Origin: Promethearchaeia archaeon
GTDB taxonomy: Archaea > Asgardarchaeota > Lokiarchaeia > Sigyniarchaeales > SOKP01
DNA: 64,000 nucleotides
Assembly (NCBI GenBank): GCA_029856125.1
Contig: JAHQWJ010000014.1
Location: 96,001-160,000 of the forward strand
Direction: 5' to 3'
The notes beneath the pieces are model-generated. The model searched no databases. It was not told where the DNA came from and saw only the letters and a list, made by a program, of their open reading frames with translations. This document shows positions 1 through 64,000 of this stretch, in pieces. The position numbers and the translations under genes were made by a program. Each line of letters begins with the position of its first letter. Positions within the stretch are counted from its first letter, which is position 1.

Positions 1-240
1 TTCGTCATTCCATTTTACATATTTTATTAAACCTTTTAAATTTAAAGAAGGAAATGGAAGAATTACTAATGATTCTGGAATAAGACCTCTTTCTCCTGAT
101 AGAACTGTAATTGTTTTGACACTAATATGGATTCTATCTGATAGTGATATATCTCCTAACCATACAAATGGATTTGGCCCAACTTCTTCATCCAATTCGG
201 TGTATAATATTCCGTGTATTATATTCTGTTTAGCTTCCAT
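1..240 (-). CDS. Partial (runs off window start) uDENN/longin-like domain protein, paralog of the N-terminus of the 32055 Rab-like GTPase
   Basis: Not in ORF track. Manual translation MEAKQNIIHGILYTELDEEVGPNPFVWLGDISLSDRIHISVKTITVLSGERGLIPESLVILPFPSLNLKGLIKYVKWNDE aligns closely with 32055 (VIYTDIHDELGPNPIHW...KTVTILTGDQG...IIPFPALKLKGLIKY). Confidence 0.85.
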   Translation of the reverse strand, partial: MEAKQNIIHGILYTELDEEVGPNPFVWLGDISLSDRIHISVKTITVLSGERGLIPESLVILPFPSLNLKGLIKYVKWNDE

Positions 241-383
241 TGTAAGGTGTAATAGTATGATCAAAAAATTGAAAATTTCTTAATATAAGTATCGAGTAGA
301 AATATAAATATTAACGCTTTTTAGATTAAAAAAGTTTTAAGTGTGTCTGAAATACAAATAATGAAGGTTTAAAATAATAAAAT

Positions 384-671
384 TTAATCTTTTATGTTTT
401 CTAAGAGAGAAATTATCCGATAAATAGTAGTTCGCGAATGAAATGGAATATTTGCATCCTGAGATAAGTCTGTAATCATATACATTACACCACTGGCAAG
501 AACAGCGGGAGAATCATCTTCACGCTTTAATTCTTCGATCCCTTTTTGAGCTACTCGCTTAATATTTCTTGGAACGCCTCGATCATTAATCATACCAGTA
601 AGCAGATAATCAACTTTTGAAAAGGTGTCGAGAATTTCTTCGGTAAATTCTGGTCCCCTCGGCATAACCAT
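384..671 (-). CDS. UPF0147 family archaeal protein
   Basis: DxxVPRNI(K/R)R motif, DANIPFHSRTTIY C-terminal motif, ~90 aa. Confidence 0.8.
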   Translation of the reverse strand: MVMPRGPEFTEEILDTFSKVDYLLTGMINDRGVPRNIKRVAQKGIEELKREDDSPAVLASGVMYMITDLSQDANIPFHSRTTIYRIISLLENIKD

Positions 672-809
672 CTCACTTTTTAATTTAGTTTAAAAAAATA
701 ATACTAAAAAACTGTATTACTTGATTTTTTAAATATTAATTAAAATTTAATTTTTTTGATTTTCTAATATAAATAACTAGAGTAGTAGTGATAGAATAGC
801 GATAAAAAA

Positions 810-3725
810 CTAGAAAATTCCAAATTCACGGATTTTTTTTGTTAATTTTGGAATTTCTCCTTCGAATGAAGTTAATCGATTATTATATCTATCGTATATT
901 TCTCTAAACGCTAAGCTTTCAGCTTGATTCAAATCTTTAACGAAAGTATAAGATAATTCAGATATCTCTGAGAAAATATCGTTAAATTTGCCAGTAATTT
1001 CTTTTAACTTCGGTTCTACCTTTTTTCTTTGCTTTCTTAGCATATTTCTCAATTTACCTCGAGGTATTCTTATATCTTCAATTAGTTTATCACATTTATC
1101 TAAAAATAGATATGTGTTCGCTCGATTCTCTTTCGGTAATTTAGTTTCAATGATCTCTGTGCGCCAAGTATTTATTCTTCCTCTCGCAAATGTGTCAAAG
1201 TTAAGCGAAATGGAATCAATGCCCTCCCTAACTAAAAACCTTAGAAATTCAGGATCATCGCTAGGAGCTTGACCGCAAATTCCAACTTTTCTTTTGCGTT
1301 CATGGGCAGTTTTAATCAGATGACTTACAGATCTTCGAATTGATTCGCTATTTGTATTATAGTCGTAATTGTTCATAAGTGGGATCATTTTCTCGTTGTC
1401 TCTACCTACACCATATGTTAATTGAGTAAGGTCATTGCTTCCAATACTGAATCCGTCGAAATATTCGCAGAATAGATCGGCGCATATTATATTCGACGGT
1501 ATCTCAGCCATCACATAGACTTTAAGACCTTCCTGACCTCTAACTAATCCTTCGTTTTCCATTATTTCAATAATCTTTTTAGCTTCTTCTGGACTTCTAC
1601 AAAATGGAAGCATTGGAATTATGTTAGCTAATCCCCATTCTCTCGCTTTTTTAATTGCTTTCAATTCTAAAATAAATGCTTCTTGGAATTCTTCGTGAAC
1701 ATAGCGTGAACACCCCCGGAAGCCAAGCATTGGATTATTTTCCTCTCCTTCGTATATCCATCCCCCAATGAGATTTGCGTATTCATTAGTTTTAAAATCT
1801 GAAAGACGAACTACGCATTCAGCTAACTCCCCATTTGGTAAAGTTTTCCAGACTCCGGCTGCAATAGTGGCAATTCCTTCCGCTAGTTTTTCCACATAAA
1901 ATTCTTCCTTGTCTTCGTAACCAGCTGTAATTTCCCTAATCACATCAAGTGTTTTTTTCAATTTCACGATTTCCTTATTAAATGGATCTTTATGATAGAG
2001 ATCGCTTTTCTTGATGTTTTCAATTTTTTTTCTGTGATCTAGTAAAACATCATACCTCATAACTAAAGAATCAAATTCAATTAAAGCATTAGGGTGTATC
2101 CGAATCTCGTCGTTTATAATAAATTCTAACCTAGCTAACCCCGTACCATCAGGATACTTACCTGACGAAAGAGCACCTTTGGGAATTCCTAAATTAACTA
2201 AAACTTGAGTTTTGGTAGAAGGAAGTTTTGCAAATTCGATGGAATCAAAATCGTATTCTACTTCTTTAAGCCATATTCGTGGTTCACCTTGGCTACAATC
2301 AATTGTAACGCTTTCAAGACCGTCTCGTTGTTTTTCTTTAATTTTTTGTATTATGCTCTCTGCTCCTACTATTGATGCGATATTTAACTCTCGAGATACT
2401 ATAGCTGCGTGACATGTTGGTCCACCTTTTTCTGTAATAACACCTCCTAGATTCTGCATATAGGAGGTCCAATCTGGGTTTGTTTCTTCCGTAACCAGTA
2501 TATCTCCCTCTTCTAATAAGTGAGCGTCATTAATAGATTCAATTACTTTAATTTTTCCATAACCAATTCTACGACCTATGGCAGTTCCATTATTTTCTAC
2601 TAAAAAGCCATCGTTAACGAGGTTCGTAGGATCTTCTAATAAATAAAATATTTCTTCAGTATCTCCTTTTTGTGAATGAACTGTTTCAGGTCTAGCTTGA
2701 ACAATATATATTTTGCCATCGTTGCCTAAAGCCCATTCGATATCCATACGTCGACCGTAATGCTTCCGAATTTTAATAGCGTACTCTGCTAAAACTTTAA
2801 CCTCATCCTCACTCAAACAAAACCGTTTTTGTCTTTCTTTTTCCACCGGTAGAGTTATAGTTCCCCCTTTTTCCGAGTCAAAAATCATCATCTGTTCTTT
2901 TTTTACCAAAATTCTACTTATAACCTTTAGCATTGGACCGTGTTTGAAAACGATGAATTCGTCACCTGCTTCGACACCTTGTACGATGAGTTCTCCTAAG
3001 CCCCATGTTCCCCTAATCACCACTACATTTGGATTTCCCGAATCTGGATCTTCAGTAAACATAACACCTGAGGATTTTACACCTTTTAACCCCCCAGCAA
3101 TCTCTTGCACACCTACACTTAATTTAACAGTAAAATGATCGAAACCAGCTCTTTCTCTGTACATCGTTGCCCGGGTTGTGAAAATTGAGGCCATGTCTTT
3201 AAGGATGTATTCTAAAATTTGATTTTCTCCCGAAATATTTAAGTGTGTATCTTGTTGACCAGCAAAAGAGGCGTCAGGTAAATCTTCAGCTGTTGCGGAG
3301 CTTCTAATTGCAAAAGTGCTTTCACTCCCGATTCGATCCACCAAGATGTGGTATGCTTCTACTATTTCGTCAGCTAAACTATCAGGTATTTTGGCTTGTT
3401 CGATGACATAACGGATGTCAGCGCAAAATTTATCAACCTTTTGAATTGATTTTATATCCTCTTTTTTAAGTTCCTCGGTAATTTTATCAATATCTCGTTT
3501 AATGTAATTTTTTAAAGTTATCTCTTCGTTTTTAATCCTAAAATAATTAGTCTCTAAAATGTAATCGTATGCACCTGCTGTAACAGCAAATCCTAATGGT
3601 ACGGGGATTCCAAAAGAAAGAAGTTCTCCTAAAGAGGCGTTCTTTCCTCCAACAATATCCACATCACTCGATCGAACATCATCGAAAAATTTGATGTAGC
3701 GAAAGCTTGGTTTTACTTCCTTCAT
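810..3725 (-). CDS. ppsA: Phosphoenolpyruvate synthase (pyruvate, water dikinase) with C-terminal helical extension
   Basis: VGGKNASLGE, RSSATAEDLPDASFAGQQDT, phospho-His GGPTCHAAIVSRE, GLARLEF, NPMLGFRG, SIGSNDLTQ, GICGQAPS. Confidence 0.95.
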   Translation of the reverse strand: MKEVKPSFRYIKFFDDVRSSDVDIVGGKNASLGELLSFGIPVPLGFAVTAGAYDYILETNYFRIKNEEITLKNYIKRDIDKITEELKKEDIKSIQKVDKFCADIRYVIEQAKIPDSLADEIVEAYHILVDRIGSESTFAIRSSATAEDLPDASFAGQQDTHLNISGENQILEYILKDMASIFTTRATMYRERAGFDHFTVKLSVGVQEIAGGLKGVKSSGVMFTEDPDSGNPNVVVIRGTWGLGELIVQGVEAGDEFIVFKHGPMLKVISRILVKKEQMMIFDSEKGGTITLPVEKERQKRFCLSEDEVKVLAEYAIKIRKHYGRRMDIEWALGNDGKIYIVQARPETVHSQKGDTEEIFYLLEDPTNLVNDGFLVENNGTAIGRRIGYGKIKVIESINDAHLLEEGDILVTEETNPDWTSYMQNLGGVITEKGGPTCHAAIVSRELNIASIVGAESIIQKIKEKQRDGLESVTIDCSQGEPRIWLKEVEYDFDSIEFAKLPSTKTQVLVNLGIPKGALSSGKYPDGTGLARLEFIINDEIRIHPNALIEFDSLVMRYDVLLDHRKKIENIKKSDLYHKDPFNKEIVKLKKTLDVIREITAGYEDKEEFYVEKLAEGIATIAAGVWKTLPNGELAECVVRLSDFKTNEYANLIGGWIYEGEENNPMLGFRGCSRYVHEEFQEAFILELKAIKKAREWGLANIIPMLPFCRSPEEAKKIIEIMENEGLVRGQEGLKVYVMAEIPSNIICADLFCEYFDGFSIGSNDLTQLTYGVGRDNEKMIPLMNNYDYNTNSESIRRSVSHLIKTAHERKRKVGICGQAPSDDPEFLRFLVREGIDSISLNFDTFARGRINTWRTEIIETKLPKENRANTYLFLDKCDKLIEDIRIPRGKLRNMLRKQRKKVEPKLKEITGKFNDIFSEISELSYTFVKDLNQAESLAFREIYDRYNNRLTSFEGEIPKLTKKIREFGIF

Positions 3726-4007
3726 CGTATAATCACTAAAAATTTATTTTCTATTATTTTTCTATTACTTTTTTTTTAAGTTTTTGATGCTTAATAAAAT
3801 TGTCAATTATCAGATGCATATAATCCTCTCTTCCCATCCTTAAAAAGATTCCATACCAATCAAGTATTAATTTTAAAATATATTTTAGCAATTAGATATA
3901 ATTAGACACAATTGTAAAACTTATATATCACTATTTCTTGTTATTAATTACTTCGAAATTCGAAATTAAATTTACTAATGGAATTAATAATGAGGTGAAT
4001 GTGAAAA

Positions 4008-4331
4008 CTGCCGTATCTTTTTACAACATCTTCTTACCCGACCGATTTAAGAGATGAAGTAGTCGAAGCTTATTTTAAAATGTTAAAAGAAATGCCTTTT
4101 GATAGATCTCTCGGAAAAGAAACAATACAGGTAGCAGTTACAACAAATCCTAAGGGAGTAAAGTCGCTAAGTATTGCGAATGTAAAAGAGGATAAACTTA
4201 CGGAAGCCATATTATGGACTTATAGAAGGATGACCTATTTTCAGCTTATCAAGGGATTTGAGTATAAAATTCGAGTGTGGACTAGTATAGTAGAAGCCTT
4301 AGAAAGCATCAATCGAAAGTTACCAGAGTAA
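4008..4331 (+). CDS. Small conserved hypothetical protein, probably starting at CTG 4008 rather than ATG 4080
   Basis: Frame open from 4005 after TGA 4002; GAGGTGA at 3992-3998; extended N-terminus (L/M)PYLFTTSSYPTDLRDEVVEAYFKM reads as ordinary coding sequence. Confidence 0.6.
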   Translation: MPYLFTTSSYPTDLRDEVVEAYFKMLKEMPFDRSLGKETIQVAVTTNPKGVKSLSIANVKEDKLTEAILWTYRRMTYFQLIKGFEYKIRVWTSIVEALESINRKLPE

Positions 4332-4379
4332 TAAAATAATTTTTTTTTCTTTTTATTCTATTTTAATAAAATTTGTGTT

Positions 4380-4904
4380 TTACTTCAAATTTAATTCCTT
4401 ATTGAAGACTTCATAGTCAGAGTTGGTATATAAACAAAAAATAACTTCCTTTATTTGAGATTCTCTAGCTAAGTATTTTTTTGCTGTGAAGATCATTATC
4501 TTTGCACATCTGTCGATGGGATATCCAAAAATTCCCGTTGATATCGCTGGAAACGCAATGGTCTTCAGTTCGTGTTCGTCCATCAATCTGAGGCTATTTA
4601 AAACAGCGTTGGTTAGTTTAGAATCTTCATCGCCTTCACCCATACGAGGTCCAACAGCATGAATAACATGTTTAGCTTTTAAATTCCCTCCTGTTGTAAT
4701 AGCAGCACCGCCAACGAAAGTCCCTCCAATTTCATTGCATTCTTCTTGAATTTTTGGACCTCCTTTTCGTCTAATCGCACCCGCTACTCCTCCACCGAGG
4801 ATTAATTGAACATTCGCGGCGTTGACTATAACATCGGTGTCTAAGTCTGTTATATCTCCTTGGACTATTTTGATTAAACAATTTTTAACAGATATAGTAT
4901 CCAT
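4380..4904 (-). CDS. Macro domain protein (O-acetyl-ADP-ribose deacetylase / ADP-ribosylhydrolase, YmdB-like)
   Basis: GDIT, IVNAAN, GGGVAGAI, VIHAVGP, AFPAISTGIFGYP. Confidence 0.93.
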   Translation of the reverse strand: MDTISVKNCLIKIVQGDITDLDTDVIVNAANVQLILGGGVAGAIRRKGGPKIQEECNEIGGTFVGGAAITTGGNLKAKHVIHAVGPRMGEGDEDSKLTNAVLNSLRLMDEHELKTIAFPAISTGIFGYPIDRCAKIMIFTAKKYLARESQIKEVIFCLYTNSDYEVFNKELNLK

Positions 4905-4962
4905 TTTATTCGATATGTATTATTTAATTCCGAAAATAAAATATAATAATAAAAAAAGAAAA

Positions 4963-5703
4963 TTATTCTGGTTGAGGTTCTTGCCCTTTCTTTAAAATCT
5001 CGTCAAGTTGAGAGCGATCTTCATCGCTCATTTTCGACATCGCTTCCATGTTTTGCTTCATTAGATCCATCATTACTTTCTGAGAAATTAATTGAGTTAA
5101 AACAGGTAAGGCAATTCTCATGCGAGTTAGTTCGTAAAACATTTGTTTTGCTGTATTTCTCATGTCCTTTAAGTCTTCTTTAGTCATCCCTTCTTCGCCT
5201 ACTCCCGGGCAATCTACGTCGACAACAGTGTAATTTTTTCCATCAAATTCTAATGGATAAGTTCTGCAACTCAGAGGGCGGTTATCATATACTAGACATT
5301 CTTTGTTCTCTTTGTTATAGAGGGGACACTTGACATCTAGTAGCTCTTCAATTGGTATTCCACCAAATGGATCCCGTGGTTTTTCTTCGTCACCTTCTTT
5401 TGGAGGCGGTGGTAAGGGTTTTAAGATCAAATCAATTCCTCCATTTGGTTTATTATATACATCTAAATATGGTAAAAAATTAGCAACTACACCATTTTTG
5501 GCCCATAATTCAAGATCCCAAAAGGTTATAGGTATTGGTCCACGAGATAGACAACATTTATCGGTTCGAGTACACCTAAATGTAAATTTTGCTTTTGGTT
5601 CTTCAGCATCGGTCTTGATCTCAACTTCCTCTTGTTCTTCCTCTTTTTTCTGGTCTTCTTCTTTTACTTCCGGTTTTTCATCATTTTTATTATTTTCAAC
5701 CAT
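4963..5703 (-). CDS. YkgJ family cysteine-cluster protein
   Basis: FxCxxxxxCC ... CPLY ... CLVYDNRPLSCRTYP ... CPG. Confidence 0.85.
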   Translation of the reverse strand: MVENNKNDEKPEVKEEDQKKEEEQEEVEIKTDAEEPKAKFTFRCTRTDKCCLSRGPIPITFWDLELWAKNGVVANFLPYLDVYNKPNGGIDLILKPLPPPPKEGDEEKPRDPFGGIPIEELLDVKCPLYNKENKECLVYDNRPLSCRTYPLEFDGKNYTVVDVDCPGVGEEGMTKEDLKDMRNTAKQMFYELTRMRIALPVLTQLISQKVMMDLMKQNMEAMSKMSDEDRSQLDEILKKGQEPQPE

Positions 5704-5847
5704 AATTCAACACTAACAAAAGTTTGATAAATTAATTGCTTTTCGATCTAAAGAATTAACCATTGAAAAAAAATTTTCTTTTTTGTTTCATTTAATGGTT
5801 CAATAAAAATATATTAAAGAATCGTTTTCCTACTTATCTTAATATAA

Positions 5848-6063
5848 TCCTCTATTTTTTACCTTTACAAAGGAAACCCTGTAAAATATAGTAAAGGGAT
5901 GCTACCTCAAACTGACAATCTCCTTGAGAGAGCAATTAATATTAGTGTTGGGGTGTCTGATGCAGGATTAGGCTCAGCATTTGGTGTTAGAATCAATAGT
6001 TCTAAAGAAGAAATTGAAACTACCGAACAAACTCTCTTAAAATTGATTCGGGAATGTATTTAA
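5848..6063 (+). pseudogene. Remnant C-terminal fragment, resembling a DegT/DnrJ/EryC1/StrS PLP-dependent aminotransferase
   Basis: Open frame ...YKGNPVKYSKGMLPQTDNLLERAINISVGVSDAGLGSAFGVRINSSKEEIE...* preceded by stop at 5845; resembles the family's C-terminal end with no upstream body. Confidence 0.5.
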
Positions 6064-6230
6064 TTATAAAAAATTCAATCTCCTTTTCAATTCATTCTAA
6101 TTACCTATTTAAAGGAAGTCTGAAATGAAATAAACAAATAATTATAAATATCATTAATTTTTACATTTTTTATTACGTATACTATGAACTTATTCTAGAT
6201 TCAAATTATCAGTATTAGGACAATATTACT

Positions 6231-7292
6231 ATGAAAACCTTGATCACCAATAAATATCTAATGTGGCTGATTTTATCCATTTTACTTATTATTAGCTTTT
6301 TTCTTGTCATGTTTTTATTTATTTCGACTTTAGAAGTGACCATCATTATCCTTGTAGCGTTGATTGTCTTTTTTTGCATTCAAGTTCTTCTACTTTTAAA
6401 TTTTGTTGGCAATAGATTAGAAAATCGATTGAAGATTGGAATGCTCATTACGCACTCCTTGAATTTATTATTTGCTATTGTTATTGGTTTTTCTATTACG
6501 GTAATGGAATCTGATTTCAAAAATAATTTTGGGATAGTTATGATTCCTTTACTTCTACTGTTTAGTCTCGTTATAACTGATAAATATGATAGAGATACAA
6601 AGGATCTTAACAATGTGCAAGAGGAGAAGTCAATAGAAAAATCAACCAGACCAGTTATAGAATTTGAAAACAAAAAGTACGTCTTTTCTTTGAATTCTTT
6701 AATATTATTAGGAGTTGGCACGCCTCTTTTAGCAGTAGCTATTTATTTTTTCTTTGATGTTGAAGCTCAATTTTGGCTCCATGAGGTCGTTGTGAAACAA
6801 ACGGTATATTTCCTTAATTTATTTTTTGATATGGATGTATCTACGAGCTACGTACCAAGTGGAAAATATCATTGGAGTTTTAATTTTGTTGGGAATATTG
6901 ATGGAGCCCCGTTGGGTAGTATATTTTTTGAGACTTTTTGTACAGGCATTCAAGCGATTTGTGTATTCGCAGGTATAATCATATGCACTCCTCACTCCCA
7001 AGATAAACAAACCAACAAAGACATAATTTGGAGAAAAACTAAAGCACTAATTGTATCATCAATTATTTTCTATGTAGTTAATGTCATTCGAATGTTGATT
7101 CAAATTGAACTATATTATCTTGGATACCCTTGGGATAGCATCCACGTTTCGATCAGCGCAGCAAGTTCTTTCATAGCAGCTATTATTATTCTCCTGCTTC
7201 ATAAATGGATACCCGAATTCATTATTAGCATCATATATACAGGCACTTTAATTAGCAAAAAACTTAAACACGTGAGAAAGCCCAAAGAATAG
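6231..7292 (+). CDS. Archaeosortase/exosortase family protein with extra N-terminal 4-TM module
   Basis: Catalytic-type Cys (FETFCTGIQ), Arg (NVIRM), His (WDSIH); multi-TM. Confidence 0.85.
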   Translation: MKTLITNKYLMWLILSILLIISFFLVMFLFISTLEVTIIILVALIVFFCIQVLLLLNFVGNRLENRLKIGMLITHSLNLLFAIVIGFSITVMESDFKNNFGIVMIPLLLLFSLVITDKYDRDTKDLNNVQEEKSIEKSTRPVIEFENKKYVFSLNSLILLGVGTPLLAVAIYFFFDVEAQFWLHEVVVKQTVYFLNLFFDMDVSTSYVPSGKYHWSFNFVGNIDGAPLGSIFFETFCTGIQAICVFAGIIICTPHSQDKQTNKDIIWRKTKALIVSSIIFYVVNVIRMLIQIELYYLGYPWDSIHVSISAASSFIAAIIILLLHKWIPEFIISIIYTGTLISKKLKHVRKPKE

Positions 7293-7355
7293 TAATAAAA
7301 TTTTTAAACATACCAATTGTTCAATTCTTAAATAACTAAAAAGTTAGAGATCATT

Positions 7356-8258
7356 ATGCTTAATTTTGAGAAAGAACAAACAGTAGCCAAAATCGATAAT
7401 GTATCCGTCGGAGGTCAACCCGGTGAGAATCCAGTTGTAATGGTTGCCACCGTTTTTTACACTAACCACGCCGCCTTACTCGATGAGAAAACCGGAAAAA
7501 TAGATAAAAAACTCGTCGAACAAGAATTAAACGAATACTCAGAAATTGTTGAAGAAACTGGAATGCAAGGAATAATAGACGTGGTTGGAGGGTATCCCGA
7601 GGCATTGCTAAAAGAGTGCGAATTTATTGCTGACATTGTAGATTATCCGTTTTTAGTTGATGGGTTAAACGATAGTTCCCGAATTCCCGCAATGGAGGGT
7701 TTAAAAGACATAGGATTGTTGGATAGAGCCATCCTAAACAGTATTGATGAGGCCACCAGCGAAGAAAGTTTAATAAAGTTAAAAGAAATTGGTGTGAAAC
7801 ATGCCGTGTTGTTAACTTTCGGAAATAGGTATATTTTTCCTCAGAAAAAAATCGATTTTTTAAAAAATACATTAATTAAAAAAGCTCAAAGCGCTAATAT
7901 AGAAAATTTACTAGTTGACACTGCAGTTTTAGATTTACCATCAATTGGAATAAATGTTGAGACAACAAGGTTAGTAAAATCAGAGCTGGGGTTACCCACC
8001 GGATTCGCACCTGCCAACGCAATTTATGGTTGGAATTTTGTTAAAAAATACGGTGACAAAGCGAGATGTGGTGGCATTGCTTCTTTGATGGCTTACTGTG
8101 TCAATGCAGGGAGTGATTTTGTGTTATTTGGCCCAGTTAAATTTGCAAAATGTATTATTCCCTCGATATCCCTGATTTCTGGTATTAATTCTTATTATCG
8201 AAAGCGGGTTTTAAGAAAAGAAATATCCGACCGGACTCCGTTAAAGCACATCTTTTAA
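7356..8258 (+). CDS. mtrH: Tetrahydromethanopterin S-methyltransferase subunit H family methyltransferase
   Basis: FEKEQ...GGQPGENPVV, PFLVDG, LNSI, LVDTAVLD, GLPTGFAPANA, GSDFVLFGP. Confidence 0.88.
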   Translation: MLNFEKEQTVAKIDNVSVGGQPGENPVVMVATVFYTNHAALLDEKTGKIDKKLVEQELNEYSEIVEETGMQGIIDVVGGYPEALLKECEFIADIVDYPFLVDGLNDSSRIPAMEGLKDIGLLDRAILNSIDEATSEESLIKLKEIGVKHAVLLTFGNRYIFPQKKIDFLKNTLIKKAQSANIENLLVDTAVLDLPSIGINVETTRLVKSELGLPTGFAPANAIYGWNFVKKYGDKARCGGIASLMAYCVNAGSDFVLFGPVKFAKCIIPSISLISGINSYYRKRVLRKEISDRTPLKHIF

Positions 8259-8276
8259 AGTATTTCTTCTAAGATA

Positions 8277-9794
8277 TTAAGAAATGTACCTTAATAATAA
8301 ATCTTGCGTGCGATTAAGAAAATCTTGGAGATTTTGGTTTATGATATCTTTTTTACTCTCGTCACCAATTAAAAAGAGGATATATAACTCATAATTTACG
8401 ATTTCTACTCGCTTTAACAAGATTACAGAGTCTGAAACTCTAAAGATTGCTTCTTCTTTCGCAGATGTTTTAAATTTGTAAAAAATCTTGAATAATGTAG
8501 TAAATTGAGGGGCAACGACCTCAAATACATTTAGTAATTCTTCAGATTTTTCCATTTGAGTAATTTTCATTGCTTCGGGGGTGAAGTGCTCTGCTAATAC
8601 TAAACCGTCGCTACTCAGAAGAAGTATTAATGATGAGCTTGTGAGCGACGAAAACTCGCTAAGATTTTGCTCAATCAGATTTCTATTCGGGCTCAATTTT
8701 GCAATACCAGATGAAAAAGCTCTCAAAATTGAAAAGATTTTGAACATACTCGTTACATAAATTTCAGGTTTTATGTTAGAAGATAAATTTATTAATTTTT
8801 TCTTAAGGTTTTTAATATTAGATTGGATTTTAACAGAGTCGATAATGTCGGGATCTCCTTTCGAAAATATATAAATTATTGGCGTTTTCTGTTCCAAATC
8901 CTGCAAGGCCTTTCTAATATTCTTAAGATATTCAATACTTTCGCTGAACCTCTCTTCATCTCTTATATCGATAAAATAAAAGAGCAAATCCGCTTCAAAT
9001 AGATAAATTTGGGCTTTATTAAGGTTAAGGTATCTTTCATGATATTTTTTTTGTCCACCTAAGTCCCACAAAAAGATGGTTGTTCCGAGAGCTTCTATCG
9101 AGCTTACAACTGCTCCCAATGTGGGTTTTAATCCTATTAATTTAGAGAATTTTCTATCAACAGATAATATAAAACTTGTTTTTCCACTATTATCAAGACC
9201 TGAAAGAATAATTTTCATTTTTCTTTGTGTTGTTATTGGTGTTGAGGGAGTTTGTTCGATGTTAATAATTTTTTGTAAGAGTTTTTTAAAATCTCTAACA
9301 ACCTGTTCTTGAGGTAATAGCTCATCAGTAATCTTTTTATCAAATTCAGAAAAAAAATCTGTAATTATATTTTTTAACCTGTTTATGTTATTGTATAAAA
9401 AGCTCCTTTTTTTTTCATCAATTAATATACAAAAGGCACTTGCCAATGGTATTTCTGAAAATTTAGCGTCAATAAAATGAAAATAACTAAGAGAAGTTAA
9501 ATGGAAATCTGGAAATGGCATGATTCCAAAATGTTGGTACTTCATCAATACTTCATGCTCTTGTTTAAATATATTTCCATTCCCTAATAGTAAAGTGATG
9601 TTTTTAATCGCAATCTGAGTGTAATCTCTTGAAGTAATTCCAAGTTTACTTTCCTCTCCTTTTTCTGAATTTGCTTTTTTCAGTTGGTCCTCATCAATAG
9701 GATCTGGAAACATATAAATAGGTTGAGGACCGAATTTATCGAAGGCAGAGAATAATAAACCTTTGATTACAGACGATTCAATTAATTTATCCAT
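8277..9794 (-). CDS. uDENN/longin-like + Arf/Rag-like small GTPase + roadblock-like fusion protein
   Basis: N-term FSAFDKFGPQP/IMPFP; G1 GLDNSGKT, G2 PTLG, G3 WDLGGQ, G4 SKGD, G5 TSM; C-term LILLLSSDGLVLA roadblock-like. Confidence 0.85.
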   Translation of the reverse strand: MDKLIESSVIKGLLFSAFDKFGPQPIYMFPDPIDEDQLKKANSEKGEESKLGITSRDYTQIAIKNITLLLGNGNIFKQEHEVLMKYQHFGIMPFPDFHLTSLSYFHFIDAKFSEIPLASAFCILIDEKKRSFLYNNINRLKNIITDFFSEFDKKITDELLPQEQVVRDFKKLLQKIINIEQTPSTPITTQRKMKIILSGLDNSGKTSFILSVDRKFSKLIGLKPTLGAVVSSIEALGTTIFLWDLGGQKKYHERYLNLNKAQIYLFEADLLFYFIDIRDEERFSESIEYLKNIRKALQDLEQKTPIIYIFSKGDPDIIDSVKIQSNIKNLKKKLINLSSNIKPEIYVTSMFKIFSILRAFSSGIAKLSPNRNLIEQNLSEFSSLTSSSLILLLSSDGLVLAEHFTPEAMKITQMEKSEELLNVFEVVAPQFTTLFKIFYKFKTSAKEEAIFRVSDSVILLKRVEIVNYELYILFLIGDESKKDIINQNLQDFLNRTQDLLLRYIS

Positions 9795-9873
9795 TAGTCG
9801 GAGTTTCTTGTATTATTTTCTAATAATAAATGGTAGGAAATTTAATTATATATAGCTTTATTCTCTAATATTA

Positions 9874-10830
9874 ATGCTAGATGATATTGCTGAATATATT
9901 AAGTCTAATAAGAACATCATAGAAAAAGCCGATATTAGCCCTTTTGTTCAAAGTATTAACGAAAATTCTTATAAGAGCCCTCGCGTTTTTTCTGATATTG
10001 GCCAAGACTCTGCAGCTATAAAAAACAATAGTGATATGCTCACATTAATCACTACTGATAGAATAAAGACGAGTTATATAGAGAATTTCCCGTTAGGCGC
10101 CGGATTTAGTTCAATCTTGGTCGGTGTAGATGATGTTTATGCGTGTGGGGGAAAACCGTTAGCAGTAAGCATCATTATATCATTCAAAGATCAAATCGTT
10201 GGTCAAAAAATGATCGATGGTATTTGTAAAGGTTCGAAATTATTTCAGGTTCCAATAGTTCGGGGTCACACGAATATAAAAGAGTTCAACGAATTGAGTT
10301 CTACTGTTATAGGGGAGATTAAGAGAGACGAATATATTTCTGCGACTAATGCGCAAGATAAAGACGAGATTATCCTAGCTGTAGATTTCAGCGGAAAGGT
10401 TGGACGAGCAAGTAAGCTCCATTGGGATACGGTAACGCATAAAAGCTCCGAGGAAGTTTTGAATAAGAGGAAGGCTATGAATGAAATTGCTAAGCTTAAA
10501 ATCGTAAATTCCGCTAAGGATATTTCAAATGGAGGTATTTTCGGCACGATTTTACAGTTGATAAAATATTCCAAAGTTGGAGCAGATATAAATATCGAAA
10601 AAATCGTAATTCCTCCGATATTAATAGAAAAGAGTTATAATTTAGAAACATTTATTCAAATGTATTTAACAACTTCTTATATTTTAACCGCACCAGAAGA
10701 AACAAGTCAAGATGTAGTAAAGATTTTCAACGATCATAACATGTCTGCTACTATAATTGGAAGGATAAGGAGCGAACAAGAATTAAATATTAATGACGGT
10801 AAGAATTCAATTAGAGTTTTAAAATTTTAA
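9874..10830 (+). CDS. AIR synthase-related (PurM-like superfamily) protein
   Basis: GQDSAAI, DDVYACGGKP, VPIVRGHT, SAKDISNGGIFG. Confidence 0.82.
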   Translation: MLDDIAEYIKSNKNIIEKADISPFVQSINENSYKSPRVFSDIGQDSAAIKNNSDMLTLITTDRIKTSYIENFPLGAGFSSILVGVDDVYACGGKPLAVSIIISFKDQIVGQKMIDGICKGSKLFQVPIVRGHTNIKEFNELSSTVIGEIKRDEYISATNAQDKDEIILAVDFSGKVGRASKLHWDTVTHKSSEEVLNKRKAMNEIAKLKIVNSAKDISNGGIFGTILQLIKYSKVGADINIEKIVIPPILIEKSYNLETFIQMYLTTSYILTAPEETSQDVVKIFNDHNMSATIIGRIRSEQELNINDGKNSIRVLKF

Positions 10831-10918
10831 TGTTCTAAGGTTTAATCTAATCGATAAGAAGTAAGCTATGAGAAACACTATATATTCCACATCAAACGAT
10901 AATTCTCGCTTTTAGCCT

Positions 10919-11137
10919 CTATTTAAGATCTAAAAATGTAAAAACCTGTTTCGGAGTAATGGTACTACAATTAGGACATAGATAAACTGGTTTTCTGTTT
11001 TTGGGAGTGTGAAGGACTTTTTCCATGATTTGGCCACAAGCTGGGCAGTATATTGAAATATCCTTTCGATGGGGGGTTATAAAAAAATGTGGTTTTAATT
11101 TATGTATTATTTCCATATAATAATAGTATGATTTCAT
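10919..11137 (-). CDS. Small zinc-ribbon protein
   Basis: CPAC...CPNC. Confidence 0.65.
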   Translation of the reverse strand: MKSYYYYMEIIHKLKPHFFITPHRKDISIYCPACGQIMEKVLHTPKNRKPVYLCPNCSTITPKQVFTFLDLK

Positions 11138-11310
11138 TCATTTAAATCCTCGCTTTCGATCATTCGGTGATCAATCCAGAACATTTGAGGATCAATAAGT
11201 TAATTTTAAAAATTAATAATTAATCCTACTAATTTTTCGTTACTTTTCTTACTATTTTTAGAATTTAATGATGTCGAAAGTTATATATTTATCAAATACA
11301 CATTTTAGGT

Positions 11311-12045
11311 ATGATTTTACAAATTTTATCTCAAGAAAATATAATAATAGCATCGTTTACGTTGCTTTTCGTGATAATTTCCTTAACTGTTGGCGTTAAG
11401 ATTTCATTGAAGTATTTTTCTTTACGGGCAAAAGAATTAATTTTGGTTGGAATTGCTTGGATATGCCTTTCTTCCCCGTGGTGGTCCGCGCCATTTTCAT
11501 TTCTTACATATGCTTTTTTCGGTGTAGTATGGGAGATTCATGTTTTTTTTATTATCGGAAATATATTTATTCCAGTAGCATTGATAAGCTGGATATATGC
11601 ATTTGCAAAAATGGCGTATGATAAAGTGAAAACGAAATTACTGATAATTTATTCAATAATTTGTACTGCGTTCCTAATATTCTTTCTTATCTTTATGGTA
11701 ATTGATGTTAATTTGATTGGAGAATTTGATGGAACCTTCGACGCTAGATATGTATCTTTTACAAGGATTTTTCAAGCATTTGCTATTTTATCAGCTTTAC
11801 TTACGGGGGTTCTCTTTGCTCTAAAATCCTTTAAGTCAGACGATGCAACAATTCGATGGAAAGGAAGATTTCTATTAATCGCTTTCATCTCATTTTCAGC
11901 AGCAGCAATACTAGATTCTGGATTTGCATTAGGAATTATTGGTGTAATAATTATAAGGTTGTTATTAATATCAAGTGCGATTGAATATTATTTAGGTTTC
12001 TTATTACCAGATCGAATAGCTAAATGGTTAATTAGGAATGATTGA
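11311..12045 (+). CDS. 7-TM membrane protein of unknown function
   Basis: Seven hydrophobic segments; similar layout to 36989. Confidence 0.75.
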   Translation: MILQILSQENIIIASFTLLFVIISLTVGVKISLKYFSLRAKELILVGIAWICLSSPWWSAPFSFLTYAFFGVVWEIHVFFIIGNIFIPVALISWIYAFAKMAYDKVKTKLLIIYSIICTAFLIFFLIFMVIDVNLIGEFDGTFDARYVSFTRIFQAFAILSALLTGVLFALKSFKSDDATIRWKGRFLLIAFISFSAAAILDSGFALGIIGVIIIRLLLISSAIEYYLGFLLPDRIAKWLIRND

Positions 12046-12051
12046 TATCCT

Positions 12052-12612
12052 ATGAATTTAGATTTTAAAAGAAACTTTAAGGGAACTATCTCTATTATTG
12101 GTACGAGCCAGATCGAACCAAGAACAGAAGAAATTGCAGTAGAATTAGGAAGGATACTAGCGATTAATAATTTCGCCGTGGCATGCGGAGGGTTATACGG
12201 TGTTATGGAAGCTGTTTGTAAGGGCGCTAAGCAAGAGGGTGGTTTCACTATTGGGATCATCCCCTACGAAGATAAAACTCGTGCAAATGAGTTTATAGAC
12301 GTTGTAATACCCGTCCCTTTTTCTCAAGCTCGAAATATTGTTGTAGTATTGAGTGGTGATGCTTGCGTCGCTGTAGAAGGAAAAGCTGGGACTCTTTCTG
12401 AAATCTGTTTCGCCTGGATTTATGGAAAACCTATTATTGCTCTGACTGGGGAGATTAATGGGTGGTCTTCAAAAATGGCGGGAAAAAAAATCGATGATAG
12501 GAGAAGTGATACGATATATGGAGCTACATCAGCTAAAGAAGTCGTTGACCGATTGAACGAAATTTTTAAAACTAAACCCAATATCAAATATAAGATGCCG
12601 ACAGAATTTTAA
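12052..12612 (+). CDS. LOG/SMF-like Rossmann protein (TIGR00725-like)
   Basis: CGGLYGVMEAVCKGA, GGFTIGIIP, ARNIVV, GKAGTLSEI. Confidence 0.88.
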   Translation: MNLDFKRNFKGTISIIGTSQIEPRTEEIAVELGRILAINNFAVACGGLYGVMEAVCKGAKQEGGFTIGIIPYEDKTRANEFIDVVIPVPFSQARNIVVVLSGDACVAVEGKAGTLSEICFAWIYGKPIIALTGEINGWSSKMAGKKIDDRRSDTIYGATSAKEVVDRLNEIFKTKPNIKYKMPTEF

Positions 12613-12778
12613 AAGAATTCATTTTATTTCGATATTTTATCTAAAAATCGTCCTTAAAAATAATATTAAACCATAAATATGCTATTTAAGGTTAAGTTAA
12701 TTTTATAAGAGTGTATATTAATATTCAACATAAGAATATATATTAGAAGTTTTTTTTACTAATACAGGTGAAATTATT

Positions 12779-13744
12779 TTGACAATTCAATTTTTGAATG
12801 AGAAAAAGAAAGTAAAAGAATCTATAAGCCCAAGTAAGCTACTTTTCACAGGTTTGGACAATGCCGGAAAAACGACTATAATTCACGGAATCCAACGTGA
12901 ATTTTCGAAAATTGCATTTCTCAAGCCAACAAGAGGAGCTCAGAGAAGAATATTCGAATTTATGGGGCGTGAAATTGCAGAATGGGACCTTGGGGGACAG
13001 ATAAGTTATCGAATCTCTTATTTGAAAAATCCAGGAAAGTACTTTGATGACACTGAGATTACTGTTTATGTCATCGATGTTCAAAATCGTGTAAGGCTTC
13101 CCGAAGCCATTAGTTATTTAAAAGACGTAGTGGACCGGTTTAAGTCACTCGAGATAGCTCCACCAATATATGTGTTCCTGCACAAATACGATCCCGCACT
13201 AAGAAGAAATGCCCTAAACGAAATGAAGAATCTCGAAGTAGAAATCAAGGATAAAATAAAAATAACTGTAGATTATAAGGAAATCTTTTATTACACGACC
13301 TCAATTTATGATCTGCCTAGTATAATTAAAGCAATGTCTGAAATATTATTAAGTTTGTACCCAAAATCCGAATTAATTGACAGAACGATAATAGAATTTG
13401 GTAAAAAAACATATTCTGATGGAGTTGTCTTACTCGATGATAACTCTCTTATCGTTGGAAGCTTTTATAAAGACGAAGAAACGAAAAACCTCTTAACAGC
13501 TTCAACCCCGTATTTCCTAACCCTCAACGACAGTTTTGTCTTTACCGAAGTTCAACCAGGACGCCAAGAAGAAGAGAATCACATGGTTGTACAGAGATAT
13601 GGAAGGAATTTTATCTTCAAACAGCTTACATTTAAAGAGGGAATGAATCCTTATTATATTCTTATGCTCAAGAAAGATGCTCATATAAATAAAGAAGAAA
13701 TCGAAATGTTTGCTAATCTCTTAAAAGAAATTTTATACAGTTAA
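12779..13744 (+). CDS. Rag/Arf-like small GTPase with C-terminal roadblock-like domain
   Basis: G1 GLDNAGKT, G2 PTRG, G3 WDLGGQ, G4 HKYD, G5 TSIYD; C-term GVVLLDDNSLIVG; SD AGGTGA before TTG. Confidence 0.88.
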   Translation: MTIQFLNEKKKVKESISPSKLLFTGLDNAGKTTIIHGIQREFSKIAFLKPTRGAQRRIFEFMGREIAEWDLGGQISYRISYLKNPGKYFDDTEITVYVIDVQNRVRLPEAISYLKDVVDRFKSLEIAPPIYVFLHKYDPALRRNALNEMKNLEVEIKDKIKITVDYKEIFYYTTSIYDLPSIIKAMSEILLSLYPKSELIDRTIIEFGKKTYSDGVVLLDDNSLIVGSFYKDEETKNLLTASTPYFLTLNDSFVFTEVQPGRQEEENHMVVQRYGRNFIFKQLTFKEGMNPYYILMLKKDAHINKEEIEMFANLLKEILYS

Positions 13745-13875
13745 CTTCTACTCTTCTTAAAAACTTTTTTGTCAACATTAATAAAATCGAATTTATATAT
13801 TAATACTATATATTGTTAAAACTTTCTATGAGAAATTTTTCCCTATTTTAATAATGGGTCGAGGAGGTAAGAACT

Positions 13876-14946
13876 TTGATAATTTGTTCTAATTGTGGTA
13901 CTACTAACAATGAATCAGCTGGTAACGTTTGTAGAACTTGTGGAGCATTACTTCCAAGAGCGCGTAGACCATCAAGAACTAAAATTGGTCCAAAGAAAAA
14001 AGAAATCTTAGAATCTCAAGGAAAAAAAACAAAAATAAAAACAAAAACAAAAAAACCACAACCGGCTAAACCCCAGAAAAAGCCACCAATTAAGAAAAAA
14101 CCATCAAAACCTACAAGTTTGGATCTTCACGAAATCCCAAAAGTTAAAGCATTAAATAACGATCATGTGGAAATTCTTGAAGATCCGACAGATATAAATG
14201 AAGAAATAATAGAAGATGATTTAGACGATATTTTAGATGGTATCTTAGACAATGTGGAAGAAAATACAGAATTTCTAAAGGAAATTGCTCCACAACCATT
14301 CCGAGGTTCGATAATTGCTGATAAAGGCGTTTATGGACAACCTAAACAACCAAGAAAGGTATCACGTTCTAAATCTAAAAAAGGAACTCGAGATGCGGTT
14401 ACTTCCGAACACACTGAATCTAACCTTCTAAAGCAAAAACAATTAGAAGAAGATATGACCAAAGTGCTTTCATTCTTGTCAAAAAAAATAACTGTAAAAC
14501 CCTTAAAACCTGTAAAAAAGGGGGAAATTGCTTCAACAAAACCTAAGGATTCTATACCTCCGTCGAGTATGAGCGAAATCTTAAAAGATTTGCTAAAATT
14601 AGATTTACATATTGAAGCTTCTGCGATTATTAAAAAGGATGGAACTATATTAGCCTCAGCTCTTAGTTCAAGGATTTCAGATTCCCTATTTGCGACAATT
14701 GCGGCCAACCTGTCAATGATGGGAGTAGATATTATTGAAGGGTTAAGTGCTGGGACTTTACTAAATATGTCCATAAGGGGCACTGATGGAGTATTAGATT
14801 TAGCTCCTATCGGCTTTGAAAAACTCCCTGGAGAGGATATGATCTTAATAATTTTCTCACACCCCAAAATTAAGAGCGGGATAATCCACTTTGCTGTTAG
14901 CATCGTAAAGAAGCGAGTACAGCAATATCTAGGTCTATCAAAATAA
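13876..14946 (+). CDS. Zinc ribbon + low-complexity linker + roadblock/LC7 (MglB/LAMTOR-like) domain protein
   Basis: CSNC...CRTC; Lys/Pro-rich then acidic linker; IEASAIIKKDGTILASAL...FATIAANL. Confidence 0.82.
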   Translation: MIICSNCGTTNNESAGNVCRTCGALLPRARRPSRTKIGPKKKEILESQGKKTKIKTKTKKPQPAKPQKKPPIKKKPSKPTSLDLHEIPKVKALNNDHVEILEDPTDINEEIIEDDLDDILDGILDNVEENTEFLKEIAPQPFRGSIIADKGVYGQPKQPRKVSRSKSKKGTRDAVTSEHTESNLLKQKQLEEDMTKVLSFLSKKITVKPLKPVKKGEIASTKPKDSIPPSSMSEILKDLLKLDLHIEASAIIKKDGTILASALSSRISDSLFATIAANLSMMGVDIIEGLSAGTLLNMSIRGTDGVLDLAPIGFEKLPGEDMILIIFSHPKIKSGIIHFAVSIVKKRVQQYLGLSK

Positions 14947-14963
14947 AAATCGTATTCTAATCA

Positions 14964-15764
14964 TTAATGTAACTGCTTCTGTACACTAATTTTATCAACC
15001 GTGACTGTTTTAAAATATTGCAGATTTACTGAAAGTTCTTGTAAAAATGAGTTCAAATTTAGAATTGCCACAAGTGGGACTGAATTGTCGTTTATTTTTA
15101 TCCAGTTTGATTCTACTGTAACCATAAGTGGAATTAGGATAAATGGTAACCGTTTTTTGTAATTATTATAGTTTAACCCTAAGATTTCTTGAATCAAATT
15201 AGAGAAGATTTCGGGATTTTTTTTAAGGGCTTTTACTCGTTGATATTGTAAATTGGCAGCCTTATTCATTGCAGAATATGAATCTTTACGCTTCCATTGC
15301 TTTGCGTCTATGACGAGAATTTTATTTTGATAAATCCCTATTACGTCAATTTCGTATCGTTTTTGAGATGTTTCATATTTTAACTCTGATCTATCCGTAA
15401 ACCTATAATTCTTTATCGTCTTATAATGATTTTGAGATAAAATTTCTTGAATAAGAGCTTCGAAACCGTCGTAATTTAATAGATATGATAGCTGGTTTAT
15501 ATCTAAATCCAAATAATTAAAGCATCTCGTAATAAATGCAATTTTGTCAATTACAATGTAAGGTATGTAATTTCCCTTCTGAATTGTGATAAATTCAAAC
15601 CCTTTTATAAAATCCTGAACTTCATATTTGTCAAAATTCTTAAAAAAATCAATATCTGAAAACTCAAACCATAATTCGGTAACTTCGGAATTTGATTCTT
15701 TAAGTAAGTCGTAAATCTCTAAGAAAAAACGTTTAATTGACGAAAAAGAATAAGGATCAATCAT
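14964..15764 (-). CDS. PD-(D/E)XK restriction-endonuclease-like (Mrr/NERD-type) protein
   Basis: FEALIQEIL...YEIDVIG...LVIDAKQW. Confidence 0.78.
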   Translation of the reverse strand: MIDPYSFSSIKRFFLEIYDLLKESNSEVTELWFEFSDIDFFKNFDKYEVQDFIKGFEFITIQKGNYIPYIVIDKIAFITRCFNYLDLDINQLSYLLNYDGFEALIQEILSQNHYKTIKNYRFTDRSELKYETSQKRYEIDVIGIYQNKILVIDAKQWKRKDSYSAMNKAANLQYQRVKALKKNPEIFSNLIQEILGLNYNNYKKRLPFILIPLMVTVESNWIKINDNSVPLVAILNLNSFLQELSVNLQYFKTVTVDKISVQKQLH

Positions 15765-15862
15765 ATTTTTACTGAAGTAGAAGGTCTAAAATAAGATAAA
15801 GAGAGTATCGATATATTGATTAATTGATGTATTTTTCGTTTAAACTTACTTTTATTAGAAAC

Positions 15863-16288
15863 TTAACTAGACTCGTCAGGATTCTCAATAAGTTTTTTAA
15901 CTTCATTAAATTCAGTTAAAACTCCCAGATAAATAAATTCTTTTAGTTCGTTAACATCATCACACTCTTCAATCTTCTCTTCTAAATCGTGATAAGGAAA
16001 CCCTATTCTTGTATTTTGTAAACGAGCTATTTCAAACCCAAATTTTGAAAGAGTGTAACTAACCAGCTCTCTTATGAGTGGCGCTGTTAAGATTTTTAGG
16101 TTAGAGGACGCTATAAAACGGAACACATCGAGCGTCACTTTTTCAGCATCTTTTTCAGAAAGACTCGTCTCTTTTAATAGCCGCTCATATATGCGATTGG
16201 GATCAAATTTGTTTTTCTTTACAATTCCTTCTTTTTTGTCTTTATAAAGAACTTCTGGAAACGATTGAATTATTTTTTCGTCAAACAT
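15863..16288 (-). CDS. Stand-alone ATP-cone domain protein (NrdD N-terminus-like)
   Basis: FDPNRIYERLLKET...LTAPLIRELV...TRIGFPYHD; likely start at MFDEK (16288), ORF track starts at 16345. Confidence 0.72.
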   Translation of the reverse strand: MFDEKIIQSFPEVLYKDKKEGIVKKNKFDPNRIYERLLKETSLSEKDAEKVTLDVFRFIASSNLKILTAPLIRELVSYTLSKFGFEIARLQNTRIGFPYHDLEEKIEECDDVNELKEFIYLGVLTEFNEVKKLIENPDESS

Positions 16289-16653
16289 GCGAGGAATTTT
16301 AATTTTGATTTTAATGATTAAATTATAGAAAGAAATGCTTTTCATTAAAGACTATTATTAAATTTTTATTAATTCTGTTTATATGTTAATGAAAAGATTT
16401 ACAATATTGGTAGCGGTTTTGTACTTATTTTTGTACTTATTTTTGAGTAAAACTGAATAATAAATCTTGAATAAATTTATAAAAGTTTTCCGTTTTGATA
16501 TTAGTATATTTATATAATATATTATTTTAAATGGTTTTATAAGAAATTAGGATTATAATAGGTTTAGGATTAGATTAGAAGCAGTGTCTTTTTCGCAAAC
16601 CTCTTTTAAATCTTAGACAATAGCAAAGATTGTCATAGGGTTATCATAGTATT

Positions 16654-18066
16654 ATGTCAGGACAAGAAAACAATATTATCAAATCAATCGTTTTAAGTTT
16701 ATTTGACGACGATGGACCCACACCAAAGATTTACTGGCCAACAGAAATGGACGAATCATCGCGCTTGTTAATAGCGATGAAAACGATTTCTCTATTGATG
16801 GGGGATTCTGTTTATCAAAATGGAACTTCATCAGATACCGTTAATTATTTCGGGATATTACCTTTCCCAGATTTAAAACTGAATGGGTTGACATACTTCT
16901 TCTTAATACTTGATCCAATGGCAAGAGGGAACGCAAAAGCAGCTACGATTACCGTTCTAATAAATGAAGATGATAGGGTTTTTTTCTACGAAAACATGAA
17001 ATACCTAAGAATTATAATAGATAAATCGGCATCAAAGGTTCAATTAGCTAAAACGTTAGAAGAAAACCAAAAAATTATGGATGATTTAAAAGAAGAATTA
17101 TTCAACTTTACTAGCGAGATAAAGAATCCATTCCTAAATTTGAGACAAATTAAAATTCTTATGACGGGATTGGATCGAGCGGGAAAAACAAGTTTCTTGC
17201 ACGCCGTTAAGCAACGATATAGCGAAATCATTAAAACCCTCCCAACTAAAGGAGTCGCACGAACCGAAGAGAAGATATTCGAAGAACAAAATTCTAAGAT
17301 ATCTCTCTGGGATTTAGGTGGTCAAAAGAAATATAGGGATATGTTTATTGAGCAAAGAAAAGTTTACCTCTATAACGTTGATCTACTTTTTTATTTTATC
17401 GACATTCAAGATTCAGAAAGAATATCAGAAGCTATTGAGTTGTTTGGAACCGTTATTGATTCTCTTATAGAATTAGAAGAATTTCCACCTATAATTATCT
17501 GTCTTAATAAATTCGATCCTGATATTAAAAACGCGAAGGATATTAAAAAAAATATTAAAACTGTAAATGAAAAGATAAAGGAAATCTCTGAAAGGTTTTT
17601 TGTGAAGATTTTCCAGACGTCTATATTTGATCACTGGTCTTTAGTATCGGCATATTCTTTTGGACTTTCACAACTCAGTCCAAATAGAGAGTTATTCGAA
17701 AATCAATTGAAGCAATTCGCTAAGAAAATAAGCTCAGATGCAATCCTTTTACTTAACGAAAATGGAATTATCCTCTCTAATTTCTCTAAATCCGGTATTT
17801 CTGAAAAGGTTTTTGAAATATCTGCCCCTCACTTCCAAACCTTGTACAAAACATTTAAAGAATTTAAACTATTAAAACAAGATTTTTTAATTTCTTCGGG
17901 AATAACTTCCGAATCGAAAAAAGTAATCTTTAAGAGGATTCCTGTTGAGAAATATAACCTTTACCTACTTTTGTTCTTGGAAAAAGAGTTAAATATGGAT
18001 AAAATAGATAAAAATTTACCTAAATTATCTAAAAACCTGAATGAATTAATCCAGACTTATATATAA
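16654..18066 (+). CDS. uDENN/longin-like + Arf/Rag-like small GTPase + roadblock-like fusion protein (paralog of 8277)
   Basis: LSLFDDDGPTP, YFGILPFP; G1 GLDRAGKT, G2 PTKG, G3 WDLGGQ, G4 NKFD, G5 TSIFD; AILLLNENGIILS; shared LSPNR and FE(I/V)xAPxF motifs with 8277. Confidence 0.87.
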   Translation: MSGQENNIIKSIVLSLFDDDGPTPKIYWPTEMDESSRLLIAMKTISLLMGDSVYQNGTSSDTVNYFGILPFPDLKLNGLTYFFLILDPMARGNAKAATITVLINEDDRVFFYENMKYLRIIIDKSASKVQLAKTLEENQKIMDDLKEELFNFTSEIKNPFLNLRQIKILMTGLDRAGKTSFLHAVKQRYSEIIKTLPTKGVARTEEKIFEEQNSKISLWDLGGQKKYRDMFIEQRKVYLYNVDLLFYFIDIQDSERISEAIELFGTVIDSLIELEEFPPIIICLNKFDPDIKNAKDIKKNIKTVNEKIKEISERFFVKIFQTSIFDHWSLVSAYSFGLSQLSPNRELFENQLKQFAKKISSDAILLLNENGIILSNFSKSGISEKVFEISAPHFQTLYKTFKEFKLLKQDFLISSGITSESKKVIFKRIPVEKYNLYLLLFLEKELNMDKIDKNLPKLSKNLNELIQTYI

Positions 18067-18092
18067 TTCATTTTAAAATAAAAAGAAAAATA

Positions 18093-19316
18093 TTAATAGT
18101 TTGAAGCTTGTTCGTGTAACTTCCTTTTTTTCCTATTCGATCTAATCAATAGAGTAACACCGATTATTACTATTCCAACAATAGATACTATAACAATAAT
18201 AACAATCATCTCTGCAATAACCGTATCAGCGCGGATTACTTTTAAATTCAGATTATACTCATAATCAAATGTAGAAGTAACTTCGTAAACAATGCCAGGA
18301 TGAGGAAATTCACTCTCATCAGGTAATCCAGGAATAGAAAACCAAGCTCCTATATTCAAATTTAAGTGAAAATAATCGATATAATTAAAGTAATCTCCAT
18401 TTTCATCCCAAGTTGGATCACAGGCTATCCATCCAATATTAGGCACGTAGTATTCAAGCCACGCATGTCTTAAAAGGTTGTATTGTCCATCTGATCTTGT
18501 ATAAAAAGACCATTCTTGTCCGACCTGAGGTACGATAGCTGGATTATCAGTTATAACGAATCCTGTTACTTTTCGTGCGGGGATTCCTTGACATCGTAAG
18601 AGTGTGACCATTAGACTGGAATATTCGCTACAATCACCTAATTGGTTATCGTAAGCCCATTTTGCTCCCATTTCTTGAGCTGGGAGAGTGTCACTATACA
18701 CAAGATGGTCAATGACCCAATCGTTGATTTTTTGAGCTTTTACAATAGGATTATCGCTGGGATTTACAATACTATAAGATGTAGCGTTTATGTTAACGTC
18801 GTCCCTTTCATAATATACTTCAGAATTATTACAATACAACGAAAACATTTCATCAGAAGTGTCGTATACACCAATTTCTGAGGTATTTACATTATTAAAA
18901 GAGACTTCATTTAGTGTTACTTCGTATTGTTGGTTTAAAGTAATTGTATCATTAGTAGAAAGAGAAGTTCCATTGAAAACATCGTAAGTATTATTAAATC
19001 TATCGCGATAAATGAAAGGATCGTTATCGCTACCGTTTATACTACTATATTGCAATTCGCTTTCTTGATACGGTCCCGAATATTGCGTTAAAGAGGAATT
19101 TGGTTGACGATCATTTAACCTTGAAAATTTAAACAAGTAATCTCCATTAGATCCCGATAAATGGGTTAATGTGAAATTAATTTCTACTTGATACGTAACA
19201 CTTTTACTGGTTGAATAATTAGACACGCCGTCACTAGAGCTAACTGCGAGTTCAATGTTAAAATTTAATGGAAAGGAAACTATCAATAGTAATAACGCCA
19301 GTTTGAAGGCTTTCAT
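18093..19316 (-). CDS. Membrane-anchored extracellular transglutaminase-like protein
   Basis: Signal-like MKAFKLALLLL (likely start 19316; track 19403), GDCSEYS, HAWLE, WIACDPT triad, C-terminal TM + basic tail. Confidence 0.88.
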   Translation of the reverse strand: MKAFKLALLLLIVSFPLNFNIELAVSSSDGVSNYSTSKSVTYQVEINFTLTHLSGSNGDYLFKFSRLNDRQPNSSLTQYSGPYQESELQYSSINGSDNDPFIYRDRFNNTYDVFNGTSLSTNDTITLNQQYEVTLNEVSFNNVNTSEIGVYDTSDEMFSLYCNNSEVYYERDDVNINATSYSIVNPSDNPIVKAQKINDWVIDHLVYSDTLPAQEMGAKWAYDNQLGDCSEYSSLMVTLLRCQGIPARKVTGFVITDNPAIVPQVGQEWSFYTRSDGQYNLLRHAWLEYYVPNIGWIACDPTWDENGDYFNYIDYFHLNLNIGAWFSIPGLPDESEFPHPGIVYEVTSTFDYEYNLNLKVIRADTVIAEMIVIIVIVSIVGIVIIGVTLLIRSNRKKRKLHEQASNY

Positions 19317-19468
19317 GGTTGTTAAATAAATTAAATTATGTTTTGTAACATAATAAAAATCTCTGTTTTTATTTGTTCTGGTATTTTTACTAAAGAATAA
19401 CATTAATTAAGACAGAATTTTATTATGTTAATAATTAAAATTTATGCTAATTCTAAGGGTAAGGGACT

Positions 19469-20110
19469 ATTATCTACAAGATTTTTCTTATTGATGGCGA
19501 TAATGGAATATCACTTCTAGAAGCTACGTTTAAAGAACTTAAGCATAAAAACAATGGTAATAATGTTATACCTGGGTTTTTTAATGAAATAAATGAAATT
19601 ATCGATAAAATTCAGGCTGCTATGGTTAAGGGTAAAAATGGGGATGATATGACTAGAATTGTCGAATCTGAAAATTCTACAATTATTATAGTTTACCATC
19701 CTCCCTCAAGAATTTTGTATTGTTCGATTTCTGATGCTGACGACGATATAGATAAATTAATTGCTGTAATGAACAAAATATCTAATAGATTCTATAAAAA
19801 ACACTCATCTGATATAAAATTATTTAGAACTACTTCTGAGAAATCGCGGTTTCAAACAATTATCGCAGATATAGAAAACATATGTCAAGGTGGAAAAGTA
19901 GCAGAAATTTTTCCAAAATTGCTTATTGGCGAGAATGTACTTCCTAAAATCGTCTCAATGGGGATGATTGACGAGGAGGAGCTTCGAGTTGCCTTGAAAT
20001 GTGCTGGAAAAGCCTCACCTTTAAGAATAGCAAGAGAGTTAGGTAAATCTCGGAACGAAGTAAATAACATTTTAAAAAAATTAGAACAGTTAGATATCGT
20101 TAATTTCTGA
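19469..20110 (+). CDS. Longin-like domain + C-terminal winged helix protein; probable ATT start
   Basis: Frame open from 19463; IIYKIFLIDGDNGISLLE...IPGFFNEI is a longin-type N-terminus missing from track ORF (19622); C-term SPLRIARELGKSRNEVNNILKKLEQLDIV wHTH. Confidence 0.72.
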   Translation: MIYKIFLIDGDNGISLLEATFKELKHKNNGNNVIPGFFNEINEIIDKIQAAMVKGKNGDDMTRIVESENSTIIIVYHPPSRILYCSISDADDDIDKLIAVMNKISNRFYKKHSSDIKLFRTTSEKSRFQTIIADIENICQGGKVAEIFPKLLIGENVLPKIVSMGMIDEEELRVALKCAGKASPLRIARELGKSRNEVNNILKKLEQLDIVNF

Positions 20111-20271
20111 TATCAATTTCATACTAATCCTTGTCTTGAGTTATAAATGTATTAAAAATTAATTTATTTTGTAAAGTAAACAATCCCTATATTCGATTGT
20201 AAATAGAAAAAAATAAAAGGTTGTTATATTTATCTAAATTACCTTAGAATCAATTATGAGATGTTTAGATT

Positions 20272-20880
20272 ATGGAGAGTAATAAAAAAATTGTAGCAAT
20301 GGTAATTTCGCCCGCAAAAGACGCACATTCGCGAGAAGCAAAAGGATTTTCCTTAGGAGAAATACAAGACGCGGGAAAAACGGTTGAATTACTAAGAAAA
20401 TTGAATGTTGATATTGATTTTTTCAGAAAATCTAAACACGAAAGCAATATTGAAAAGCTTAAAAAATTAAAAGATACTAGCAAAAAAGCAAAAAAGAAAA
20501 AACCATTCGAAGCTAAAGAGAAGAAAAGGACGCCTTTTAAACCAACTGTTTCAAAACCAAAAAAGAAAACAGTTAAAAAGGTTGTAGCCAAGAAACCAGC
20601 TAAACCAACTAAAGCCGCTAAAAAAGCACCTGCTCCTAAAAAAGAAAAAGTTAAAGAAGAACCAAAACCAAAAAAGAAAGACTATCCAGAAGGAGAAACA
20701 ACACCATTAACTTCACTTTCGGGGTTAGGTCCTACTACGGCCAAAAAGTTTGAAGAACTTGGAGTAAATTGTGCTGAAGAGCTTATTAAAGAGGATCCCT
20801 CAGAGTTAGCTAAACTGATTAAAGGAGTTTCAGAAGAAAGAATTACAAATTGGATTAAAGAATGTAAAGAATTACAATAA
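20272..20880 (+). CDS. rpl13e: Ribosomal protein eL13-like domain + Lys/Pro-rich linker + helix-hairpin-helix domain
   Basis: KGFSLGEIQDAG...LNVDIDFFRKSKHESNIEKL; C-term LTSLSGLGPTTAKKFEELGV...IKGVSEERITNWI. Confidence 0.72.
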   Translation: MESNKKIVAMVISPAKDAHSREAKGFSLGEIQDAGKTVELLRKLNVDIDFFRKSKHESNIEKLKKLKDTSKKAKKKKPFEAKEKKRTPFKPTVSKPKKKTVKKVVAKKPAKPTKAAKKAPAPKKEKVKEEPKPKKKDYPEGETTPLTSLSGLGPTTAKKFEELGVNCAEELIKEDPSELAKLIKGVSEERITNWIKECKELQ

Positions 20881-21046
20881 TCCTATTCTTATTATAATTG
20901 AGTTCTCCTTTTTTTGTATAGTTTTACGATTTTTCTTAGAGTTATAAAATTATTTTTGCGAAAATAAAGATTTTTATTACTGGACACTATTTTTTTGATA
21001 TACTTAAATTCATTTTTTTAAATTACATAATTAAAACGGTTTAATA

Positions 21047-21541
21047 ATGGAATATAATTACTATACCTACGAAAAAAAGGAAGCTAACATAACCGTTAAT
21101 AAATTAGCTAAATGGTTTAGAGAAGAAAAGTTTGAAGGAGATGTAAATGAAGGTTTTATCTCTTTTCACTCTCAAAATGACTACGATGAGATTTATGGTT
21201 CCAATGCAAAAATGGAAATAACCTGGGAGAAAAAAGATAGAGCCGGTTTTTTTCATGGTAAAGAAGTTCAAAATTCTATTGAGCTCTATAGTTCAATCGG
21301 ATTTGTAATTTTAAAAAAGGAAAGCGATTGGCTTCTAAGCCACGAATTTGTCACGTGGTTCGGACAAAGAACTAAAATGATCAGAAAAAGATATTATAGA
21401 GAAAAATGCATTCACGGCATATTCTATTGTGACGTTACTGAGCGTCTAATTAACATTCATGCTAATGTTATTGATAAGCATTTTGATAATTTTGAAACTT
21501 TTATCATTAAATCCCTAAACACGACTATATGTCACGAATGA
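21047..21541 (+). CDS. Hypothetical protein
   Basis: 164-aa ORF with normal composition, no recognised motif. Confidence 0.65.
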   Translation: MEYNYYTYEKKEANITVNKLAKWFREEKFEGDVNEGFISFHSQNDYDEIYGSNAKMEITWEKKDRAGFFHGKEVQNSIELYSSIGFVILKKESDWLLSHEFVTWFGQRTKMIRKRYYREKCIHGIFYCDVTERLINIHANVIDKHFDNFETFIIKSLNTTICHE

Positions 21542-21560
21542 ACTAAACGGTTTTAGTTTT

Positions 21561-22313
21561 TTAAACTTCGCCCTCTTCTTTTTTGGCCAAAACAAAAAAA
21601 TTGTCAGTTTTGTTAGGTCCGCCTCTTTTTGTCATTTCCTTTATTACAAAGCTTCTTAACAATTTTTTCAGTTCTTTCTTAGAAAAGAAGTGATAAAATC
21701 TATTGTACGTCAAATTTTCTTTTGAAATTGTCCAAGGGATAAATTTATCTCCATGTTCTGTTAAATCAAGATTACTTTGTTTAATCCTATAGTTAGAACT
21801 ATACAGTCTTTTAAACCAATCGCGAAAGAAATAATATCTATATTTTTTTTGATATTTCCTCCAAAGGGTTAAAAATAATAATCCATTATTCTTTAAAATT
21901 GCGTAGATTTGATTTAAAGCGTGATTTCGAGTATTAGAATTCTTAATATGGTGGATAGCTGCGATAGAAAAGATATTATTTACCGATTCTGGTCGGATCG
22001 GTATGGAGTTGATATCGCTTTGAATTAGTTCAATTGATCTCCTTTCTTTCATCGTATAGTTATTTCCTGTTTTTAATCTATTGCGAGAAATTTTCAGAAA
22101 TTCAGCTGAGTTATCAATACCAATCAGTTTAATATCAGATTGTAAAAAAACTTTAAAATTTCGCCCATTGGCACATCCTAAATCAATACTGTATCCATCA
22201 AAGGATACACCTTCTTGAATTAGCTTATTAAAAAACAATTCAAAATCCTTCCATGGATAAAATCGTTTTTGATGATAATCAAGTGCTAAAATATCGTAAA
22301 TATTCTTACTCAT
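21561..22313 (-). CDS. Class I SAM-dependent methyltransferase, Trm9/ALKBH8-like (tRNA wobble U)
   Basis: DLGCANGRN, SIAAIHHI, LFLTLW, DKFIPW, RFYHFFSKKEL. Confidence 0.8.
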   Translation of the reverse strand: MSKNIYDILALDYHQKRFYPWKDFELFFNKLIQEGVSFDGYSIDLGCANGRNFKVFLQSDIKLIGIDNSAEFLKISRNRLKTGNNYTMKERRSIELIQSDINSIPIRPESVNNIFSIAAIHHIKNSNTRNHALNQIYAILKNNGLLFLTLWRKYQKKYRYYFFRDWFKRLYSSNYRIKQSNLDLTEHGDKFIPWTISKENLTYNRFYHFFSKKELKKLLRSFVIKEMTKRGGPNKTDNFFVLAKKEEGEV

Positions 22314-22504
22314 CGCTTTAAGTAAAACATATTTTTTATCTAAAAAATTTCTTTACTTTAATCCTAGAATTTTCGTTCTTACCGATTTAGTAATAAATAC
22401 TAGAAAAAATAATAATTATCTAATTTAATGTAAATTTATTTGTAATTAGTATTTTTACAGATATTATTAAATTTTTATGAGATACATGGAATAGCTAGAT
22501 AATA

Positions 22505-24079
22505 ATGGATGAAATAGTGAATGTTGTATCCGATATTTTAGATTTTTTGAAAGGTGACGTCTACAATTTATATACGATTTATGAATCTTACATAAGAGAT
22601 CTCATAATATCTAAAAAAGTAAATATATCAGCGATTATCGATAATGAGACGGAGGATCAGATAAATAGCACGATAAACCAAATAATATCTACTGCGAATT
22701 CTGCGTTCATGACGATTGGAGTATCTAAAGAAAAAATTAACTCAAATCAAGACTTATTCCAAGACTCTTTTTTAAGTAAGAGGCATATTTTTACAGATTA
22801 CAATTCATTTTTACAACTTGGATTAAAGGATTATATCAATAAGCATCTATTTGTAATAATTATAGAGTACATAATCGATGCCGAGGATAAAATCCTTGAA
22901 AATTTGGATTTGTTTGATCTATTACCTCGACAATTTCTCAGCAACTTGAGAATCCTTCGAAAGAAAATCGTAATATCTGACGAGAGCAAGAAAAGTTTTA
23001 GAACTTTTTATAATGACATTGAAACCTATTATAATCCTTCGAATTTAACTTTCAAGAAAATAGATTTTAAAATCCAAGAACCTAAAGAAGATATCTCTGA
23101 AGATTCTATCTTAAAGCGCTTGCAAGACGCTCGCGTGGATAATTTAGAAGTTCTCCAACATCCCGTAAGTCATGAGGGTAGTGTACATCAAATCGAATCC
23201 CAATCACTCTTATCAATTTTCTTAGATTTTCCCCCTGTCAGTCAATCAATTATAGATAAGATTAGAATTGATGTAAAGCAGTTAACAAATTTTGTTAATT
23301 CCTCACCTGAATTTTTAGATTTAGAAAATCTCTTTTATTGTATTAATATTCTTAAGATGTTAGGGGTAAGAAATCAATTTGAACCGGAATATATTAAAAA
23401 AATCGTAAGTAATTTTATAAATGGAGGAGTCTTCAGCACGGGAAGATATCACATTCCGAATCCGATGAGTGTTTTTTACGGTTTGTCAATTCTTTACGAA
23501 TTAGATATGCTTAATAATGGTGAAGTTATCGATTTATTAGATGTAGAAATGCTCCTTGAGAATGAACTAACTAATATTGTGCCTGAAAAGATAATTCTAC
23601 ATTTTTTTACAATTCTATGTTTAAAATTGCTTGAAAAAAATGGAGGAATTATTACTGACAAGAATTATTTAATAGAACCACTTGCAGAAGTAGATGTATT
23701 TAACCTAGAAGGATTTAAACCAGCTTCCGATATTTTCTTTTTTCTAGGGCTTATGAACCTATTAGATAAGAATATTGATTTCAGCAATTTTAAAGAACCT
23801 TATTTACTCGAGCTTAAAAATAAAATAACACCTAACGGCTCTCTTAATGAAACTATTACTGAAACTGCTAGAGGGTTATTGAGTTTACAATTATTAGGCT
23901 TACAAGATAAGGAATTGAACATAATATCCGGATTTTTAAACTTTCTGAATCTAAACGTAAATATGTTTAAAGTAAAAAGTAATTTTCCAGAGTTCGATTG
24001 GAAATCTGATAAAATTGCTTTTAAAATCGAACTACGGATGCTTTTTTGGTTATTACTGGCATTTTCTCAATACCTCTAG
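22505..24079 (+). CDS. Hypothetical protein, C-terminal half with prenyltransferase/squalene-cyclase-like helical repeats
   Basis: Repeated ENLFYCINILKML / NGGVFS...SVFYGLSIL / TETARGLLSLQLL helices. Confidence 0.55.
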   Translation: MDEIVNVVSDILDFLKGDVYNLYTIYESYIRDLIISKKVNISAIIDNETEDQINSTINQIISTANSAFMTIGVSKEKINSNQDLFQDSFLSKRHIFTDYNSFLQLGLKDYINKHLFVIIIEYIIDAEDKILENLDLFDLLPRQFLSNLRILRKKIVISDESKKSFRTFYNDIETYYNPSNLTFKKIDFKIQEPKEDISEDSILKRLQDARVDNLEVLQHPVSHEGSVHQIESQSLLSIFLDFPPVSQSIIDKIRIDVKQLTNFVNSSPEFLDLENLFYCINILKMLGVRNQFEPEYIKKIVSNFINGGVFSTGRYHIPNPMSVFYGLSILYELDMLNNGEVIDLLDVEMLLENELTNIVPEKIILHFFTILCLKLLEKNGGIITDKNYLIEPLAEVDVFNLEGFKPASDIFFFLGLMNLLDKNIDFSNFKEPYLLELKNKITPNGSLNETITETARGLLSLQLLGLQDKELNIISGFLNFLNLNVNMFKVKSNFPEFDWKSDKIAFKIELRMLFWLLLAFSQYL

Positions 24080-24090
24080 ATAGTAAAACT

Positions 24091-24702
24091 CTATTCTAAA
24101 TTAAAAATAGTCAGGATAAAATTCCTAGCTGAAGGTATAATCTGTTTATTTTTAACGCTACTATTCCATTTTTTAATTAATTGATTATTTTTAGATAAAT
24201 CTTGTATGACTTCGCGACCTAATTTAATCCATTGTTCTAAATTTATATTAGGATAATCTTCGCCTATTCCTCGGCAATATTGAATCCCCTTATCGGTGTA
24301 AAATATGTTAATCTCGTCTGTTTTCTTATCTTTGCCTTTTTGAATTGTGAACGTAAAAGGAAAAGTTCTGCAAAATCCAGGTCTAAACGCATAAATAGAA
24401 CATCGCTCTTTAGTTGCATCGTAAAAAAAGCAATATCCATTTGGTCTTTTCTTCAAACCAGTAAATGCCATTCCTCTTTCGGTTTGTATCGGTGGAACCA
24501 CCATTCGATTTATTTCTTTTTCAGAGGGCACTTGATCAAATACATAAAAGCCTAAAATTTCAATTACTTCATCGATAGTTAGATTCAATCCATTCTTTAT
24601 TCGAAGAACATCTATGTATGTTGTATTTACAAGCGTATTTATGTCGGTACAACATTTACCGCAATGTATGCACTCAAATTTCAATTTATTATTAATACCC
24701 AA
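24091..24702 (-). CDS. YkgJ family cysteine-cluster protein
   Basis: FECIHCGKCC, CFFYD, CSIYAFRPGFCRTFPF, CRGIG. Confidence 0.9.
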   Translation of the reverse strand: MGINNKLKFECIHCGKCCTDINTLVNTTYIDVLRIKNGLNLTIDEVIEILGFYVFDQVPSEKEINRMVVPPIQTERGMAFTGLKKRPNGYCFFYDATKERCSIYAFRPGFCRTFPFTFTIQKGKDKKTDEINIFYTDKGIQYCRGIGEDYPNINLEQWIKLGREVIQDLSKNNQLIKKWNSSVKNKQIIPSARNFILTIFNLE

Positions 24703-24737
24703 TATAGCTAATAGAATGTGAAAAAAGTAATAAGTAT

Positions 24738-27700
24738 TTATTTATTTGATGGTATTATAATCTGCTTGTCTATCAGCGTTTCTATTGCGTCTATTATGAG
24801 ATCTTGATTTTTTTCGTGTACCACATCAAAAATAGTCTCCAGGTGAAATTCCTGTTTATTCTTAGCGATCGAATAAATAACATTTAATATTCGAGTTTCC
24901 ATAGAATTTAATTCACTTTCTTTTCTTATACTGGCAATATACTTGGCATCGTTGATTTTAAATGCGTCTTTATAATATAACTCTACATATTTTGTTATAA
25001 CAGGAGGTAATTGTGATTCAAATTCATGAATAGCACCGTCCCAGTTTTCAATTAGCTGCGAAAGATCGAGCATGATTCCTAGAGACAAATCCGAGATTAA
25101 TTTCTTCAATCGATCTGAAGCTTTTTCATTGAGTAAAAAAATCATTCGTAAATCTTGTCGGTCACAGATTAAGCAATAAAAGTATTTAAAATCCAATTCT
25201 AAGATCGTTCTACTACCATCCGAGTCACCAGAGTTAGTCAAGTCTTTGTCGATTTCTCTTTTACCAACCATTTCTTCTCCAACAGTAATAATAGCTTGGA
25301 TGAAGCCTGAAAAAAGTTCTTTTTTATGCTTCTCCAAAATGGAATAGCTTTTTGAATAAAGGGGAATTCCACTGTATCTATGAATTGCTACAATAGCTTG
25401 AATGTTCTGAATGTCCTTGAATCTTTGGGTTTTTGATAATAAATCAGCTTCTTTTCTCCTTCTTCGTGGTAAAATTACGTAAGATCTCAAGCTTAAAATT
25501 CCTAAAACACTTATAATCGCAGCTGAAATTAAGACTATAATCCATATTATGAACATAGGAAATTCTGGTTCACCAATTACTAATAGAAATGAGGATTGCG
25601 TTGTTTTATATACAGTACCTTCTTTCGAAATTATCAAGTTAAATATGAAATTTCCTTGTAGATTCTCTGGAAGTTTTGTTGATAATTGGTATATACCTGG
25701 TGTAATTTCTACTAACTCACCGACCCCATATGTCCATTCATACAATACCGTTGCATTTATTATGGATTGATTAGTTTCAAAATCTAAAAGCTCGATTTGA
25801 AGATTAAGAGTGCTTCCTATATCTGTTTTAACCGTTGGATTTGCGTCCTCATGATCAAGTATATCAACATCAAATTCAATCCGGTTTAGCAGTAATTCAA
25901 ATCCAAATGTTTCTGTTCTATAGTTTGGATGTTGAAATTTTAAATATACAAAATTGATTCCAGATGAGAAATTATCTGGTAAGCATTGCATAGAAGAATT
26001 GTACCAATAATCTGCTATTACGCTAAAATTTGATTCGTACGATTCGCTAACCCACGTAATATTTCCTCCTAAGATATAGGTATCATCAATATTCGACTTA
26101 ACTTTAGTAGAAACGTTGATAAAATCAAAAAAAGTGACTTCCAAAAGGGAGTTCTCTATAATATTTATTGAGTTGAGATATACTGAAATTGAAACTGACT
26201 GTTTTATTATTTGAAATTGGTAGTTGTAGTATTGTGGTTCGTATCCAATTGTTGAAAACGTAAAATTTAATTGATGGACGCCAATTTGTTCGATGTACGA
26301 CGTACTAAACTCAATATCATAGGTTCCATTTCCGGTATTCGCTATGGAATAGAGTGACGAATTACTGATGCTGATGTTTACAACAGCTCCATCAATGCCA
26401 TCACCACTAAAATCTGTAAATTTAAACTTAATTGAGCTATTTGCATGTAATTCTATATTATATTCAGATTCGAGCCTTTGCAAGTTAGTTTCTTCGCCTA
26501 AATTTATTTTCAGCGTAATATTACTTTCTATAAATCCTAGTTTTGATGAGCTTATTAGAATCTCGTATAAACCCCTTGAAGATAAATCAGCGGTATCGAG
26601 AATAGTTTCATAAACGCCAATAGCTGCTTCAGTAAAGTTAAGAGTTGATCCACCCGTCCAATTATAGGAAACAATCGCATCTGAAATGGATAAGTTATTT
26701 TCTAGATCAGTTAAAATAACTCTTACAGGAATGATATCTCCCACAAAACCATCCGTTTGTAAACCTGATTTAGCATCGTCAGGTTTTAACAATTCAATTT
26801 GGCTCTGATGGTATACAATAAAATTAGATTTAATACCACCTAACGCCGTTCCATTACTCCAGAATAAATTATATTCAAATTGACCACCTGTAGTATTTAA
26901 AGCAGAGAATGTAAGTTCTGAAAAGAAAACAGTTCCATTTGATAAGGGTGAATTCACTTCTGAATACCATTGATTTCCTTCGGGATCAAATATTGTTAAG
27001 TTTACTTCTGTAGACTCAATATTACTAGGAATCTCACTACTATAATTTATTTGAGTTTTAATTCGCGTTGATTCACCTGTATCAAAACTAGTGTGAGTCC
27101 AGCTACCTTGTTTCAACATTTTAGTATTTGTTAAATCAATGTAATTAGGGGAAGTTGCCTTAAAAGTCCACCAGCCAGGAAACAGTGCATTCTCCTTGCT
27201 AATATGCAAAATTGAATCTCCTTCTCCTCCATTTTCATATGGACGAGATTGCAACGTAGGATCCAGAACTGAAATAAAGTTCCAATTTTCAGGTTTATGA
27301 ATGGTGAATTCAAAGTCTGAATAGTGCGCTGGCATATATAAATTGTGAGAAAACTCCCAGATTATAGTCCCATTTTCTAAAATTTCGTATGAAACGCCAT
27401 CTAGAGTGGTTTGTCCTACTCGTGATTTGGTTTCATGATATCCATAGAGAGAAGTATCAAGATCAAATGATAAGGAGGGTGAATTTGTAGTAACTGTTAA
27501 ATTTAATGGATTTAAATCCCAATTACCTGTTAAATTTAAATAAGAATTAGCCCAACCCGTTCCCTGATTAAGAGCATAATTATTCAATCTAAGATTGATT
27601 TCACTTTGGCTTGAATTTGCAAGAGTAGTTAAAACCAATGAAACATTATCAAACCAAAAAACTTGCTGATATTGGTCTTCAAATCCAGAATAGCCAATAG

Positions 27701-28901
27701 ATGCTCCACTCATTATACCAACTGAAAAATTAAATACATTATTATTTTTTATATTTTCAAAGATATTCGATGTATTCGTCCATAAGTCCATATTAATTAA
27801 TCCTGTATTGTGCCATGCTTCTTTTCCAGCATCATTAATATCCCGCAATCCTTTTGAATATACTCTTTTATTATTTATTTTAAAAAAGATAAAATTTTCA
27901 TTAGAACCCATTACAGATTCTGCATAATAATCAAATGAAATGTAACCATCAACTACTTGACCACGAGGAATTGATATATTCTGATATATTTCAGTAAAAT
28001 CATCTTCTAGATAATTTACATCACTAGGATCATTATCATTCCAATATGGTAGTCCACTTAATCTAGTAAACATAGCATCACTACCACCTATTTGACCCGC
28101 ACCATAATCTGTTTGAGCTATAGACCCATTATTAAAACCCCATGAATGATAATTTATATCGTAAGATGAACTTGAATTAATAAATTCATAATAATCAATA
28201 TAATATCCATAACTCTCTACAGTGTCGTCTGATACATAGTAGCAATTCAATTCCTCACCCCTTATCCAAGGTGTATATAAATCTGAATATCCAGTACCAC
28301 TATGTCCATATTGGATTACATCATTATCATCCTCAATTAAAAAGACATCCCATCCATCTTCAAAAGACAAATTAACAAAATGAGCTCTCATAGCAATAGC
28401 CCCAGTATGCGTTATTGTATCAAGGCTATCAGATTTATCATAATTCTTCTTATAAGAATGATCACTTTCATGGATTTCATAAACTCTATAAGTAGAAGCT
28501 ATTGGAAGAAAATCACTGTTATTCACCCATTCCTTAGTATCTTGGATGTTCGTTATCTCAGTAGCTACTTTTGAAACTTCCCAGTCGTGAACATCATCTA
28601 AATAATAGGTTAGATTTACTGCTTCTTGATTATTTACATCAACTTGTTGTTCATCCTTATATAAATTGCCATAATCAGTTATATTTAAAGATATTTCATT
28701 ACCTTCAAATAAAACTGGAGGATTGTCAGCAAGTAAGGGTGTTTGGGAATAATTATTAAAGTCTCTGTCTATTTCTTTAATATTCTTGGAATTTGGAATG
28801 AAAAAACTACTTAAAAGAAATATTGCTAATATAGTAATAAGACCTGCTTTTCTTAGAATTGAACTTTTTTTTAAAAGTGATTTTTTAGAAAAATTTTTCA
28901 T
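24738..28901 (-). CDS. Large single-pass surface protein: CUB-like and Ig-like extracellular domains, TM, cytoplasmic longin-like + wHTH-like domain
   Basis: N-term hydrophobic signal; MRAHFVNLSFEDGWD...YVSDDTVESYGY CUB-like; beta-rich N-glycosylation-sequon-rich repeats; TM IIWIIVLISAAIISVLGIL + RRRRK; QAIVAIHRYSGIPLY...LFSGFIQAI longin-like. Confidence 0.78.
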   Translation of the reverse strand: MKNFSKKSLLKKSSILRKAGLITILAIFLLSSFFIPNSKNIKEIDRDFNNYSQTPLLADNPPVLFEGNEISLNITDYGNLYKDEQQVDVNNQEAVNLTYYLDDVHDWEVSKVATEITNIQDTKEWVNNSDFLPIASTYRVYEIHESDHSYKKNYDKSDSLDTITHTGAIAMRAHFVNLSFEDGWDVFLIEDDNDVIQYGHSGTGYSDLYTPWIRGEELNCYYVSDDTVESYGYYIDYYEFINSSSSYDINYHSWGFNNGSIAQTDYGAGQIGGSDAMFTRLSGLPYWNDNDPSDVNYLEDDFTEIYQNISIPRGQVVDGYISFDYYAESVMGSNENFIFFKINNKRVYSKGLRDINDAGKEAWHNTGLINMDLWTNTSNIFENIKNNNVFNFSVGIMSGASIGYSGFEDQYQQVFWFDNVSLVLTTLANSSQSEINLRLNNYALNQGTGWANSYLNLTGNWDLNPLNLTVTTNSPSLSFDLDTSLYGYHETKSRVGQTTLDGVSYEILENGTIIWEFSHNLYMPAHYSDFEFTIHKPENWNFISVLDPTLQSRPYENGGEGDSILHISKENALFPGWWTFKATSPNYIDLTNTKMLKQGSWTHTSFDTGESTRIKTQINYSSEIPSNIESTEVNLTIFDPEGNQWYSEVNSPLSNGTVFFSELTFSALNTTGGQFEYNLFWSNGTALGGIKSNFIVYHQSQIELLKPDDAKSGLQTDGFVGDIIPVRVILTDLENNLSISDAIVSYNWTGGSTLNFTEAAIGVYETILDTADLSSRGLYEILISSSKLGFIESNITLKINLGEETNLQRLESEYNIELHANSSIKFKFTDFSGDGIDGAVVNISISNSSLYSIANTGNGTYDIEFSTSYIEQIGVHQLNFTFSTIGYEPQYYNYQFQIIKQSVSISVYLNSINIIENSLLEVTFFDFINVSTKVKSNIDDTYILGGNITWVSESYESNFSVIADYWYNSSMQCLPDNFSSGINFVYLKFQHPNYRTETFGFELLLNRIEFDVDILDHEDANPTVKTDIGSTLNLQIELLDFETNQSIINATVLYEWTYGVGELVEITPGIYQLSTKLPENLQGNFIFNLIISKEGTVYKTTQSSFLLVIGEPEFPMFIIWIIVLISAAIISVLGILSLRSYVILPRRRRKEADLLSKTQRFKDIQNIQAIVAIHRYSGIPLYSKSYSILEKHKKELFSGFIQAIITVGEEMVGKREIDKDLTNSGDSDGSRTILELDFKYFYCLICDRQDLRMIFLLNEKASDRLKKLISDLSLGIMLDLSQLIENWDGAIHEFESQLPPVITKYVELYYKDAFKINDAKYIASIRKESELNSMETRILNVIYSIAKNKQEFHLETIFDVVHEKNQDLIIDAIETLIDKQIIIPSNK

Positions 28902-29060
28902 ATTATCCCCATTATTGATAAAAATAATTATAAAATTTATAAAAACTAAAATTAATAAATTTAAGTTATAGTGAAATGAATTTCTATTCGAAATTTTACT
29001 CTTTGAGAATTTTTAAGTTTAAATTTTAGGAGTAGATCACTATTTTTGAAATTCTACTTG

Positions 29061-29384
29061 CTAATTAGGGAGCTCATCGATAAATTCTGTTTTGAGAACT
29101 GACATATAAGACCTTTTTTCTCCGTTGTCTAAGGAATTCACATTCGTACCTCTGCTGGTATAAATATCTGGAGGATGTTCGTCAAACAATGAAAGAATGA
29201 GTAATATTGCATTTTTTACAAACTCTTTTCTACTAGTCCTTTCTAGTACCTTCATCAATTCTATGAATGATTTATCTTTCCATAATTCAATAGTTTCTTT
29301 ATTTGCGTTCGGATTCTGGAAGAATTCTATGATATTCGAGTAATAATCCAATTCAGAGTTTTCACAGTTGTTTGAAGTATTCAT
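29061..29384 (-). CDS. Hypothetical protein
   Basis: 107-aa ORF, no recognised motif. Confidence 0.6.
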   Translation of the reverse strand: MNTSNNCENSELDYYSNIIEFFQNPNANKETIELWKDKSFIELMKVLERTSRKEFVKNAILLILSLFDEHPPDIYTSRGTNVNSLDNGEKRSYMSVLKTEFIDELPN

Positions 29385-29634
29385 AAGTTTGACCGTTCCT
29401 ATAAAAATATTACAAAATTATTTGTTTTTAAACTAAACGAGAATCTTAGTTTTTTGTTATGACTATCCGTACGTTAATTCTCCAAAAATTTTTAATCCTT
29501 GAAAAAAAACACATCCATTACTAACAAATATGAATTTCTAAAAGGTTTTTAATTTCTTATGTACTACGCTGATATTACCTCACTTAAATGAGTAAAGAGA
29601 GTCGAAATAAAATTAGAAATGGAAAAGAATTAGC

Positions 29635-30633
29635 CTATAGATTTTCAATTTCTGAGGGAACATATCCAAAAGTGTTTAAGAATCGCTTTTTCACGCTTGC
29701 AATGTCATAAACTTGTGTTTGAGCACCACTAGTTTCTACAACAAAAGAGCCTACAGTTGAGCCTAAACGACAAGCATTTTTCAAACTCATATTTAGAATC
29801 AATCCAGATAGAAAACCCGCTCGATATCCATCTCCTGCACCTGTGGTGTCAATTACCTTGTTAGGATTCGAAATTGGAATTTCGATAGATTCTAGTTTTC
29901 CAGAAGGTGTTTTTGTAATAATTTCAGAACCTTCTGACCCCTTAGTTTTTACTATCGTACTGACATGTTCGAGTAAATCGTTTTCGGTCATCCCTGTCTT
30001 GCTCATAACTTGATTAATTTCGTAAGTATTTCCTATTAATATTTCTGATTTGGTTAATATGTTCAGCAAGTTATCTTTGGAAAATAAAGGAGTGATTTGT
30101 CCGGGGTCAAATATCATAGGGATTTTTAACTCGCTTAATTGATCGGCAAAATTCTTCATCGCATCGATGCCTTGGGTAGAATTTATTGCATAGGCATACT
30201 GTTCAGGATCATTAATTTTCTTTCGCAAATCTATATTTTTACCAGCATCTAACGCTCCTCCGTGAAAGATTATCATCTGATTTGATTTTTTATCGTTTAC
30301 AATGTAGCACGCTGCCGTAAACAGATCGGTTTGAATATCTACGTTCAAATCAATGTTGAGGAATTTTGTTATGTGATTTTTATACCCTAAACTTTCGAAG
30401 TCTTCACCAACAGAACCTAAGAGCGAGACGGGGGATAAATTTAATAATCCAAGATTATATGCGATGTTTCCCGCAGTTCCACCAAAATGTTGAATGCGAC
30501 TATTGGCAGTTACCGTGCTTTGATATTCTTTTTTCTCGTAATCAATAGACACAGCATTTACAAAGTTTTCGTCAAATCCCATGATATAATCAAAGGCAAG
30601 GGAACCCAATACAATAACTTTATTTCGTTTCAT
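29635..30633 (-). CDS. PfkB family carbohydrate/nucleoside kinase
   Basis: GSLAFD, GGTAGNIAY, FDPGQ, DTTGAGDGYRAG. Confidence 0.92.
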   Translation of the reverse strand: MKRNKVIVLGSLAFDYIMGFDENFVNAVSIDYEKKEYQSTVTANSRIQHFGGTAGNIAYNLGLLNLSPVSLLGSVGEDFESLGYKNHITKFLNIDLNVDIQTDLFTAACYIVNDKKSNQMIIFHGGALDAGKNIDLRKKINDPEQYAYAINSTQGIDAMKNFADQLSELKIPMIFDPGQITPLFSKDNLLNILTKSEILIGNTYEINQVMSKTGMTENDLLEHVSTIVKTKGSEGSEIITKTPSGKLESIEIPISNPNKVIDTTGAGDGYRAGFLSGLILNMSLKNACRLGSTVGSFVVETSGAQTQVYDIASVKKRFLNTFGYVPSEIENL

Positions 30634-30770
30634 TTCAGTCTTAACCTATTATAAAGTGTAGTAAAGCGATAATATAGTACTTTTAAGCATTAAATTTAGA
30701 TTTTATGAAATAACTAACTTATTAAATTTAAGAGTTCTACTTTTAACTTATCAAATACTCTTTCTATTGT

Positions 30771-31397
30771 ATGAATAAACTCATAGCATCTATTGAATCA
30801 CTAAAAGACAATAATATTTCTAGTGTTATAACTGAGCGTATTAAGGAATTCTCTGAATTAGGAGAATTACCGATTGAAAAAATATTTGAAGAACTATGTT
30901 TTTGTATCCTAACTGCTAATTGTGCTGCAATAAGCTGTATTGAGGTTCAGAAAAGAATAAATATTGGATTTTTGAATTATTCTGAAGAAGAATTAAGAAA
31001 CAAATTCAAGGAATATGGTTATCGTTTTCCTAATATAAGAGCAAAGTACATAGTTGAGGCTAGGGAACATATTTTAGATATTAAAAAAAAAATTAATTCA
31101 AACATGGATGAAATGATGATAAGAGAATGGTTAGCTAAAACCATTAAGGGATTAGGGTACAAAGAGGCTAGCCATTTTTTACGAAATATAGGGTTCAAAA
31201 ATATTGCTATAATAGATTTTCACATAATAGATATTTTAGAAAAATTCCGAATTATCCAAAAACCAAAATCTCTATCCAAGAAGAAATATATTGAGATTGA
31301 ACAAGTTCTTAAAAAAATAGGAGATCGTGTTAATTTGGATTTAGATGAATTAGATTTGTACCTATGGTATATGGAAACTGAAAAAGTGTTAAAATAA
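30771..31397 (+). CDS. ogg: 8-oxoguanine N-glycosylase/DNA lyase (archaeal Ogg type)
   Basis: ELCFCILTAN, RFPNIRAKYI, KGLGYKEASHFLRN, AIIDFHI, LDLYLWY. Confidence 0.9.
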   Translation: MNKLIASIESLKDNNISSVITERIKEFSELGELPIEKIFEELCFCILTANCAAISCIEVQKRINIGFLNYSEEELRNKFKEYGYRFPNIRAKYIVEAREHILDIKKKINSNMDEMMIREWLAKTIKGLGYKEASHFLRNIGFKNIAIIDFHIIDILEKFRIIQKPKSLSKKKYIEIEQVLKKIGDRVNLDLDELDLYLWYMETEKVLK

Positions 31398-31411
31398 AAG
31401 ATCGACTACTG

Positions 31412-31678
31412 TTACAAATTATCCAATGGTAAATCTAAATCTACTTCAGCAGATTTTAATTTTTTCATGAATTCAACTGTTCCGACTTCATTTACCATTA
31501 ATTCTAATAAGTTTCCGTAGAGATTTTCAATGTTATCTTGCCCTATTTTAAGGTATATGTCTTCAGAGGGGAGCGTAATCTTTAAGACTTCGTAAAGACC
31601 TCGGATACAGTCTTTAATATTCTCAAAATTCATTAGTGCCTTTTTCGTTGATTCGTAAACAATATCGGTTTTTTCCAT
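31412..31678 (-). CDS. Hypothetical small helical protein
   Basis: 88-aa ORF. Confidence 0.6.
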   Translation of the reverse strand: MEKTDIVYESTKKALMNFENIKDCIRGLYEVLKITLPSEDIYLKIGQDNIENLYGNLLELMVNEVGTVEFMKKLKSAEVDLDLPLDNL

Positions 31679-32054
31679 TTTTAATTATTACACCGTAAAC
31701 GTGTTTTCCGTTGTACTAAATGAAAAATTTAAGGTTTAAATAATAGTTGGTATTTGGACAATTGCGTGACTAAAGAACAAAATAAAAAAATCCAATATCA
31801 CCTATATTATGTTTTAGGGCGGGCTAGTTCTCGTTTATAAATTATTAGGGTGATCTTTATACATTAATATAATTAGTTATAGAAAGCTAGTTTCAATCCA
31901 AAATTAATGATATTACATTTTATCTTTTTGTCAGAGCAAAATTCTTGCCTTAATTTCTAATAACTTAGATATAAATATTTTTAATTTTTTTATAAATTAG
32001 TTCCGAACAGAAAAGAAAACGCAATTTTTTAACTAATTATAATAACTTTTCACC

Positions 32055-33104
32055 ATGAAGAAATTAATTGATGCTGTAATATACACAGATATTCACGATG
32101 AACTGGGCCCTAATCCTATTCATTGGTTTCCGCCGAATTTACCTGAATCTGTCAGAATGTTAGTAGGAATTAAAACTGTAACAATACTTACAGGTGATCA
32201 AGGTTCTGTACCAGATTCGCTTTTAATAATTCCTTTTCCAGCTTTAAAATTGAAAGGATTAATTAAGTATATAGAAAGGGAAGACGAAAGTAAAAGAGGT
32301 GGATTTGCAAGAAGCGCAATAACATTCTTGTTTAAAGAAACAGATGACGTCATTTTCTATAAATATATGAGCTACCTCAAATCTCCTTTCGATGAAACAA
32401 CGAGAAGGATTATTGAATTAGAGAATAGAAATGTAGAACGTAAAAGGATTTTTGAAGAGATTACAATTTTACAGGATAGCGTCAGTAAGCTATTAGACGA
32501 TTTTAGAACCAAAGAAATAACTTCACCAGCATCGAAAGAATTCCCTGAAAAACGAATCAAAGATGATAAAATTGTAGACTATAGGCTTAAACTCGTAGTT
32601 GTTGGAGACCCTGGCGTAGGGAAGACATCGACAATTTTGCGATTTACTGATAATGCGTTCTTAAGAACTTACGTTCCGACCCTTGGCGTATCTATCACTG
32701 AAAAACTATTTAATACTCAAAGTGGAATCATAGAAATGATTTTGTGGGACATTGCTGGACAAACAAAGTTTGAAACGATGAGAAGACATTTCTATCAAGG
32801 CTCTGAGGCGATATTACTTATTTTTGATTTGACAAATCGAATGTCTTTTACGAGTATAAAAAATTGGTATCACGATGTTATGAATAATATGGAGAAACAC
32901 CACCATCAAATGGTTGGATATATTTTTGGTAATAAAAGTGATCTAACAGAAGTACGAAAAGTTAAATTAGTTGAGGCATTAGCCTTAGCCAAGGAATTGA
33001 ATTTGAAATATATTGAAACATCTGCTAAAACTGGGAAAAATGTCGAATATGCTTTCTATGATATAGCAGAAACAGTTGTAAAATTACGTTTGAACAAACC
33101 TTAA
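32055..33104 (+). CDS. uDENN/longin-like domain fused to Rab-like small GTPase
   Basis: G1 GDPGVGKT, G2 PTLG, G3 WDIAGQ, Rab-like FETMRRHFYQGSEAILLIFDLT, G4 NKSD, G5 ETSAK; no C-terminal Cys prenylation motif. Confidence 0.9.
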   Translation: MKKLIDAVIYTDIHDELGPNPIHWFPPNLPESVRMLVGIKTVTILTGDQGSVPDSLLIIPFPALKLKGLIKYIEREDESKRGGFARSAITFLFKETDDVIFYKYMSYLKSPFDETTRRIIELENRNVERKRIFEEITILQDSVSKLLDDFRTKEITSPASKEFPEKRIKDDKIVDYRLKLVVVGDPGVGKTSTILRFTDNAFLRTYVPTLGVSITEKLFNTQSGIIEMILWDIAGQTKFETMRRHFYQGSEAILLIFDLTNRMSFTSIKNWYHDVMNNMEKHHHQMVGYIFGNKSDLTEVRKVKLVEALALAKELNLKYIETSAKTGKNVEYAFYDIAETVVKLRLNKP

Positions 33105-33115
33105 AGGTAATAAAT

Positions 33116-33691
33116 ATGGATATTGAAGAAGCAATATATAAAAGAAGAACTATAAGAAGGTTTAAGCTAGATCCAATTTCAAGAGATATTCTGAAAAAAT
33201 TAATTGATTACGCTCGAGTTGCTCCAATGGCCCGGAACGTTCAAGGTTTGGAGTTTGTTATTGTTGAAAGTAGTGAAATAAGAGAAAAATTATTTAAACT
33301 AATTAAATTTGCAGGTTCTTTACCTGAAGACCAGCGAACTCCAGAACCAGGAAGAGAACCTTCAGCGTACATAATAGTGCTTGTTAATACAGAAATTAAA
33401 CCGTCGTTTTTTGATTTTGATGTTGGAGCAGCGGTAGAAAATATATTATTAGGGGCAGTTAAATATGGGATAGGGAGTTGCTGGATGGCTAACATTAAAG
33501 CCCGAAAAATTAAATCGCTATTGGAAATTCCAGATCAATATCAAGTTAAACATGTAATCAGCTTAGGATATCCTGATGAAGAATCATTTATGGAACCGTA
33601 TGAAGATTCTTATAAATATTGGAAAAATCCCGATGGTACTATGCATGTACCAAAAAGAGACTTAGATGATATTATTTACAAAATCTTTTAA
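33116..33691 (+). CDS. Nitroreductase family protein
   Basis: RRTIRRF, APMARNVQ, DVGAAVENILL, GIGSCW, ISLGYP, PKR. Confidence 0.92.
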   Translation: MDIEEAIYKRRTIRRFKLDPISRDILKKLIDYARVAPMARNVQGLEFVIVESSEIREKLFKLIKFAGSLPEDQRTPEPGREPSAYIIVLVNTEIKPSFFDFDVGAAVENILLGAVKYGIGSCWMANIKARKIKSLLEIPDQYQVKHVISLGYPDEESFMEPYEDSYKYWKNPDGTMHVPKRDLDDIIYKIF

Positions 33692-33734
33692 AAATTAAAT
33701 AAGAGCTTCCATATCCCGCAATTATTTTTAATTT
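33620..33734 (+). repeat. 115-bp direct repeat copy 1 (nitroreductase 3' end + downstream sequence)
   Basis: Matches 34976-35090 ungapped with 2 mismatches. Confidence 0.95.
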
Positions 33735-33842
33735 AATTTGATTGAAAATCAGCTGATATCTCTTCTTTTATAGATAATGAACCCTATTAGTATAATATAT
33801 GAAAAAGTGAAAATTAATATCTCTCATTATTTTAAAAGAGTA

Positions 33843-34667
33843 TTATGAATTAATTTTTATTATTAAACTTCTTTTTTGTATAATCTGATGTAAATAAAAA
33901 CCATAGAGAATTAAAACTATTCCTATAAAATAAAAGAGTAAGGGAAAATAAGGAGTGTAGAAAATGTAATAATAGGTATAATTAATCATACTCATTATTG
34001 AAAAAAATGTTATTAATAAGATAAATAAACCCATCCAAATTGAAAAAACAGCCTTATTTTTTCTCTCTTGTGTCGTGTGTGTTATTTTTATCGAATATTT
34101 ACTAAATATTAATAAAACAATTCCAATTAGAAAAGGTAATAAAAAAAAAGGAAATACATGGAGCATAGTTTCAGGTCTAAATGAAACTATTGTCATGATG
34201 ATTGAAAATCCATATGTTAGTGAAATAATTAACCCTATTATGAACAATACAATCCCTAATATTTTTTTTTCTTTTTTTTTTTTTTCCTCATCTTTTAACT
34301 TTATTTTATGAAAAAACAACCTAATTCCGAGATAGATTAATCCTATACCTAAAAGAATTTCGCTAATATTAACAATGGTTAAAGAATCTATAATTATCAC
34401 TGTAATAGATAATATTATGATTAATATTCCTATTAAAAATATAATAAGAGCAATCTTTTTTTTTACTCTAGCGTTAACGGACATAACTAGAATACCAAAT
34501 AAAATCAAAATAACGCCGTACAACATTAAAATGATAAAAAATATCAACATAAAATACAAAATAGTTTTTGATAATAAATCTATTAATCGAACTACTACAA
34601 AAATTAATAAGAAAACCCCTCCAAGCAGAAAACAAAATCCATATCTCCGTCTTTCTATTTTTTCCAT
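33843..34667 (-). CDS. Very hydrophobic membrane protein built from four 2-TM repeat units
   Basis: Units start RRRYG/KKKIA/KKILG/KNKAV each followed by a TM pair; extremely AT-rich. Confidence 0.7.
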   Translation of the reverse strand: MEKIERRRYGFCFLLGGVFLLIFVVVRLIDLLSKTILYFMLIFFIILMLYGVILILFGILVMSVNARVKKKIALIIFLIGILIIILSITVIIIDSLTIVNISEILLGIGLIYLGIRLFFHKIKLKDEEKKKKEKKILGIVLFIIGLIISLTYGFSIIMTIVSFRPETMLHVFPFFLLPFLIGIVLLIFSKYSIKITHTTQERKNKAVFSIWMGLFILLITFFSIMSMINYTYYYIFYTPYFPLLFYFIGIVLILYGFYLHQIIQKRSLIIKINS

Positions 34668-34744
34668 CTAATTAACCTGTAAGATTTTCTTAAAAAAAAA
34701 AAGGTAATAAAATGTTTTAATGTTTTTGATTAGTTGTTATATTC

Positions 34745-34975
34745 TTATTTTACGATATAATTATGCCCTTCAATAATAAATGTAAATCCTGAAAAAACCT
34801 GATTAGGAGGCGACATAAATTCTATATCAATGAACTCAGAGGTACCGTTGTTGTGAATGGCTCCCAGTACGTCAACCCGGTTATCATCACTAAACTTTAA
34901 CTCGGGTAACACATTTCCTAGAGAAGAGTGAAACGCTGATTTAAGAGCTAAGGGTACTAATAATCCATTGGAGAG
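34745..34975 (-). pseudogene. Truncated 3' part of an unknown gene, cut at the repeat junction
   Basis: Open frame to stop 34745; the track ATG (35002) lies inside the antisense of duplicated nitroreductase DNA, so ORF is chimeric. Confidence 0.5.
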
Positions 34976-35090
34976 TGGAAAAATCCCGATGGTACTATGC
35001 ATGTACCAAAAAGAGACTTAGATGATATTATTTACAAAATCTTTTAAAAATTAAATTAGAGCTTCCATATCCCGCAATTATTTGTAATTT
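34976..35090 (+). repeat. 115-bp direct repeat copy 2
   Basis: Matches 33620-33734 with 2 mismatches (offset 1356). Confidence 0.95.
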
Positions 35091-35133
35091 TTATAAATCT
35101 CTAATCTTTTCCTTTTCTTTAAATTTTTTATTG

Positions 35134-35199
35134 GCGTATGCAAAAACATAAATTGGAAAGTCTTATTTTAAAGGTGGAATAAAAGAGAGAAATAATAAT
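35134..35199 (+). repeat. 66-bp imperfect direct repeat copy A (downstream of LRR gene)
   Basis: Ungapped match to 36016-36081, last 21 bp identical (ATAAAAGAGAGAAATAATAAT). Confidence 0.85.
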
Positions 35200-35206
35200 T
35201 TAGAAA

Positions 35207-35892
35207 TTAGTTCTTCTTGTTTTTTCGACAATAAGCAACGCATTTCTTAACATTTAAAGGGTGTTCATCAGTACCATAAATAGCGTTCTCGTCTATAACC
35301 TGCTCGAGGATCTCAGATGGATACTCTCTTCCTCGAATTCAAGTATCTCAAGCTTACCTAAATGCTCTAAGCCCTTTAACTCGGTGATTTGATTATTTAA
35401 TAAATCAAGTTCCCTCAGCTCCCCAAGATTATCTAATCCCGTAATCTCTTTTATTTCATTGGATTGTAGATCGAGATAGCGCAATTTTTTAAGATTCTCC
35501 AACCCTTTAATCTCTGAAATTTTGTTTTCAGACAAATCTAAGCAAGTAAGATTAGTTAGGTTTTCTAATCCTTTAATTTCGGTGATTTGATTGCGTTTGA
35601 GATCTAAATCGTAAAGGTTAACTAATTTCTCTAATCCTTTAATTTCAATGATTTGATTGTAGGATAACCTTAATACTTTCAGATTTGATAAGCTTTCAAG
35701 CCCATTGATTTCTGTTATTTCGTTAATCGATAAATCTAAAACTTCCAAGTTGTTCAAGCGTTCAAGATCCTCAATATCGCCAATATCTCTTATATCTCTA
35801 CTGCCTAAATCTAAAAGTCCCTTGGAATCTTTATAATATTCGACATAACAACGTTCTTTTCCAATTACAACGAAATCTTTGCGTTCTTGCAT
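35207..35892 (-). pseudogene. SDS22-like leucine-rich repeat protein with a frameshift near its 3' end (track ORF 35293-35892)
   Basis: LxxLDLSxNxIxEIxGLExL repeats; alternative frame after GAGAG run (35324-35329) continues YPSEILEQVIDENAIYGTDEHPLNVKKCVAYCRKNKKN*. Confidence 0.72.
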
Positions 35893-36015
35893 AGTTTATT
35901 CACCTACCGCTTAATTGGTTAATTATGTAATCGAAACAATCCTATTTAAATACAGAGCATCCACCGGATTATCATTGAATTACAATAAAATTTGGAAAAT
36001 TAAAAAAAAATTGAT

Positions 36016-36081
36016 GCATATCCCAAAATGTAAGTTGGAAGATATCATTTTAAGGGTGGTATAAAAGAGAGAAATAATAAT
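36016..36081 (+). repeat. 66-bp imperfect direct repeat copy B (upstream of LRR gene)
   Basis: Ungapped match to 35134-35199 (offset 882). Confidence 0.85.
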
Positions 36082-36158
36082 GAAATTTGCCCTCCTCTTA
36101 CTCTCTCTTAATTAAATTACTTGAATAACAACTGTTTAAAGCGTTAAATACCCCACCC

Positions 36159-36182
36159 ATAGATTTTTGTCATAAAATCTAT
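36159..36182. promoter_or_regulatory. Perfect inverted repeat ATAGATTTT-N6-AAAATCTAT, possible operator
   Basis: Intergenic between divergent LRR gene and 36454; AT-rich so chance is possible. Confidence 0.35.
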
Positions 36183-36453
36183 TAAAATAGATATTGTTTA
36201 TGAAAATATAAGCTTTGTTCCCCAGAATTGAGGAAAATTTTTCGGTGGGTTCCTAGATGTCCTCAATCACGGAGAAAAATTTAGTCATTCTCTAAATTTA
36301 CGGCTTGGTTCTCATTTTTTATCAAAAATTCTGCTAAAAGAGTCGGAATTGTTAATCATTTTAACATTAAATTTATATTCAATTAAGGTCATTTAATATT
36401 TACGCTAAGTAATTTTATATGAATAAATATTTACAATTTGTTGCAAGATAAAT

Positions 36454-36975
36454 ATGTCAAATCAAAAAAACGAAAAAAAAATGGTAACCTTGGTTAGTCC
36501 ACTGTCAATGAGAGAGTTTGAGGCTTTATTGATAATTTTAAAGAACGATGGGGAGGAGTTAGCAGTTTTAAAAGCAGCAATCGATGTAAAATTTAAACTT
36601 GGAAGTAGAACTAAAGGGTACGATTATATAAGAAATCTGCGTAATAAAAATTTTATCGAAACTCTAGAAAAAAAAATTTATGTGAAAGAGAATATAAGGA
36701 GTGAATACGAGAGATTAATCTTACCCACAGTGAAAAATCTAAATGAATCGATAAAAAAACTTTCAAAGGATTACATGAACGAGATCAAAGAAGAAGAAAT
36801 ACTTATGGAGAAATTTAGAACCTATACAGAAACCCTTCTTCAGGGTATCAATCATGTGTTGGAGGATACACCGACAAAAAATATAAATAAAACAAAACTT
36901 CAAGGAAAAATAAAAGATACGATCTGGCGCTACTTTCGCGCAAAAATGTTAGAAATCGAGATGTTTTCAAAATAA
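36454..36975 (+). CDS. Hypothetical protein, possible winged-helix DNA-binding N-terminus
   Basis: LSMREFEALLIIL...SRTKGYDYIRNLRNKNFIE pattern, then helical region. Confidence 0.55.
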   Translation: MSNQKNEKKMVTLVSPLSMREFEALLIILKNDGEELAVLKAAIDVKFKLGSRTKGYDYIRNLRNKNFIETLEKKIYVKENIRSEYERLILPTVKNLNESIKKLSKDYMNEIKEEEILMEKFRTYTETLLQGINHVLEDTPTKNINKTKLQGKIKDTIWRYFRAKMLEIEMFSK

Positions 36976-36988
36976 AGACGCTATAAGT

Positions 36989-37789
36989 TTGATAGGAAAT
37001 AAATATGGAAGGTATGGAATAAAGTCAAAACTTTTAAAAATTCATACACTTTTGAGTAACAATACGTTGCTATTTCAAAATGAACTTACTATAAGATTAA
37101 TTATTGTTTCGATTTTTCAAATATGGCCTATTTTTTACTGTTCTTATTTCGCTTATAGATTACTAAAAAGAGCAAAAAATCGTTCGACTTATATTTTGAG
37201 TGCTTATTTCGCAACAACCGCTCTCACTTATTTCCTTGCAACTATTTCAACATATTTATCAAATACGCCCATATCTTACCCTGTTTATGTGATTTCAATT
37301 TACTTCTTTGTTTTTAGTTTTAGTTTTTTAATTAATTTCAGCTGGTTACTTACTAATCTTGATGTAAAATCGCGCAATACTACTTTTTACTTAAGACTAT
37401 CTATTTATGGCATCTTATCATCATACATTATTATTATAGGTGTTTTGTTTAATGGTATAACATTAAATGAAAGCACTGGTTGGATACCTGTTTACAGTTG
37501 GTTCCTTCTTGGGTTTAGTTGGATTTATTTCTTGCTTTTTTTAATTATTCCTCAAATATATTTATCTTTAAAAATTCTGAAAGTATATGAGGGTATTGTT
37601 CTAAAGAGAAGATTAAATAGGTTTATAATCAGCGTGTTTTTAGGGTTGTTAGTGCTTGTTTTTTTATTCCTGTATAACACATGGACTGAAAATGAACTTT
37701 TCAGAACATTTTATATTTTTATAATACCAGAATTAGCAACAATTGCTGCTTATTTAATATTCAAAGGATTTGGGAAGAATTTAGAGTAA
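36989..37789 (+). CDS. 7-TM membrane protein of unknown function
   Basis: Seven hydrophobic segments; GITLNESTGWIPVYSW loop; true start may be downstream TTG ~37067. Confidence 0.72.
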   Translation: MIGNKYGRYGIKSKLLKIHTLLSNNTLLFQNELTIRLIIVSIFQIWPIFYCSYFAYRLLKRAKNRSTYILSAYFATTALTYFLATISTYLSNTPISYPVYVISIYFFVFSFSFLINFSWLLTNLDVKSRNTTFYLRLSIYGILSSYIIIIGVLFNGITLNESTGWIPVYSWFLLGFSWIYFLLFLIIPQIYLSLKILKVYEGIVLKRRLNRFIISVFLGLLVLVFLFLYNTWTENELFRTFYIFIIPELATIAAYLIFKGFGKNLE

Positions 37790-37818
37790 CTAAACACTAA
37801 ATACGATTTTTATATATC

Positions 37819-38550
37819 CTAACTTTTATAGGAATTGTACAGATGTTTTAATGCGATTTCTGTTGATTCTTTAGCTTCATCAATACTGACCATCCCTATT
37901 GTAGTGCAACAGATATTATGCCTAGAAATATACTCATAAGCTTTATAAGGATTCAATTTACCGGCTGCTAGTGTTTTCATTCCTATAAAGTGATGATTTT
38001 TATGGCTATCTACTATCTTCTCTAGCTCTATTTGATTCCCCATTAAATAACCCCGAGCGTTGAAGGGAATTAAAAATGTTTTTACAGAAGGAATATTTTC
38101 GAACGCGTATTCCAAGGTAGAAACGGGATTATGAGCCGCAATTCCAGGTATAATTCCCATTGACTCAATCTCATCAATAAGTTTTTCTAGTTTCTCATCC
38201 ACTTTATCCGCGACCATTCCGTGGGCAAAAATGATTTTTGCTCCAAGTTCAGCTAATTCCTTAATGAGAGGATCAGGTCCCGGAAAAGTAGAGCCCGTAA
38301 TGACAAATTCGTTATGAGTTTCAGCCATTATTTTAGCTGCTTCGGTGACCTTTCCTGCTAGGATTATTTCGATTCCACGACCCCCTACTTCATAAGACGC
38401 TTCCAATATCTCTAGCACAGCGTCCGTATTATTCAAAAATTTTCTTCGATATACTCGCGCATTCTTTCCAAATTGTGAGGCACCTAAGAATGGCGAGGTT
38501 CCTACCGACACAAGTGGAATTTCTTGACCTTCGATTTTATAAAATATGAT
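37819..38550 (-). CDS. Conserved archaeal TIM-barrel/aldo-keto-reductase-like protein; probable ATC/ATA start
   Basis: GTSPFLGASQFG, PGIAAHNP, LIPFNARGY, GMKTLAAG; in-frame upstream IIFYKIEGQEIPLV with AGGTG at 38560-38556 (track start GTG 38511). Confidence 0.72.
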   Translation of the reverse strand: MIFYKIEGQEIPLVSVGTSPFLGASQFGKNARVYRRKFLNNTDAVLEILEASYEVGGRGIEIILAGKVTEAAKIMAETHNEFVITGSTFPGPDPLIKELAELGAKIIFAHGMVADKVDEKLEKLIDEIESMGIIPGIAAHNPVSTLEYAFENIPSVKTFLIPFNARGYLMGNQIELEKIVDSHKNHHFIGMKTLAAGKLNPYKAYEYISRHNICCTTIGMVSIDEAKESTEIALKHLYNSYKS

Positions 38551-38683
38551 GTCTACACCTTTTTACTTTAGTTTTTAAAACAAAATTCGTCAAATAATAA
38601 AACTTTTATGAGATTTAATTAATAATTTCAGATAACTACTAACTATAAAATATAATTATAAAAATGATTCAATTTGATGAGAA

Positions 38684-40507
38684 ATGACAGACCCTAAAGC
38701 TATAGAAAACAATCCTTTTAAAGAGTTAGGTGAAATACCAGAAAAAAAATATGCTGATGGCTACACAGTTGATTCAACATATATTACAGTAAGAGATGGC
38801 GTTAAAATTGCTGTCACACTATGTTTCCCAAAAGGTCTCGCTTCAGATACTAAAATTCCGACTGTGTTAACGCAAACGAGATATTGGAGAGCAATGGAAT
38901 TACGAATTCCTTTTAGATGGATCCTTGATAGTATGGTACCAAATGCTCCAAATCCAGAGGTAGTTACTAGTAGAGGCTATGCCCTTATTTATACTGATGT
39001 CAGAGGAACTGGAGCATCAGACGGTACTCGAATAGTTCCATTTTCTGAAGAAGAGATCAAGGACGGTTCAGATGTAGTCGATTGGATAATATCTCAGCCT
39101 TGGTCAGATGGAAATGTTGTATCTAAAGGTATTTCTTATACGGGAATTACTGCACAGTTATTTCCTAAGAATAATCACCGTGCAATAAAAGCGGTTATAC
39201 CGGGTCATGCTTGCTGGGATCCTTATACAGAAATTGCATTTCCAGGTGGATGTTTTGAGTACGCATTTATGCAATTGTGGTCATTTTTAGGTAAGAATTT
39301 AGATTTAAATAATCCCAAAGTCTTTAGACAGATAAGACCCGAAGCTTGGCTGCTTGTGAAAGGCGTAGAACGAGTAAAAAGCGACAAAGACCTAAAATTA
39401 TTACAAATTGCTATAAATCAGCATAAATCAAATCAATATGTTTACGATCATACACTAAGTAGAGATTTTCGCGACGATAAGCTTCCCGATGGTACTGTTT
39501 TTGATGATATTAGCATATTTGCTCGGAAAGAAAAAATTGAAAAGTCAAACGTTCCAATTTTGGCCTGGTGTTCGTGGTTAGATTCTGGTTTCGGTGATGC
39601 TATTATTAAGCGATTCATGAATTTATCTAACCCCCAAATTGCTATTTTGGGCGATTGGAGTCACGGAGCAGTCTATCCTGCAAACCAATTTTTTCCAGAA
39701 CGGACTTTTGTAACTCCGACCCCTAAAGATAAGGTTAACGCTTGGATTAATTTCTTTGATAAATGCGTATATGGCGATGGAATACAAGGAAAAAAAATAT
39801 ATTATTATACCCTAGCGGAAGAAAAATGGAAGAAGTCCGAAGTATGGCCCCCCAAAGGGCACTTTTATCAAAAATGGTACTTTTCGGAAAATAATTCACT
39901 CATAAAAGAAGAACCTAAGGAAAATATTGGATCTGACGATTATAAAGTAAATTTCCGAGCTACAACTGGGCGGAATAATAGGTGGTGGGCGCTTTTAGGT
40001 TTACCTATAACGTACTACAACAGAAATAAAATCGATGAGAAATTGTTATGTTATACAAGCCAACCATTCGAATCTGATACAGAAATCACAGGACAAATAA
40101 TTGCATGTCTTTATTTATCCTCCACCCACGATGATGGTGCCATTTTCGCTTATTTTGAGGATGTTGATGAAAGTGGGAAGGTTACATATATAACTGATGG
40201 AGAATTCCGACCACTTCATAGAAAAATTCTAACAGACGAGCCACCGTATAAAATATTGACTCCATACCATAGCTATAAAGAAGAAGATTCTACACCTCTT
40301 ATTCCGGGAGAGATAATGGAGCTTAAGTTTGGGTTACATGTAACATCAGTTCTTATTAAAAAGGGACACAGAATTAAAATTGCCATTGCGGGAGCAGATA
40401 AGGATACATTTATACGTTATCCTAATGAGGGAAGACCAACAATTACTATATTTCGAAATAAGGAGTTTCCGTCTTATATTGAACTGCCAATTATAAAGAA
40501 GGAGTAA
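38684..40507 (+). CDS. CocE/NonD family hydrolase
   Basis: VRDGVKIA, QTRYWR, DVRGTGASDG, QPWSDG, GISY nucleophile, WSHG. Confidence 0.93.
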   Translation: MTDPKAIENNPFKELGEIPEKKYADGYTVDSTYITVRDGVKIAVTLCFPKGLASDTKIPTVLTQTRYWRAMELRIPFRWILDSMVPNAPNPEVVTSRGYALIYTDVRGTGASDGTRIVPFSEEEIKDGSDVVDWIISQPWSDGNVVSKGISYTGITAQLFPKNNHRAIKAVIPGHACWDPYTEIAFPGGCFEYAFMQLWSFLGKNLDLNNPKVFRQIRPEAWLLVKGVERVKSDKDLKLLQIAINQHKSNQYVYDHTLSRDFRDDKLPDGTVFDDISIFARKEKIEKSNVPILAWCSWLDSGFGDAIIKRFMNLSNPQIAILGDWSHGAVYPANQFFPERTFVTPTPKDKVNAWINFFDKCVYGDGIQGKKIYYYTLAEEKWKKSEVWPPKGHFYQKWYFSENNSLIKEEPKENIGSDDYKVNFRATTGRNNRWWALLGLPITYYNRNKIDEKLLCYTSQPFESDTEITGQIIACLYLSSTHDDGAIFAYFEDVDESGKVTYITDGEFRPLHRKILTDEPPYKILTPYHSYKEEDSTPLIPGEIMELKFGLHVTSVLIKKGHRIKIAIAGADKDTFIRYPNEGRPTITIFRNKEFPSYIELPIIKKE

Positions 40508-40523
40508 TTAACTCGTTAAATAG

Positions 40524-40895
40524 GTGATAAAAAAAATGGAAGAAATTTTACCACGGTTAAAAGGCATGTTAAAAGATGCGACTGTTATATCGTCTGATGC
40601 AACTAAATTCGAAATAACTATCACAATAGTTAAAAAAATTAACGGTAATGTGGCAGAGCCTGATGAAGTCATCGTAATGTTAAAAATGTACGGTGGATTA
40701 AGGGAAGATATCCCTATGGAAATAGATATCGATAACGATGCTCAGAATATTACGTTAAAACTCCAGAACGAAGAGGATTTCATAAAAGTTGCAAAAATAA
40801 TGGAAACATTATGGGATAACGCTGTAGATATGCTTACTTCAGCCTTGGAAGGCGATATAAGTCGTATTAAGGATATTCCGGAAATAGATGATTAA
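40524..40895 (+). CDS. Hypothetical protein
   Basis: 123-aa ORF; AGGTGA suggests start at the internal ATG (MEEIL). Confidence 0.6.
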   Translation: MIKKMEEILPRLKGMLKDATVISSDATKFEITITIVKKINGNVAEPDEVIVMLKMYGGLREDIPMEIDIDNDAQNITLKLQNEEDFIKVAKIMETLWDNAVDMLTSALEGDISRIKDIPEIDD

Positions 40896-40967
40896 ATAAT
40901 TTAAAAATATTTATTTTTATTCTTATTTTTCTTGTTCGAAAAGGTGATCTAATTAGCGGTATCTTTT

Positions 40968-41936
40968 CTAAATTGAATGTGTGGTTTTTAATGTAGAAAA
41001 AAAGTCTGTTAAATCGATATTTCCGCCGCTTATTACGATTCCAATCCTTTTGTTTTTAATTAAAGGTGATTCTATGTTACCGCTCAATATGCCTGCCAAA
41101 GGCACTGCTCCTGAAGGTTCTACCACTATTTTCATACGCTCCCAATAGAATTTCATAGCGTCAATTATCTGTTCCTCTTTAACTGTAATTATGTCATCTA
41201 CAAACTCCTTAATTATAGGAAATGTTTTTTCTCCTACTGAAGTTCGTAAACCGTCCGCAATTGTATTCGGATTTTCTACAGGTACCCTTTCTCCTAGTTG
41301 AAACGAGCGATAGGCGTCATCAGCATTCTTGGGTTCCACACCCACGACCTTGATGCTGGGGATTAACCCTTTTGCTGCAATTGAACACCCACTAATCAAT
41401 CCCCCCCCCCCAACAGGAACTAGTAGTAGATCAAGTTTTCTTACAGCACTAATGAATTCATATGCAGTTGTTCCAGCACCAAAAATTACGCGATAATCAT
41501 CGAAGGGGTGAACTAGTTTATACTCGTATTTTTGAACTAATTCCTCTGCCATTTTTGCTCGATCCCCAGGATTATTGCCGCATAATACAACTTCTGCTCC
41601 GTACTCTTTCGTTGCTTGAATCTTCGAAGGTGTAGCGTTGTTAGGCATAACTATAGTTGCTTTCGTATGTATAATCTTGGCAACTAATGCTACGGCTTGA
41701 GCAAAATTTCCTGAAGAATGGGTGATAATTCCGTTCTTTCTTTCAGTTGAGGATAGGCGGCTAATAACGTTCCAAGCACCCCTAAACTTAAAGGAACCCG
41801 TTCTTTGGAAGTTTTCACACTTAATTACTACTCTTTTAGCACTGATCATAGAATCCAAGGTCCTACTTGTCATAATAGGGGTTCTATTCGCTGCATAAGA
41901 GACTATTTTTGCCGCATTTTTTATGCCTTTAAAAAT
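40968..41936 (-). CDS. PLP-dependent threonine/serine dehydratase (serine racemase-like); probable ATT start
   Basis: KCENFQRTGSFKFRGA, SSGNFAQ, VPVGGGGLISG, TIADGL, EPSGA, SGGN; conserved upstream IKNAAKIV...RTP precedes track ATG 41873. Confidence 0.9.
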   Translation of the reverse strand: MFKGIKNAAKIVSYAANRTPIMTSRTLDSMISAKRVVIKCENFQRTGSFKFRGAWNVISRLSSTERKNGIITHSSGNFAQAVALVAKIIHTKATIVMPNNATPSKIQATKEYGAEVVLCGNNPGDRAKMAEELVQKYEYKLVHPFDDYRVIFGAGTTAYEFISAVRKLDLLLVPVGGGGLISGCSIAAKGLIPSIKVVGVEPKNADDAYRSFQLGERVPVENPNTIADGLRTSVGEKTFPIIKEFVDDIITVKEEQIIDAMKFYWERMKIVVEPSGAVPLAGILSGNIESPLIKNKRIGIVISGGNIDLTDFFSTLKTTHSI

Positions 41937-42108
41937 CGTTTTTCACCTTTTTAACTCCTTATGTATGAAAGTTAATCTTAATCATTGTTTTTATTTCTAT
42001 AATATTTTGTAGATACATTACTTAAAACGTGTGTAATCTTAAAAAAAATCTCATATTGATAAAGTTTGAGGGGAAAATTATAAATAATAGAGTAGCTAAT
42101 ACGATTAT

Positions 42109-42921
42109 ATGCCGTACGTAGAACTTGATAAAGGGTATAAAATACATTATTTAGAAAAAGGTAAGGGAAAAAATTTAGTTCTTATTCATGGTTTTTTAGG
42201 TTCTTCCTGGTTATTTGAAGCTCAGGTAGATCATTTTTCAAATAATTATAGAGTAATCGCCATTGATCATTTAGGGCACGGGAAAAGCGATAAACCAGAA
42301 TCAGAATCGTATGAATTGGAGGAATTAACGCAATTCCTTGACGAGACCTTATCAAAAATAATTGGCGACGAAAAAATAATCCTCGTGGGACATTCGATGG
42401 GTGGTATGATAAGTTTAATTTATGCAACTAATCCAAAGCTGGCTAAAAGATTAGAAGGGTTGATCTTAATGGCAACAGCGCCTAAATTAAACAATCCGGG
42501 ATTAGTTCAATATGTCGAAGATTTGAAATCTGGAGCAATGTCCCTTAAGGATAGACAAACGATCGAAACCATTTTTGTTGGCCTGTGCTTCCAGCGCAAA
42601 GCAAGAAAAGAGCAAACAGAATTAATTAAAGAGTTTGTTGATAGGACACTTGAAAATGAGGATTTTGTAGGGTTACGAACAATGGAATCAATTGTAAACA
42701 ACTTTGACGTGGAAGATAAGTTAAAATCAATAAGCGTTCCCACTCTAATTCTTACCGGTGATAGGGATTTATTCATACTGCCTTCCGAAGCAGAATCTAT
42801 GAATAATTTGATACCAAACTCTACATTGACAGTCTTCACTCCAAAAATTGGACATATGATTCAATACGAGGCGACCGAACAATATACAGATACAGTTGAG
42901 AATTTCTTAAAAAACATATAA
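42109..42921 (+). CDS. Alpha/beta hydrolase
   Basis: LIHGF, DHLGHGKS, GHSMGG, GDRD, GH. Confidence 0.92.
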   Translation: MPYVELDKGYKIHYLEKGKGKNLVLIHGFLGSSWLFEAQVDHFSNNYRVIAIDHLGHGKSDKPESESYELEELTQFLDETLSKIIGDEKIILVGHSMGGMISLIYATNPKLAKRLEGLILMATAPKLNNPGLVQYVEDLKSGAMSLKDRQTIETIFVGLCFQRKARKEQTELIKEFVDRTLENEDFVGLRTMESIVNNFDVEDKLKSISVPTLILTGDRDLFILPSEAESMNNLIPNSTLTVFTPKIGHMIQYEATEQYTDTVENFLKNI

Positions 42922-43022
42922 AATTTTCTTTTATTAAATTATTACCTTTTTTTTAAGAGAACTATTGTGTCATCAGTAGCAAATTTATGTAATGCATCTT
43001 CATTTGTTTTAAAACAAAATAT

Positions 43023-43718
43023 TTAGATAAAAATAACTTTCTCGAAAAGAAAGTAGAAAAACGATGCGCTCCCAAGATACAATAGCATTATACCAAAAGC
43101 GACTACAATTAGCATTAAGTAGTGTTGATTTTTTGCCTTTTGAAAATAATAAAATGTGCTCAGACCGAGTATTACTTCAGGTATAATTATGTAGACGGCT
43201 AAGTGATCGAAAAACAAGGTGACATTTTGAGGATACCACGATTGAAGCATCCACATAGTTTGTTCGGAAAACACAAAAATATTAAATGAAATTAATCCTA
43301 CGACAATAAGGGCCTTCAAGTGAGAATAATTTTCTTGAAGCTTCAAACCAATAAAACAAAGTAAAAATAAAGGGATAGCCCATAATCCTACCATATATCC
43401 CGAAACAGTCCCAATTTTAAAAAGACCATCCTCGGGAAAGACTAATATGTTTAACTGAGCCGATAGGAACCAATCTGGCCATATTTGAAACAGTGAAATT
43501 AAAAACACAAAAACCCATAGCTTTACCCATTCACTATCTTTTCGGAACAAACCTACTAATGGAATCAGCAAATTATAACTAGCTACAAGTATAAACAATT
43601 TAATCCCTATAGCAATTGGGATTGGTATGATTAACACAGCGAAGCATAAACCTATGAAAATAAGATGGACAATAATAAAATCCCTAGTCGATTTTCCTGT
43701 ATTTGCGTTTTTCTCCAT
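43023..43718 (-). CDS. Multi-pass membrane protein of unknown function
   Basis: ~7 TM; PDWFLS...LVFPEDG motif. Confidence 0.7.
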   Translation of the reverse strand: MEKNANTGKSTRDFIIVHLIFIGLCFAVLIIPIPIAIGIKLFILVASYNLLIPLVGLFRKDSEWVKLWVFVFLISLFQIWPDWFLSAQLNILVFPEDGLFKIGTVSGYMVGLWAIPLFLLCFIGLKLQENYSHLKALIVVGLISFNIFVFSEQTMWMLQSWYPQNVTLFFDHLAVYIIIPEVILGLSTFYYFQKAKNQHYLMLIVVAFGIMLLYLGSASFFYFLFEKVIFI

Positions 43719-43794
43719 AATGTTACCAATATTAAAGAAATATATATACTTTTAAAATTTTAAACTCTAAATAAACATAAAAACTTAAAAAAAA

Positions 43795-44631
43795 GTGATA
43801 TTTATGGGAATTGATGTAAAACAGTTAAGAGAAGACTTCAAAGAACCTCACGATCTAGTTAATACTTCGGATGGAATAACATTATTTTTAAGAAAATGGG
43901 AATCCCAGAGTCCATCAAATAAGGCTATTCTCATTCTCCATGGGATTACAGCTTACAGTGGACCATATGAGCCGTTTGGTAAAGCAATATCAAGAGCAGG
44001 ATTTACTGCTGTTGGCTTAGATTTAAGAGGACACGGGTTGTCTGACGGTAATAGAGGCGATTATCCTAGTAAAGAGAGGTTAATAAGCGATCTTGTAGAA
44101 ACTATCTCATACTTAAAGAAGCAGTTCAGTACGCTATTGCTATTTGGACACAGTCTTGGAGTCCTCACTGCGTTAATAACAAAAAAGAATAGCAACGAAA
44201 AAATTGACGGATTAATTTTAATGAGTGCAGGAAAAACTTTTAATCCAGGGGTTTACAAAAAGCCTTCAGTTCTACAGAAATTAAAAATACTAGTTAGTTC
44301 AATCTTTCAACCTAGTAAACCTGTAATAAATTATTATCGAGAGGGTATTTCAGGCTTAGACGATCCGTTATTCAATTTTAAATATACATTACGATTTATG
44401 AGGCTAGCAAGTTTTCAAGATTTAGACCTTTCAGAAGAAATAGACTGCCCTGTAATATTAGGAGTTGGAGAGCACGACGAAATATTCTCTATTGAGTCAG
44501 CTCAATCACTACTTGATGAAATTCTTTCTAAAGACAAAACCTTTTTTGTAATGCCTGGTGCTAAGCATGCTGTAGAATTTACTGAAGAGATTTTTAAAGA
44601 TCTCAAATCTTGGTTGATTGCTAAATTCTAA
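43795..44631 (+). CDS. Lysophospholipase/monoacylglycerol lipase-like alpha/beta hydrolase
   Basis: ILHGI, DLRGHGLSDGNRG, GHSLG, GEHDE, GAKH. Confidence 0.9.
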   Translation: MIFMGIDVKQLREDFKEPHDLVNTSDGITLFLRKWESQSPSNKAILILHGITAYSGPYEPFGKAISRAGFTAVGLDLRGHGLSDGNRGDYPSKERLISDLVETISYLKKQFSTLLLFGHSLGVLTALITKKNSNEKIDGLILMSAGKTFNPGVYKKPSVLQKLKILVSSIFQPSKPVINYYREGISGLDDPLFNFKYTLRFMRLASFQDLDLSEEIDCPVILGVGEHDEIFSIESAQSLLDEILSKDKTFFVMPGAKHAVEFTEEIFKDLKSWLIAKF

Positions 44632-44667
44632 TGAAAAAATTTAAGTAACTGATTAATGTGATTTGGT

Positions 44668-45516
44668 TTGACAAAGGAAATTAAAAAAGTTGGAATTGTT
44701 GGAGCTGGTTTTACCGGAAAACAGATAGCAGCTCAAACAGTTCAAAATAACTTCGTAGTAAAAGTGTATGATATTGATTCAAAAGTTCTAGAAGACGCTA
44801 AAAAATACATCACAGGAGTTCTAAACCGTAAAAAGCTGATGGATGCAATCCAAGATGTTTCGTACTATTCAGATTTAGATAAGATGTTGAAAGATGTTGA
44901 TCTCGTGATTGAAGCAGTTCCAGAAAATCTGGAGTTGAAAAAGAAAATTTTCTCGCAGATAGATAATCTCGCACCCGCTCACACGATAATAGGGACAAAT
45001 AGTTCTTCTTATCCCGTGTCGAAGATTGAGTCTGCAGTTAAAAGAAAAGATAAAGTACTAAATTTACACTTTTACCCTCCGATACCGATTCGCCCAATGG
45101 TTGATATTATGCGTGGCTCTGAAACGAGCGAAGAAACTTTTGAAATTGGAAAGAAGTGGATAGAAGACATTAAGTGTGAGCCTCTTGTGGTTAATAAAGA
45201 ATGTTTGGGATTTGTATTCAATAGAATCTGGCACGCTGTAAAAAAAGAATGTTTAAAAATATGGGACGGAGGATACGCCGATATAAAAACAGTTGATACT
45301 GCTTGGAAAATCTTTACTGGAATGAAAATGGGCCCATTTACTATGATGGATGGTGTTGGATTAGACGTTGCATATGCAGTTGAGATGTCGTATTACGAAG
45401 AGAGTGGAGACCCAAATGATAAACCACCTGATGCTCTTAAAGAGCTGGTAGAAAATGGGGATCTAGGTTTAAAAACGGGAAAAGGGTTTTACACTTTTAG
45501 AAGAAGAAAGAAATAG
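44668..45516 (+). CDS. 3-hydroxyacyl-CoA dehydrogenase (3-hydroxybutyryl-CoA dehydrogenase-like)
   Basis: GAGFTG, IEAVPENLELK, TNSSS, HFYPP, GFVFNRI, MGPF, LGLKTGKGFY. Confidence 0.92.
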   Translation: MTKEIKKVGIVGAGFTGKQIAAQTVQNNFVVKVYDIDSKVLEDAKKYITGVLNRKKLMDAIQDVSYYSDLDKMLKDVDLVIEAVPENLELKKKIFSQIDNLAPAHTIIGTNSSSYPVSKIESAVKRKDKVLNLHFYPPIPIRPMVDIMRGSETSEETFEIGKKWIEDIKCEPLVVNKECLGFVFNRIWHAVKKECLKIWDGGYADIKTVDTAWKIFTGMKMGPFTMMDGVGLDVAYAVEMSYYEESGDPNDKPPDALKELVENGDLGLKTGKGFYTFRRRKK

Positions 45517-45528
45517 TGTTTTTTTTCA

Positions 45529-46461
45529 TCAATTTAAAATTAAAACTAAAACCCAGATAAGACCAAAACTAATGATAATTGTAAGATTTACAACCATGGT
45601 AACCAATTTTTGATCGTATCCATTTTCTACAGAAAAGGGGATAACAGCAAGACCCACTGGAAGGATCAAGGAGAGACAAATAATTATTCTGAATAGATGG
45701 TTGAAAATGCTTGGTGGTAATAAGAAAAACAAGCTTAACCCTACGAGAAGGCCCACGCCATATCTTAATACCAAAACTTTGATTATTGAAATCCATTCCG
45801 CTTTTCCAAATTTAAAGTGAAGAAATACGCCTAACAATAACAAGGCTAAAGCTGAATTCGCCCTCGCTAAGATATCTAATAGTTCAGAGAAAAAACTCGG
45901 AATTACAATTCCAGAGAAATTGATAATTAACGCAACAATATAGCTTAATATAGGAGCAGATCTAATTATTCTCTTTAAAATGTATTTAACATTAATCTTT
46001 ACAACATTCTCTTGGTTTTTTGGAGAATAAATAGTTGACAAAATATAACATACTATAAATATCGTGAAAGCGTTTCCTGCGTCAAAGAGAGCGATATATT
46101 GCATGCCAGATTGACCCCAAATGCCTTCTACTAAAGGGAAAAAAAAATTCGCTACATTGAACCCTATCATTGTCATAATCATAGCTCCTTTTAGATTAGG
46201 TGGATGTTTTCGAAAAACTAATAACGCAATAAATGTCATAAAAAAGCCAAAAACTATGCCGATTAAAGGTAATAGAACCAACGATAGTTCGAATTGAATC
46301 GTAGTTGTAACTTGAATTATGACGGCAGGAAGAGTGATGTTAAAGATAATTTTTGCTATTGTATCTCCATCCGTTTCTTTTAAAATGTTTAATTTTTTAA
46401 CTAAATAACCAATAGCGACAATCGAGATTGATAGTAAAAAAATTTCGTTTACGTCAGTCAT
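45529..46461 (-). CDS. AEC family (auxin efflux carrier-like) transporter
   Basis: FNITLPA, GFNVANFFFPLVEGIWG, ~10 TM. Confidence 0.85.
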   Translation of the reverse strand: MTDVNEIFLLSISIVAIGYLVKKLNILKETDGDTIAKIIFNITLPAVIIQVTTTIQFELSLVLLPLIGIVFGFFMTFIALLVFRKHPPNLKGAMIMTMIGFNVANFFFPLVEGIWGQSGMQYIALFDAGNAFTIFIVCYILSTIYSPKNQENVVKINVKYILKRIIRSAPILSYIVALIINFSGIVIPSFFSELLDILARANSALALLLLGVFLHFKFGKAEWISIIKVLVLRYGVGLLVGLSLFFLLPPSIFNHLFRIIICLSLILPVGLAVIPFSVENGYDQKLVTMVVNLTIIISFGLIWVLVLILN

Positions 46462-46574
46462 ACTCTCTTATTTTTCAGTCCTGTATACTTAGTAATTAAA
46501 ATATTCAAAATAATTAAATAATTATCTAACGTGTTTTAATAACATATAGAAATTATAATAATTGTTGAAGATAA

Positions 46575-47489
46575 ATGAAACCTAACCTTTTAACAGACAA
46601 AAAAGTTATAATTACTGCTGCGATTACGGGTGGAATTCACGGTAAATGGGCTAATCCATGTTTACCATTAACTGCTGAAGAGCAAGCGCAAGATGCTTTA
46701 GAATGTTACGAAGCGGGAGCGTCTATTGTTCATATCCATGTTCGTGGAGATGACGGTCAAAATACACCTGATTTAAACTATTACGGTAAAACCGTCAAAC
46801 AGATTGGGGAAAAATGTCCTATGATTAGACAAATAGGAAATGGCATTGGTGCGCGAGTCGTAGAACATAAATTCACTACTAAGTCTGGCAAAAGAAGAAC
46901 TACGACTGAAATTGTCCAACCTTCCTTAGAAGAACGATTAAATCTTCTCAATATAGATCCTGAACCTGAGATGCACACCATTAACGCCGGATCATTTGAA
47001 TTTAGAACGCCTTATGGAGGATCTTTGTTCAAAAACCCGCAAGATTTCAATCGCAAATATATCAAAAGATGCAATAAAAAGGGTTTTGGTATAGAAATTG
47101 AAGTTTACGATTCAAGTCACATTACTAATGTGTTAGAATTTGTCGAAACAGGTTTACTAAAACCTCCCTTACATTTTAGCTTAGTTTTAGGAATTAAAGG
47201 AGGCGCCGAAGCTAATCCCGCTAATTTATTACGCATGATTGATCAATTACCTGAAGGTTCAACGTGGCAAGTTGTTACTGTTGGTAAATTTAATTTACGA
47301 ACGACAGTAATGGCTATGTGTATGGGAGGAAATGTGCGAACTGGTTTAGAAGATACTATTTATTATGGAAAAGGCGAGTTGGCTCAGAATAACGCACAAT
47401 TGGTCAAGCGAATGGTTAGAATAGCCAACGAAATCGGAAGAGAAGTTGCCACTGTTGATGAAGCTAAAGAAATTTTAGGAATAATATAA
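46575..47489 (+). CDS. kce: Beta-keto acid cleavage enzyme (3-keto-5-aminohexanoate cleavage family, BKACE)
   Basis: IITAAITG, AGASIVHIHVR, EIEVYD, GGNVRTGLED, NAQLV; substrate subgroup uncertain. Confidence 0.88.
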   Translation: MKPNLLTDKKVIITAAITGGIHGKWANPCLPLTAEEQAQDALECYEAGASIVHIHVRGDDGQNTPDLNYYGKTVKQIGEKCPMIRQIGNGIGARVVEHKFTTKSGKRRTTTEIVQPSLEERLNLLNIDPEPEMHTINAGSFEFRTPYGGSLFKNPQDFNRKYIKRCNKKGFGIEIEVYDSSHITNVLEFVETGLLKPPLHFSLVLGIKGGAEANPANLLRMIDQLPEGSTWQVVTVGKFNLRTTVMAMCMGGNVRTGLEDTIYYGKGELAQNNAQLVKRMVRIANEIGREVATVDEAKEILGII

Positions 47490-47493
47490 AAAT

Positions 47494-47524
47494 CGTTGAA
47501 GTTATTCAACGTGACTTATTTTTT
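47494..47524 (+). terminator. Hairpin CGTTGAA-GTTA-TTCAACG followed by T-rich tract after BKACE gene
   Basis: 7-bp perfect stem a few nt after stop codon. Confidence 0.45.
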
Positions 47525-47594
47525 AGACACTATTGTAATTTTGTACTAACATTTATTAATTGAAGTTAGATCACAATATATAGCACTATTAAGA

Positions 47595-48047
47595 GTGAAT
47601 CTGATGAGTAGAAAAAAATTAACTTGGTTTGGATTTAATTTAACACAGAAGCAGGCGGTATCCATATTTATATTATCAATTGCAGGACTCTTCATTTCAG
47701 CATTTTTGTTTATGACGATGTTGTACCCATTAATGATGAACATCATGTATAACGATCCTTATTATTATCCGGATGATTACTTTATTATGATGCTTTTTAG
47801 CATGCTTCCTTATATGTTTGTATTTTGTGGCGTATTTGTATTAAGTCTTTATTCCTTGATTCGATGCAGAAAAATAGCTAAATATTACTCTCCCTCAATT
47901 GATCCTGTGATAGAAGAGAAACCAAAATCCTCTCATACTGAACAAAAACCGAAATCCATTGCCCAATTTTGTTCTAACTGCGGAGAAATGAAAAAAAGTC
48001 ACGAAAAATTTTGTACTAATTGTGGACATCAAATAGGGTATCAATAA
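47595..48047 (+). CDS. 2-TM protein with C-terminal zinc ribbon
   Basis: Two TM segments; FCSNCG...FCTNCG. Confidence 0.78.
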   Translation: MNLMSRKKLTWFGFNLTQKQAVSIFILSIAGLFISAFLFMTMLYPLMMNIMYNDPYYYPDDYFIMMLFSMLPYMFVFCGVFVLSLYSLIRCRKIAKYYSPSIDPVIEEKPKSSHTEQKPKSIAQFCSNCGEMKKSHEKFCTNCGHQIGYQ

Positions 48048-48083
48048 AAAAAATAAAAAAAATAAAAATAGTTGAGTTTAAGC

Positions 48084-49490
48084 TCAGATTTTTTTCAATT
48101 CTTCTCTTATGCGTTCAAGTCTTTCTCCATGTAAACCATAAGATTTCATGGCTAGAAGTCCAATTACAAGTGCGATGCTAGGAAAGATAACCATTATAGC
48201 TTTTAGACCTAATATAACTAAATATGGATCTGAAGGTAAGGGATCAAATTGTTTGTCCCAACCTATATTTCCAAACATAAGTCCAATAGTTAAAATGACT
48301 AAGATTATTGAGATTCGATGAATAAATGCGTTAATTCCATAAAAGCTTGCAGATCGCTTAACTCCGAATTTAACTGCGTCTTCGTCAATAACGTCAGCGT
48401 GTAAAATATCTACGTAAAACAATGCTCCCGACAATGGAAATCCTTGAAGTGCTATAAGAAGAATAAATGCGATTTGAAATGCTTCTCCAGTTATAAATAA
48501 GAATGGAAACAGTGTACAAATCCAAATTCCTAATGTTATCATGAAAGCTTTTCGCATTCCGTATTTCAAGCCTAATTTTTTGTGAATTGGCAATACAAGG
48601 GCAGCAATGACAAAAGCCAACATAAGCGCTATCCCGACTATAAGCGAACCTCCTCCTGCAAAAAGAGAACCTCCAATAACGAATTCAGCGTAAATGGGGA
48701 TAATCATCGGTAAAATGCTAAAACAATACCAAACTGCTGTATTTGCTACAACAAATTTTACAAATGTTTTGTTTGTTAGTGTAATTTTCATTGATTTAAA
48801 AAACGATGGTCTTTTTTCAAAATCTTCTGCTTTTTCTACTTTTTCTTCAATGCCCTTCAAGAGAAACGGTATTGAGATTAAAATCGTAAAAACGGCTACG
48901 ACGATCGCCATCATAAAATATTCGCTTTTAGCGAGGGGAATTGCGGCGTCTGCTGGAACATAATCCGAAATAAATATCATCGGAATAAGCGAGCTTAAAA
49001 TTAAGGCAACTACGGTTAGGCCTTTTATAAATAAATTAGCAGAAGCTCTCTTCTTCTCATTTGGGAACATTTCTGGGAAAATTGCGTTCACATTTACATC
49101 AAACATAGTATAGAAGAACTCAAAGATAACAATCGTCGTTAAAAAGTAAATAAACTCAAGCATTTTATCACTTGTATTGAATGGCACATAGAACATTAAA
49201 ACTACCATAGCGCATAACGGAATTATCGAAATGAGTAGATAAAACTTTCTTTTACCCCACTTTCCTCTATGTTTCGTCCTTTCCGAGAGTGCTCCGAGCA
49301 TTGGATCGTTAACTGCATTCCATATACCCCAAAGAACATATGTAATTATCATTAAATCCAAAGGTATTTTGACGACTGTAAAATAGAAGGTGAAAATCAA
49401 GAATTGAAAGATTTGGTAAGTAAGCTGATCTGGAAATGCACTAAGCCCAAAAAGGAATTTCTTCTTAAATGTTAATTTCTCTTCACTCAT
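48084..49490 (-). CDS. MFS transporter, GPH (glycoside-pentoside-hexuronide) family
   Basis: WNAVNDPMLGALSERT...WGKRK, ADVIDED, 12 TM. Confidence 0.9.
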   Translation of the reverse strand: MSEEKLTFKKKFLFGLSAFPDQLTYQIFQFLIFTFYFTVVKIPLDLMIITYVLWGIWNAVNDPMLGALSERTKHRGKWGKRKFYLLISIIPLCAMVVLMFYVPFNTSDKMLEFIYFLTTIVIFEFFYTMFDVNVNAIFPEMFPNEKKRASANLFIKGLTVVALILSSLIPMIFISDYVPADAAIPLAKSEYFMMAIVVAVFTILISIPFLLKGIEEKVEKAEDFEKRPSFFKSMKITLTNKTFVKFVVANTAVWYCFSILPMIIPIYAEFVIGGSLFAGGGSLIVGIALMLAFVIAALVLPIHKKLGLKYGMRKAFMITLGIWICTLFPFLFITGEAFQIAFILLIALQGFPLSGALFYVDILHADVIDEDAVKFGVKRSASFYGINAFIHRISIILVILTIGLMFGNIGWDKQFDPLPSDPYLVILGLKAIMVIFPSIALVIGLLAMKSYGLHGERLERIREELKKI

Positions 49491-49799
49491 TTTTAATACC
49501 TAAATTCTAATTAAATTTTAATTGAGTTTGATTACATTATATTTTATTTAAAATTATGCTTAATTAAAGTCAAAAAGGAGCTCTTAAAAGGTTAACTCAG
49601 ATATTCTCTTCTAATGATGTTCAATTATATTATCTTCTTACATTTAAGTTTAAATAGAATTAATTGGGTTAAAACCTACGAACAATCAATAGCAAATGCT
49701 GTTTTTTTAAAAAATGAAACATATATTTTAAAACAAGGAATTTATATTTTTTAATACTACATATGAAAAAACTAATATACGAAAAAGAGAAGAAAAACG

Positions 49800-50597
49800 A
49801 TGAAAATTATTGATATTGAAGGCGTAGGAGAAAAATACGCAAAGAAACTAGAAAAAGCCGCTATTGCAAATGTTGAAGACTTAATACCGTTAAAATGGAG
49901 CGAAATTAAAGAGCTTGCTAAAACAACTAGTATTTCTTTAAAATTACTTGAAAAATGGCAAGATCAAACAGAATTAATGGTTATTAAAGGTGTTGGTCCT
50001 GAATATTCAGAAGTTCTAAATAAAGTTGGCATTGATTCTACAAGAGAACTTGCCTATCGAAACCCTAAGAACACGTTAGAAAGCATTGTTAAGTTTGATA
50101 AGGAACAACCTGACGTTATAAGAAAAATCCCTAAAGTTGAAGAAATTGAGGATTGGATTAACAAGGCAAAAGAACTCAATAATGTGAAGAAAACTAAGAC
50201 AATCCCTAAAGAAACCCCAATTATTGACATCGAGGGAATCGGTAAAAAATACGGAAAAACTATGGAAAAAGCAGGGTTTCTTGATGTTGAGAGTTTAATA
50301 GGATTAGACAGAGATGGAATTAAAAAATTAGCAGAAAAAACAAAGATTTCCGAAAAATTACTGGATAAATGGGCAGAACACGCTGATTTAATGAGAATTG
50401 ATGGCGTAGGTCCTGAATATGCCGAGGTAATTAATGAAATTGGAATTGACTCGGTTAAAGAATTTGCTCAACGTAACCCTAATAACACTTTAGATCGAAT
50501 AGTGAAATTAGATAAGGAAAAGCCTGATATGTTTAGAAAACCTCCAACATTAAGCATGATTGAAGATTGGATTGAAGAAGCTAAAAAAATTAAATAA
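49800..50597 (+). CDS. Tandem DUF4332-like helix-hairpin-helix protein (two internal repeats)
   Basis: IIDIEGVG...LMVIKGVGPEYSE...WI repeated as IIDIEGIG...LMRIDGVGPEYAE...WI. Confidence 0.88.
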   Translation: MKIIDIEGVGEKYAKKLEKAAIANVEDLIPLKWSEIKELAKTTSISLKLLEKWQDQTELMVIKGVGPEYSEVLNKVGIDSTRELAYRNPKNTLESIVKFDKEQPDVIRKIPKVEEIEDWINKAKELNNVKKTKTIPKETPIIDIEGIGKKYGKTMEKAGFLDVESLIGLDRDGIKKLAEKTKISEKLLDKWAEHADLMRIDGVGPEYAEVINEIGIDSVKEFAQRNPNNTLDRIVKLDKEKPDMFRKPPTLSMIEDWIEEAKKIK

Positions 50598-50682
50598 CTA
50601 TTTCTATAATACATTTTTCTTTTTTTTATATAAAACATAATTGTTTCTATAAGCTAAATAAATAAAGGAGTTTACTTAAAAA

Positions 50683-51267
50683 ATGGCAGATTTAAATTTA
50701 GAAGTAACATATTTTGAAAAGGGAGGACCTCAAAATACACAGAAGGCGTTGGAAATAGCAAAAAAATACGCAGATCAATTTGGTATAAAGGATATCGTTA
50801 TCGCCAGCACCACAGGAACATCAGCTGAAAAAGCTGCTGAAATTTTTAACCCAAAGGATTATAACATAATGATCGTGACCCATGCCTATTATTTTGTAAA
50901 TAGTACAACAAGACAAGAATTTCCTGAGGAAAAATTGAATAGTCTTAAGGAACTTGGCTTAAAATTTCATATTGGGACGCATTCAATGAGTGGCATTGAA
51001 AGAGGAATACGATTGAAAAAAGAGGCTTGGCAATTTGTCGATTTATTAGCTAAGATGTTAGGATACCACTTCAGTCAAGGAGTAAAGGTATGCATAGAGA
51101 TATCCGCTACAATTTGCGATGCAGGACTAATCCCTGATCTTGAAAGAGACATAATTGCAGTTGGAGGCACTGGTAGAGGCGCTGATACTGTATGCCTAAT
51201 TAAGCCTGCTCCAACGAGTGATTTTAAAAATCTTAGAGTTAAAGCAATTTTTGCTAAACCTCTATAG
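50683..51267 (+). CDS. Pyruvate kinase alpha/beta (PK_C)-like stand-alone protein
   Basis: YFEKGGPQNT, VIASTTG, HSMSGIER, QGVKVCIEI, GGTGRGADT. Confidence 0.85.
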   Translation: MADLNLEVTYFEKGGPQNTQKALEIAKKYADQFGIKDIVIASTTGTSAEKAAEIFNPKDYNIMIVTHAYYFVNSTTRQEFPEEKLNSLKELGLKFHIGTHSMSGIERGIRLKKEAWQFVDLLAKMLGYHFSQGVKVCIEISATICDAGLIPDLERDIIAVGGTGRGADTVCLIKPAPTSDFKNLRVKAIFAKPL

Positions 51268-51400
51268 TTTTATTGAAAAAAGAAAATTTAATTTTCTACT
51301 TTTTATTTTTTGAACATTCTAAGGAAGTGTGAATCCGACGACACAAAATTAATAAGAAAATGGATTATAAAATCTATTAATTAAAATTATCTAAATAAAA

Positions 51401-52786
51401 ATGATTAAAATGTCGTTAGATATAAATAACGAAGAAATTGAAGTCGAAACTACAACATCTAAGCGTAACGTGTTTTACTGGAGTATGTACGACCTTGCAA
51501 ATACGATTTTTTCTATGATTATTGTTAGTCTAATCATTAACCGCTATATACTGGTGATAGGTCAACTCGAATACAGTATGTCTTATGGTGGTGCTAACTT
51601 TCTCTTTGGTGTAGCTGCCTTTGTTATGCAGATAGGAATAGCAATCTGCATCCCTTTTTTAGGAGCGCTCAGTGATAATGTGGGAAAGAGAAAACCTTTT
51701 GTTATCAGCTTAACAGGAATTATCCTTCTTTTTGCAAGTTTACTTGGATTTTCTCACGATCTTACGATGGTTTTCTTGTTTTACATCATTGCAAATGTCG
51801 CTTATCAATTTAGTTTATTGTTCTATGATGCGATGCTTCCATTTATTGCTAAAAGAGGAGATATTGGAAAAGTTGCCGGATTTGGAGTTGCTTGGGGCTA
51901 TTTTGGCACGATCATTTCTCTCTTTATTATGTTGCCTTTAATAGCAAATGATATAAATTCTGATCCTTTACAGGGGCCTGTAGTATATGGTTATACAGGT
52001 AGTTGGTTCACATTTGTTCTACCCATGATTCTATTCTTAGTTTTTGCAATTCCGTTTATTTTTGTTCGTGAAAAGCAGAAAAAAGGTAAAAGACCTCCTG
52101 TAGGCCAATTAATCGGTAATACTTTTAAGCAGTTACGTAGTACATTTAGAGACATCAGAAAACATAGATCGATGTTGATCTTTATTATAGGTTATTTTTT
52201 TGTTGCTGACATTGCTAATGTTATAGTTATATATATGACACCAATTGTTACCGATGGATTAATTCTTGGAGGTGGAACAACAACATGGGCTATACTTTTT
52301 ATAATAATTGCCACATTTTCAGCTGTTGTCTTTACTTACTTTATTGGAAAATTCGGCGAAAAATACGGTGCAAAGAAAACCTTTTACCTTGTAGGCGCCT
52401 TATGGGGTTTTGCGTTAACAGTTGGGATTGTATTAATTTTTACAACATCATCTATTGACGTTGGTGCAAATCTCCCGTTTATATTTAGTATTATTATGGG
52501 AATGGTAGCGGGTGCAGCTTTGGGTGGAACATGGACAGCACAACGAATTATGGTAGTAGAGCTTGCTCCTAAAGAAAAGTTTGGAGAGTTTTTTGGATTT
52601 TCTAAGCTAAGCGGAAAACTCTCTTCTGCAATAGGTCCATTTATTTGGGGCACTGTTATGATAACTTACGATGTAATAGGCAAAGCGGCATATGGTTGGG
52701 CAATGATCTCTGTAGGTATTATATTAGCATTAGGCATCTTTATCCTAAGTTTCATCCAAAAAGAATCGTCGCAAGAAAATACTTAA
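51401..52786 (+). CDS. MFS transporter (UMF1-like)
   Basis: WSMYDLANTIF, GALSDNVGKRK, FYDAML, GEFFGF, 12 TM. Confidence 0.9.
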   Translation: MIKMSLDINNEEIEVETTTSKRNVFYWSMYDLANTIFSMIIVSLIINRYILVIGQLEYSMSYGGANFLFGVAAFVMQIGIAICIPFLGALSDNVGKRKPFVISLTGIILLFASLLGFSHDLTMVFLFYIIANVAYQFSLLFYDAMLPFIAKRGDIGKVAGFGVAWGYFGTIISLFIMLPLIANDINSDPLQGPVVYGYTGSWFTFVLPMILFLVFAIPFIFVREKQKKGKRPPVGQLIGNTFKQLRSTFRDIRKHRSMLIFIIGYFFVADIANVIVIYMTPIVTDGLILGGGTTTWAILFIIIATFSAVVFTYFIGKFGEKYGAKKTFYLVGALWGFALTVGIVLIFTTSSIDVGANLPFIFSIIMGMVAGAALGGTWTAQRIMVVELAPKEKFGEFFGFSKLSGKLSSAIGPFIWGTVMITYDVIGKAAYGWAMISVGIILALGIFILSFIQKESSQENT

Positions 52787-52914
52787 TTACTATTTTTTTT
52801 TTATTTTTTAAAGTAAAGAAAATAAAGCTTTAACTCAGCAGATACTAAAAAAATAATAAGAAAAAAAAACCTACAAGGTTAATCTTAATTTTAATAAGAG
52901 AATAAATAATATTC

Positions 52915-54069
52915 TTAAACTTTCCCTTTTTCGGGGATAATGTTAACACGTCTATGAGGGCCTTTAATCAAGGATATCGCATTTTCAGGACACAAATAAG
53001 CGCATACGCCACATCCGATACATTCTTCTTCAACTTTTTCGGCAATTCCGTGCTCATTTATTTCTAATACTTGATTAAAACATTTTTCGACACATGTGCC
53101 ACACCCCCTGCACAAATCTTGATCAATATCAACTGTGAAACTAGCTATATTAACATTAGGATATGTTACAGAAACTTTACTAGTTGAGCAGCAACAGCTG
53201 CAACAATTGCAGATTGCTACTTCATCTTTACTTAAATCTGAATTTAGGTGATAAACCTTATGAACCAATCCTGCATCTTCAATGTCTTTTAAAATTTTTA
53301 ACGCTTCTGCTTTAGAGATAAGCCTAGTGAAACCATGTTTAGTTGTATGCCTTGCGCTTTTACCTAGAGTAAAACAGCTTTCTCCAGGAGGGTTTTGTTC
53401 ACATGTATGTCCTAAGAAATCTTCTTTTTGTCGGCAATAACATTGACCAACTGCTATATCGTCAAATTTTTCTATGAGTTCTTTTATATCTTGTGTAGTT
53501 ATAATCTGTTCTTCAGGAACTTCTAGTTCTTCATTGACAATTATTTTAATGTCTTCACCAGTTTCTTTATTTTCTCTAATAGGAACTGTTCGATCCTGTG
53601 CTGGCATGCCTTTCACCATATTGGGAAGATTATCGTAATCATCTTGAGCTATAGCAGCTAATTTTTTTTCTGATTCGTTGAATAAACGCGCTAATTCTAT
53701 ATATTCGTCTGTTTTTTCCAGCCTTTTCATGAAAGTATATTCAAACTGTCGATAAATGGGCGCTAATCGAAAGACCACTACACCGTGACGATTGGGTTGG
53801 TCAAACATTACACCACGTTTCGCTAGCTGATCAACTTTTTTCAAAATTTCTTCTTCAGAGTAAGTCTTCTCGCAATATTTTGCGATGCTCTCCTTTAACT
53901 GTTCCATTGTTTGAGATATATTTTTTTTAAATGCCACTAAAAAATCTAGATTGTCTTCCGATATGGAGTATTTTAAAATTTCTATGACACTATCTGTCAG
54001 AATATATGGTCCAGCTTTATTTAGTATATTACCAATTTGTTTATATTTCGCATTAATTTCATTCGACAT
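52915..54069 (-). CDS. 4Fe-4S dicluster domain protein
   Basis: CYCR, ICNCCSCCC, CRGCGTCVEKC, CIGCGVCAYLCP. Confidence 0.9.
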   Translation of the reverse strand: MSNEINAKYKQIGNILNKAGPYILTDSVIEILKYSISEDNLDFLVAFKKNISQTMEQLKESIAKYCEKTYSEEEILKKVDQLAKRGVMFDQPNRHGVVVFRLAPIYRQFEYTFMKRLEKTDEYIELARLFNESEKKLAAIAQDDYDNLPNMVKGMPAQDRTVPIRENKETGEDIKIIVNEELEVPEEQIITTQDIKELIEKFDDIAVGQCYCRQKEDFLGHTCEQNPPGESCFTLGKSARHTTKHGFTRLISKAEALKILKDIEDAGLVHKVYHLNSDLSKDEVAICNCCSCCCSTSKVSVTYPNVNIASFTVDIDQDLCRGCGTCVEKCFNQVLEINEHGIAEKVEEECIGCGVCAYLCPENAISLIKGPHRRVNIIPEKGKV

Positions 54070-54146
54070 AATATTTTCACTGAGTTTTATTTCAATAATA
54101 CTTGATGTTATAAGTAAAAATAAAGAAAAAAAATATTAGAAAATAC

Positions 54147-55334
54147 CTAAATTATATCTAACTTCTTACCAACTTTTTCGATTGAACTTAAAGCTGTGTT
54201 CAAATCATCTTTAGTAAGTAAGGCGTTCATTTGCACTCTTATTCTTGAGAGTTCTCGGGCGACCATTGGAAAGACTATTGGTGTGCCATAGATATTTTCT
54301 TCTTCGAATAAGATTCTTGCGAGTTCTTGAGCTTTACCAGGATCGCCAATAATCAAAGGAATGATTGGTGTTTCTGATCTACCAGTGTCGTATCCCATAC
54401 TTTGAACTTCTTTCTTGAAATAGTTAGTATGTTCCCAGACTGATTTAAAGTGTTGAGGTTCGTTTTCAACAACTTCTATTGAAGCGATGTTAGCTGCTAC
54501 TATTCCAGGTGGATGCGCTGTGCTTAACAAATAGGTTCTACTTTTGTTCGTACAGAATTCAATTAAGTCTTTAGAACCAGCAACGGTACCACCAAAAACT
54601 CCGAAACCTTTGCTCATTGAGCCTCCTTCCACGTGAACTTTTCCTTGCAAATTAAAATGTGCTACTATACCTTTACCTTTCCCAAGAATACCTTCACCAT
54701 GGCAATCGTCTACAAAAACCATCGCTCCAAAGTCTTCTGCTACATTAACGATCTTATCTAATGGAGCCATGTCACCATCCATACTAAAGACTCCATCGGT
54801 AATGATGCAAATTCTTCTAGCTCCACCTTTTTCAGCTTCTTTTAATTGTTTTTCTAAATCTGAAATATCTCTATGTTTATAAATAACGCGCTTCGCACCA
54901 GACAATCTAACACCATCAATAATAGACCCATGGTTTAATTCGTCTGAGACAACTATATCAGGCTTTCCAACCAACATAGGAATTACTCCTGAATTAACTG
55001 CAAATCCCGTCTGACATAAGAGTGACGCTTCTACTTCTTTATATTTAGCAAATTTTTCTTGAAATTCACGGGTTAAATCAAAACTCCCAGCAATTACTGG
55101 AACTGCTCCTGCCCCTGCTCCATATTTTTTAGTAGCGTCAATTGCTGCCTGAATAATTTTTGGATGCGTAGCTAATCCCAAATAATTATTTGTATTAAGC
55201 ATCAATACTTCTTTTCCATTTACAACACAGTGTGGCTTAGAACCGCCTTCTAAATATCGAATAACCCATTCAAGATTGTTACCTCTCAATTCGGTCATAT
55301 CCTCCTTAAGAAAAGCAACTGGATCTCTCTTCAT
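54147..55334 (-). CDS. kbl: Glycine C-acetyltransferase (2-amino-3-ketobutyrate CoA ligase)
   Basis: NNYLGL, SDELNHGSIIDG, TDGVFSMDGD, VDDCHG, GSMSKG, ARELSRIRVQ; divergent from tdh. Confidence 0.82.
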   Translation of the reverse strand: MKRDPVAFLKEDMTELRGNNLEWVIRYLEGGSKPHCVVNGKEVLMLNTNNYLGLATHPKIIQAAIDATKKYGAGAGAVPVIAGSFDLTREFQEKFAKYKEVEASLLCQTGFAVNSGVIPMLVGKPDIVVSDELNHGSIIDGVRLSGAKRVIYKHRDISDLEKQLKEAEKGGARRICIITDGVFSMDGDMAPLDKIVNVAEDFGAMVFVDDCHGEGILGKGKGIVAHFNLQGKVHVEGGSMSKGFGVFGGTVAGSKDLIEFCTNKSRTYLLSTAHPPGIVAANIASIEVVENEPQHFKSVWEHTNYFKKEVQSMGYDTGRSETPIIPLIIGDPGKAQELARILFEEENIYGTPIVFPMVARELSRIRVQMNALLTKDDLNTALSSIEKVGKKLDII

Positions 55335-55522
55335 ATCTTCATATCACCTTAAATTTTTTTGAAACATGTGTAAATTAATAAATTAAGTCTATTTAGAAAA
55401 CTATATTAGTTTTTGCTATAATAAATAAAAGGGGTTCAAAGTGGGAGAAAAATGGATAAAGCTTTTTTAATTGGGTGAATTATGAATGTCATTATATTTA
55501 CTCAGAATTATGAATATGAAAA

Positions 55523-56479
55523 TTGATGAATATGAGTAGAAAAATACTTGTTATTGGTTCGGCCGGACAGATAGGATCTGAACTCGTTCCAGCGTTAAGA
55601 CAAAAATATGGCGGAGAAAACGTAATAGCTACTGGGAGAAGAACTCCACTTCCCGATGCTATTAAAAAATCGGGACCTGTAATATACTTGGACATTTTAG
55701 ATAAGAATTCGATAGCTAAAGCAATCTTTGAGTATGAAATAGATACAATCTTTCACATGGCTTCTATTTTATCAGCAACTGGAGAAAAAATACCTCAAAC
55801 AGCTTGGGATATAAACCTAAACGGCTTAATTAACGTATTGGAAGTTGCGAGAAGTTACAATATTGATAGAGTCATTTGGCCTAGCTCGATAGCTGCTTTT
55901 GGTCCTACAACACCCCGAGAAAATACGCCTAATATTACGGTGCTGCAACCTACTACTATGTATGGTATAACTAAAGTAGCAGGAGAGCTCTTAGCAGAAT
56001 ATTATTACAATAAATACAGTCTTGATATAAGATCCATAAGATTACCCGGAATAATAAGCAGTGAAACCTTACCCGGAGGTGGAACCACGGACTACGCCGT
56101 AGAGATCTTCTACGAGGCTATTAAAAATAAGCAATATACTTGCTTTTTAAAGGAGGATACTGTTCTGCCTATGTTATACATGCCAGATTGTAACAAATGT
56201 ATGATAGATCTTTTAGAAGCAGATAATTCAAAACTAAAGCGTCGAGTTTATAATTTAACGGGGATAAGTTTTTCTGCCGGTGAGATCGCAGCAGAGATTA
56301 AGAAACATATTCCTGAATTTAAGATCGAATATAAGGCAGATTTCAGGCAAGCAATAGCCGATTCTTGGCCGAAGACAATTGACGATTCGCTTGCTCGAGA
56401 AGAATGGGGCTGGAACCCTGAGTACGATCTTGAATCTATGACAAAAGATATGATCGATATTTTAAGTAAAAGATTGTAA
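55523..56479 (+). CDS. tdh: L-threonine 3-dehydrogenase (SDR/NAD-dependent epimerase type)
   Basis: GSAGQIG, LSATGE, PSSIAAFG, YGITK, GGGTTDYA, RQAIADSWP. Confidence 0.88.
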   Translation: MMNMSRKILVIGSAGQIGSELVPALRQKYGGENVIATGRRTPLPDAIKKSGPVIYLDILDKNSIAKAIFEYEIDTIFHMASILSATGEKIPQTAWDINLNGLINVLEVARSYNIDRVIWPSSIAAFGPTTPRENTPNITVLQPTTMYGITKVAGELLAEYYYNKYSLDIRSIRLPGIISSETLPGGGTTDYAVEIFYEAIKNKQYTCFLKEDTVLPMLYMPDCNKCMIDLLEADNSKLKRRVYNLTGISFSAGEIAAEIKKHIPEFKIEYKADFRQAIADSWPKTIDDSLAREEWGWNPEYDLESMTKDMIDILSKRL

Positions 56480-56546
56480 AAATTATAAATCATAATTCCT
56501 ATTTTCTTTTTGATAATTTAATAGATTTACAAGTGAATTTTGCTAA

Positions 56547-57329
56547 GTGAGATATGTAATGAAAATTGTATTTCATAAAAGATATTATAATTCAAATTAC
56601 GCTATGGACCCAGCAGCAGCTCCCGGGCGTTTAGAAGGTATAATCGAAATCCTATCGAAAAATGAAGATTGTAAGTTTATCGAACCAAAGCCAGGTACAG
56701 AAGATGACATCTTAAGGGCTCACACTGAACGGCATTTCAATTATGTTAAACGAGATTCTTTATTGTTAGAACTTGCTTCACTTGCAGCTGGAGGAGCTAT
56801 TTTAGCGGCAGAAGAGGCTTATGGTGGTAATCCTACTTTTGCTGTAATTCGACCTCCTGGCCATCACGCATCAACAGACTCTTGCTGGGGCTTCTGTTAC
56901 TTCAATAATATAAGTATAAGCCTACTAAAACTGTTCTCAGAGGAGAAAATTAAATCTGCGTTCGTTCTAGACTTCGATTTACACACAGGTGATGGTAACA
57001 TCAATATTTTAACCTTTAGAGATAGCGAATTTCGAGTTAAAATTCTCAATCCCGATTCAAGCGGAAGAACAAGCTATCTTAAAGAAGTTCAAAACTATTT
57101 GGAAGAATTAGATAATATTGATATTTTTGTGGCTTCAGCTGGTTTTGATCAAGGAATTGAAGATTGGGGCCATCTCCTTTATCCTGAAGACTATGAAGAG
57201 TTAGGAAAATTGATGAAAATATATTCTGAGAAGTTATGTAAAGGGCGGAGATATGCGCTTTTAGAAGGTGGTTATAATCACGAGGTATTGCCTATAAATG
57301 TGAATTCCTTCTGTCAAGGATTTAAATGA
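56547..57329 (+). CDS. Compact histone deacetylase (HDAC/AcuC) family protein
   Basis: RPPGHHA, GFCYFNN, DFDLHTGDG, SAGFD, LEGGY. Confidence 0.92.
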   Translation: MRYVMKIVFHKRYYNSNYAMDPAAAPGRLEGIIEILSKNEDCKFIEPKPGTEDDILRAHTERHFNYVKRDSLLLELASLAAGGAILAAEEAYGGNPTFAVIRPPGHHASTDSCWGFCYFNNISISLLKLFSEEKIKSAFVLDFDLHTGDGNINILTFRDSEFRVKILNPDSSGRTSYLKEVQNYLEELDNIDIFVASAGFDQGIEDWGHLLYPEDYEELGKLMKIYSEKLCKGRRYALLEGGYNHEVLPINVNSFCQGFK

Positions 57330-57358
57330 AGATAGAGCTGTTAATAAAAAACTGGAAA

Positions 57359-57607
57359 TTAAAGCTTTTTATCTTTTATTTTCTTGAAAGCAACTACAAC
57401 TATTATAAAAGTAGGAATGTTCATAGCTAACAATAGTAATAAGTCCACGATAGTCAAAGGTTGATATACTGGTGGATCTGTAAGCCCGATAGCATTAGGA
57501 GGCAACCATCCTGCAACTAAAAGAAGTCCAATTATTACTTGCATTAAAAAAAAGCCCAAATACCCAACAAATGGTAGAAATTTTATACTTTTGTCTAGTT
57601 TTGTCAT
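57359..57607 (-). CDS. Small 2-TM membrane protein
   Basis: Two hydrophobic segments; GGAGG SD upstream, 17 bp from preceding gene. Confidence 0.7.
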   Translation of the reverse strand: MTKLDKSIKFLPFVGYLGFFLMQVIIGLLLVAGWLPPNAIGLTDPPVYQPLTIVDLLLLLAMNIPTFIIVVVAFKKIKDKKL

Positions 57608-57624
57608 AGTTTATCCCTCCATAC

Positions 57625-58380
57625 CTAATTCAACCACGGCCACCATGATAAATCGTTCCCTTTAAATGGCGTTAATAAAATTGCACAAATTATGATGATC
57701 CCAATCACAAACAGTAACGGTAAGAAAACTAATATAAAATATACTCCATTTGTTTTTATTGACGACCTTGTTTCATGTCGGGGGGCATATTTTTCCCAAT
57801 ACCATATAAAATAATAATTAAATGAAACGACAAGCAGGAAAAACCCAATGAAATTGGTTACAGGTACTTGGAGAAACCAAAAAGCATCTTCTTTTACATT
57901 TAGCCAAATCCAGGCATATCTTCTAATAACGATTGGGTCAATTACGAAATCTATGGAGGTTCCCATCCATCCCGCAAGTAATAATTTCTTTAAAAGAGCT
58001 TTATTTGATTCGTTCGAAACGACCATTTCAGCTATTTGAAACGAACCGTATGTCAATATAAACCATGCACTCAAAACTACAAGGGGAATAGCTCCGATCC
58101 AGAACATGTAGGAATGAAAATTGTAATAATATGTTGGACCACCAAAGAGGTAGAAATAACCTTGAATGACCATGAAATTTTCTTCTATACCCGTTAAAAG
58201 AAATCCACCTAAGAAGAAAAGTATTATTTTTTTCCTTCCATATTTTTTATATCCATGGTAAATTAACAGCGCGACAAGTAGATAAGTAAATATTTCTATT
58301 ATATTTCCCAAACGAAAGCTATCTAAATACTTGATAAAGCTAAATAACTTTTCGTAAAAAAGCGGATCGTAATCTGCCAT
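57625..58380 (-). CDS. Carotenoid-biosynthesis (CruF/DUF422-like) membrane protein
   Basis: GAIPLVVLSAW, DFVIDP, WIW, VPVTNFIG. Confidence 0.75.
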   Translation of the reverse strand: MADYDPLFYEKLFSFIKYLDSFRLGNIIEIFTYLLVALLIYHGYKKYGRKKIILFFLGGFLLTGIEENFMVIQGYFYLFGGPTYYYNFHSYMFWIGAIPLVVLSAWFILTYGSFQIAEMVVSNESNKALLKKLLLAGWMGTSIDFVIDPIVIRRYAWIWLNVKEDAFWFLQVPVTNFIGFFLLVVSFNYYFIWYWEKYAPRHETRSSIKTNGVYFILVFLPLLFVIGIIIICAILLTPFKGNDLSWWPWLN

Positions 58381-58479
58381 TATAATTTTTAAAATGTTTT
58401 AAATTTCACTTAAACAAAGTTCGCTCTATTTATTTATAAATATTTTGGATAAAAATGATAAAAAAAAAATAGTTTAGAT

Positions 58480-59106
58480 TTAAAAGTTCTTTGATTTTCC
58501 TTTCATATCGAAATTAGCTACAACACCGCTTCTATTCTTAAACTCCCAATTTCTATCAAAATCTTTATAGTTCCAGAAATGAGTGTTGCATATTTTTAAA
58601 TCTGAAAGATATATACCAAATGGAGAATTTTCAAGTCTTTGAGGATTTTTTCCATCGAGTCCTGGAGTATAGGATAATTTCATTTCCCCGTAAGGCATAG
58701 TAACGTGGAAAGTATTTCCTTCTTGATTAAAATTAATATCCACATATTTTATCCCTAATACTTTCGATAGAATCATGCCACCTGGAATTCTATTTGTAAA
58801 AAAAGGTTCCAAGTATCTTCTTTGTTCTTCAGTAGTTTTATTGCTAAGATATACTCCTCCTTCTCCACCTTTCGTCAACACATCAGCGGCTTTATTAGAA
58901 TATAAATCAACTACATGAATCGCTAATACGCCTCCGATATCCACATCTCCTATTTTTCCTTCTTCAATTTGATATAATTGAAATGATTTACAAGGAGTGT
59001 CTCTGTCTCTTCCAAAATAATAAGAGCAATGCCCTTCTGATGCGCATGCTTCATGCCATACGCCTTTCATACTCCAACCAATTCTTTCTTTTGTTTCTTT
59101 AGACAA
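58480..59106 (-). CDS. DUF1326-like protein
   Basis: WSMKGVWHEAC...C...C, IEEGKIGDVDIGG, TEEQR. Confidence 0.7.
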   Translation of the reverse strand: MSKETKERIGWSMKGVWHEACASEGHCSYYFGRDRDTPCKSFQLYQIEEGKIGDVDIGGVLAIHVVDLYSNKAADVLTKGGEGGVYLSNKTTEEQRRYLEPFFTNRIPGGMILSKVLGIKYVDINFNQEGNTFHVTMPYGEMKLSYTPGLDGKNPQRLENSPFGIYLSDLKICNTHFWNYKDFDRNWEFKNRSGVVANFDMKGKSKNF

Positions 59107-59359
59107 TATTTCTTCCCTCTATTTATACAAAAATAATACAAAATTATACTAAATATAATTTATAAAATGGAAAATAAAATTTTTCAAGAGAAAAGAACTT
59201 AAAATCATATTTAAAATTATTGACACCATTGTCTAATGATAAGTTTTAACCAATAGAGTAGAGATATTTGAAATTATTTCTCAGAATGAAATTATTGAAT
59301 TATTCTTGTTTCAATGAAGAACGAGTTCGATAGAACTCTTTATATAAATAAATATTAAA

Positions 59360-60682
59360 TTAATTGATTTGATAAAAATGTTCTTCAAATTCAGGCTTGC
59401 CTTGATACTTTTGCATGAAGATTAACGGGGCCTTTTCGAGATTCTTAAAAAGATACGAAGGTGCTCTGATTCCTGCTTGCCTTAGAGCGTCTTGTATTCT
59501 ATCAACTTCAGGGGGGCATCCATCAATTGCGATCAATTCTTTGATATTTGGATGGTCCTTTTGCTTATTGATTATGCATTGTCCAAGTAATATTGTTTTA
59601 TTCATCCCCTCAGAAGGTTCCATGATTTTTCCGGTAAGAACTTCTATATTGTCAAAATCCTTACCCTTCCACGCTGATTTAATTGCTACTAGTAAAACTG
59701 CATTGTAAAAACTGCAATAAGTACACATAGTATCATCGTATTTACGATACCTTAGCCCCCCAATACCTGCTTTTGCGTAAGAAAGAGGTAATGTATTATT
59801 ATTTTTGTAGATATAGTCCCATCCATGAGGCACGGCAAGATCTTCTATACTTTCTCCTATAACCTCAATTTCTGATAAATCTACCGGACGATTTCTATCC
59901 TTAGCTGCCTGGACTAAATGGGGAACAGCAGTAGGAGCTATACCTAGTAAACTAGAACCCACCATATCTGCGGAGAGCATGTTATTGGAAGCGACTATAA
60001 TATCGCTTCTATGAGCTTTACCATCAAAAGATGGACCTCGTTCAAGCGTGTAAATCCCGTCAATGATTGTAAGGCCAGGAGGTGCTTTATCTGCAAGGTG
60101 TGACACATTATAATGTAAGGTGTATTTGGGATCGTCACCATGGAACTTTTTACGCGATGGAATATTTATCAAGCCTTTTAGATTTTTTAATCCTAAACTA
60201 ACAACGCATTGTGCGTGAGTTTTAAGAACAGGAACATCAATTAAAAAATCTGAATGAAGCATATCTGCATTCATTTTTGCGGATACCCCTTCTGCTAACT
60301 CTACTTTTTCAAAAGGTCGTTGAAAAATATCGTATACTTTAACACCATATCGTTCCTTAAAAATATTATATCCAAGCTTTTCGAATGCGTCCTTAGCTGT
60401 TTCTCTATCTTTTGGGCTTTCAGTAACTATTCCTTCTCCGATGGTAATGTCGGTTACACCATGTTCTTTTAACAATATTAAAATTTCCTCCATTACGCTC
60501 GAAGTTGTTAGCATACCCCATTTAGGAAAGTCACAATGCCTATTCCAATAAACCAAATTAGGTTTTATGAAAACTTTTGCGTTAGGATCAAGTTTTTCAA
60601 ATCCATTTACAAGTTTGACAGCTTTCCGAACAGAATCTTTTTCCTTTTCATATTTTACTATAGATACTATCGATTTGCTCAT
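59360..60682 (-). CDS. DUF362 domain protein (Fe-S associated), tandem paralog 1
   Basis: IKPNLV, PVLKTH, SLGLKNLKG, IIDGI, D...CTYC, GQC, GCPP. Confidence 0.88.
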   Translation of the reverse strand: MSKSIVSIVKYEKEKDSVRKAVKLVNGFEKLDPNAKVFIKPNLVYWNRHCDFPKWGMLTTSSVMEEILILLKEHGVTDITIGEGIVTESPKDRETAKDAFEKLGYNIFKERYGVKVYDIFQRPFEKVELAEGVSAKMNADMLHSDFLIDVPVLKTHAQCVVSLGLKNLKGLINIPSRKKFHGDDPKYTLHYNVSHLADKAPPGLTIIDGIYTLERGPSFDGKAHRSDIIVASNNMLSADMVGSSLLGIAPTAVPHLVQAAKDRNRPVDLSEIEVIGESIEDLAVPHGWDYIYKNNNTLPLSYAKAGIGGLRYRKYDDTMCTYCSFYNAVLLVAIKSAWKGKDFDNIEVLTGKIMEPSEGMNKTILLGQCIINKQKDHPNIKELIAIDGCPPEVDRIQDALRQAGIRAPSYLFKNLEKAPLIFMQKYQGKPEFEEHFYQIN

Positions 60683-60724
60683 AAATTTACATCTTTTCTT
60701 TAATTAAAAATTATTAGGAAAATT

Positions 60725-60744
60725 AATATTAACTATTTTAAAAA
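60725..60744 (-). promoter_or_regulatory. Conserved upstream element of DUF362 paralog 1
   Basis: AATATTAACTATTTTAAAAA identical to 62197-62216, at same distance from ATG. Confidence 0.6.
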
Positions 60745-60843
60745 GTAATTTATTTTTGGAAATTTTACATCATATTACCAATAATGTGAACTCCTTTTGT
60801 CAAAGATTTAAATAACTAAATTTGATATTAAAAAAAGAAAAAG

Positions 60844-62154
60844 CTATTTTAATTTGTAGAATGACTCTTCAAATTCAGATTTACCTTTGTATTTTTGTAA
60901 AAAGATGATGCCCCCGGCATCCTCGTTTCCTTCTTGAAATGTAAGAGGATTAACCTTTATTCCACATATTTCAAAAGCATTTTTAATATCTTCCATTGAA
61001 GGTGGGCACCCTCTAATAGGCACTAGTTCATTGATATTAGGATGATCTCTATTTTTCTTATATTGACATTGACCAACTAGGATTGTTTTATTCATGCCGG
61101 CCGAAGGTTCCATAATTTTTCCTGTTAGAAATTCGATACCACCAAATGTATCCCCATTCCATGCATTTCTTAGTAGTACTAATAATAAACCATTAATCAT
61201 ACTACAGTAGGTACACATGGTGGAGTCATATCGTCTGTATTTTAATCCTTTAAATTGTCTAGTATAGAAAGGAAGCGGTAAATCCCCAGCTTCATTATAT
61301 ATAAACTCCCATTCGTGATGGGAAGCTAAGGCTTCGATTTTTTCTCCGACAACCTCAATCTCTGATAAACTTGTCGATCTATCTTTATCTTTAGCAGCTT
61401 GGACCAAGTGTGGTACATCTGAAGGATCAATACCTAACATTTTTGCACCTACCATATCAGCCGATAAAATATCTTTAGATGCGATTAATACATTTGTTTT
61501 GTGAGCTTTTCCATCCATCGAAGGACCACGTTCTAGCGTATAAATTCCATCAATAAGAGTTAAACACGGAGGAATATTATTTGGAAGTTTTGCAACGTTG
61601 AAGTGGAGGGTTTTTATAGGATCAGCACTATGAAATTTCTTTCGAGATGCAATATTAATAAATCCTTTAAGATTTTTCATCCCCAAACTTACTACTGCTT
61701 GACTATGAGTTTTTAAAGTGGGTAAACTAATAATATAATCAGCGTTCAGCGCATCAGAGGCAAAATTAACAAGAAAATCACATCCCATATCTATTTTTTC
61801 ATATGGTCTATCATTAGTATTAATTAGTTTTACACCAAATCGCTCCTTTAATTTGCTATACCCTAATTTTTTGAAAGCGTCTTGAGCAGCTTCATTACTA
61901 ACAAAGCCCTCACCAATTGTTATGTCGTCAATTCCTTTTTCTTTTAAAAGAGTCACAACATCTTCCATAACCCTGGATGTAGTAATAACGCCCCATTTAG
62001 GATAAGGACCACTGCTCCAATAGACAATATTCGGTTTAATGAATATTTTTGCTTCTTTAGGCAAATCATCAAATAAATTGGATAACTCAACAACCTTACG
62101 TACGGATTCTAGAGGTTCTTCATATTTAACTACAGAAACTAAATTTTTACTCAT
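60844..62154 (-). CDS. DUF362 domain protein, tandem paralog 2
   Basis: IKPNIV, PTLKTH, SLGMKNLKG, CTYC, GQC, GCPP; collinear with 59360. Confidence 0.88.
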   Translation of the reverse strand: MSKNLVSVVKYEEPLESVRKVVELSNLFDDLPKEAKIFIKPNIVYWSSGPYPKWGVITTSRVMEDVVTLLKEKGIDDITIGEGFVSNEAAQDAFKKLGYSKLKERFGVKLINTNDRPYEKIDMGCDFLVNFASDALNADYIISLPTLKTHSQAVVSLGMKNLKGFINIASRKKFHSADPIKTLHFNVAKLPNNIPPCLTLIDGIYTLERGPSMDGKAHKTNVLIASKDILSADMVGAKMLGIDPSDVPHLVQAAKDKDRSTSLSEIEVVGEKIEALASHHEWEFIYNEAGDLPLPFYTRQFKGLKYRRYDSTMCTYCSMINGLLLVLLRNAWNGDTFGGIEFLTGKIMEPSAGMNKTILVGQCQYKKNRDHPNINELVPIRGCPPSMEDIKNAFEICGIKVNPLTFQEGNEDAGGIIFLQKYKGKSEFEESFYKLK

Positions 62155-62196
62155 GTAATTACACCTTTTCTTATATTAAAAATAATTAGTGAATTG

Positions 62197-62216
62197 AATA
62201 TTAACTATTTTAAAAA
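62197..62216 (-). promoter_or_regulatory. Conserved upstream element of DUF362 paralog 2
   Basis: Identical 20-mer to 60725-60744. Confidence 0.6.
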
Positions 62217-62304
62217 TTAATTTGTTATTGAAATTTACTCCTTTACTATAGTTTGGCCGTTTTTTCTTAGGGTTGCTATTATAAGTTCATTAAAAAAAAT
62301 AAAA

Positions 62305-64000
62305 TTAGAAATATATCTCAGATCGTCTTGCCATGTATTTAACAAATTCGAAGGAAACGATACAAATTAACGAAATTAAGAAACACACTAGCCAGTCTAA
62401 TCCCGTAAGGAACATAAATCTAAAGTTTAAGCCCCAATCAGCGAGCGTTACTTGGACTCCAGGAATATACATGAGTGCAAGAAACAGTGCAAACAAGAAT
62501 CCAATTAGTAAGTACATGAATCGGGTGCTATCTTCTTTAATACTCATGATTAATGATTTGTTAGGTCTCCTAATTTGCAGCACTAAAAATGACTCGCAGA
62601 TGAAAATAGTCACCATTAACATAGTAAGAGTTTTAGCTTCGTTTAGAGAAATTCCACTTCCATCTGGGAATGTGAGGGGAGAAAACAAATAGGCTTCGTT
62701 TAAATCTCCGAAATTGATAACAGAAACCTCAGGACCCAAAAGTGTCGTGAAATAAACAACGATCATACTAATTGCTAATAAAGCTCCAAATATAAAGAGA
62801 AGAATTATGGTATTTTTTGATAAGATTTCCTCCTCGTCGTGTGGTTTCTGCTTCATCAAATCTTTAGAATTGCGATCGAATGTGAGAATTAAGCCCGGAA
62901 ATATGTGAACGGTTATCGAGAGGAAAATCCATTGGTAATAAAATGCGTCGTCTAAAAAGTAGGGGAAATTGAGAATAACAGATAAAATAAACTGGACTAT
63001 GCCTTCAAAAACATTTATACAGATATAGAAAAATACAACTGCTCTGATGCGAGCAAAAATGCCACGCCCTTGCTCGATACCTGTAACGATCGATGTAAAA
63101 GAATCATCGCTTATTACCATATCGCTCGCTTCCTTCGCAACATCAGTTCCTTGAATCCCCATAGCTATTCCTGCATCTGCCATATTCAAGGCTAGAGCGT
63201 CGTTAACCCCATCTCCGGTCATAGCCACAACTTGATTAGCTTCTTGGTATTTTTCAATTATATCTTGTTTATGCTCTGGAGATACCCTAGCAAACACTTT
63301 TATTCTGCCAAAATCAAAAAATGATTTAACTTTTTTTATTGCTTTTCCTTCTACTACAATTTCATCCTTGTTTTTAATAATAGAGATTTGTTGGGCAATA
63401 GCTTTCGCCGTTGTGGGAGAATCTCCTGTGATCATTACTACATCCACCCCAGCGTTGTGACATTGCTCAATGCTTTGTTTCACACCTTCCCGAGGAGGAT
63501 CATGGATCGTTACAAACCCAATGTATATCATATCTGACTCGCACAACTTTCTGCTTTTCTCGTCTTCTTGTGGAATAGTATCTAGTTTCTTATAACACAA
63601 ACTCAAGATTCTATATCCTTGTCCAGCGTAGATATCCGAAATCTTCAAAATTTTGTCTCTAATTTCGTTAGAAAATTTTAACTCTTGATCTTTATATAAG
63701 ACTTTTTTGCAGAGCGGGATTAATATCTCACTAGCACCTTTAGTAAAAGAATAAAATTTACCCTCTTTTTTATAAACTTTAGTCATTCTTTTAACTTTAG
63801 AATCGAATGGATGCTCTTTAACGTATTCAAAATCTTCTAGGAGATAATCGCCCATCCCCTTTTGAAAAAGAACCATTAAAGCTCCTTCTGTAGGAGAACC
63901 AATTACATTCCAGTTATTGATAGTTTTTCCTGATACTTCAATCTCATTTTTTACCAATGCTGAGTTATTGTTCAAGAAACCTGAAGTTAAAAGCAATTTG
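62305..64000 (-). CDS. Cation-transporting P-type ATPase (type II, Ca2+-like), 5' part beyond window
   Basis: GSPTEGAL, PFDS, KGASE, DPPR, MITGD, FARVSPEHK, MTGDGVNDA, C-terminal TMs. Confidence 0.95.
   Translation of the reverse strand, partial: KLLLTSGFLNNNSALVKNEIEVSGKTINNWNVIGSPTEGALMVLFQKGMGDYLLEDFEYVKEHPFDSKVKRMTKVYKKEGKFYSFTKGASEILIPLCKKVLYKDQELKFSNEIRDKILKISDIYAGQGYRILSLCYKKLDTIPQEDEKSRKLCESDMIYIGFVTIHDPPREGVKQSIEQCHNAGVDVVMITGDSPTTAKAIAQQISIIKNKDEIVVEGKAIKKVKSFFDFGRIKVFARVSPEHKQDIIEKYQEANQVVAMTGDGVNDALALNMADAGIAMGIQGTDVAKEASDMVISDDSFTSIVTGIEQGRGIFARIRAVVFFYICINVFEGIVQFILSVILNFPYFLDDAFYYQWIFLSITVHIFPGLILTFDRNSKDLMKQKPHDEEEILSKNTIILLFIFGALLAISMIVVYFTTLLGPEVSVINFGDLNEAYLFSPLTFPDGSGISLNEAKTLTMLMVTIFICESFLVLQIRRPNKSLIMSIKEDSTRFMYLLIGFLFALFLALMYIPGVQVTLADWGLNFRFMFLTGLDWLVCFLISLICIVSFEFVKYMARRSEIYF

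Follow-up and report, generated by a model that had tools for sequence, protein, structure and literature searches.

Asgard archaeal small GTPases with a fused longin domain and a candidate arginine finger

We describe a family of small GTPases from an Asgard archaeon of the Lokiarchaeia type in which the G domain shares its polypeptide with a longin domain that models as a member of the FLCN/NPRL2/C9orf72 neighbourhood. The longin carries a GP motif and, in some members, an arginine in the loop that holds the arginine finger of eukaryotic longin GTPase-activating proteins (GAPs). Two sister paralogs differ in this residue, which one keeps and the other lacks. We consider it plausible, at slightly less than an even chance, that these proteins are small GTPases with a fused FLCN/SMCR8/NPRL2-type GAP longin, dependent on dimerization and acting within the same dimer.

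Domain architecture of the gene family

Four genes in the window, the 64,000-nt stretch of DNA analysed here, encode proteins that share an N-terminal module of about 150 aa. R0, A, B and R1, as we call them, lie among the open reading frames (ORFs) of the window where a preliminary description had placed them, and the motif that united them there, D-x(2-3)-GPxP...K(T/N)(I/V)xxLxG...PFP, occurs in no other of the 9,995 ORFs of the genome and in none of 20 shuffles. Because this motif was derived from the four proteins themselves, independent evidence of kinship comes from pairwise BLASTP, which aligns the B module with those of R0, A and R1 at E values of 2e-18 to 1e-12 and 31–33% identity; the shared module was thus correctly recognized. 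An iterated profile search of the genome converges at five members, the fifth being a degenerate longin-Rab on contig C36 (L002:6746-7789) that has neither the GP motif nor the loop arginine. The homologs carry the names Promethearchaeota or Lokiarchaeota.

Several neighbours and other GTPases fall outside this family. The products of the ORFs at 19622 and 24738 gave no match to the module profile and were excluded from the count. The first (19622-20110) is a short protein with a winged-helix-like C-terminal segment, as judged by weak Pfam HTH matches, which adjoins B and is conserved there, and whose real start codon may be further upstream; the second (24738-28901) is probably a surface protein, 1387 aa long, whose transmembrane segment comes late in the chain and whose cytoplasmic tail resembles a longin on visual inspection. 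Elsewhere in the genome, GTPases at G000 C63:130223, C32:38067, C8:58448, C76:1549, C135:81914 and C12:21071 have N-terminal extensions of 95–190 aa unlike the module.

R0 and R1 join the longin to a Rab-like GTPase. The window holds only the first 80 aa of the 350-aa R0 (1..240, minus strand); the gene runs beyond the window edge to G000:C18:95188 (L001:7188-8240) and is complete in the assembly, with GP at aa 21-22 and an RRGG loop at aa 82-85 (R83) just past the edge. R1 (32055..33104, plus strand) has 349 aa, the G1 motif GDPGVGKT and the G3 motif WDIAGQ, and its Arg81 (32295..32297, plus strand), in a KRGG loop, aligns with Arg91 of B. In both proteins G1 to G5 are intact and the G3 Gln is present, as it is in 70 of 74 longin-Rab homologs, and both match Pfam Ras (6e-47 and 4e-44, the latter for R0). 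R1 has no C-terminal Cys, and none of the 74 longin-Rab proteins has a prenylation Cys within its last five residues, so we call them Rab-like, not true Rabs. The preliminary description was right that two GTPase classes bear the module; it counted a single Rab-like fusion, and the complete R0 adds a second, giving two Rab-like and two Rag-like proteins.

A and B are three-domain proteins, each with a longin, a Rag-like G domain and a roadblock-type C-domain. A (8277..9794, minus strand; 505 aa) has its longin at aa 1 to about 180, with an insert of about 20 aa ahead of helix 1, G1 at aa 199 and the C-domain from about aa 367; B (16654..18066, plus strand; 470 aa) has them at aa 1-155, aa 172 and from about aa 341. 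Their identity is 34% end to end, and Gtr1_RagA is the best Pfam family of both (2e-21 for A and 4e-26 for B). The G domain plus roadblock gives profile E values of 2e-58 to the Lokiarchaeal structure 8yl2 and 3e-25 to RagA, and by profile as well as by fold the similarity to RagA, Gtr1 and 8yl2 spans both domains. LokiRagO (8yl2), LokiRagM and RagA/Gtr1 are the best solved relatives; the full-length B model (52 close homologs; pLDDT 59, longin unresolved) was used for its G-roadblock part only. Of the earlier Arf/Rag-like assignment, Rag-like therefore stands and Arf-like falls, and the roadblock-type domain is an addition. A also departs from the usual motif at G4 (8853-8864, aa 311-314), which reads SKGD instead of NKxD; Ser replaces Asn/His there in 87 of 100 aligned homologs and may change nucleotide affinity.

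Fold and motifs of the longin module

The module folds as a longin, as the preliminary description had supposed. Modelled alone from 147 diverse rows, the B module reached pLDDT 92.7 and pTM 0.89 and shows the longin order beta-beta-alpha-beta-beta-beta-alpha-alpha, formed by five strands and three principal helices (residue numbers in the model are those of B minus 3). Structurally, the Lokiarchaeal longin 8yqg comes closest (Z 18.9, rmsd 2.0, 137 aligned); it is also found by profile at E 2e-18. Next come Lst4 (Z 13.4), chains of the C9orf72-SMCR8 complex (13.0 and 12.8), folliculin complexes (12.6 and 12.4) and GATOR1 complexes (12.4 and 11.5), so that subunits of longin-GAP complexes head the eukaryotic matches (Z 12.1-13.4). 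DENND1 follows at Z 10.5-11.3 through its uDENN/longin lobe (DENND1A 11.3, rmsd 3.5, 116 aligned), behind by a small margin of only 1–2 Z units, and SNARE, TRAPP and Mon1-Ccz1 longins score about 8-10.

Family-level searches point the same way. Pfam Folliculin matches 35 of 147 members of the module family (best E 3.6e-7, several above cut-off), DENND11 only one of the 147 (E 0.067). A shape search of the Atlas returned archaeal Folliculin-labelled, C9orf72 and SMCR8 clusters at TM 0.75-0.82; its feature search gave only unnamed clusters plus an NPR2 lead at 19%, below 0.9. Within this genome, Pfam Folliculin has a single match, to B and below cut-off, which is no evidence on its own because a search this loose also scored in 8 of the 14 control genomes. 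In the PDB, searching by sequence and by profile led to 8yqg only, and not to FLCN, SMCR8 or NPRL2. Together, the models and searches support a longin of the FLCN/NPRL2/C9orf72 neighbourhood.

The uDENN side of the earlier proposal, by analogy with DENN Rab exchange factors, fared less well. The DENND1 uDENN matches, the Z values of 8-9 for Mon1-Ccz1 and TRAPP longins and the frequent service of longin dimers as GEFs would fit an exchange factor built into the chain, whether of DENN or of Mon1-Ccz1/TRAPP type. However, cDENN and dDENN make the Rab contacts in DENND1, and R0, A, B and R1 have no such region: the G domain begins about 10–30 residues after the last helix of the module, there is no DENN Pfam match, and the linker leaves no space for cDENN/dDENN, so a DENN-type GEF is unsupported. 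C9orf72-SMCR8, formerly called a GEF, proved to have no exchange activity in vitro, and passages of PMC12290439 report that GP is missing from DENND, TRAPP and adaptin longins. We regard an exchange factor as very improbable.

The GP motif and the loop arginine place the module closer to the GAP longins. According to the same passages (PMC12290439), GP marks the GAP longins: C9orf72, SMCR8, FLCN and NPRL2 have it at strand 2 or just ahead of it, and some Asgard longins combine it with an arginine finger. GP is present in A, B, R0 and R1; in B it is Gly21-Pro22 (16714..16719, plus strand), which opens strand 2 in the model, and it recurs in all 114 B homologs and 118 of 120 A homologs. Arg91 of B (16924..16926, plus strand) sits in D-x-x-A-R-G, between strands 4 and 5 of the model. 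SMCR8 Arg147, the counterpart of FLCN Arg164, occupies the beta4-beta5 loop as well, and the Pfam Folliculin match runs across the loop holding Arg91. Since PDB sequence searches missed FLCN and SMCR8, the equivalence of Arg91 to these residues is drawn from loop position and the Pfam match, and we propose Arg91 as a candidate arginine finger.

The distribution of this arginine is sharply asymmetric. All 114 B homologs have it, as do 51 of 51 B-type rows in a diverse alignment, 70 of 85 Rab fusions and 22 of 31 non-GTPase relatives, often as D-x-x-A-R-G-G; the sequences counted are related and do not stand for independent events. In A, the beta4-beta5 loop (9447..9470, minus strand; aa 109-116) has no Arg, and none of 120 A homologs has one in that column, although GP is retained. 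The crystallized relative 8yqg also lacks the loop arginine. Neither the candidate finger nor its A/B asymmetry featured in the preliminary description.

GP/Arg longins are not confined to GTPases. They are also fused to HTH, roadblock or membrane proteins without a G domain, and because the same motif occurs in such proteins, fusion alone does not identify the substrate. Examples from other Asgard lineages join the longin to a TrmB-type HTH and to a wHTH (P0187; L074:3027-3767), place it behind an N-domain of about 110 aa in the roadblock-longin layout of 8yqg (P0206), or place it C-terminally in a large protein with a 1466-aa open frame (L082:1035-5432). One of the representatives, P0151, is a three-domain longin(Arg)-Rab-TIR protein (TIR_2 E 7e-19).

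A possible built-in GAP and its alternatives

Eukaryotic longin GAPs work as dimers, with one longin bound to the GTPase and its partner contributing the arginine. The solved ARF1 complex follows this division, one longin gripping the GTPase and the other supplying Arg. By analogy, A and B might pair through their roadblock domains as a Rag-like heterodimer, with the A longin as holder and the B longin as finger forming a platform like C9orf72-SMCR8 or FNIP-FLCN, and this platform would stimulate the hydrolysis of GTP by one of the dimer's own G domains. Longin-Rab proteins would work likewise, as homodimers or pairs, and the degenerate C36 copy might be an Arg-less partner of R0 or R1. A lone monomer acting on its own G domain is unlikely. 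The fold, the motifs and the way these are distributed are observed here; dimerization, catalysis and substrate are inferred. The fuller version, in which the A+B heterodimer is at once a Rag-like pair and a working GAP pair like FLCN-FNIP or NPRL2-NPRL3 while the same GAP longin also serves Rab-like GTPases, is a more doubtful proposition. If true, the heterodimer would be a self-contained prokaryotic counterpart, ancestral or parallel, of the Rag–folliculin/GATOR1 module.

Complex prediction weakly suggests an A-B heterodimer. In a prediction that covered the A+B pairing and its overall score, the full-length proteins scored 0.54 against 0.00 for the best control, with contacts agreeing at least 87% between runs and partner pLDDT at least 78. 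The score passes a mark that 58 of 80 solved pairs attained, as did 2 of 110 mismatched ones; among those passing, scores of 0.60 or less comprise 7 solved pairs and both mismatches. Because Rag dimers have already been solved, the pass may reflect likeness to them. The solved Lokiarchaeal Rag-like relatives are one homotetramer and one monomer, and 8yqg, the closest solved relative of the module, is titled a longin dimer. The preliminary description suggested that the module could mediate heterodimerization between paralogs; for the Rag-like pair A and B, heterodimerization has weak backing.

Action in trans is a different way to use the same chemistry. A longin platform with a working arginine finger could act on GR or on free Rab-like proteins, with the fused G domain gating or localizing the GAP in a GTPase cascade. 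The genome holds about 70 GTPase-domain matches and the module sits on five only; relatives keep GR between A and B; some Arg-bearing longins have no G domain at all; and all eukaryotic longin GAPs work in trans. Yet the fusion is stable in both GTPase classes, with the module in every family genome searched, and direct evidence points to no other substrate. On balance we judge trans action unlikely.

The longin could also be a scaffold or sensor only, serving dimerization or ligand or membrane binding, with the arginine structural or contacting a non-GTP partner. Members of its family are joined to wHTH, TrmB-type HTH, roadblock, TIR and large proteins, passages of bioRxiv 10.1101/2020.10.19.343400 describe NPRL2-like longins fused to two-component domains, and the titled dimer 8yqg has no loop Arg. 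Such a role is improbable in our view: the short-loop Arg is invariant, accompanies GP and corresponds by loop position to a proven arginine-finger site, and the Arg is cleanly lost in one sister paralog, which makes catalysis the simpler explanation. If the arginine is catalytic, the folliculin/GATOR1/C9orf72-SMCR8 mechanism, including the split between finger and holder, existed in Asgard archaea, and longin-GAP action would be open to study in a two-protein system.

Relation to known systems and family history

The layouts and the motif have each been published, separately. Passages of Tran et al. 2024 (PMC10933270) describe MK-D1 GTPases fused to a longin (LG) or sandwiched between a longin and a roadblock (LGR), and the machine-read supplement assigns LGR rows to the Rag-like proteins and one LG row to the Rab clade. 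Compared by layout, these have the same longin-GTPase(-roadblock) order as A, B, R0 and R1. In the passages searched the longin is not typed as GAP-like and 'arginine finger' is unmentioned; they do note that such GTPases may require GAPs, and that assigning GAPs and GEFs to Asgard GTPases from the genome is difficult (PMC10933270). NPRL2-like Asgard longins with varied fusions have appeared in print (bioRxiv 10.1101/2020.10.19.343400, in part), and these and the Asgard GP/Arg longins of PMC12290439 belong to the same longin family, GTPase fusion being absent from the passages concerned. Our literature search, which covered mainly papers outside subscription, found none stating together that the fused longins are of the GP/Arg type and that one sister is Arg-less, none showing an arginine-finger longin GAP at work in an archaeon, and none for 8yqg or for LokiRagO/LokiRagM. 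Passages of PMC12290439 ask which GTPases are the targets of Asgard GP/Arg longins. The fusions name candidate regulator-GTPase pairs, with A and the C36 copy as natural negative controls, and the sister pair with and without Arg makes a built-in off-switch testable.

Structural comparison sets the fusions apart from their nearest counterparts. The eukaryotic longin GAPs, FLCN-FNIP2 (for RagC), NPRL2-NPRL3 of GATOR1 (for RagA) and SMCR8-C9orf72 (for Arf1 and Rab8a/11a), have in common with them the longin fold, GP, the beta4-beta5 loop Arg and the coexistence of Arg-bearing and Arg-less paralogs, and A resembles C9orf72 in keeping GP while lacking Arg. Unlike those GAPs, whose longins share 6–15% identity with the module, the fusions carry the longin in the GTPase's own chain and have no DENN or winged-helix C-terminal part. 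8yqg is of the same longin family but derives from a roadblock-longin protein without Arg. A and B share G domain and roadblock with the Rag/Gtr heterodimers, LokiRagO (8yl2) and LokiRagM (8zla, 9m28), and differ from them in the extra N-terminal longin, in Arf-like G1 and G3 motifs and, for A, in SKxD at G4.

Trees suggest few fusion events. In a quick, unrooted longin tree the Rab-fused rows lie on one side (support 84) and A-type rows on another (92); degenerate copies like that on C36, also present in other genomes of the genus, group near R1. Because the RagA/RagB labels on this tree were set by the arginine itself, we retested the split without the longin. In the tree of GTPase plus roadblock, which contains long branches, rows with and without Arg again separate (SH-aLRT 81 and 89) and are joined at 94, apart from the genome's other Rag-like proteins. 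A and B are sister paralogs, one with and one without the loop Arg. Most simply, each GTPase class acquired the longin in about one fusion event, after which the three-domain gene was duplicated and one copy lost the Arg. The preliminary description had the module shuffled onto different classes; two classes are indeed involved, and repeated shuffling is unnecessary, with Rab- and Rag-fused longins on separate sides of the unrooted tree.

A survey of Asgard genomes, of the kind the preliminary description called for, found the module throughout the family. It is present in 60 of 60 family genomes searched and in both genomes of the sister family; several other Asgard families gave weaker matches, and those excised were not fused to a GTPase.

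A and B flank a third Rag-like gene. GR (12779..13744, plus strand) encodes a Rag-like GTPase with a roadblock and without a longin, closely related to the crystallized homotetramer LokiRagO (8yl2, E 2e-87). A and B lie on opposite strands, divergent and 6.9 kb apart, and do not form an operon. The order A–GR–B is maintained across the family, but we rejected this synteny as a sign of a functional cluster, since housekeeping neighbours are equally syntenic. GR is tandemly duplicated in two relatives (L100, L107), and directly downstream of it, in most relatives examined, lies the gene that here occupies 13876-14946 and encodes a Zn-ribbon, a low-complexity linker and a C-terminal roadblock (Pfam Robl_LC7 E 0.0012, below cut-off).

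Follow-up and report, generated by a model that had tools for sequence, protein, structure and literature searches.

The window, a 64,000-nucleotide stretch of DNA, comes from G000, the genome under study, which is a MAG of an uncultivated Loki-type Asgard archaeon. It contains four genes with candidate start codons other than ATG, GTG or TTG, each preceded by an SD or SD-like motif:

Gene 1, 40968..41936, minus strand: PLP-dependent enzyme of the serine racemase / threo-3-hydroxyaspartate or threonine ammonia-lyase family; putative start ATT 41936-41934
SD of gene 1, 41943..41948, minus strand: AGGTGA, complementary to the 16S 3' end ...GGAUCACCUCCU
Gene 2, 37819..38550, minus strand: genus-restricted protein of ~243 aa with no Pfam family; putative start ATA 38547 (conserved column) or ATC 38550
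SD of gene 2, 38556..38560, minus strand: AGGTG, overlapping an out-of-frame GTG-TAG start-stop at 38558-38553
Gene 3, 19469..20110, plus strand: protein with a longin/roadblock-like N-terminal domain and a C-terminal winged HTH (HTH matches); putative start ATT 19469
Weak SD-like motif of gene 3, 19457..19465, plus strand: GGGTAAGGG, containing the in-frame stop TAA 19460-19462
Gene 4, 4008..4331, plus strand: small 'MPY...' family protein with no Pfam family; CTG 4008 where orthologs and paralogs have ATG
SD of gene 4, 3992..3998, plus strand: GAGGTGA, stronger than the GAGATGA found in 4/5 orthologs

At all four sites the putative start codon is one base away from AUG and stands in the orthologs' start column (ATT/ATA/ATC in place of ATG/TTG/GTG, and CTG in place of ATG). 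The SD lies at functional spacing at three of them (AGGTGA-6 nt, AGGTG-5/8 nt and GAGGTGA-9 nt), and gene 3 has only a weak AAGGG. In gene 1 the bounding in-frame stop, TGA 41945-41943, is inside the SD, and AGGTGA (41948-41943), AAAACG and ATT 41936-41934 are followed by no ATG, GTG or TTG until ATG 41873, 21 codons past the ATT; the same AGGTGA-6 nt-ATT arrangement occurs in G001. Gene 2 reads in-frame TAA (38565-38563), AGGTG (38560-38556), TAGAC, ATC 38550 and ATA 38547, and its first canonical codon is GTG 38511. In gene 3, GGGTAAGGG (19457-19465) and ACT precede ATT 19469, and the first canonical codon, ATG 19622, comes 51 codons after the ATT. The plain anti-SD match there is only 3-4 nt, yet AAGGG or AAGGGG is kept in all orthologs of the ATT clade; the leader may be very short, given a TATA-like box ~35 nt upstream. 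Gene 4 reads GAGGTGA (3992-3998), in-frame TGA (4002-4004), AAA and CTG 4008, and its first canonical codon is ATG 4080, 24 codons past the CTG. As a separate observation, genuine in-frame TGA genes elsewhere in G000 look different from these four sites. The other ~60 ORFs of the window all have a canonical start that aligns with the start of their orthologs.

Extension length alone is weak evidence. In 32% GC DNA (~0.92 per codon) open extensions of 17-25 codons have a chance probability of 0.14-0.26, and the 53-codon extension (P ~0.015) is the sole one of the four that is rare by chance. That the extensions exceed chance is known from ortholog conservation and a genome-wide SD test, not from their length.

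By ORF inspection and ortholog alignment, genes 1-3 have no canonical start at their conserved N-terminus. Their ATT/ATA/ATC column is the column of ATG, TTG or GTG in more distant orthologs, and ATT, ATA or ATC is retained in 7-13 sister species from independent metagenomes. For gene 1 the column is ATT in G007, G011, G013, G001, G015 and G006 and ATA in G004, G008 and G016, while G017, G009, G018 and G012 have ATG one codon upstream of it. For gene 2 it is ATT in G005, G015, G011, G013, G014, G016, G018 and G012, ATA in G004 (with GTT before it) and TTG in G017 and G009; G006 has ATG two codons upstream of the column. In gene 3 the ATT is invariant in the 13 sequences of the ATT clade, which have no canonical codon for at least 35 codons (51-58 in most), and the column holds TTG in seven species of the same genus and ATG, GTG or TTG in other genera. 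Compared with the other Ile codons of gene 3, of which 2/10 columns are invariant, this invariance is consistent with a start codon but weak support. In several orthologs a stop stands directly before the ATT (G011 for gene 1; G005 and G015 for gene 2) or within one codon of it (G011 for gene 2), and therefore no upstream codon can start that frame. Stop read-through or selenocysteine at the bounding stop was not supported: among the orthologs the stop varies (TAA, TAG, TGA) and the sequence upstream of it is not conserved.

One alternative is that translation begins at the first downstream ATG or GTG and that the stretch before it is an untranslated leader, which is how gene finders and public databases call it (162-aa products). 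We consider this very unlikely. Between the AUH codon and the first canonical codon pN/pS is 0.08-0.48 with pS of 0.36-1.0 (0.19-0.48 for gene 1, 0.09-0.19 for gene 2, and 0.08-0.28 over 50 codons for gene 3), that is, synonymous change is near-saturated and the extensions evolve as protein under purifying selection. They also encode parts of the fold. The Pfam PALP match of gene 1 begins at residue 15, and its NCBIfam and PDB homologs (serine racemases in PDB) align from residues 4-6, upstream of ATG 41873; in gene 3 the entire first half of the longin-like domain is encoded before the first ATG. Finally, orthologs with canonical starts begin exactly at the AUH column.

A sequencing or assembly error, whether a miscalled base hiding an ATG or an indel in a T5 run that shifted an upstream GTG or ATG out of frame, is likewise very unlikely. 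In G000 a GTG or ATG in another frame does precede each site; at sites 1, 3 and 4 this start is separated from the ORF by a T5 run, such that one T less would fuse them, and the CTG is present in a single genome. Against this, ATT or ATA stands at the same column in 7-13 other species, which different studies assembled independently. Nor are the out-of-frame starts upstream conserved: gene 1 of G015 has no canonical codon nearby in any frame, and the region upstream of gene 3 in G007 shows TTG...TAA. The other ~60 genes of the window are intact, without signs of homopolymer frameshifts. The T5 frameshift was attractive for G000 taken alone and was dropped, neither the upstream start nor the run being conserved in the orthologs.

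A third possibility is that a canonical codon in another frame, such as the GTG within GGTGA, is used and is followed by a programmed frameshift or by termination and reinitiation at the overlapping AUH. In its favour, short uORFs overlap the AUH at site 1 (GTG AAA AAC GAT TTT TAA), at site 2 (GTG TAG) and at the gene for aIF1, where the uORF GTG AAA AAA GAG TAT TAA is conserved in frame across the genus. However, any GGTGA SD motif necessarily contains a GTG, and the uORFs vary in length and position or are absent (G015 and G011 for gene 1; G007 for gene 3). Programmed frameshifting would call for a conserved upstream start and a slippery site, and the orthologs have neither: their T and A runs are not conserved, and the A run of aIF1 is interrupted in G013, G015 and G002. 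Reinitiation would itself still use AUH as the start codon. We regard this alternative as unlikely, although a role for the tiny out-of-frame uORFs made by the GTG of GGTGA-type SDs is not excluded and remains possible.

We searched G000 for strong SD sites at the 5' ends of long ORFs without a canonical start in reach and scored the codon at a spacing of 5-7 in all three frames. The in-frame codon was ATT, ATA or ATC (ATH) at 43/98 sites, whereas the two control frames yielded 8 and 4 such codons (Fisher p=3e-14), and the next canonical codon lay a median of 21 codons downstream of the ATH. A canonical start is present at 257 sites, and ATH accounts for ~13% of the strongly SD-led starts in G000. 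The test independently recovered ATT 41936 of gene 1 and selected ATA 38547 for gene 2. In G017 it gave 6 in-frame ATH against 0 and 3 in the control frames (33 canonical), and in an underpowered sample of G024 (290 kb only) 2 ATH against 12 canonical. In G026, which belongs to another family, there was no ATH enrichment (6 against 4 and 5; 75 canonical), but a head-to-head comparison of ATH and canonical windows between G000 and G026 was not significant (p=0.13). ATH starts appear to go with longer SD matches (mean 4.1 against 2.8 nt), an association confounded by phylogeny. This 5'-end three-frame design replaced codon tallies behind any 5-mer SD, which were too noisy, SD-like words in coding sequence being frame-biased; a matrix of aligned starts built by ungapped extrapolation was uninformative, since N-termini shift by a few codons.

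Ortholog comparison gave a second estimate. Seven clear cases were found in 295 G000-G017 pairs, and a conserved extension of at least 9 codons in 13/232 G000-G026 pairs, as compared to 5 on the G026 side, a combined range of 2.4-5.6% of conserved genes. With a cut-off of at least 5 codons the count is inflated by translated SD regions, which also align, and curation by eye with at least 9 codons was used instead; G007 is unsuited as a comparator for coding conservation, being so close that non-coding DNA aligns too. Very probably about 2-6% of conserved genes in the genome (~1 in 20 to 40) have ATT, ATA or ATC starts, with initiation itself inferred.

Our main reading is that in G000 and its genus genes 1-3 start at ATT, ATA or ATC and not at ATG, GTG or TTG. 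We consider it likely, with a probability of about 0.8; it is inferred from sequence, without N-terminal peptides, Ribo-seq or TSS data. The original prediction, that start selection is relaxed in this lineage, is supported for the three ATH sites. Its coordinates were correct at every one of the four sites, Met1 of the orthologs (ATG, TTG or GTG) maps onto the ATT/ATA column, read errors at the ATH sites are excluded by ATT in independent assemblies from different studies, and the genome-wide count of SD-led ATH shows strong in-frame enrichment. One detail was corrected: gene 2 had been assigned ATC 38550, or else ATA 38547, and the conserved column is ATA 38547, with ATC not excluded. The systematic N-terminal mis-annotation that it foresaw also held, in that public protein sets cut the ATT-clade gene 3 protein short (162 aa, as compared to 211-216 aa elsewhere).

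The prediction failed for the CTG of gene 4 as a case of recurrent start use; this codon is neither recurrent nor conserved. TGA AAA ATG CCA/CCT TAT is present in 5/5 orthologs (G034, 92% identical, G018, G007, G047 and G038), and ATG is the start in the 24 orthologs and paralogs read, a few having TTG or an ATG shifted by one or two codons. CTG 4008 is an A>C (ATG>CTG) change found only in G000 and a separate event from genes 1-3; the gene is otherwise intact, and its SD is stronger. Most likely gene 4 would still be translated, weakly, from CUG with the aid of the strengthened SD. Loss of the start codon, leaving the gene silent or decaying, is the less likely explanation but a real possibility. 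Decay is favoured by the conserved ATG, which all five orthologs have and which the paralogs share apart from a few with TTG, and with six copies of the family in G000 the loss of one would be tolerable. Against decay, the ORF is intact and 92% identical to that of G034, GAGGTGA is stronger than the relatives' GAGATGA, and CTG and ACG show a slight in-frame excess behind SDs in G000 (3 each against 0 in the control frames).

For genes 1-3 we propose intact genes initiating at near-cognate AUH: AUU 41936, AUA 38547 or AUC 38550, and AUU 19469. The ordinary initiator Met-tRNA (CAU) would pair with AUH despite a mismatched third codon base (the protein N-terminus has not been determined), SD/anti-SD pairing would keep the AUH codon in the P site, and the aIF1 proofreading threshold in the genus may be low enough to let AUH pass. 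Alternatively, a second dedicated initiator tRNA or an elongator Ile-tRNA could read AUH, in which case the first residue of the proteins would be Ile, or Met carried by a special tRNA. The recovered tRNA set of G000 is incomplete (28 by Rfam matches, 17 by Aragorn), which leaves room for this. However, no dedicated second initiator was found among the recovered tRNAs, and the only one with initiator hallmarks is standard (A1:U72, GGG/CCC anticodon stem) and carries CAU. Near-cognate initiation elsewhere uses Met-tRNAi. We consider a special tRNA very unlikely, though given the incomplete set an unusual second initiator is not excluded.

The aIF1 gene itself starts with ATT in G000 and, across 12 more genomes of the genus, at another 13 loci, with ATA in genus g5 (G024 and G028), and with TTG or ATG elsewhere; both ATT and ATA are weak starts for the mRNA of the fidelity factor itself. 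Sulfolobus aIF1 rejects AUU in vitro (PMC4705826). Possibly an infC-like or eIF1-like feedback through the AUU start of aIF1 sets the stringency threshold, which is inference only, the feedback not having been shown. In a bolder reading, the whole Asgard genus and probably at least one more run at lowered start stringency, AUU, AUA and AUC being a regular class for SD-led mRNAs and the threshold being set by an aIF1 with its own AUU/AUA start. We consider this clearly less likely than not, the feedback again being inferred. If true, the archaea most closely related to eukaryotes would have arrived independently at autoregulation of a fidelity factor, the third such case besides IF3 in bacteria and eIF1 in eukaryotes. 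The AUU start of aIF1 offers a direct way to test how start-codon fidelity evolved on the lineage that led to eukaryotes. Standard gene callers accept only ATG, GTG and TTG, and therefore a few percent of this lineage's proteins would be truncated, by up to 50-110 residues and with whole domains removed, distorting Asgard domain inventories and analyses of 'eukaryotic signature proteins'.

Reviews of archaeal initiation list only AUG, GUG and UUG (PMC7531240, PMC4705826), and the literature searched gave no account of an archaeon that uses AUH starts frequently; this lineage would be the first among the archaea in which near-cognate initiation is frequent. The machinery is otherwise the one described so far, comprising aIF1, aIF1A, aIF2, a tRNAi that has A1:U72, and mRNAs of both the SD-led and the leaderless type (PMC7531240, PMC4705826); the AUH class sets the genus apart. 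The closest bacterial parallels are E. coli infC, encoding the autoregulated IF3, and pcnB, in which a near-cognate AUU follows an SD, is decoded by the usual initiator tRNA and is kept in check by a fidelity factor. In infC, as in the aIF1 gene of the Asgard genus, the fidelity factor's own gene has the AUU. Bacterial AUU starts, however, are limited to a handful of genes per genome, as compared to ~2-6% of conserved genes in G000, and aIF1 is unrelated to IF3. Animal mitochondria (NCBI tables 2 and 5) likewise use AUU, AUA and AUC as a regular and frequent start class, but their code is altered (AUA = Met), they have only one tRNA-Met, which is modified, and they lack an SD, whereas the Asgard genus has the standard elongation code and SDs are usual. 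In eukaryotes eIF1, the homolog of aIF1, is autoregulated through a poor start context, a likeness to the weak start on the aIF1 mRNA (PMC4705826). Near-cognate initiation there differs in relying on scanning and on CUG, ACG and GUG in Kozak context, while in the Asgard genus initiation would be positioned by the SD and dominated by AUH.

The source MAG, G000, comprises 3.69 Mb in 153 contigs at 32.7% GC (other G-numbers denote relatives). Because its 16S rRNA terminates in ...GGAUCACCUCCU, the Shine-Dalgarno (SD) consensus is AGGAGGUGAU. Four genes of the window lack a canonical start (ATG, GTG or TTG) at the N-terminus:

Gene 1: 40968-41936, minus strand, PLP-dependent enzyme of the serine racemase / threo-3-hydroxyaspartate or threonine ammonia-lyase family; proposed start ATT 41936
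Gene 2: 37819-38550, minus strand, genus-restricted protein without a Pfam family; proposed start ATC 38550 or ATA 38547
Gene 3: 19469-20110, plus strand, longin-like domain and winged HTH; proposed start ATT 19469
Gene 4: 4008-4331, plus strand, ~108-aa protein of a genus-restricted 'MPY...' family; proposed start CTG 4008

On re-reading, the original prediction's description of all four sites held exactly. A stop just upstream closes each frame, and the first ATG, GTG or TTG lies 13-51 codons past the proposed start. Out-of-frame minimal start-stop pairs occur between SD and near-cognate start at two sites (ATG-TGA 3999-4004, plus strand; GTG-TAG 38558-38553, minus strand). Our reading, with a probability of about 0.8 and no proteomic or ribosome-profiling data, is that genes 1-3 begin translation at AUH (AUU, AUA or AUC; ATH in DNA), as do about 2-6% of conserved genes.

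The gene 3 ATT is invariant across 13 sequences (the ATT clade), including MAGs of independent studies (JAGXNS, SOKP, JAUVNS, DATKTW, JAHLWS), and in every one a canonical codon is absent for at least 35 codons (51-58 in most). Seven species of the same genus (the TTG clade) have TTG in this column, and other genera have ATG, GTG or TTG. Public annotation cuts the ATT-clade homologs short: at ≥80% identity nearly all measure 162-163 aa, covering 76% of the protein, whereas TTG-clade homologs at 58-68% identity are 211-216 aa with 99-100% coverage. One 87%-identical longin-wHTH ortholog with an ATT start (locus L105, DATKTW010000091.1) lies on a contig that carries the name 'Candidatus Nanopelagicaceae bacterium' and was probably mis-binned or mislabelled.

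The gene 1 start column aligns with ATT in G007, G011, G013, G001, G015 and G006, with a TAA stop directly 5' of it in G011, and with ATA in G004, G008 and G016. The more distant same-genus G017, G009, G018 and G012 have ATG one codon upstream and the N-terminus MSFQGIKNA. Since the alignment to solved homologs begins at residues 4-6 of the stop-to-stop frame, a start at ATG 41873 would cost the enzyme ~20 folded residues. For gene 2, the column of ATA 38547 reads ATT in G005 and G015, where a stop immediately precedes it, and in G011, where the stop is at most one codon away; it is ATT in several further species, ATA in G004 (preceded by GTT) and TTG in G017 and G009; G006 has ATG two codons upstream. 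ATA 38547 is therefore the better-supported start, with ATC 38550 a possibility. Orthologs of genes 1-3 thus carry ATH, or a canonical start at or near the column, and the predicted ATH reading held.

Compared with orthologs, the extensions show pN/pS of 0.19-0.48 (gene 1), 0.09-0.19 (gene 2) and 0.08-0.28 (gene 3) at pS 0.36-1.0, so they are very likely translated, an inference from selection and not from proteomics or ribosome profiling. This pattern, together with the fold, contradicts an untranslated leader with initiation at the downstream canonical codon and leaves that alternative almost no room. Sequencing or assembly errors, a doubt the original prediction had raised, are all but ruled out as the source of the ATH codons by their presence in independent assemblies. 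Frameshifting from, or coupling to, an out-of-frame upstream start or uORF is unlikely, as such starts come along with the GGTGA motif itself and lack conservation. Nothing supported read-through at the bounding stop.

Genome-wide, we searched the 5' ends of 3163 non-overlapping G000 ORFs of ≥90 codons for 5-mer SD matches in three frames. An in-frame canonical start followed at spacing 3-10 in 257 windows (ATG 199, TTG 39, GTG 19), and 98 windows had no canonical codon in any frame. Among these 98, at spacing 5-7, ATH was enriched in frame (ATT 25, ATA 12, ATC 6) relative to the control frames (8 and 4; Fisher p = 3e-14). The 43 sites represent 43 distinct ORFs, genes 1 and 2 among them, with the next canonical codon a median of 21 codons downstream. 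ACG, CTG, GTT and GTC occurred 3 times each in frame versus 0-1 in control frames. G017 (579 kb) gave 6 ATH in frame versus 0 and 3 (33 canonical), and the 290 kb of G024 examined gave 2 ATH versus 12 canonical, an underpowered sample. Enrichment was absent in G026, of another family (1.06 Mb; 6 versus 4 and 5; 75 canonical), and the direct contrast with G000 was not significant (p = 0.13).

We also counted ortholog pairs whose alignment extends ≥9 codons 5' of the first canonical codon: 17/295 against G017 on the G000 side, and 13/232 against G026, versus 5 on the G026 side. The 17 include 7 unambiguous ATH starts (up to 11 possible) and 4 genes with in-frame TGA, probably selenocysteine. Together the comparisons suggest that ATH starts account for at least ~2-6% of conserved genes, a lower bound because a start followed within a few codons by a canonical one escapes detection. 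Two G000 contigs beyond the window, C112 and C124, have in-frame TGA within conserved coding sequence (ORFs a1962, a1964, a2105, a2106, possibly a1889/a2094), for example ...AAU-TPxTHEP in HdrA-like ORFs, one of which has TGT (Cys) in G017; these ORFs are likely selenocysteine genes, judged from sequence alone.

Within the window, the 5' ends of 64 ORFs of ≥60 codons were aligned to syntenic DNA of G011, G004, G013, G017 and G009. All remaining genes with an ortholog have ATG, TTG or GTG at the orthologs' start column, many without an SD, which puts the window at 3 ATH and 1 CTG per ~60 genes. An SD is absent from many ATG-start genes (e.g. 9856, 30747, 43751), which have instead a conserved A/T-rich TATA-like box ~25-35 nt upstream. 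These boxes hint that leaderless or very short-leader mRNAs may coexist with SD-led ATH genes.

Gene 4 is a separate case. Its family has no Pfam or NCBIfam match and numbers 6 copies in G000 (contigs C140, C112 and C126 plus the window) and up to 9 in G007. CTG 4008 aligns with ATG in 5/5 orthologs (G034 at 92% identity, G018, G007, G047, G038), and 24 orthologs and paralogs have ATG, a few with TTG or ATG displaced by 1-2 codons. Among the orthologs compared, CTG 4008 is an A>C change in G000 only. Its SD is GAGGTGA versus GAGATGA in 4/5 orthologs, a strengthening that could, in this single case, compensate for a weak CUG start; it is also possible that gene 4 is silent or the CTG a base-call problem. 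The original prediction, which grouped this site with the others and inferred relaxed start selection with N-terminal mis-annotation, thus held for ATH (genes 1-3, genome-wide, and in gene 3 public lengths) and failed for CTG as conserved use.

G000 has one initiator-type tRNA (CAU, A1:U72, three G:C pairs in the anticodon stem) and no second among the 28 tRNAs detected. Rfam gave 28 matches and Aragorn 17, in a MAG with a completeness rating of 99%; the lengths of several, 85-138 nt, make introns probable. We infer that Met-tRNAi would pair with AUH despite the third-position mismatch, the SD setting position. At genes 1 and 3 the SD is mostly missing in canonical-start orthologs and present in ATH orthologs (mean longest match 2.8 vs 4.1 nt), a merely suggestive association confounded by phylogeny.

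In G000 and at another 13 loci, spread over 12 other genomes of the genus, the gene for aIF1 (SUI1) also lacks a canonical start and has ATT. Elsewhere it has ATA in G024 and G028, both of a different genus, TTG in G019, G026 and G030, and ATG in G023, G021 and G029. All ATT-start copies examined in the genus share a 5-codon GTG uORF, terminated by TAA, that overlaps the ATT, and G004 (L191) and G006 (L194) carry a second paralog with an ordinary GTG start. Archaeal reviews give only AUG, GUG and UUG as start codons, and we found no report of frequent AUH starts in archaea in the literature searched. Sulfolobus aIF1 rejects AUU in vitro, and weak starts underlie the autoregulation of IF3 and eIF1 (PMC4705826). 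As aIF1 here starts at ATT or ATA, it is plausible by analogy with these systems, without experimental data, that aIF1 feedback on its own AUH start may set a permissive start-codon threshold.
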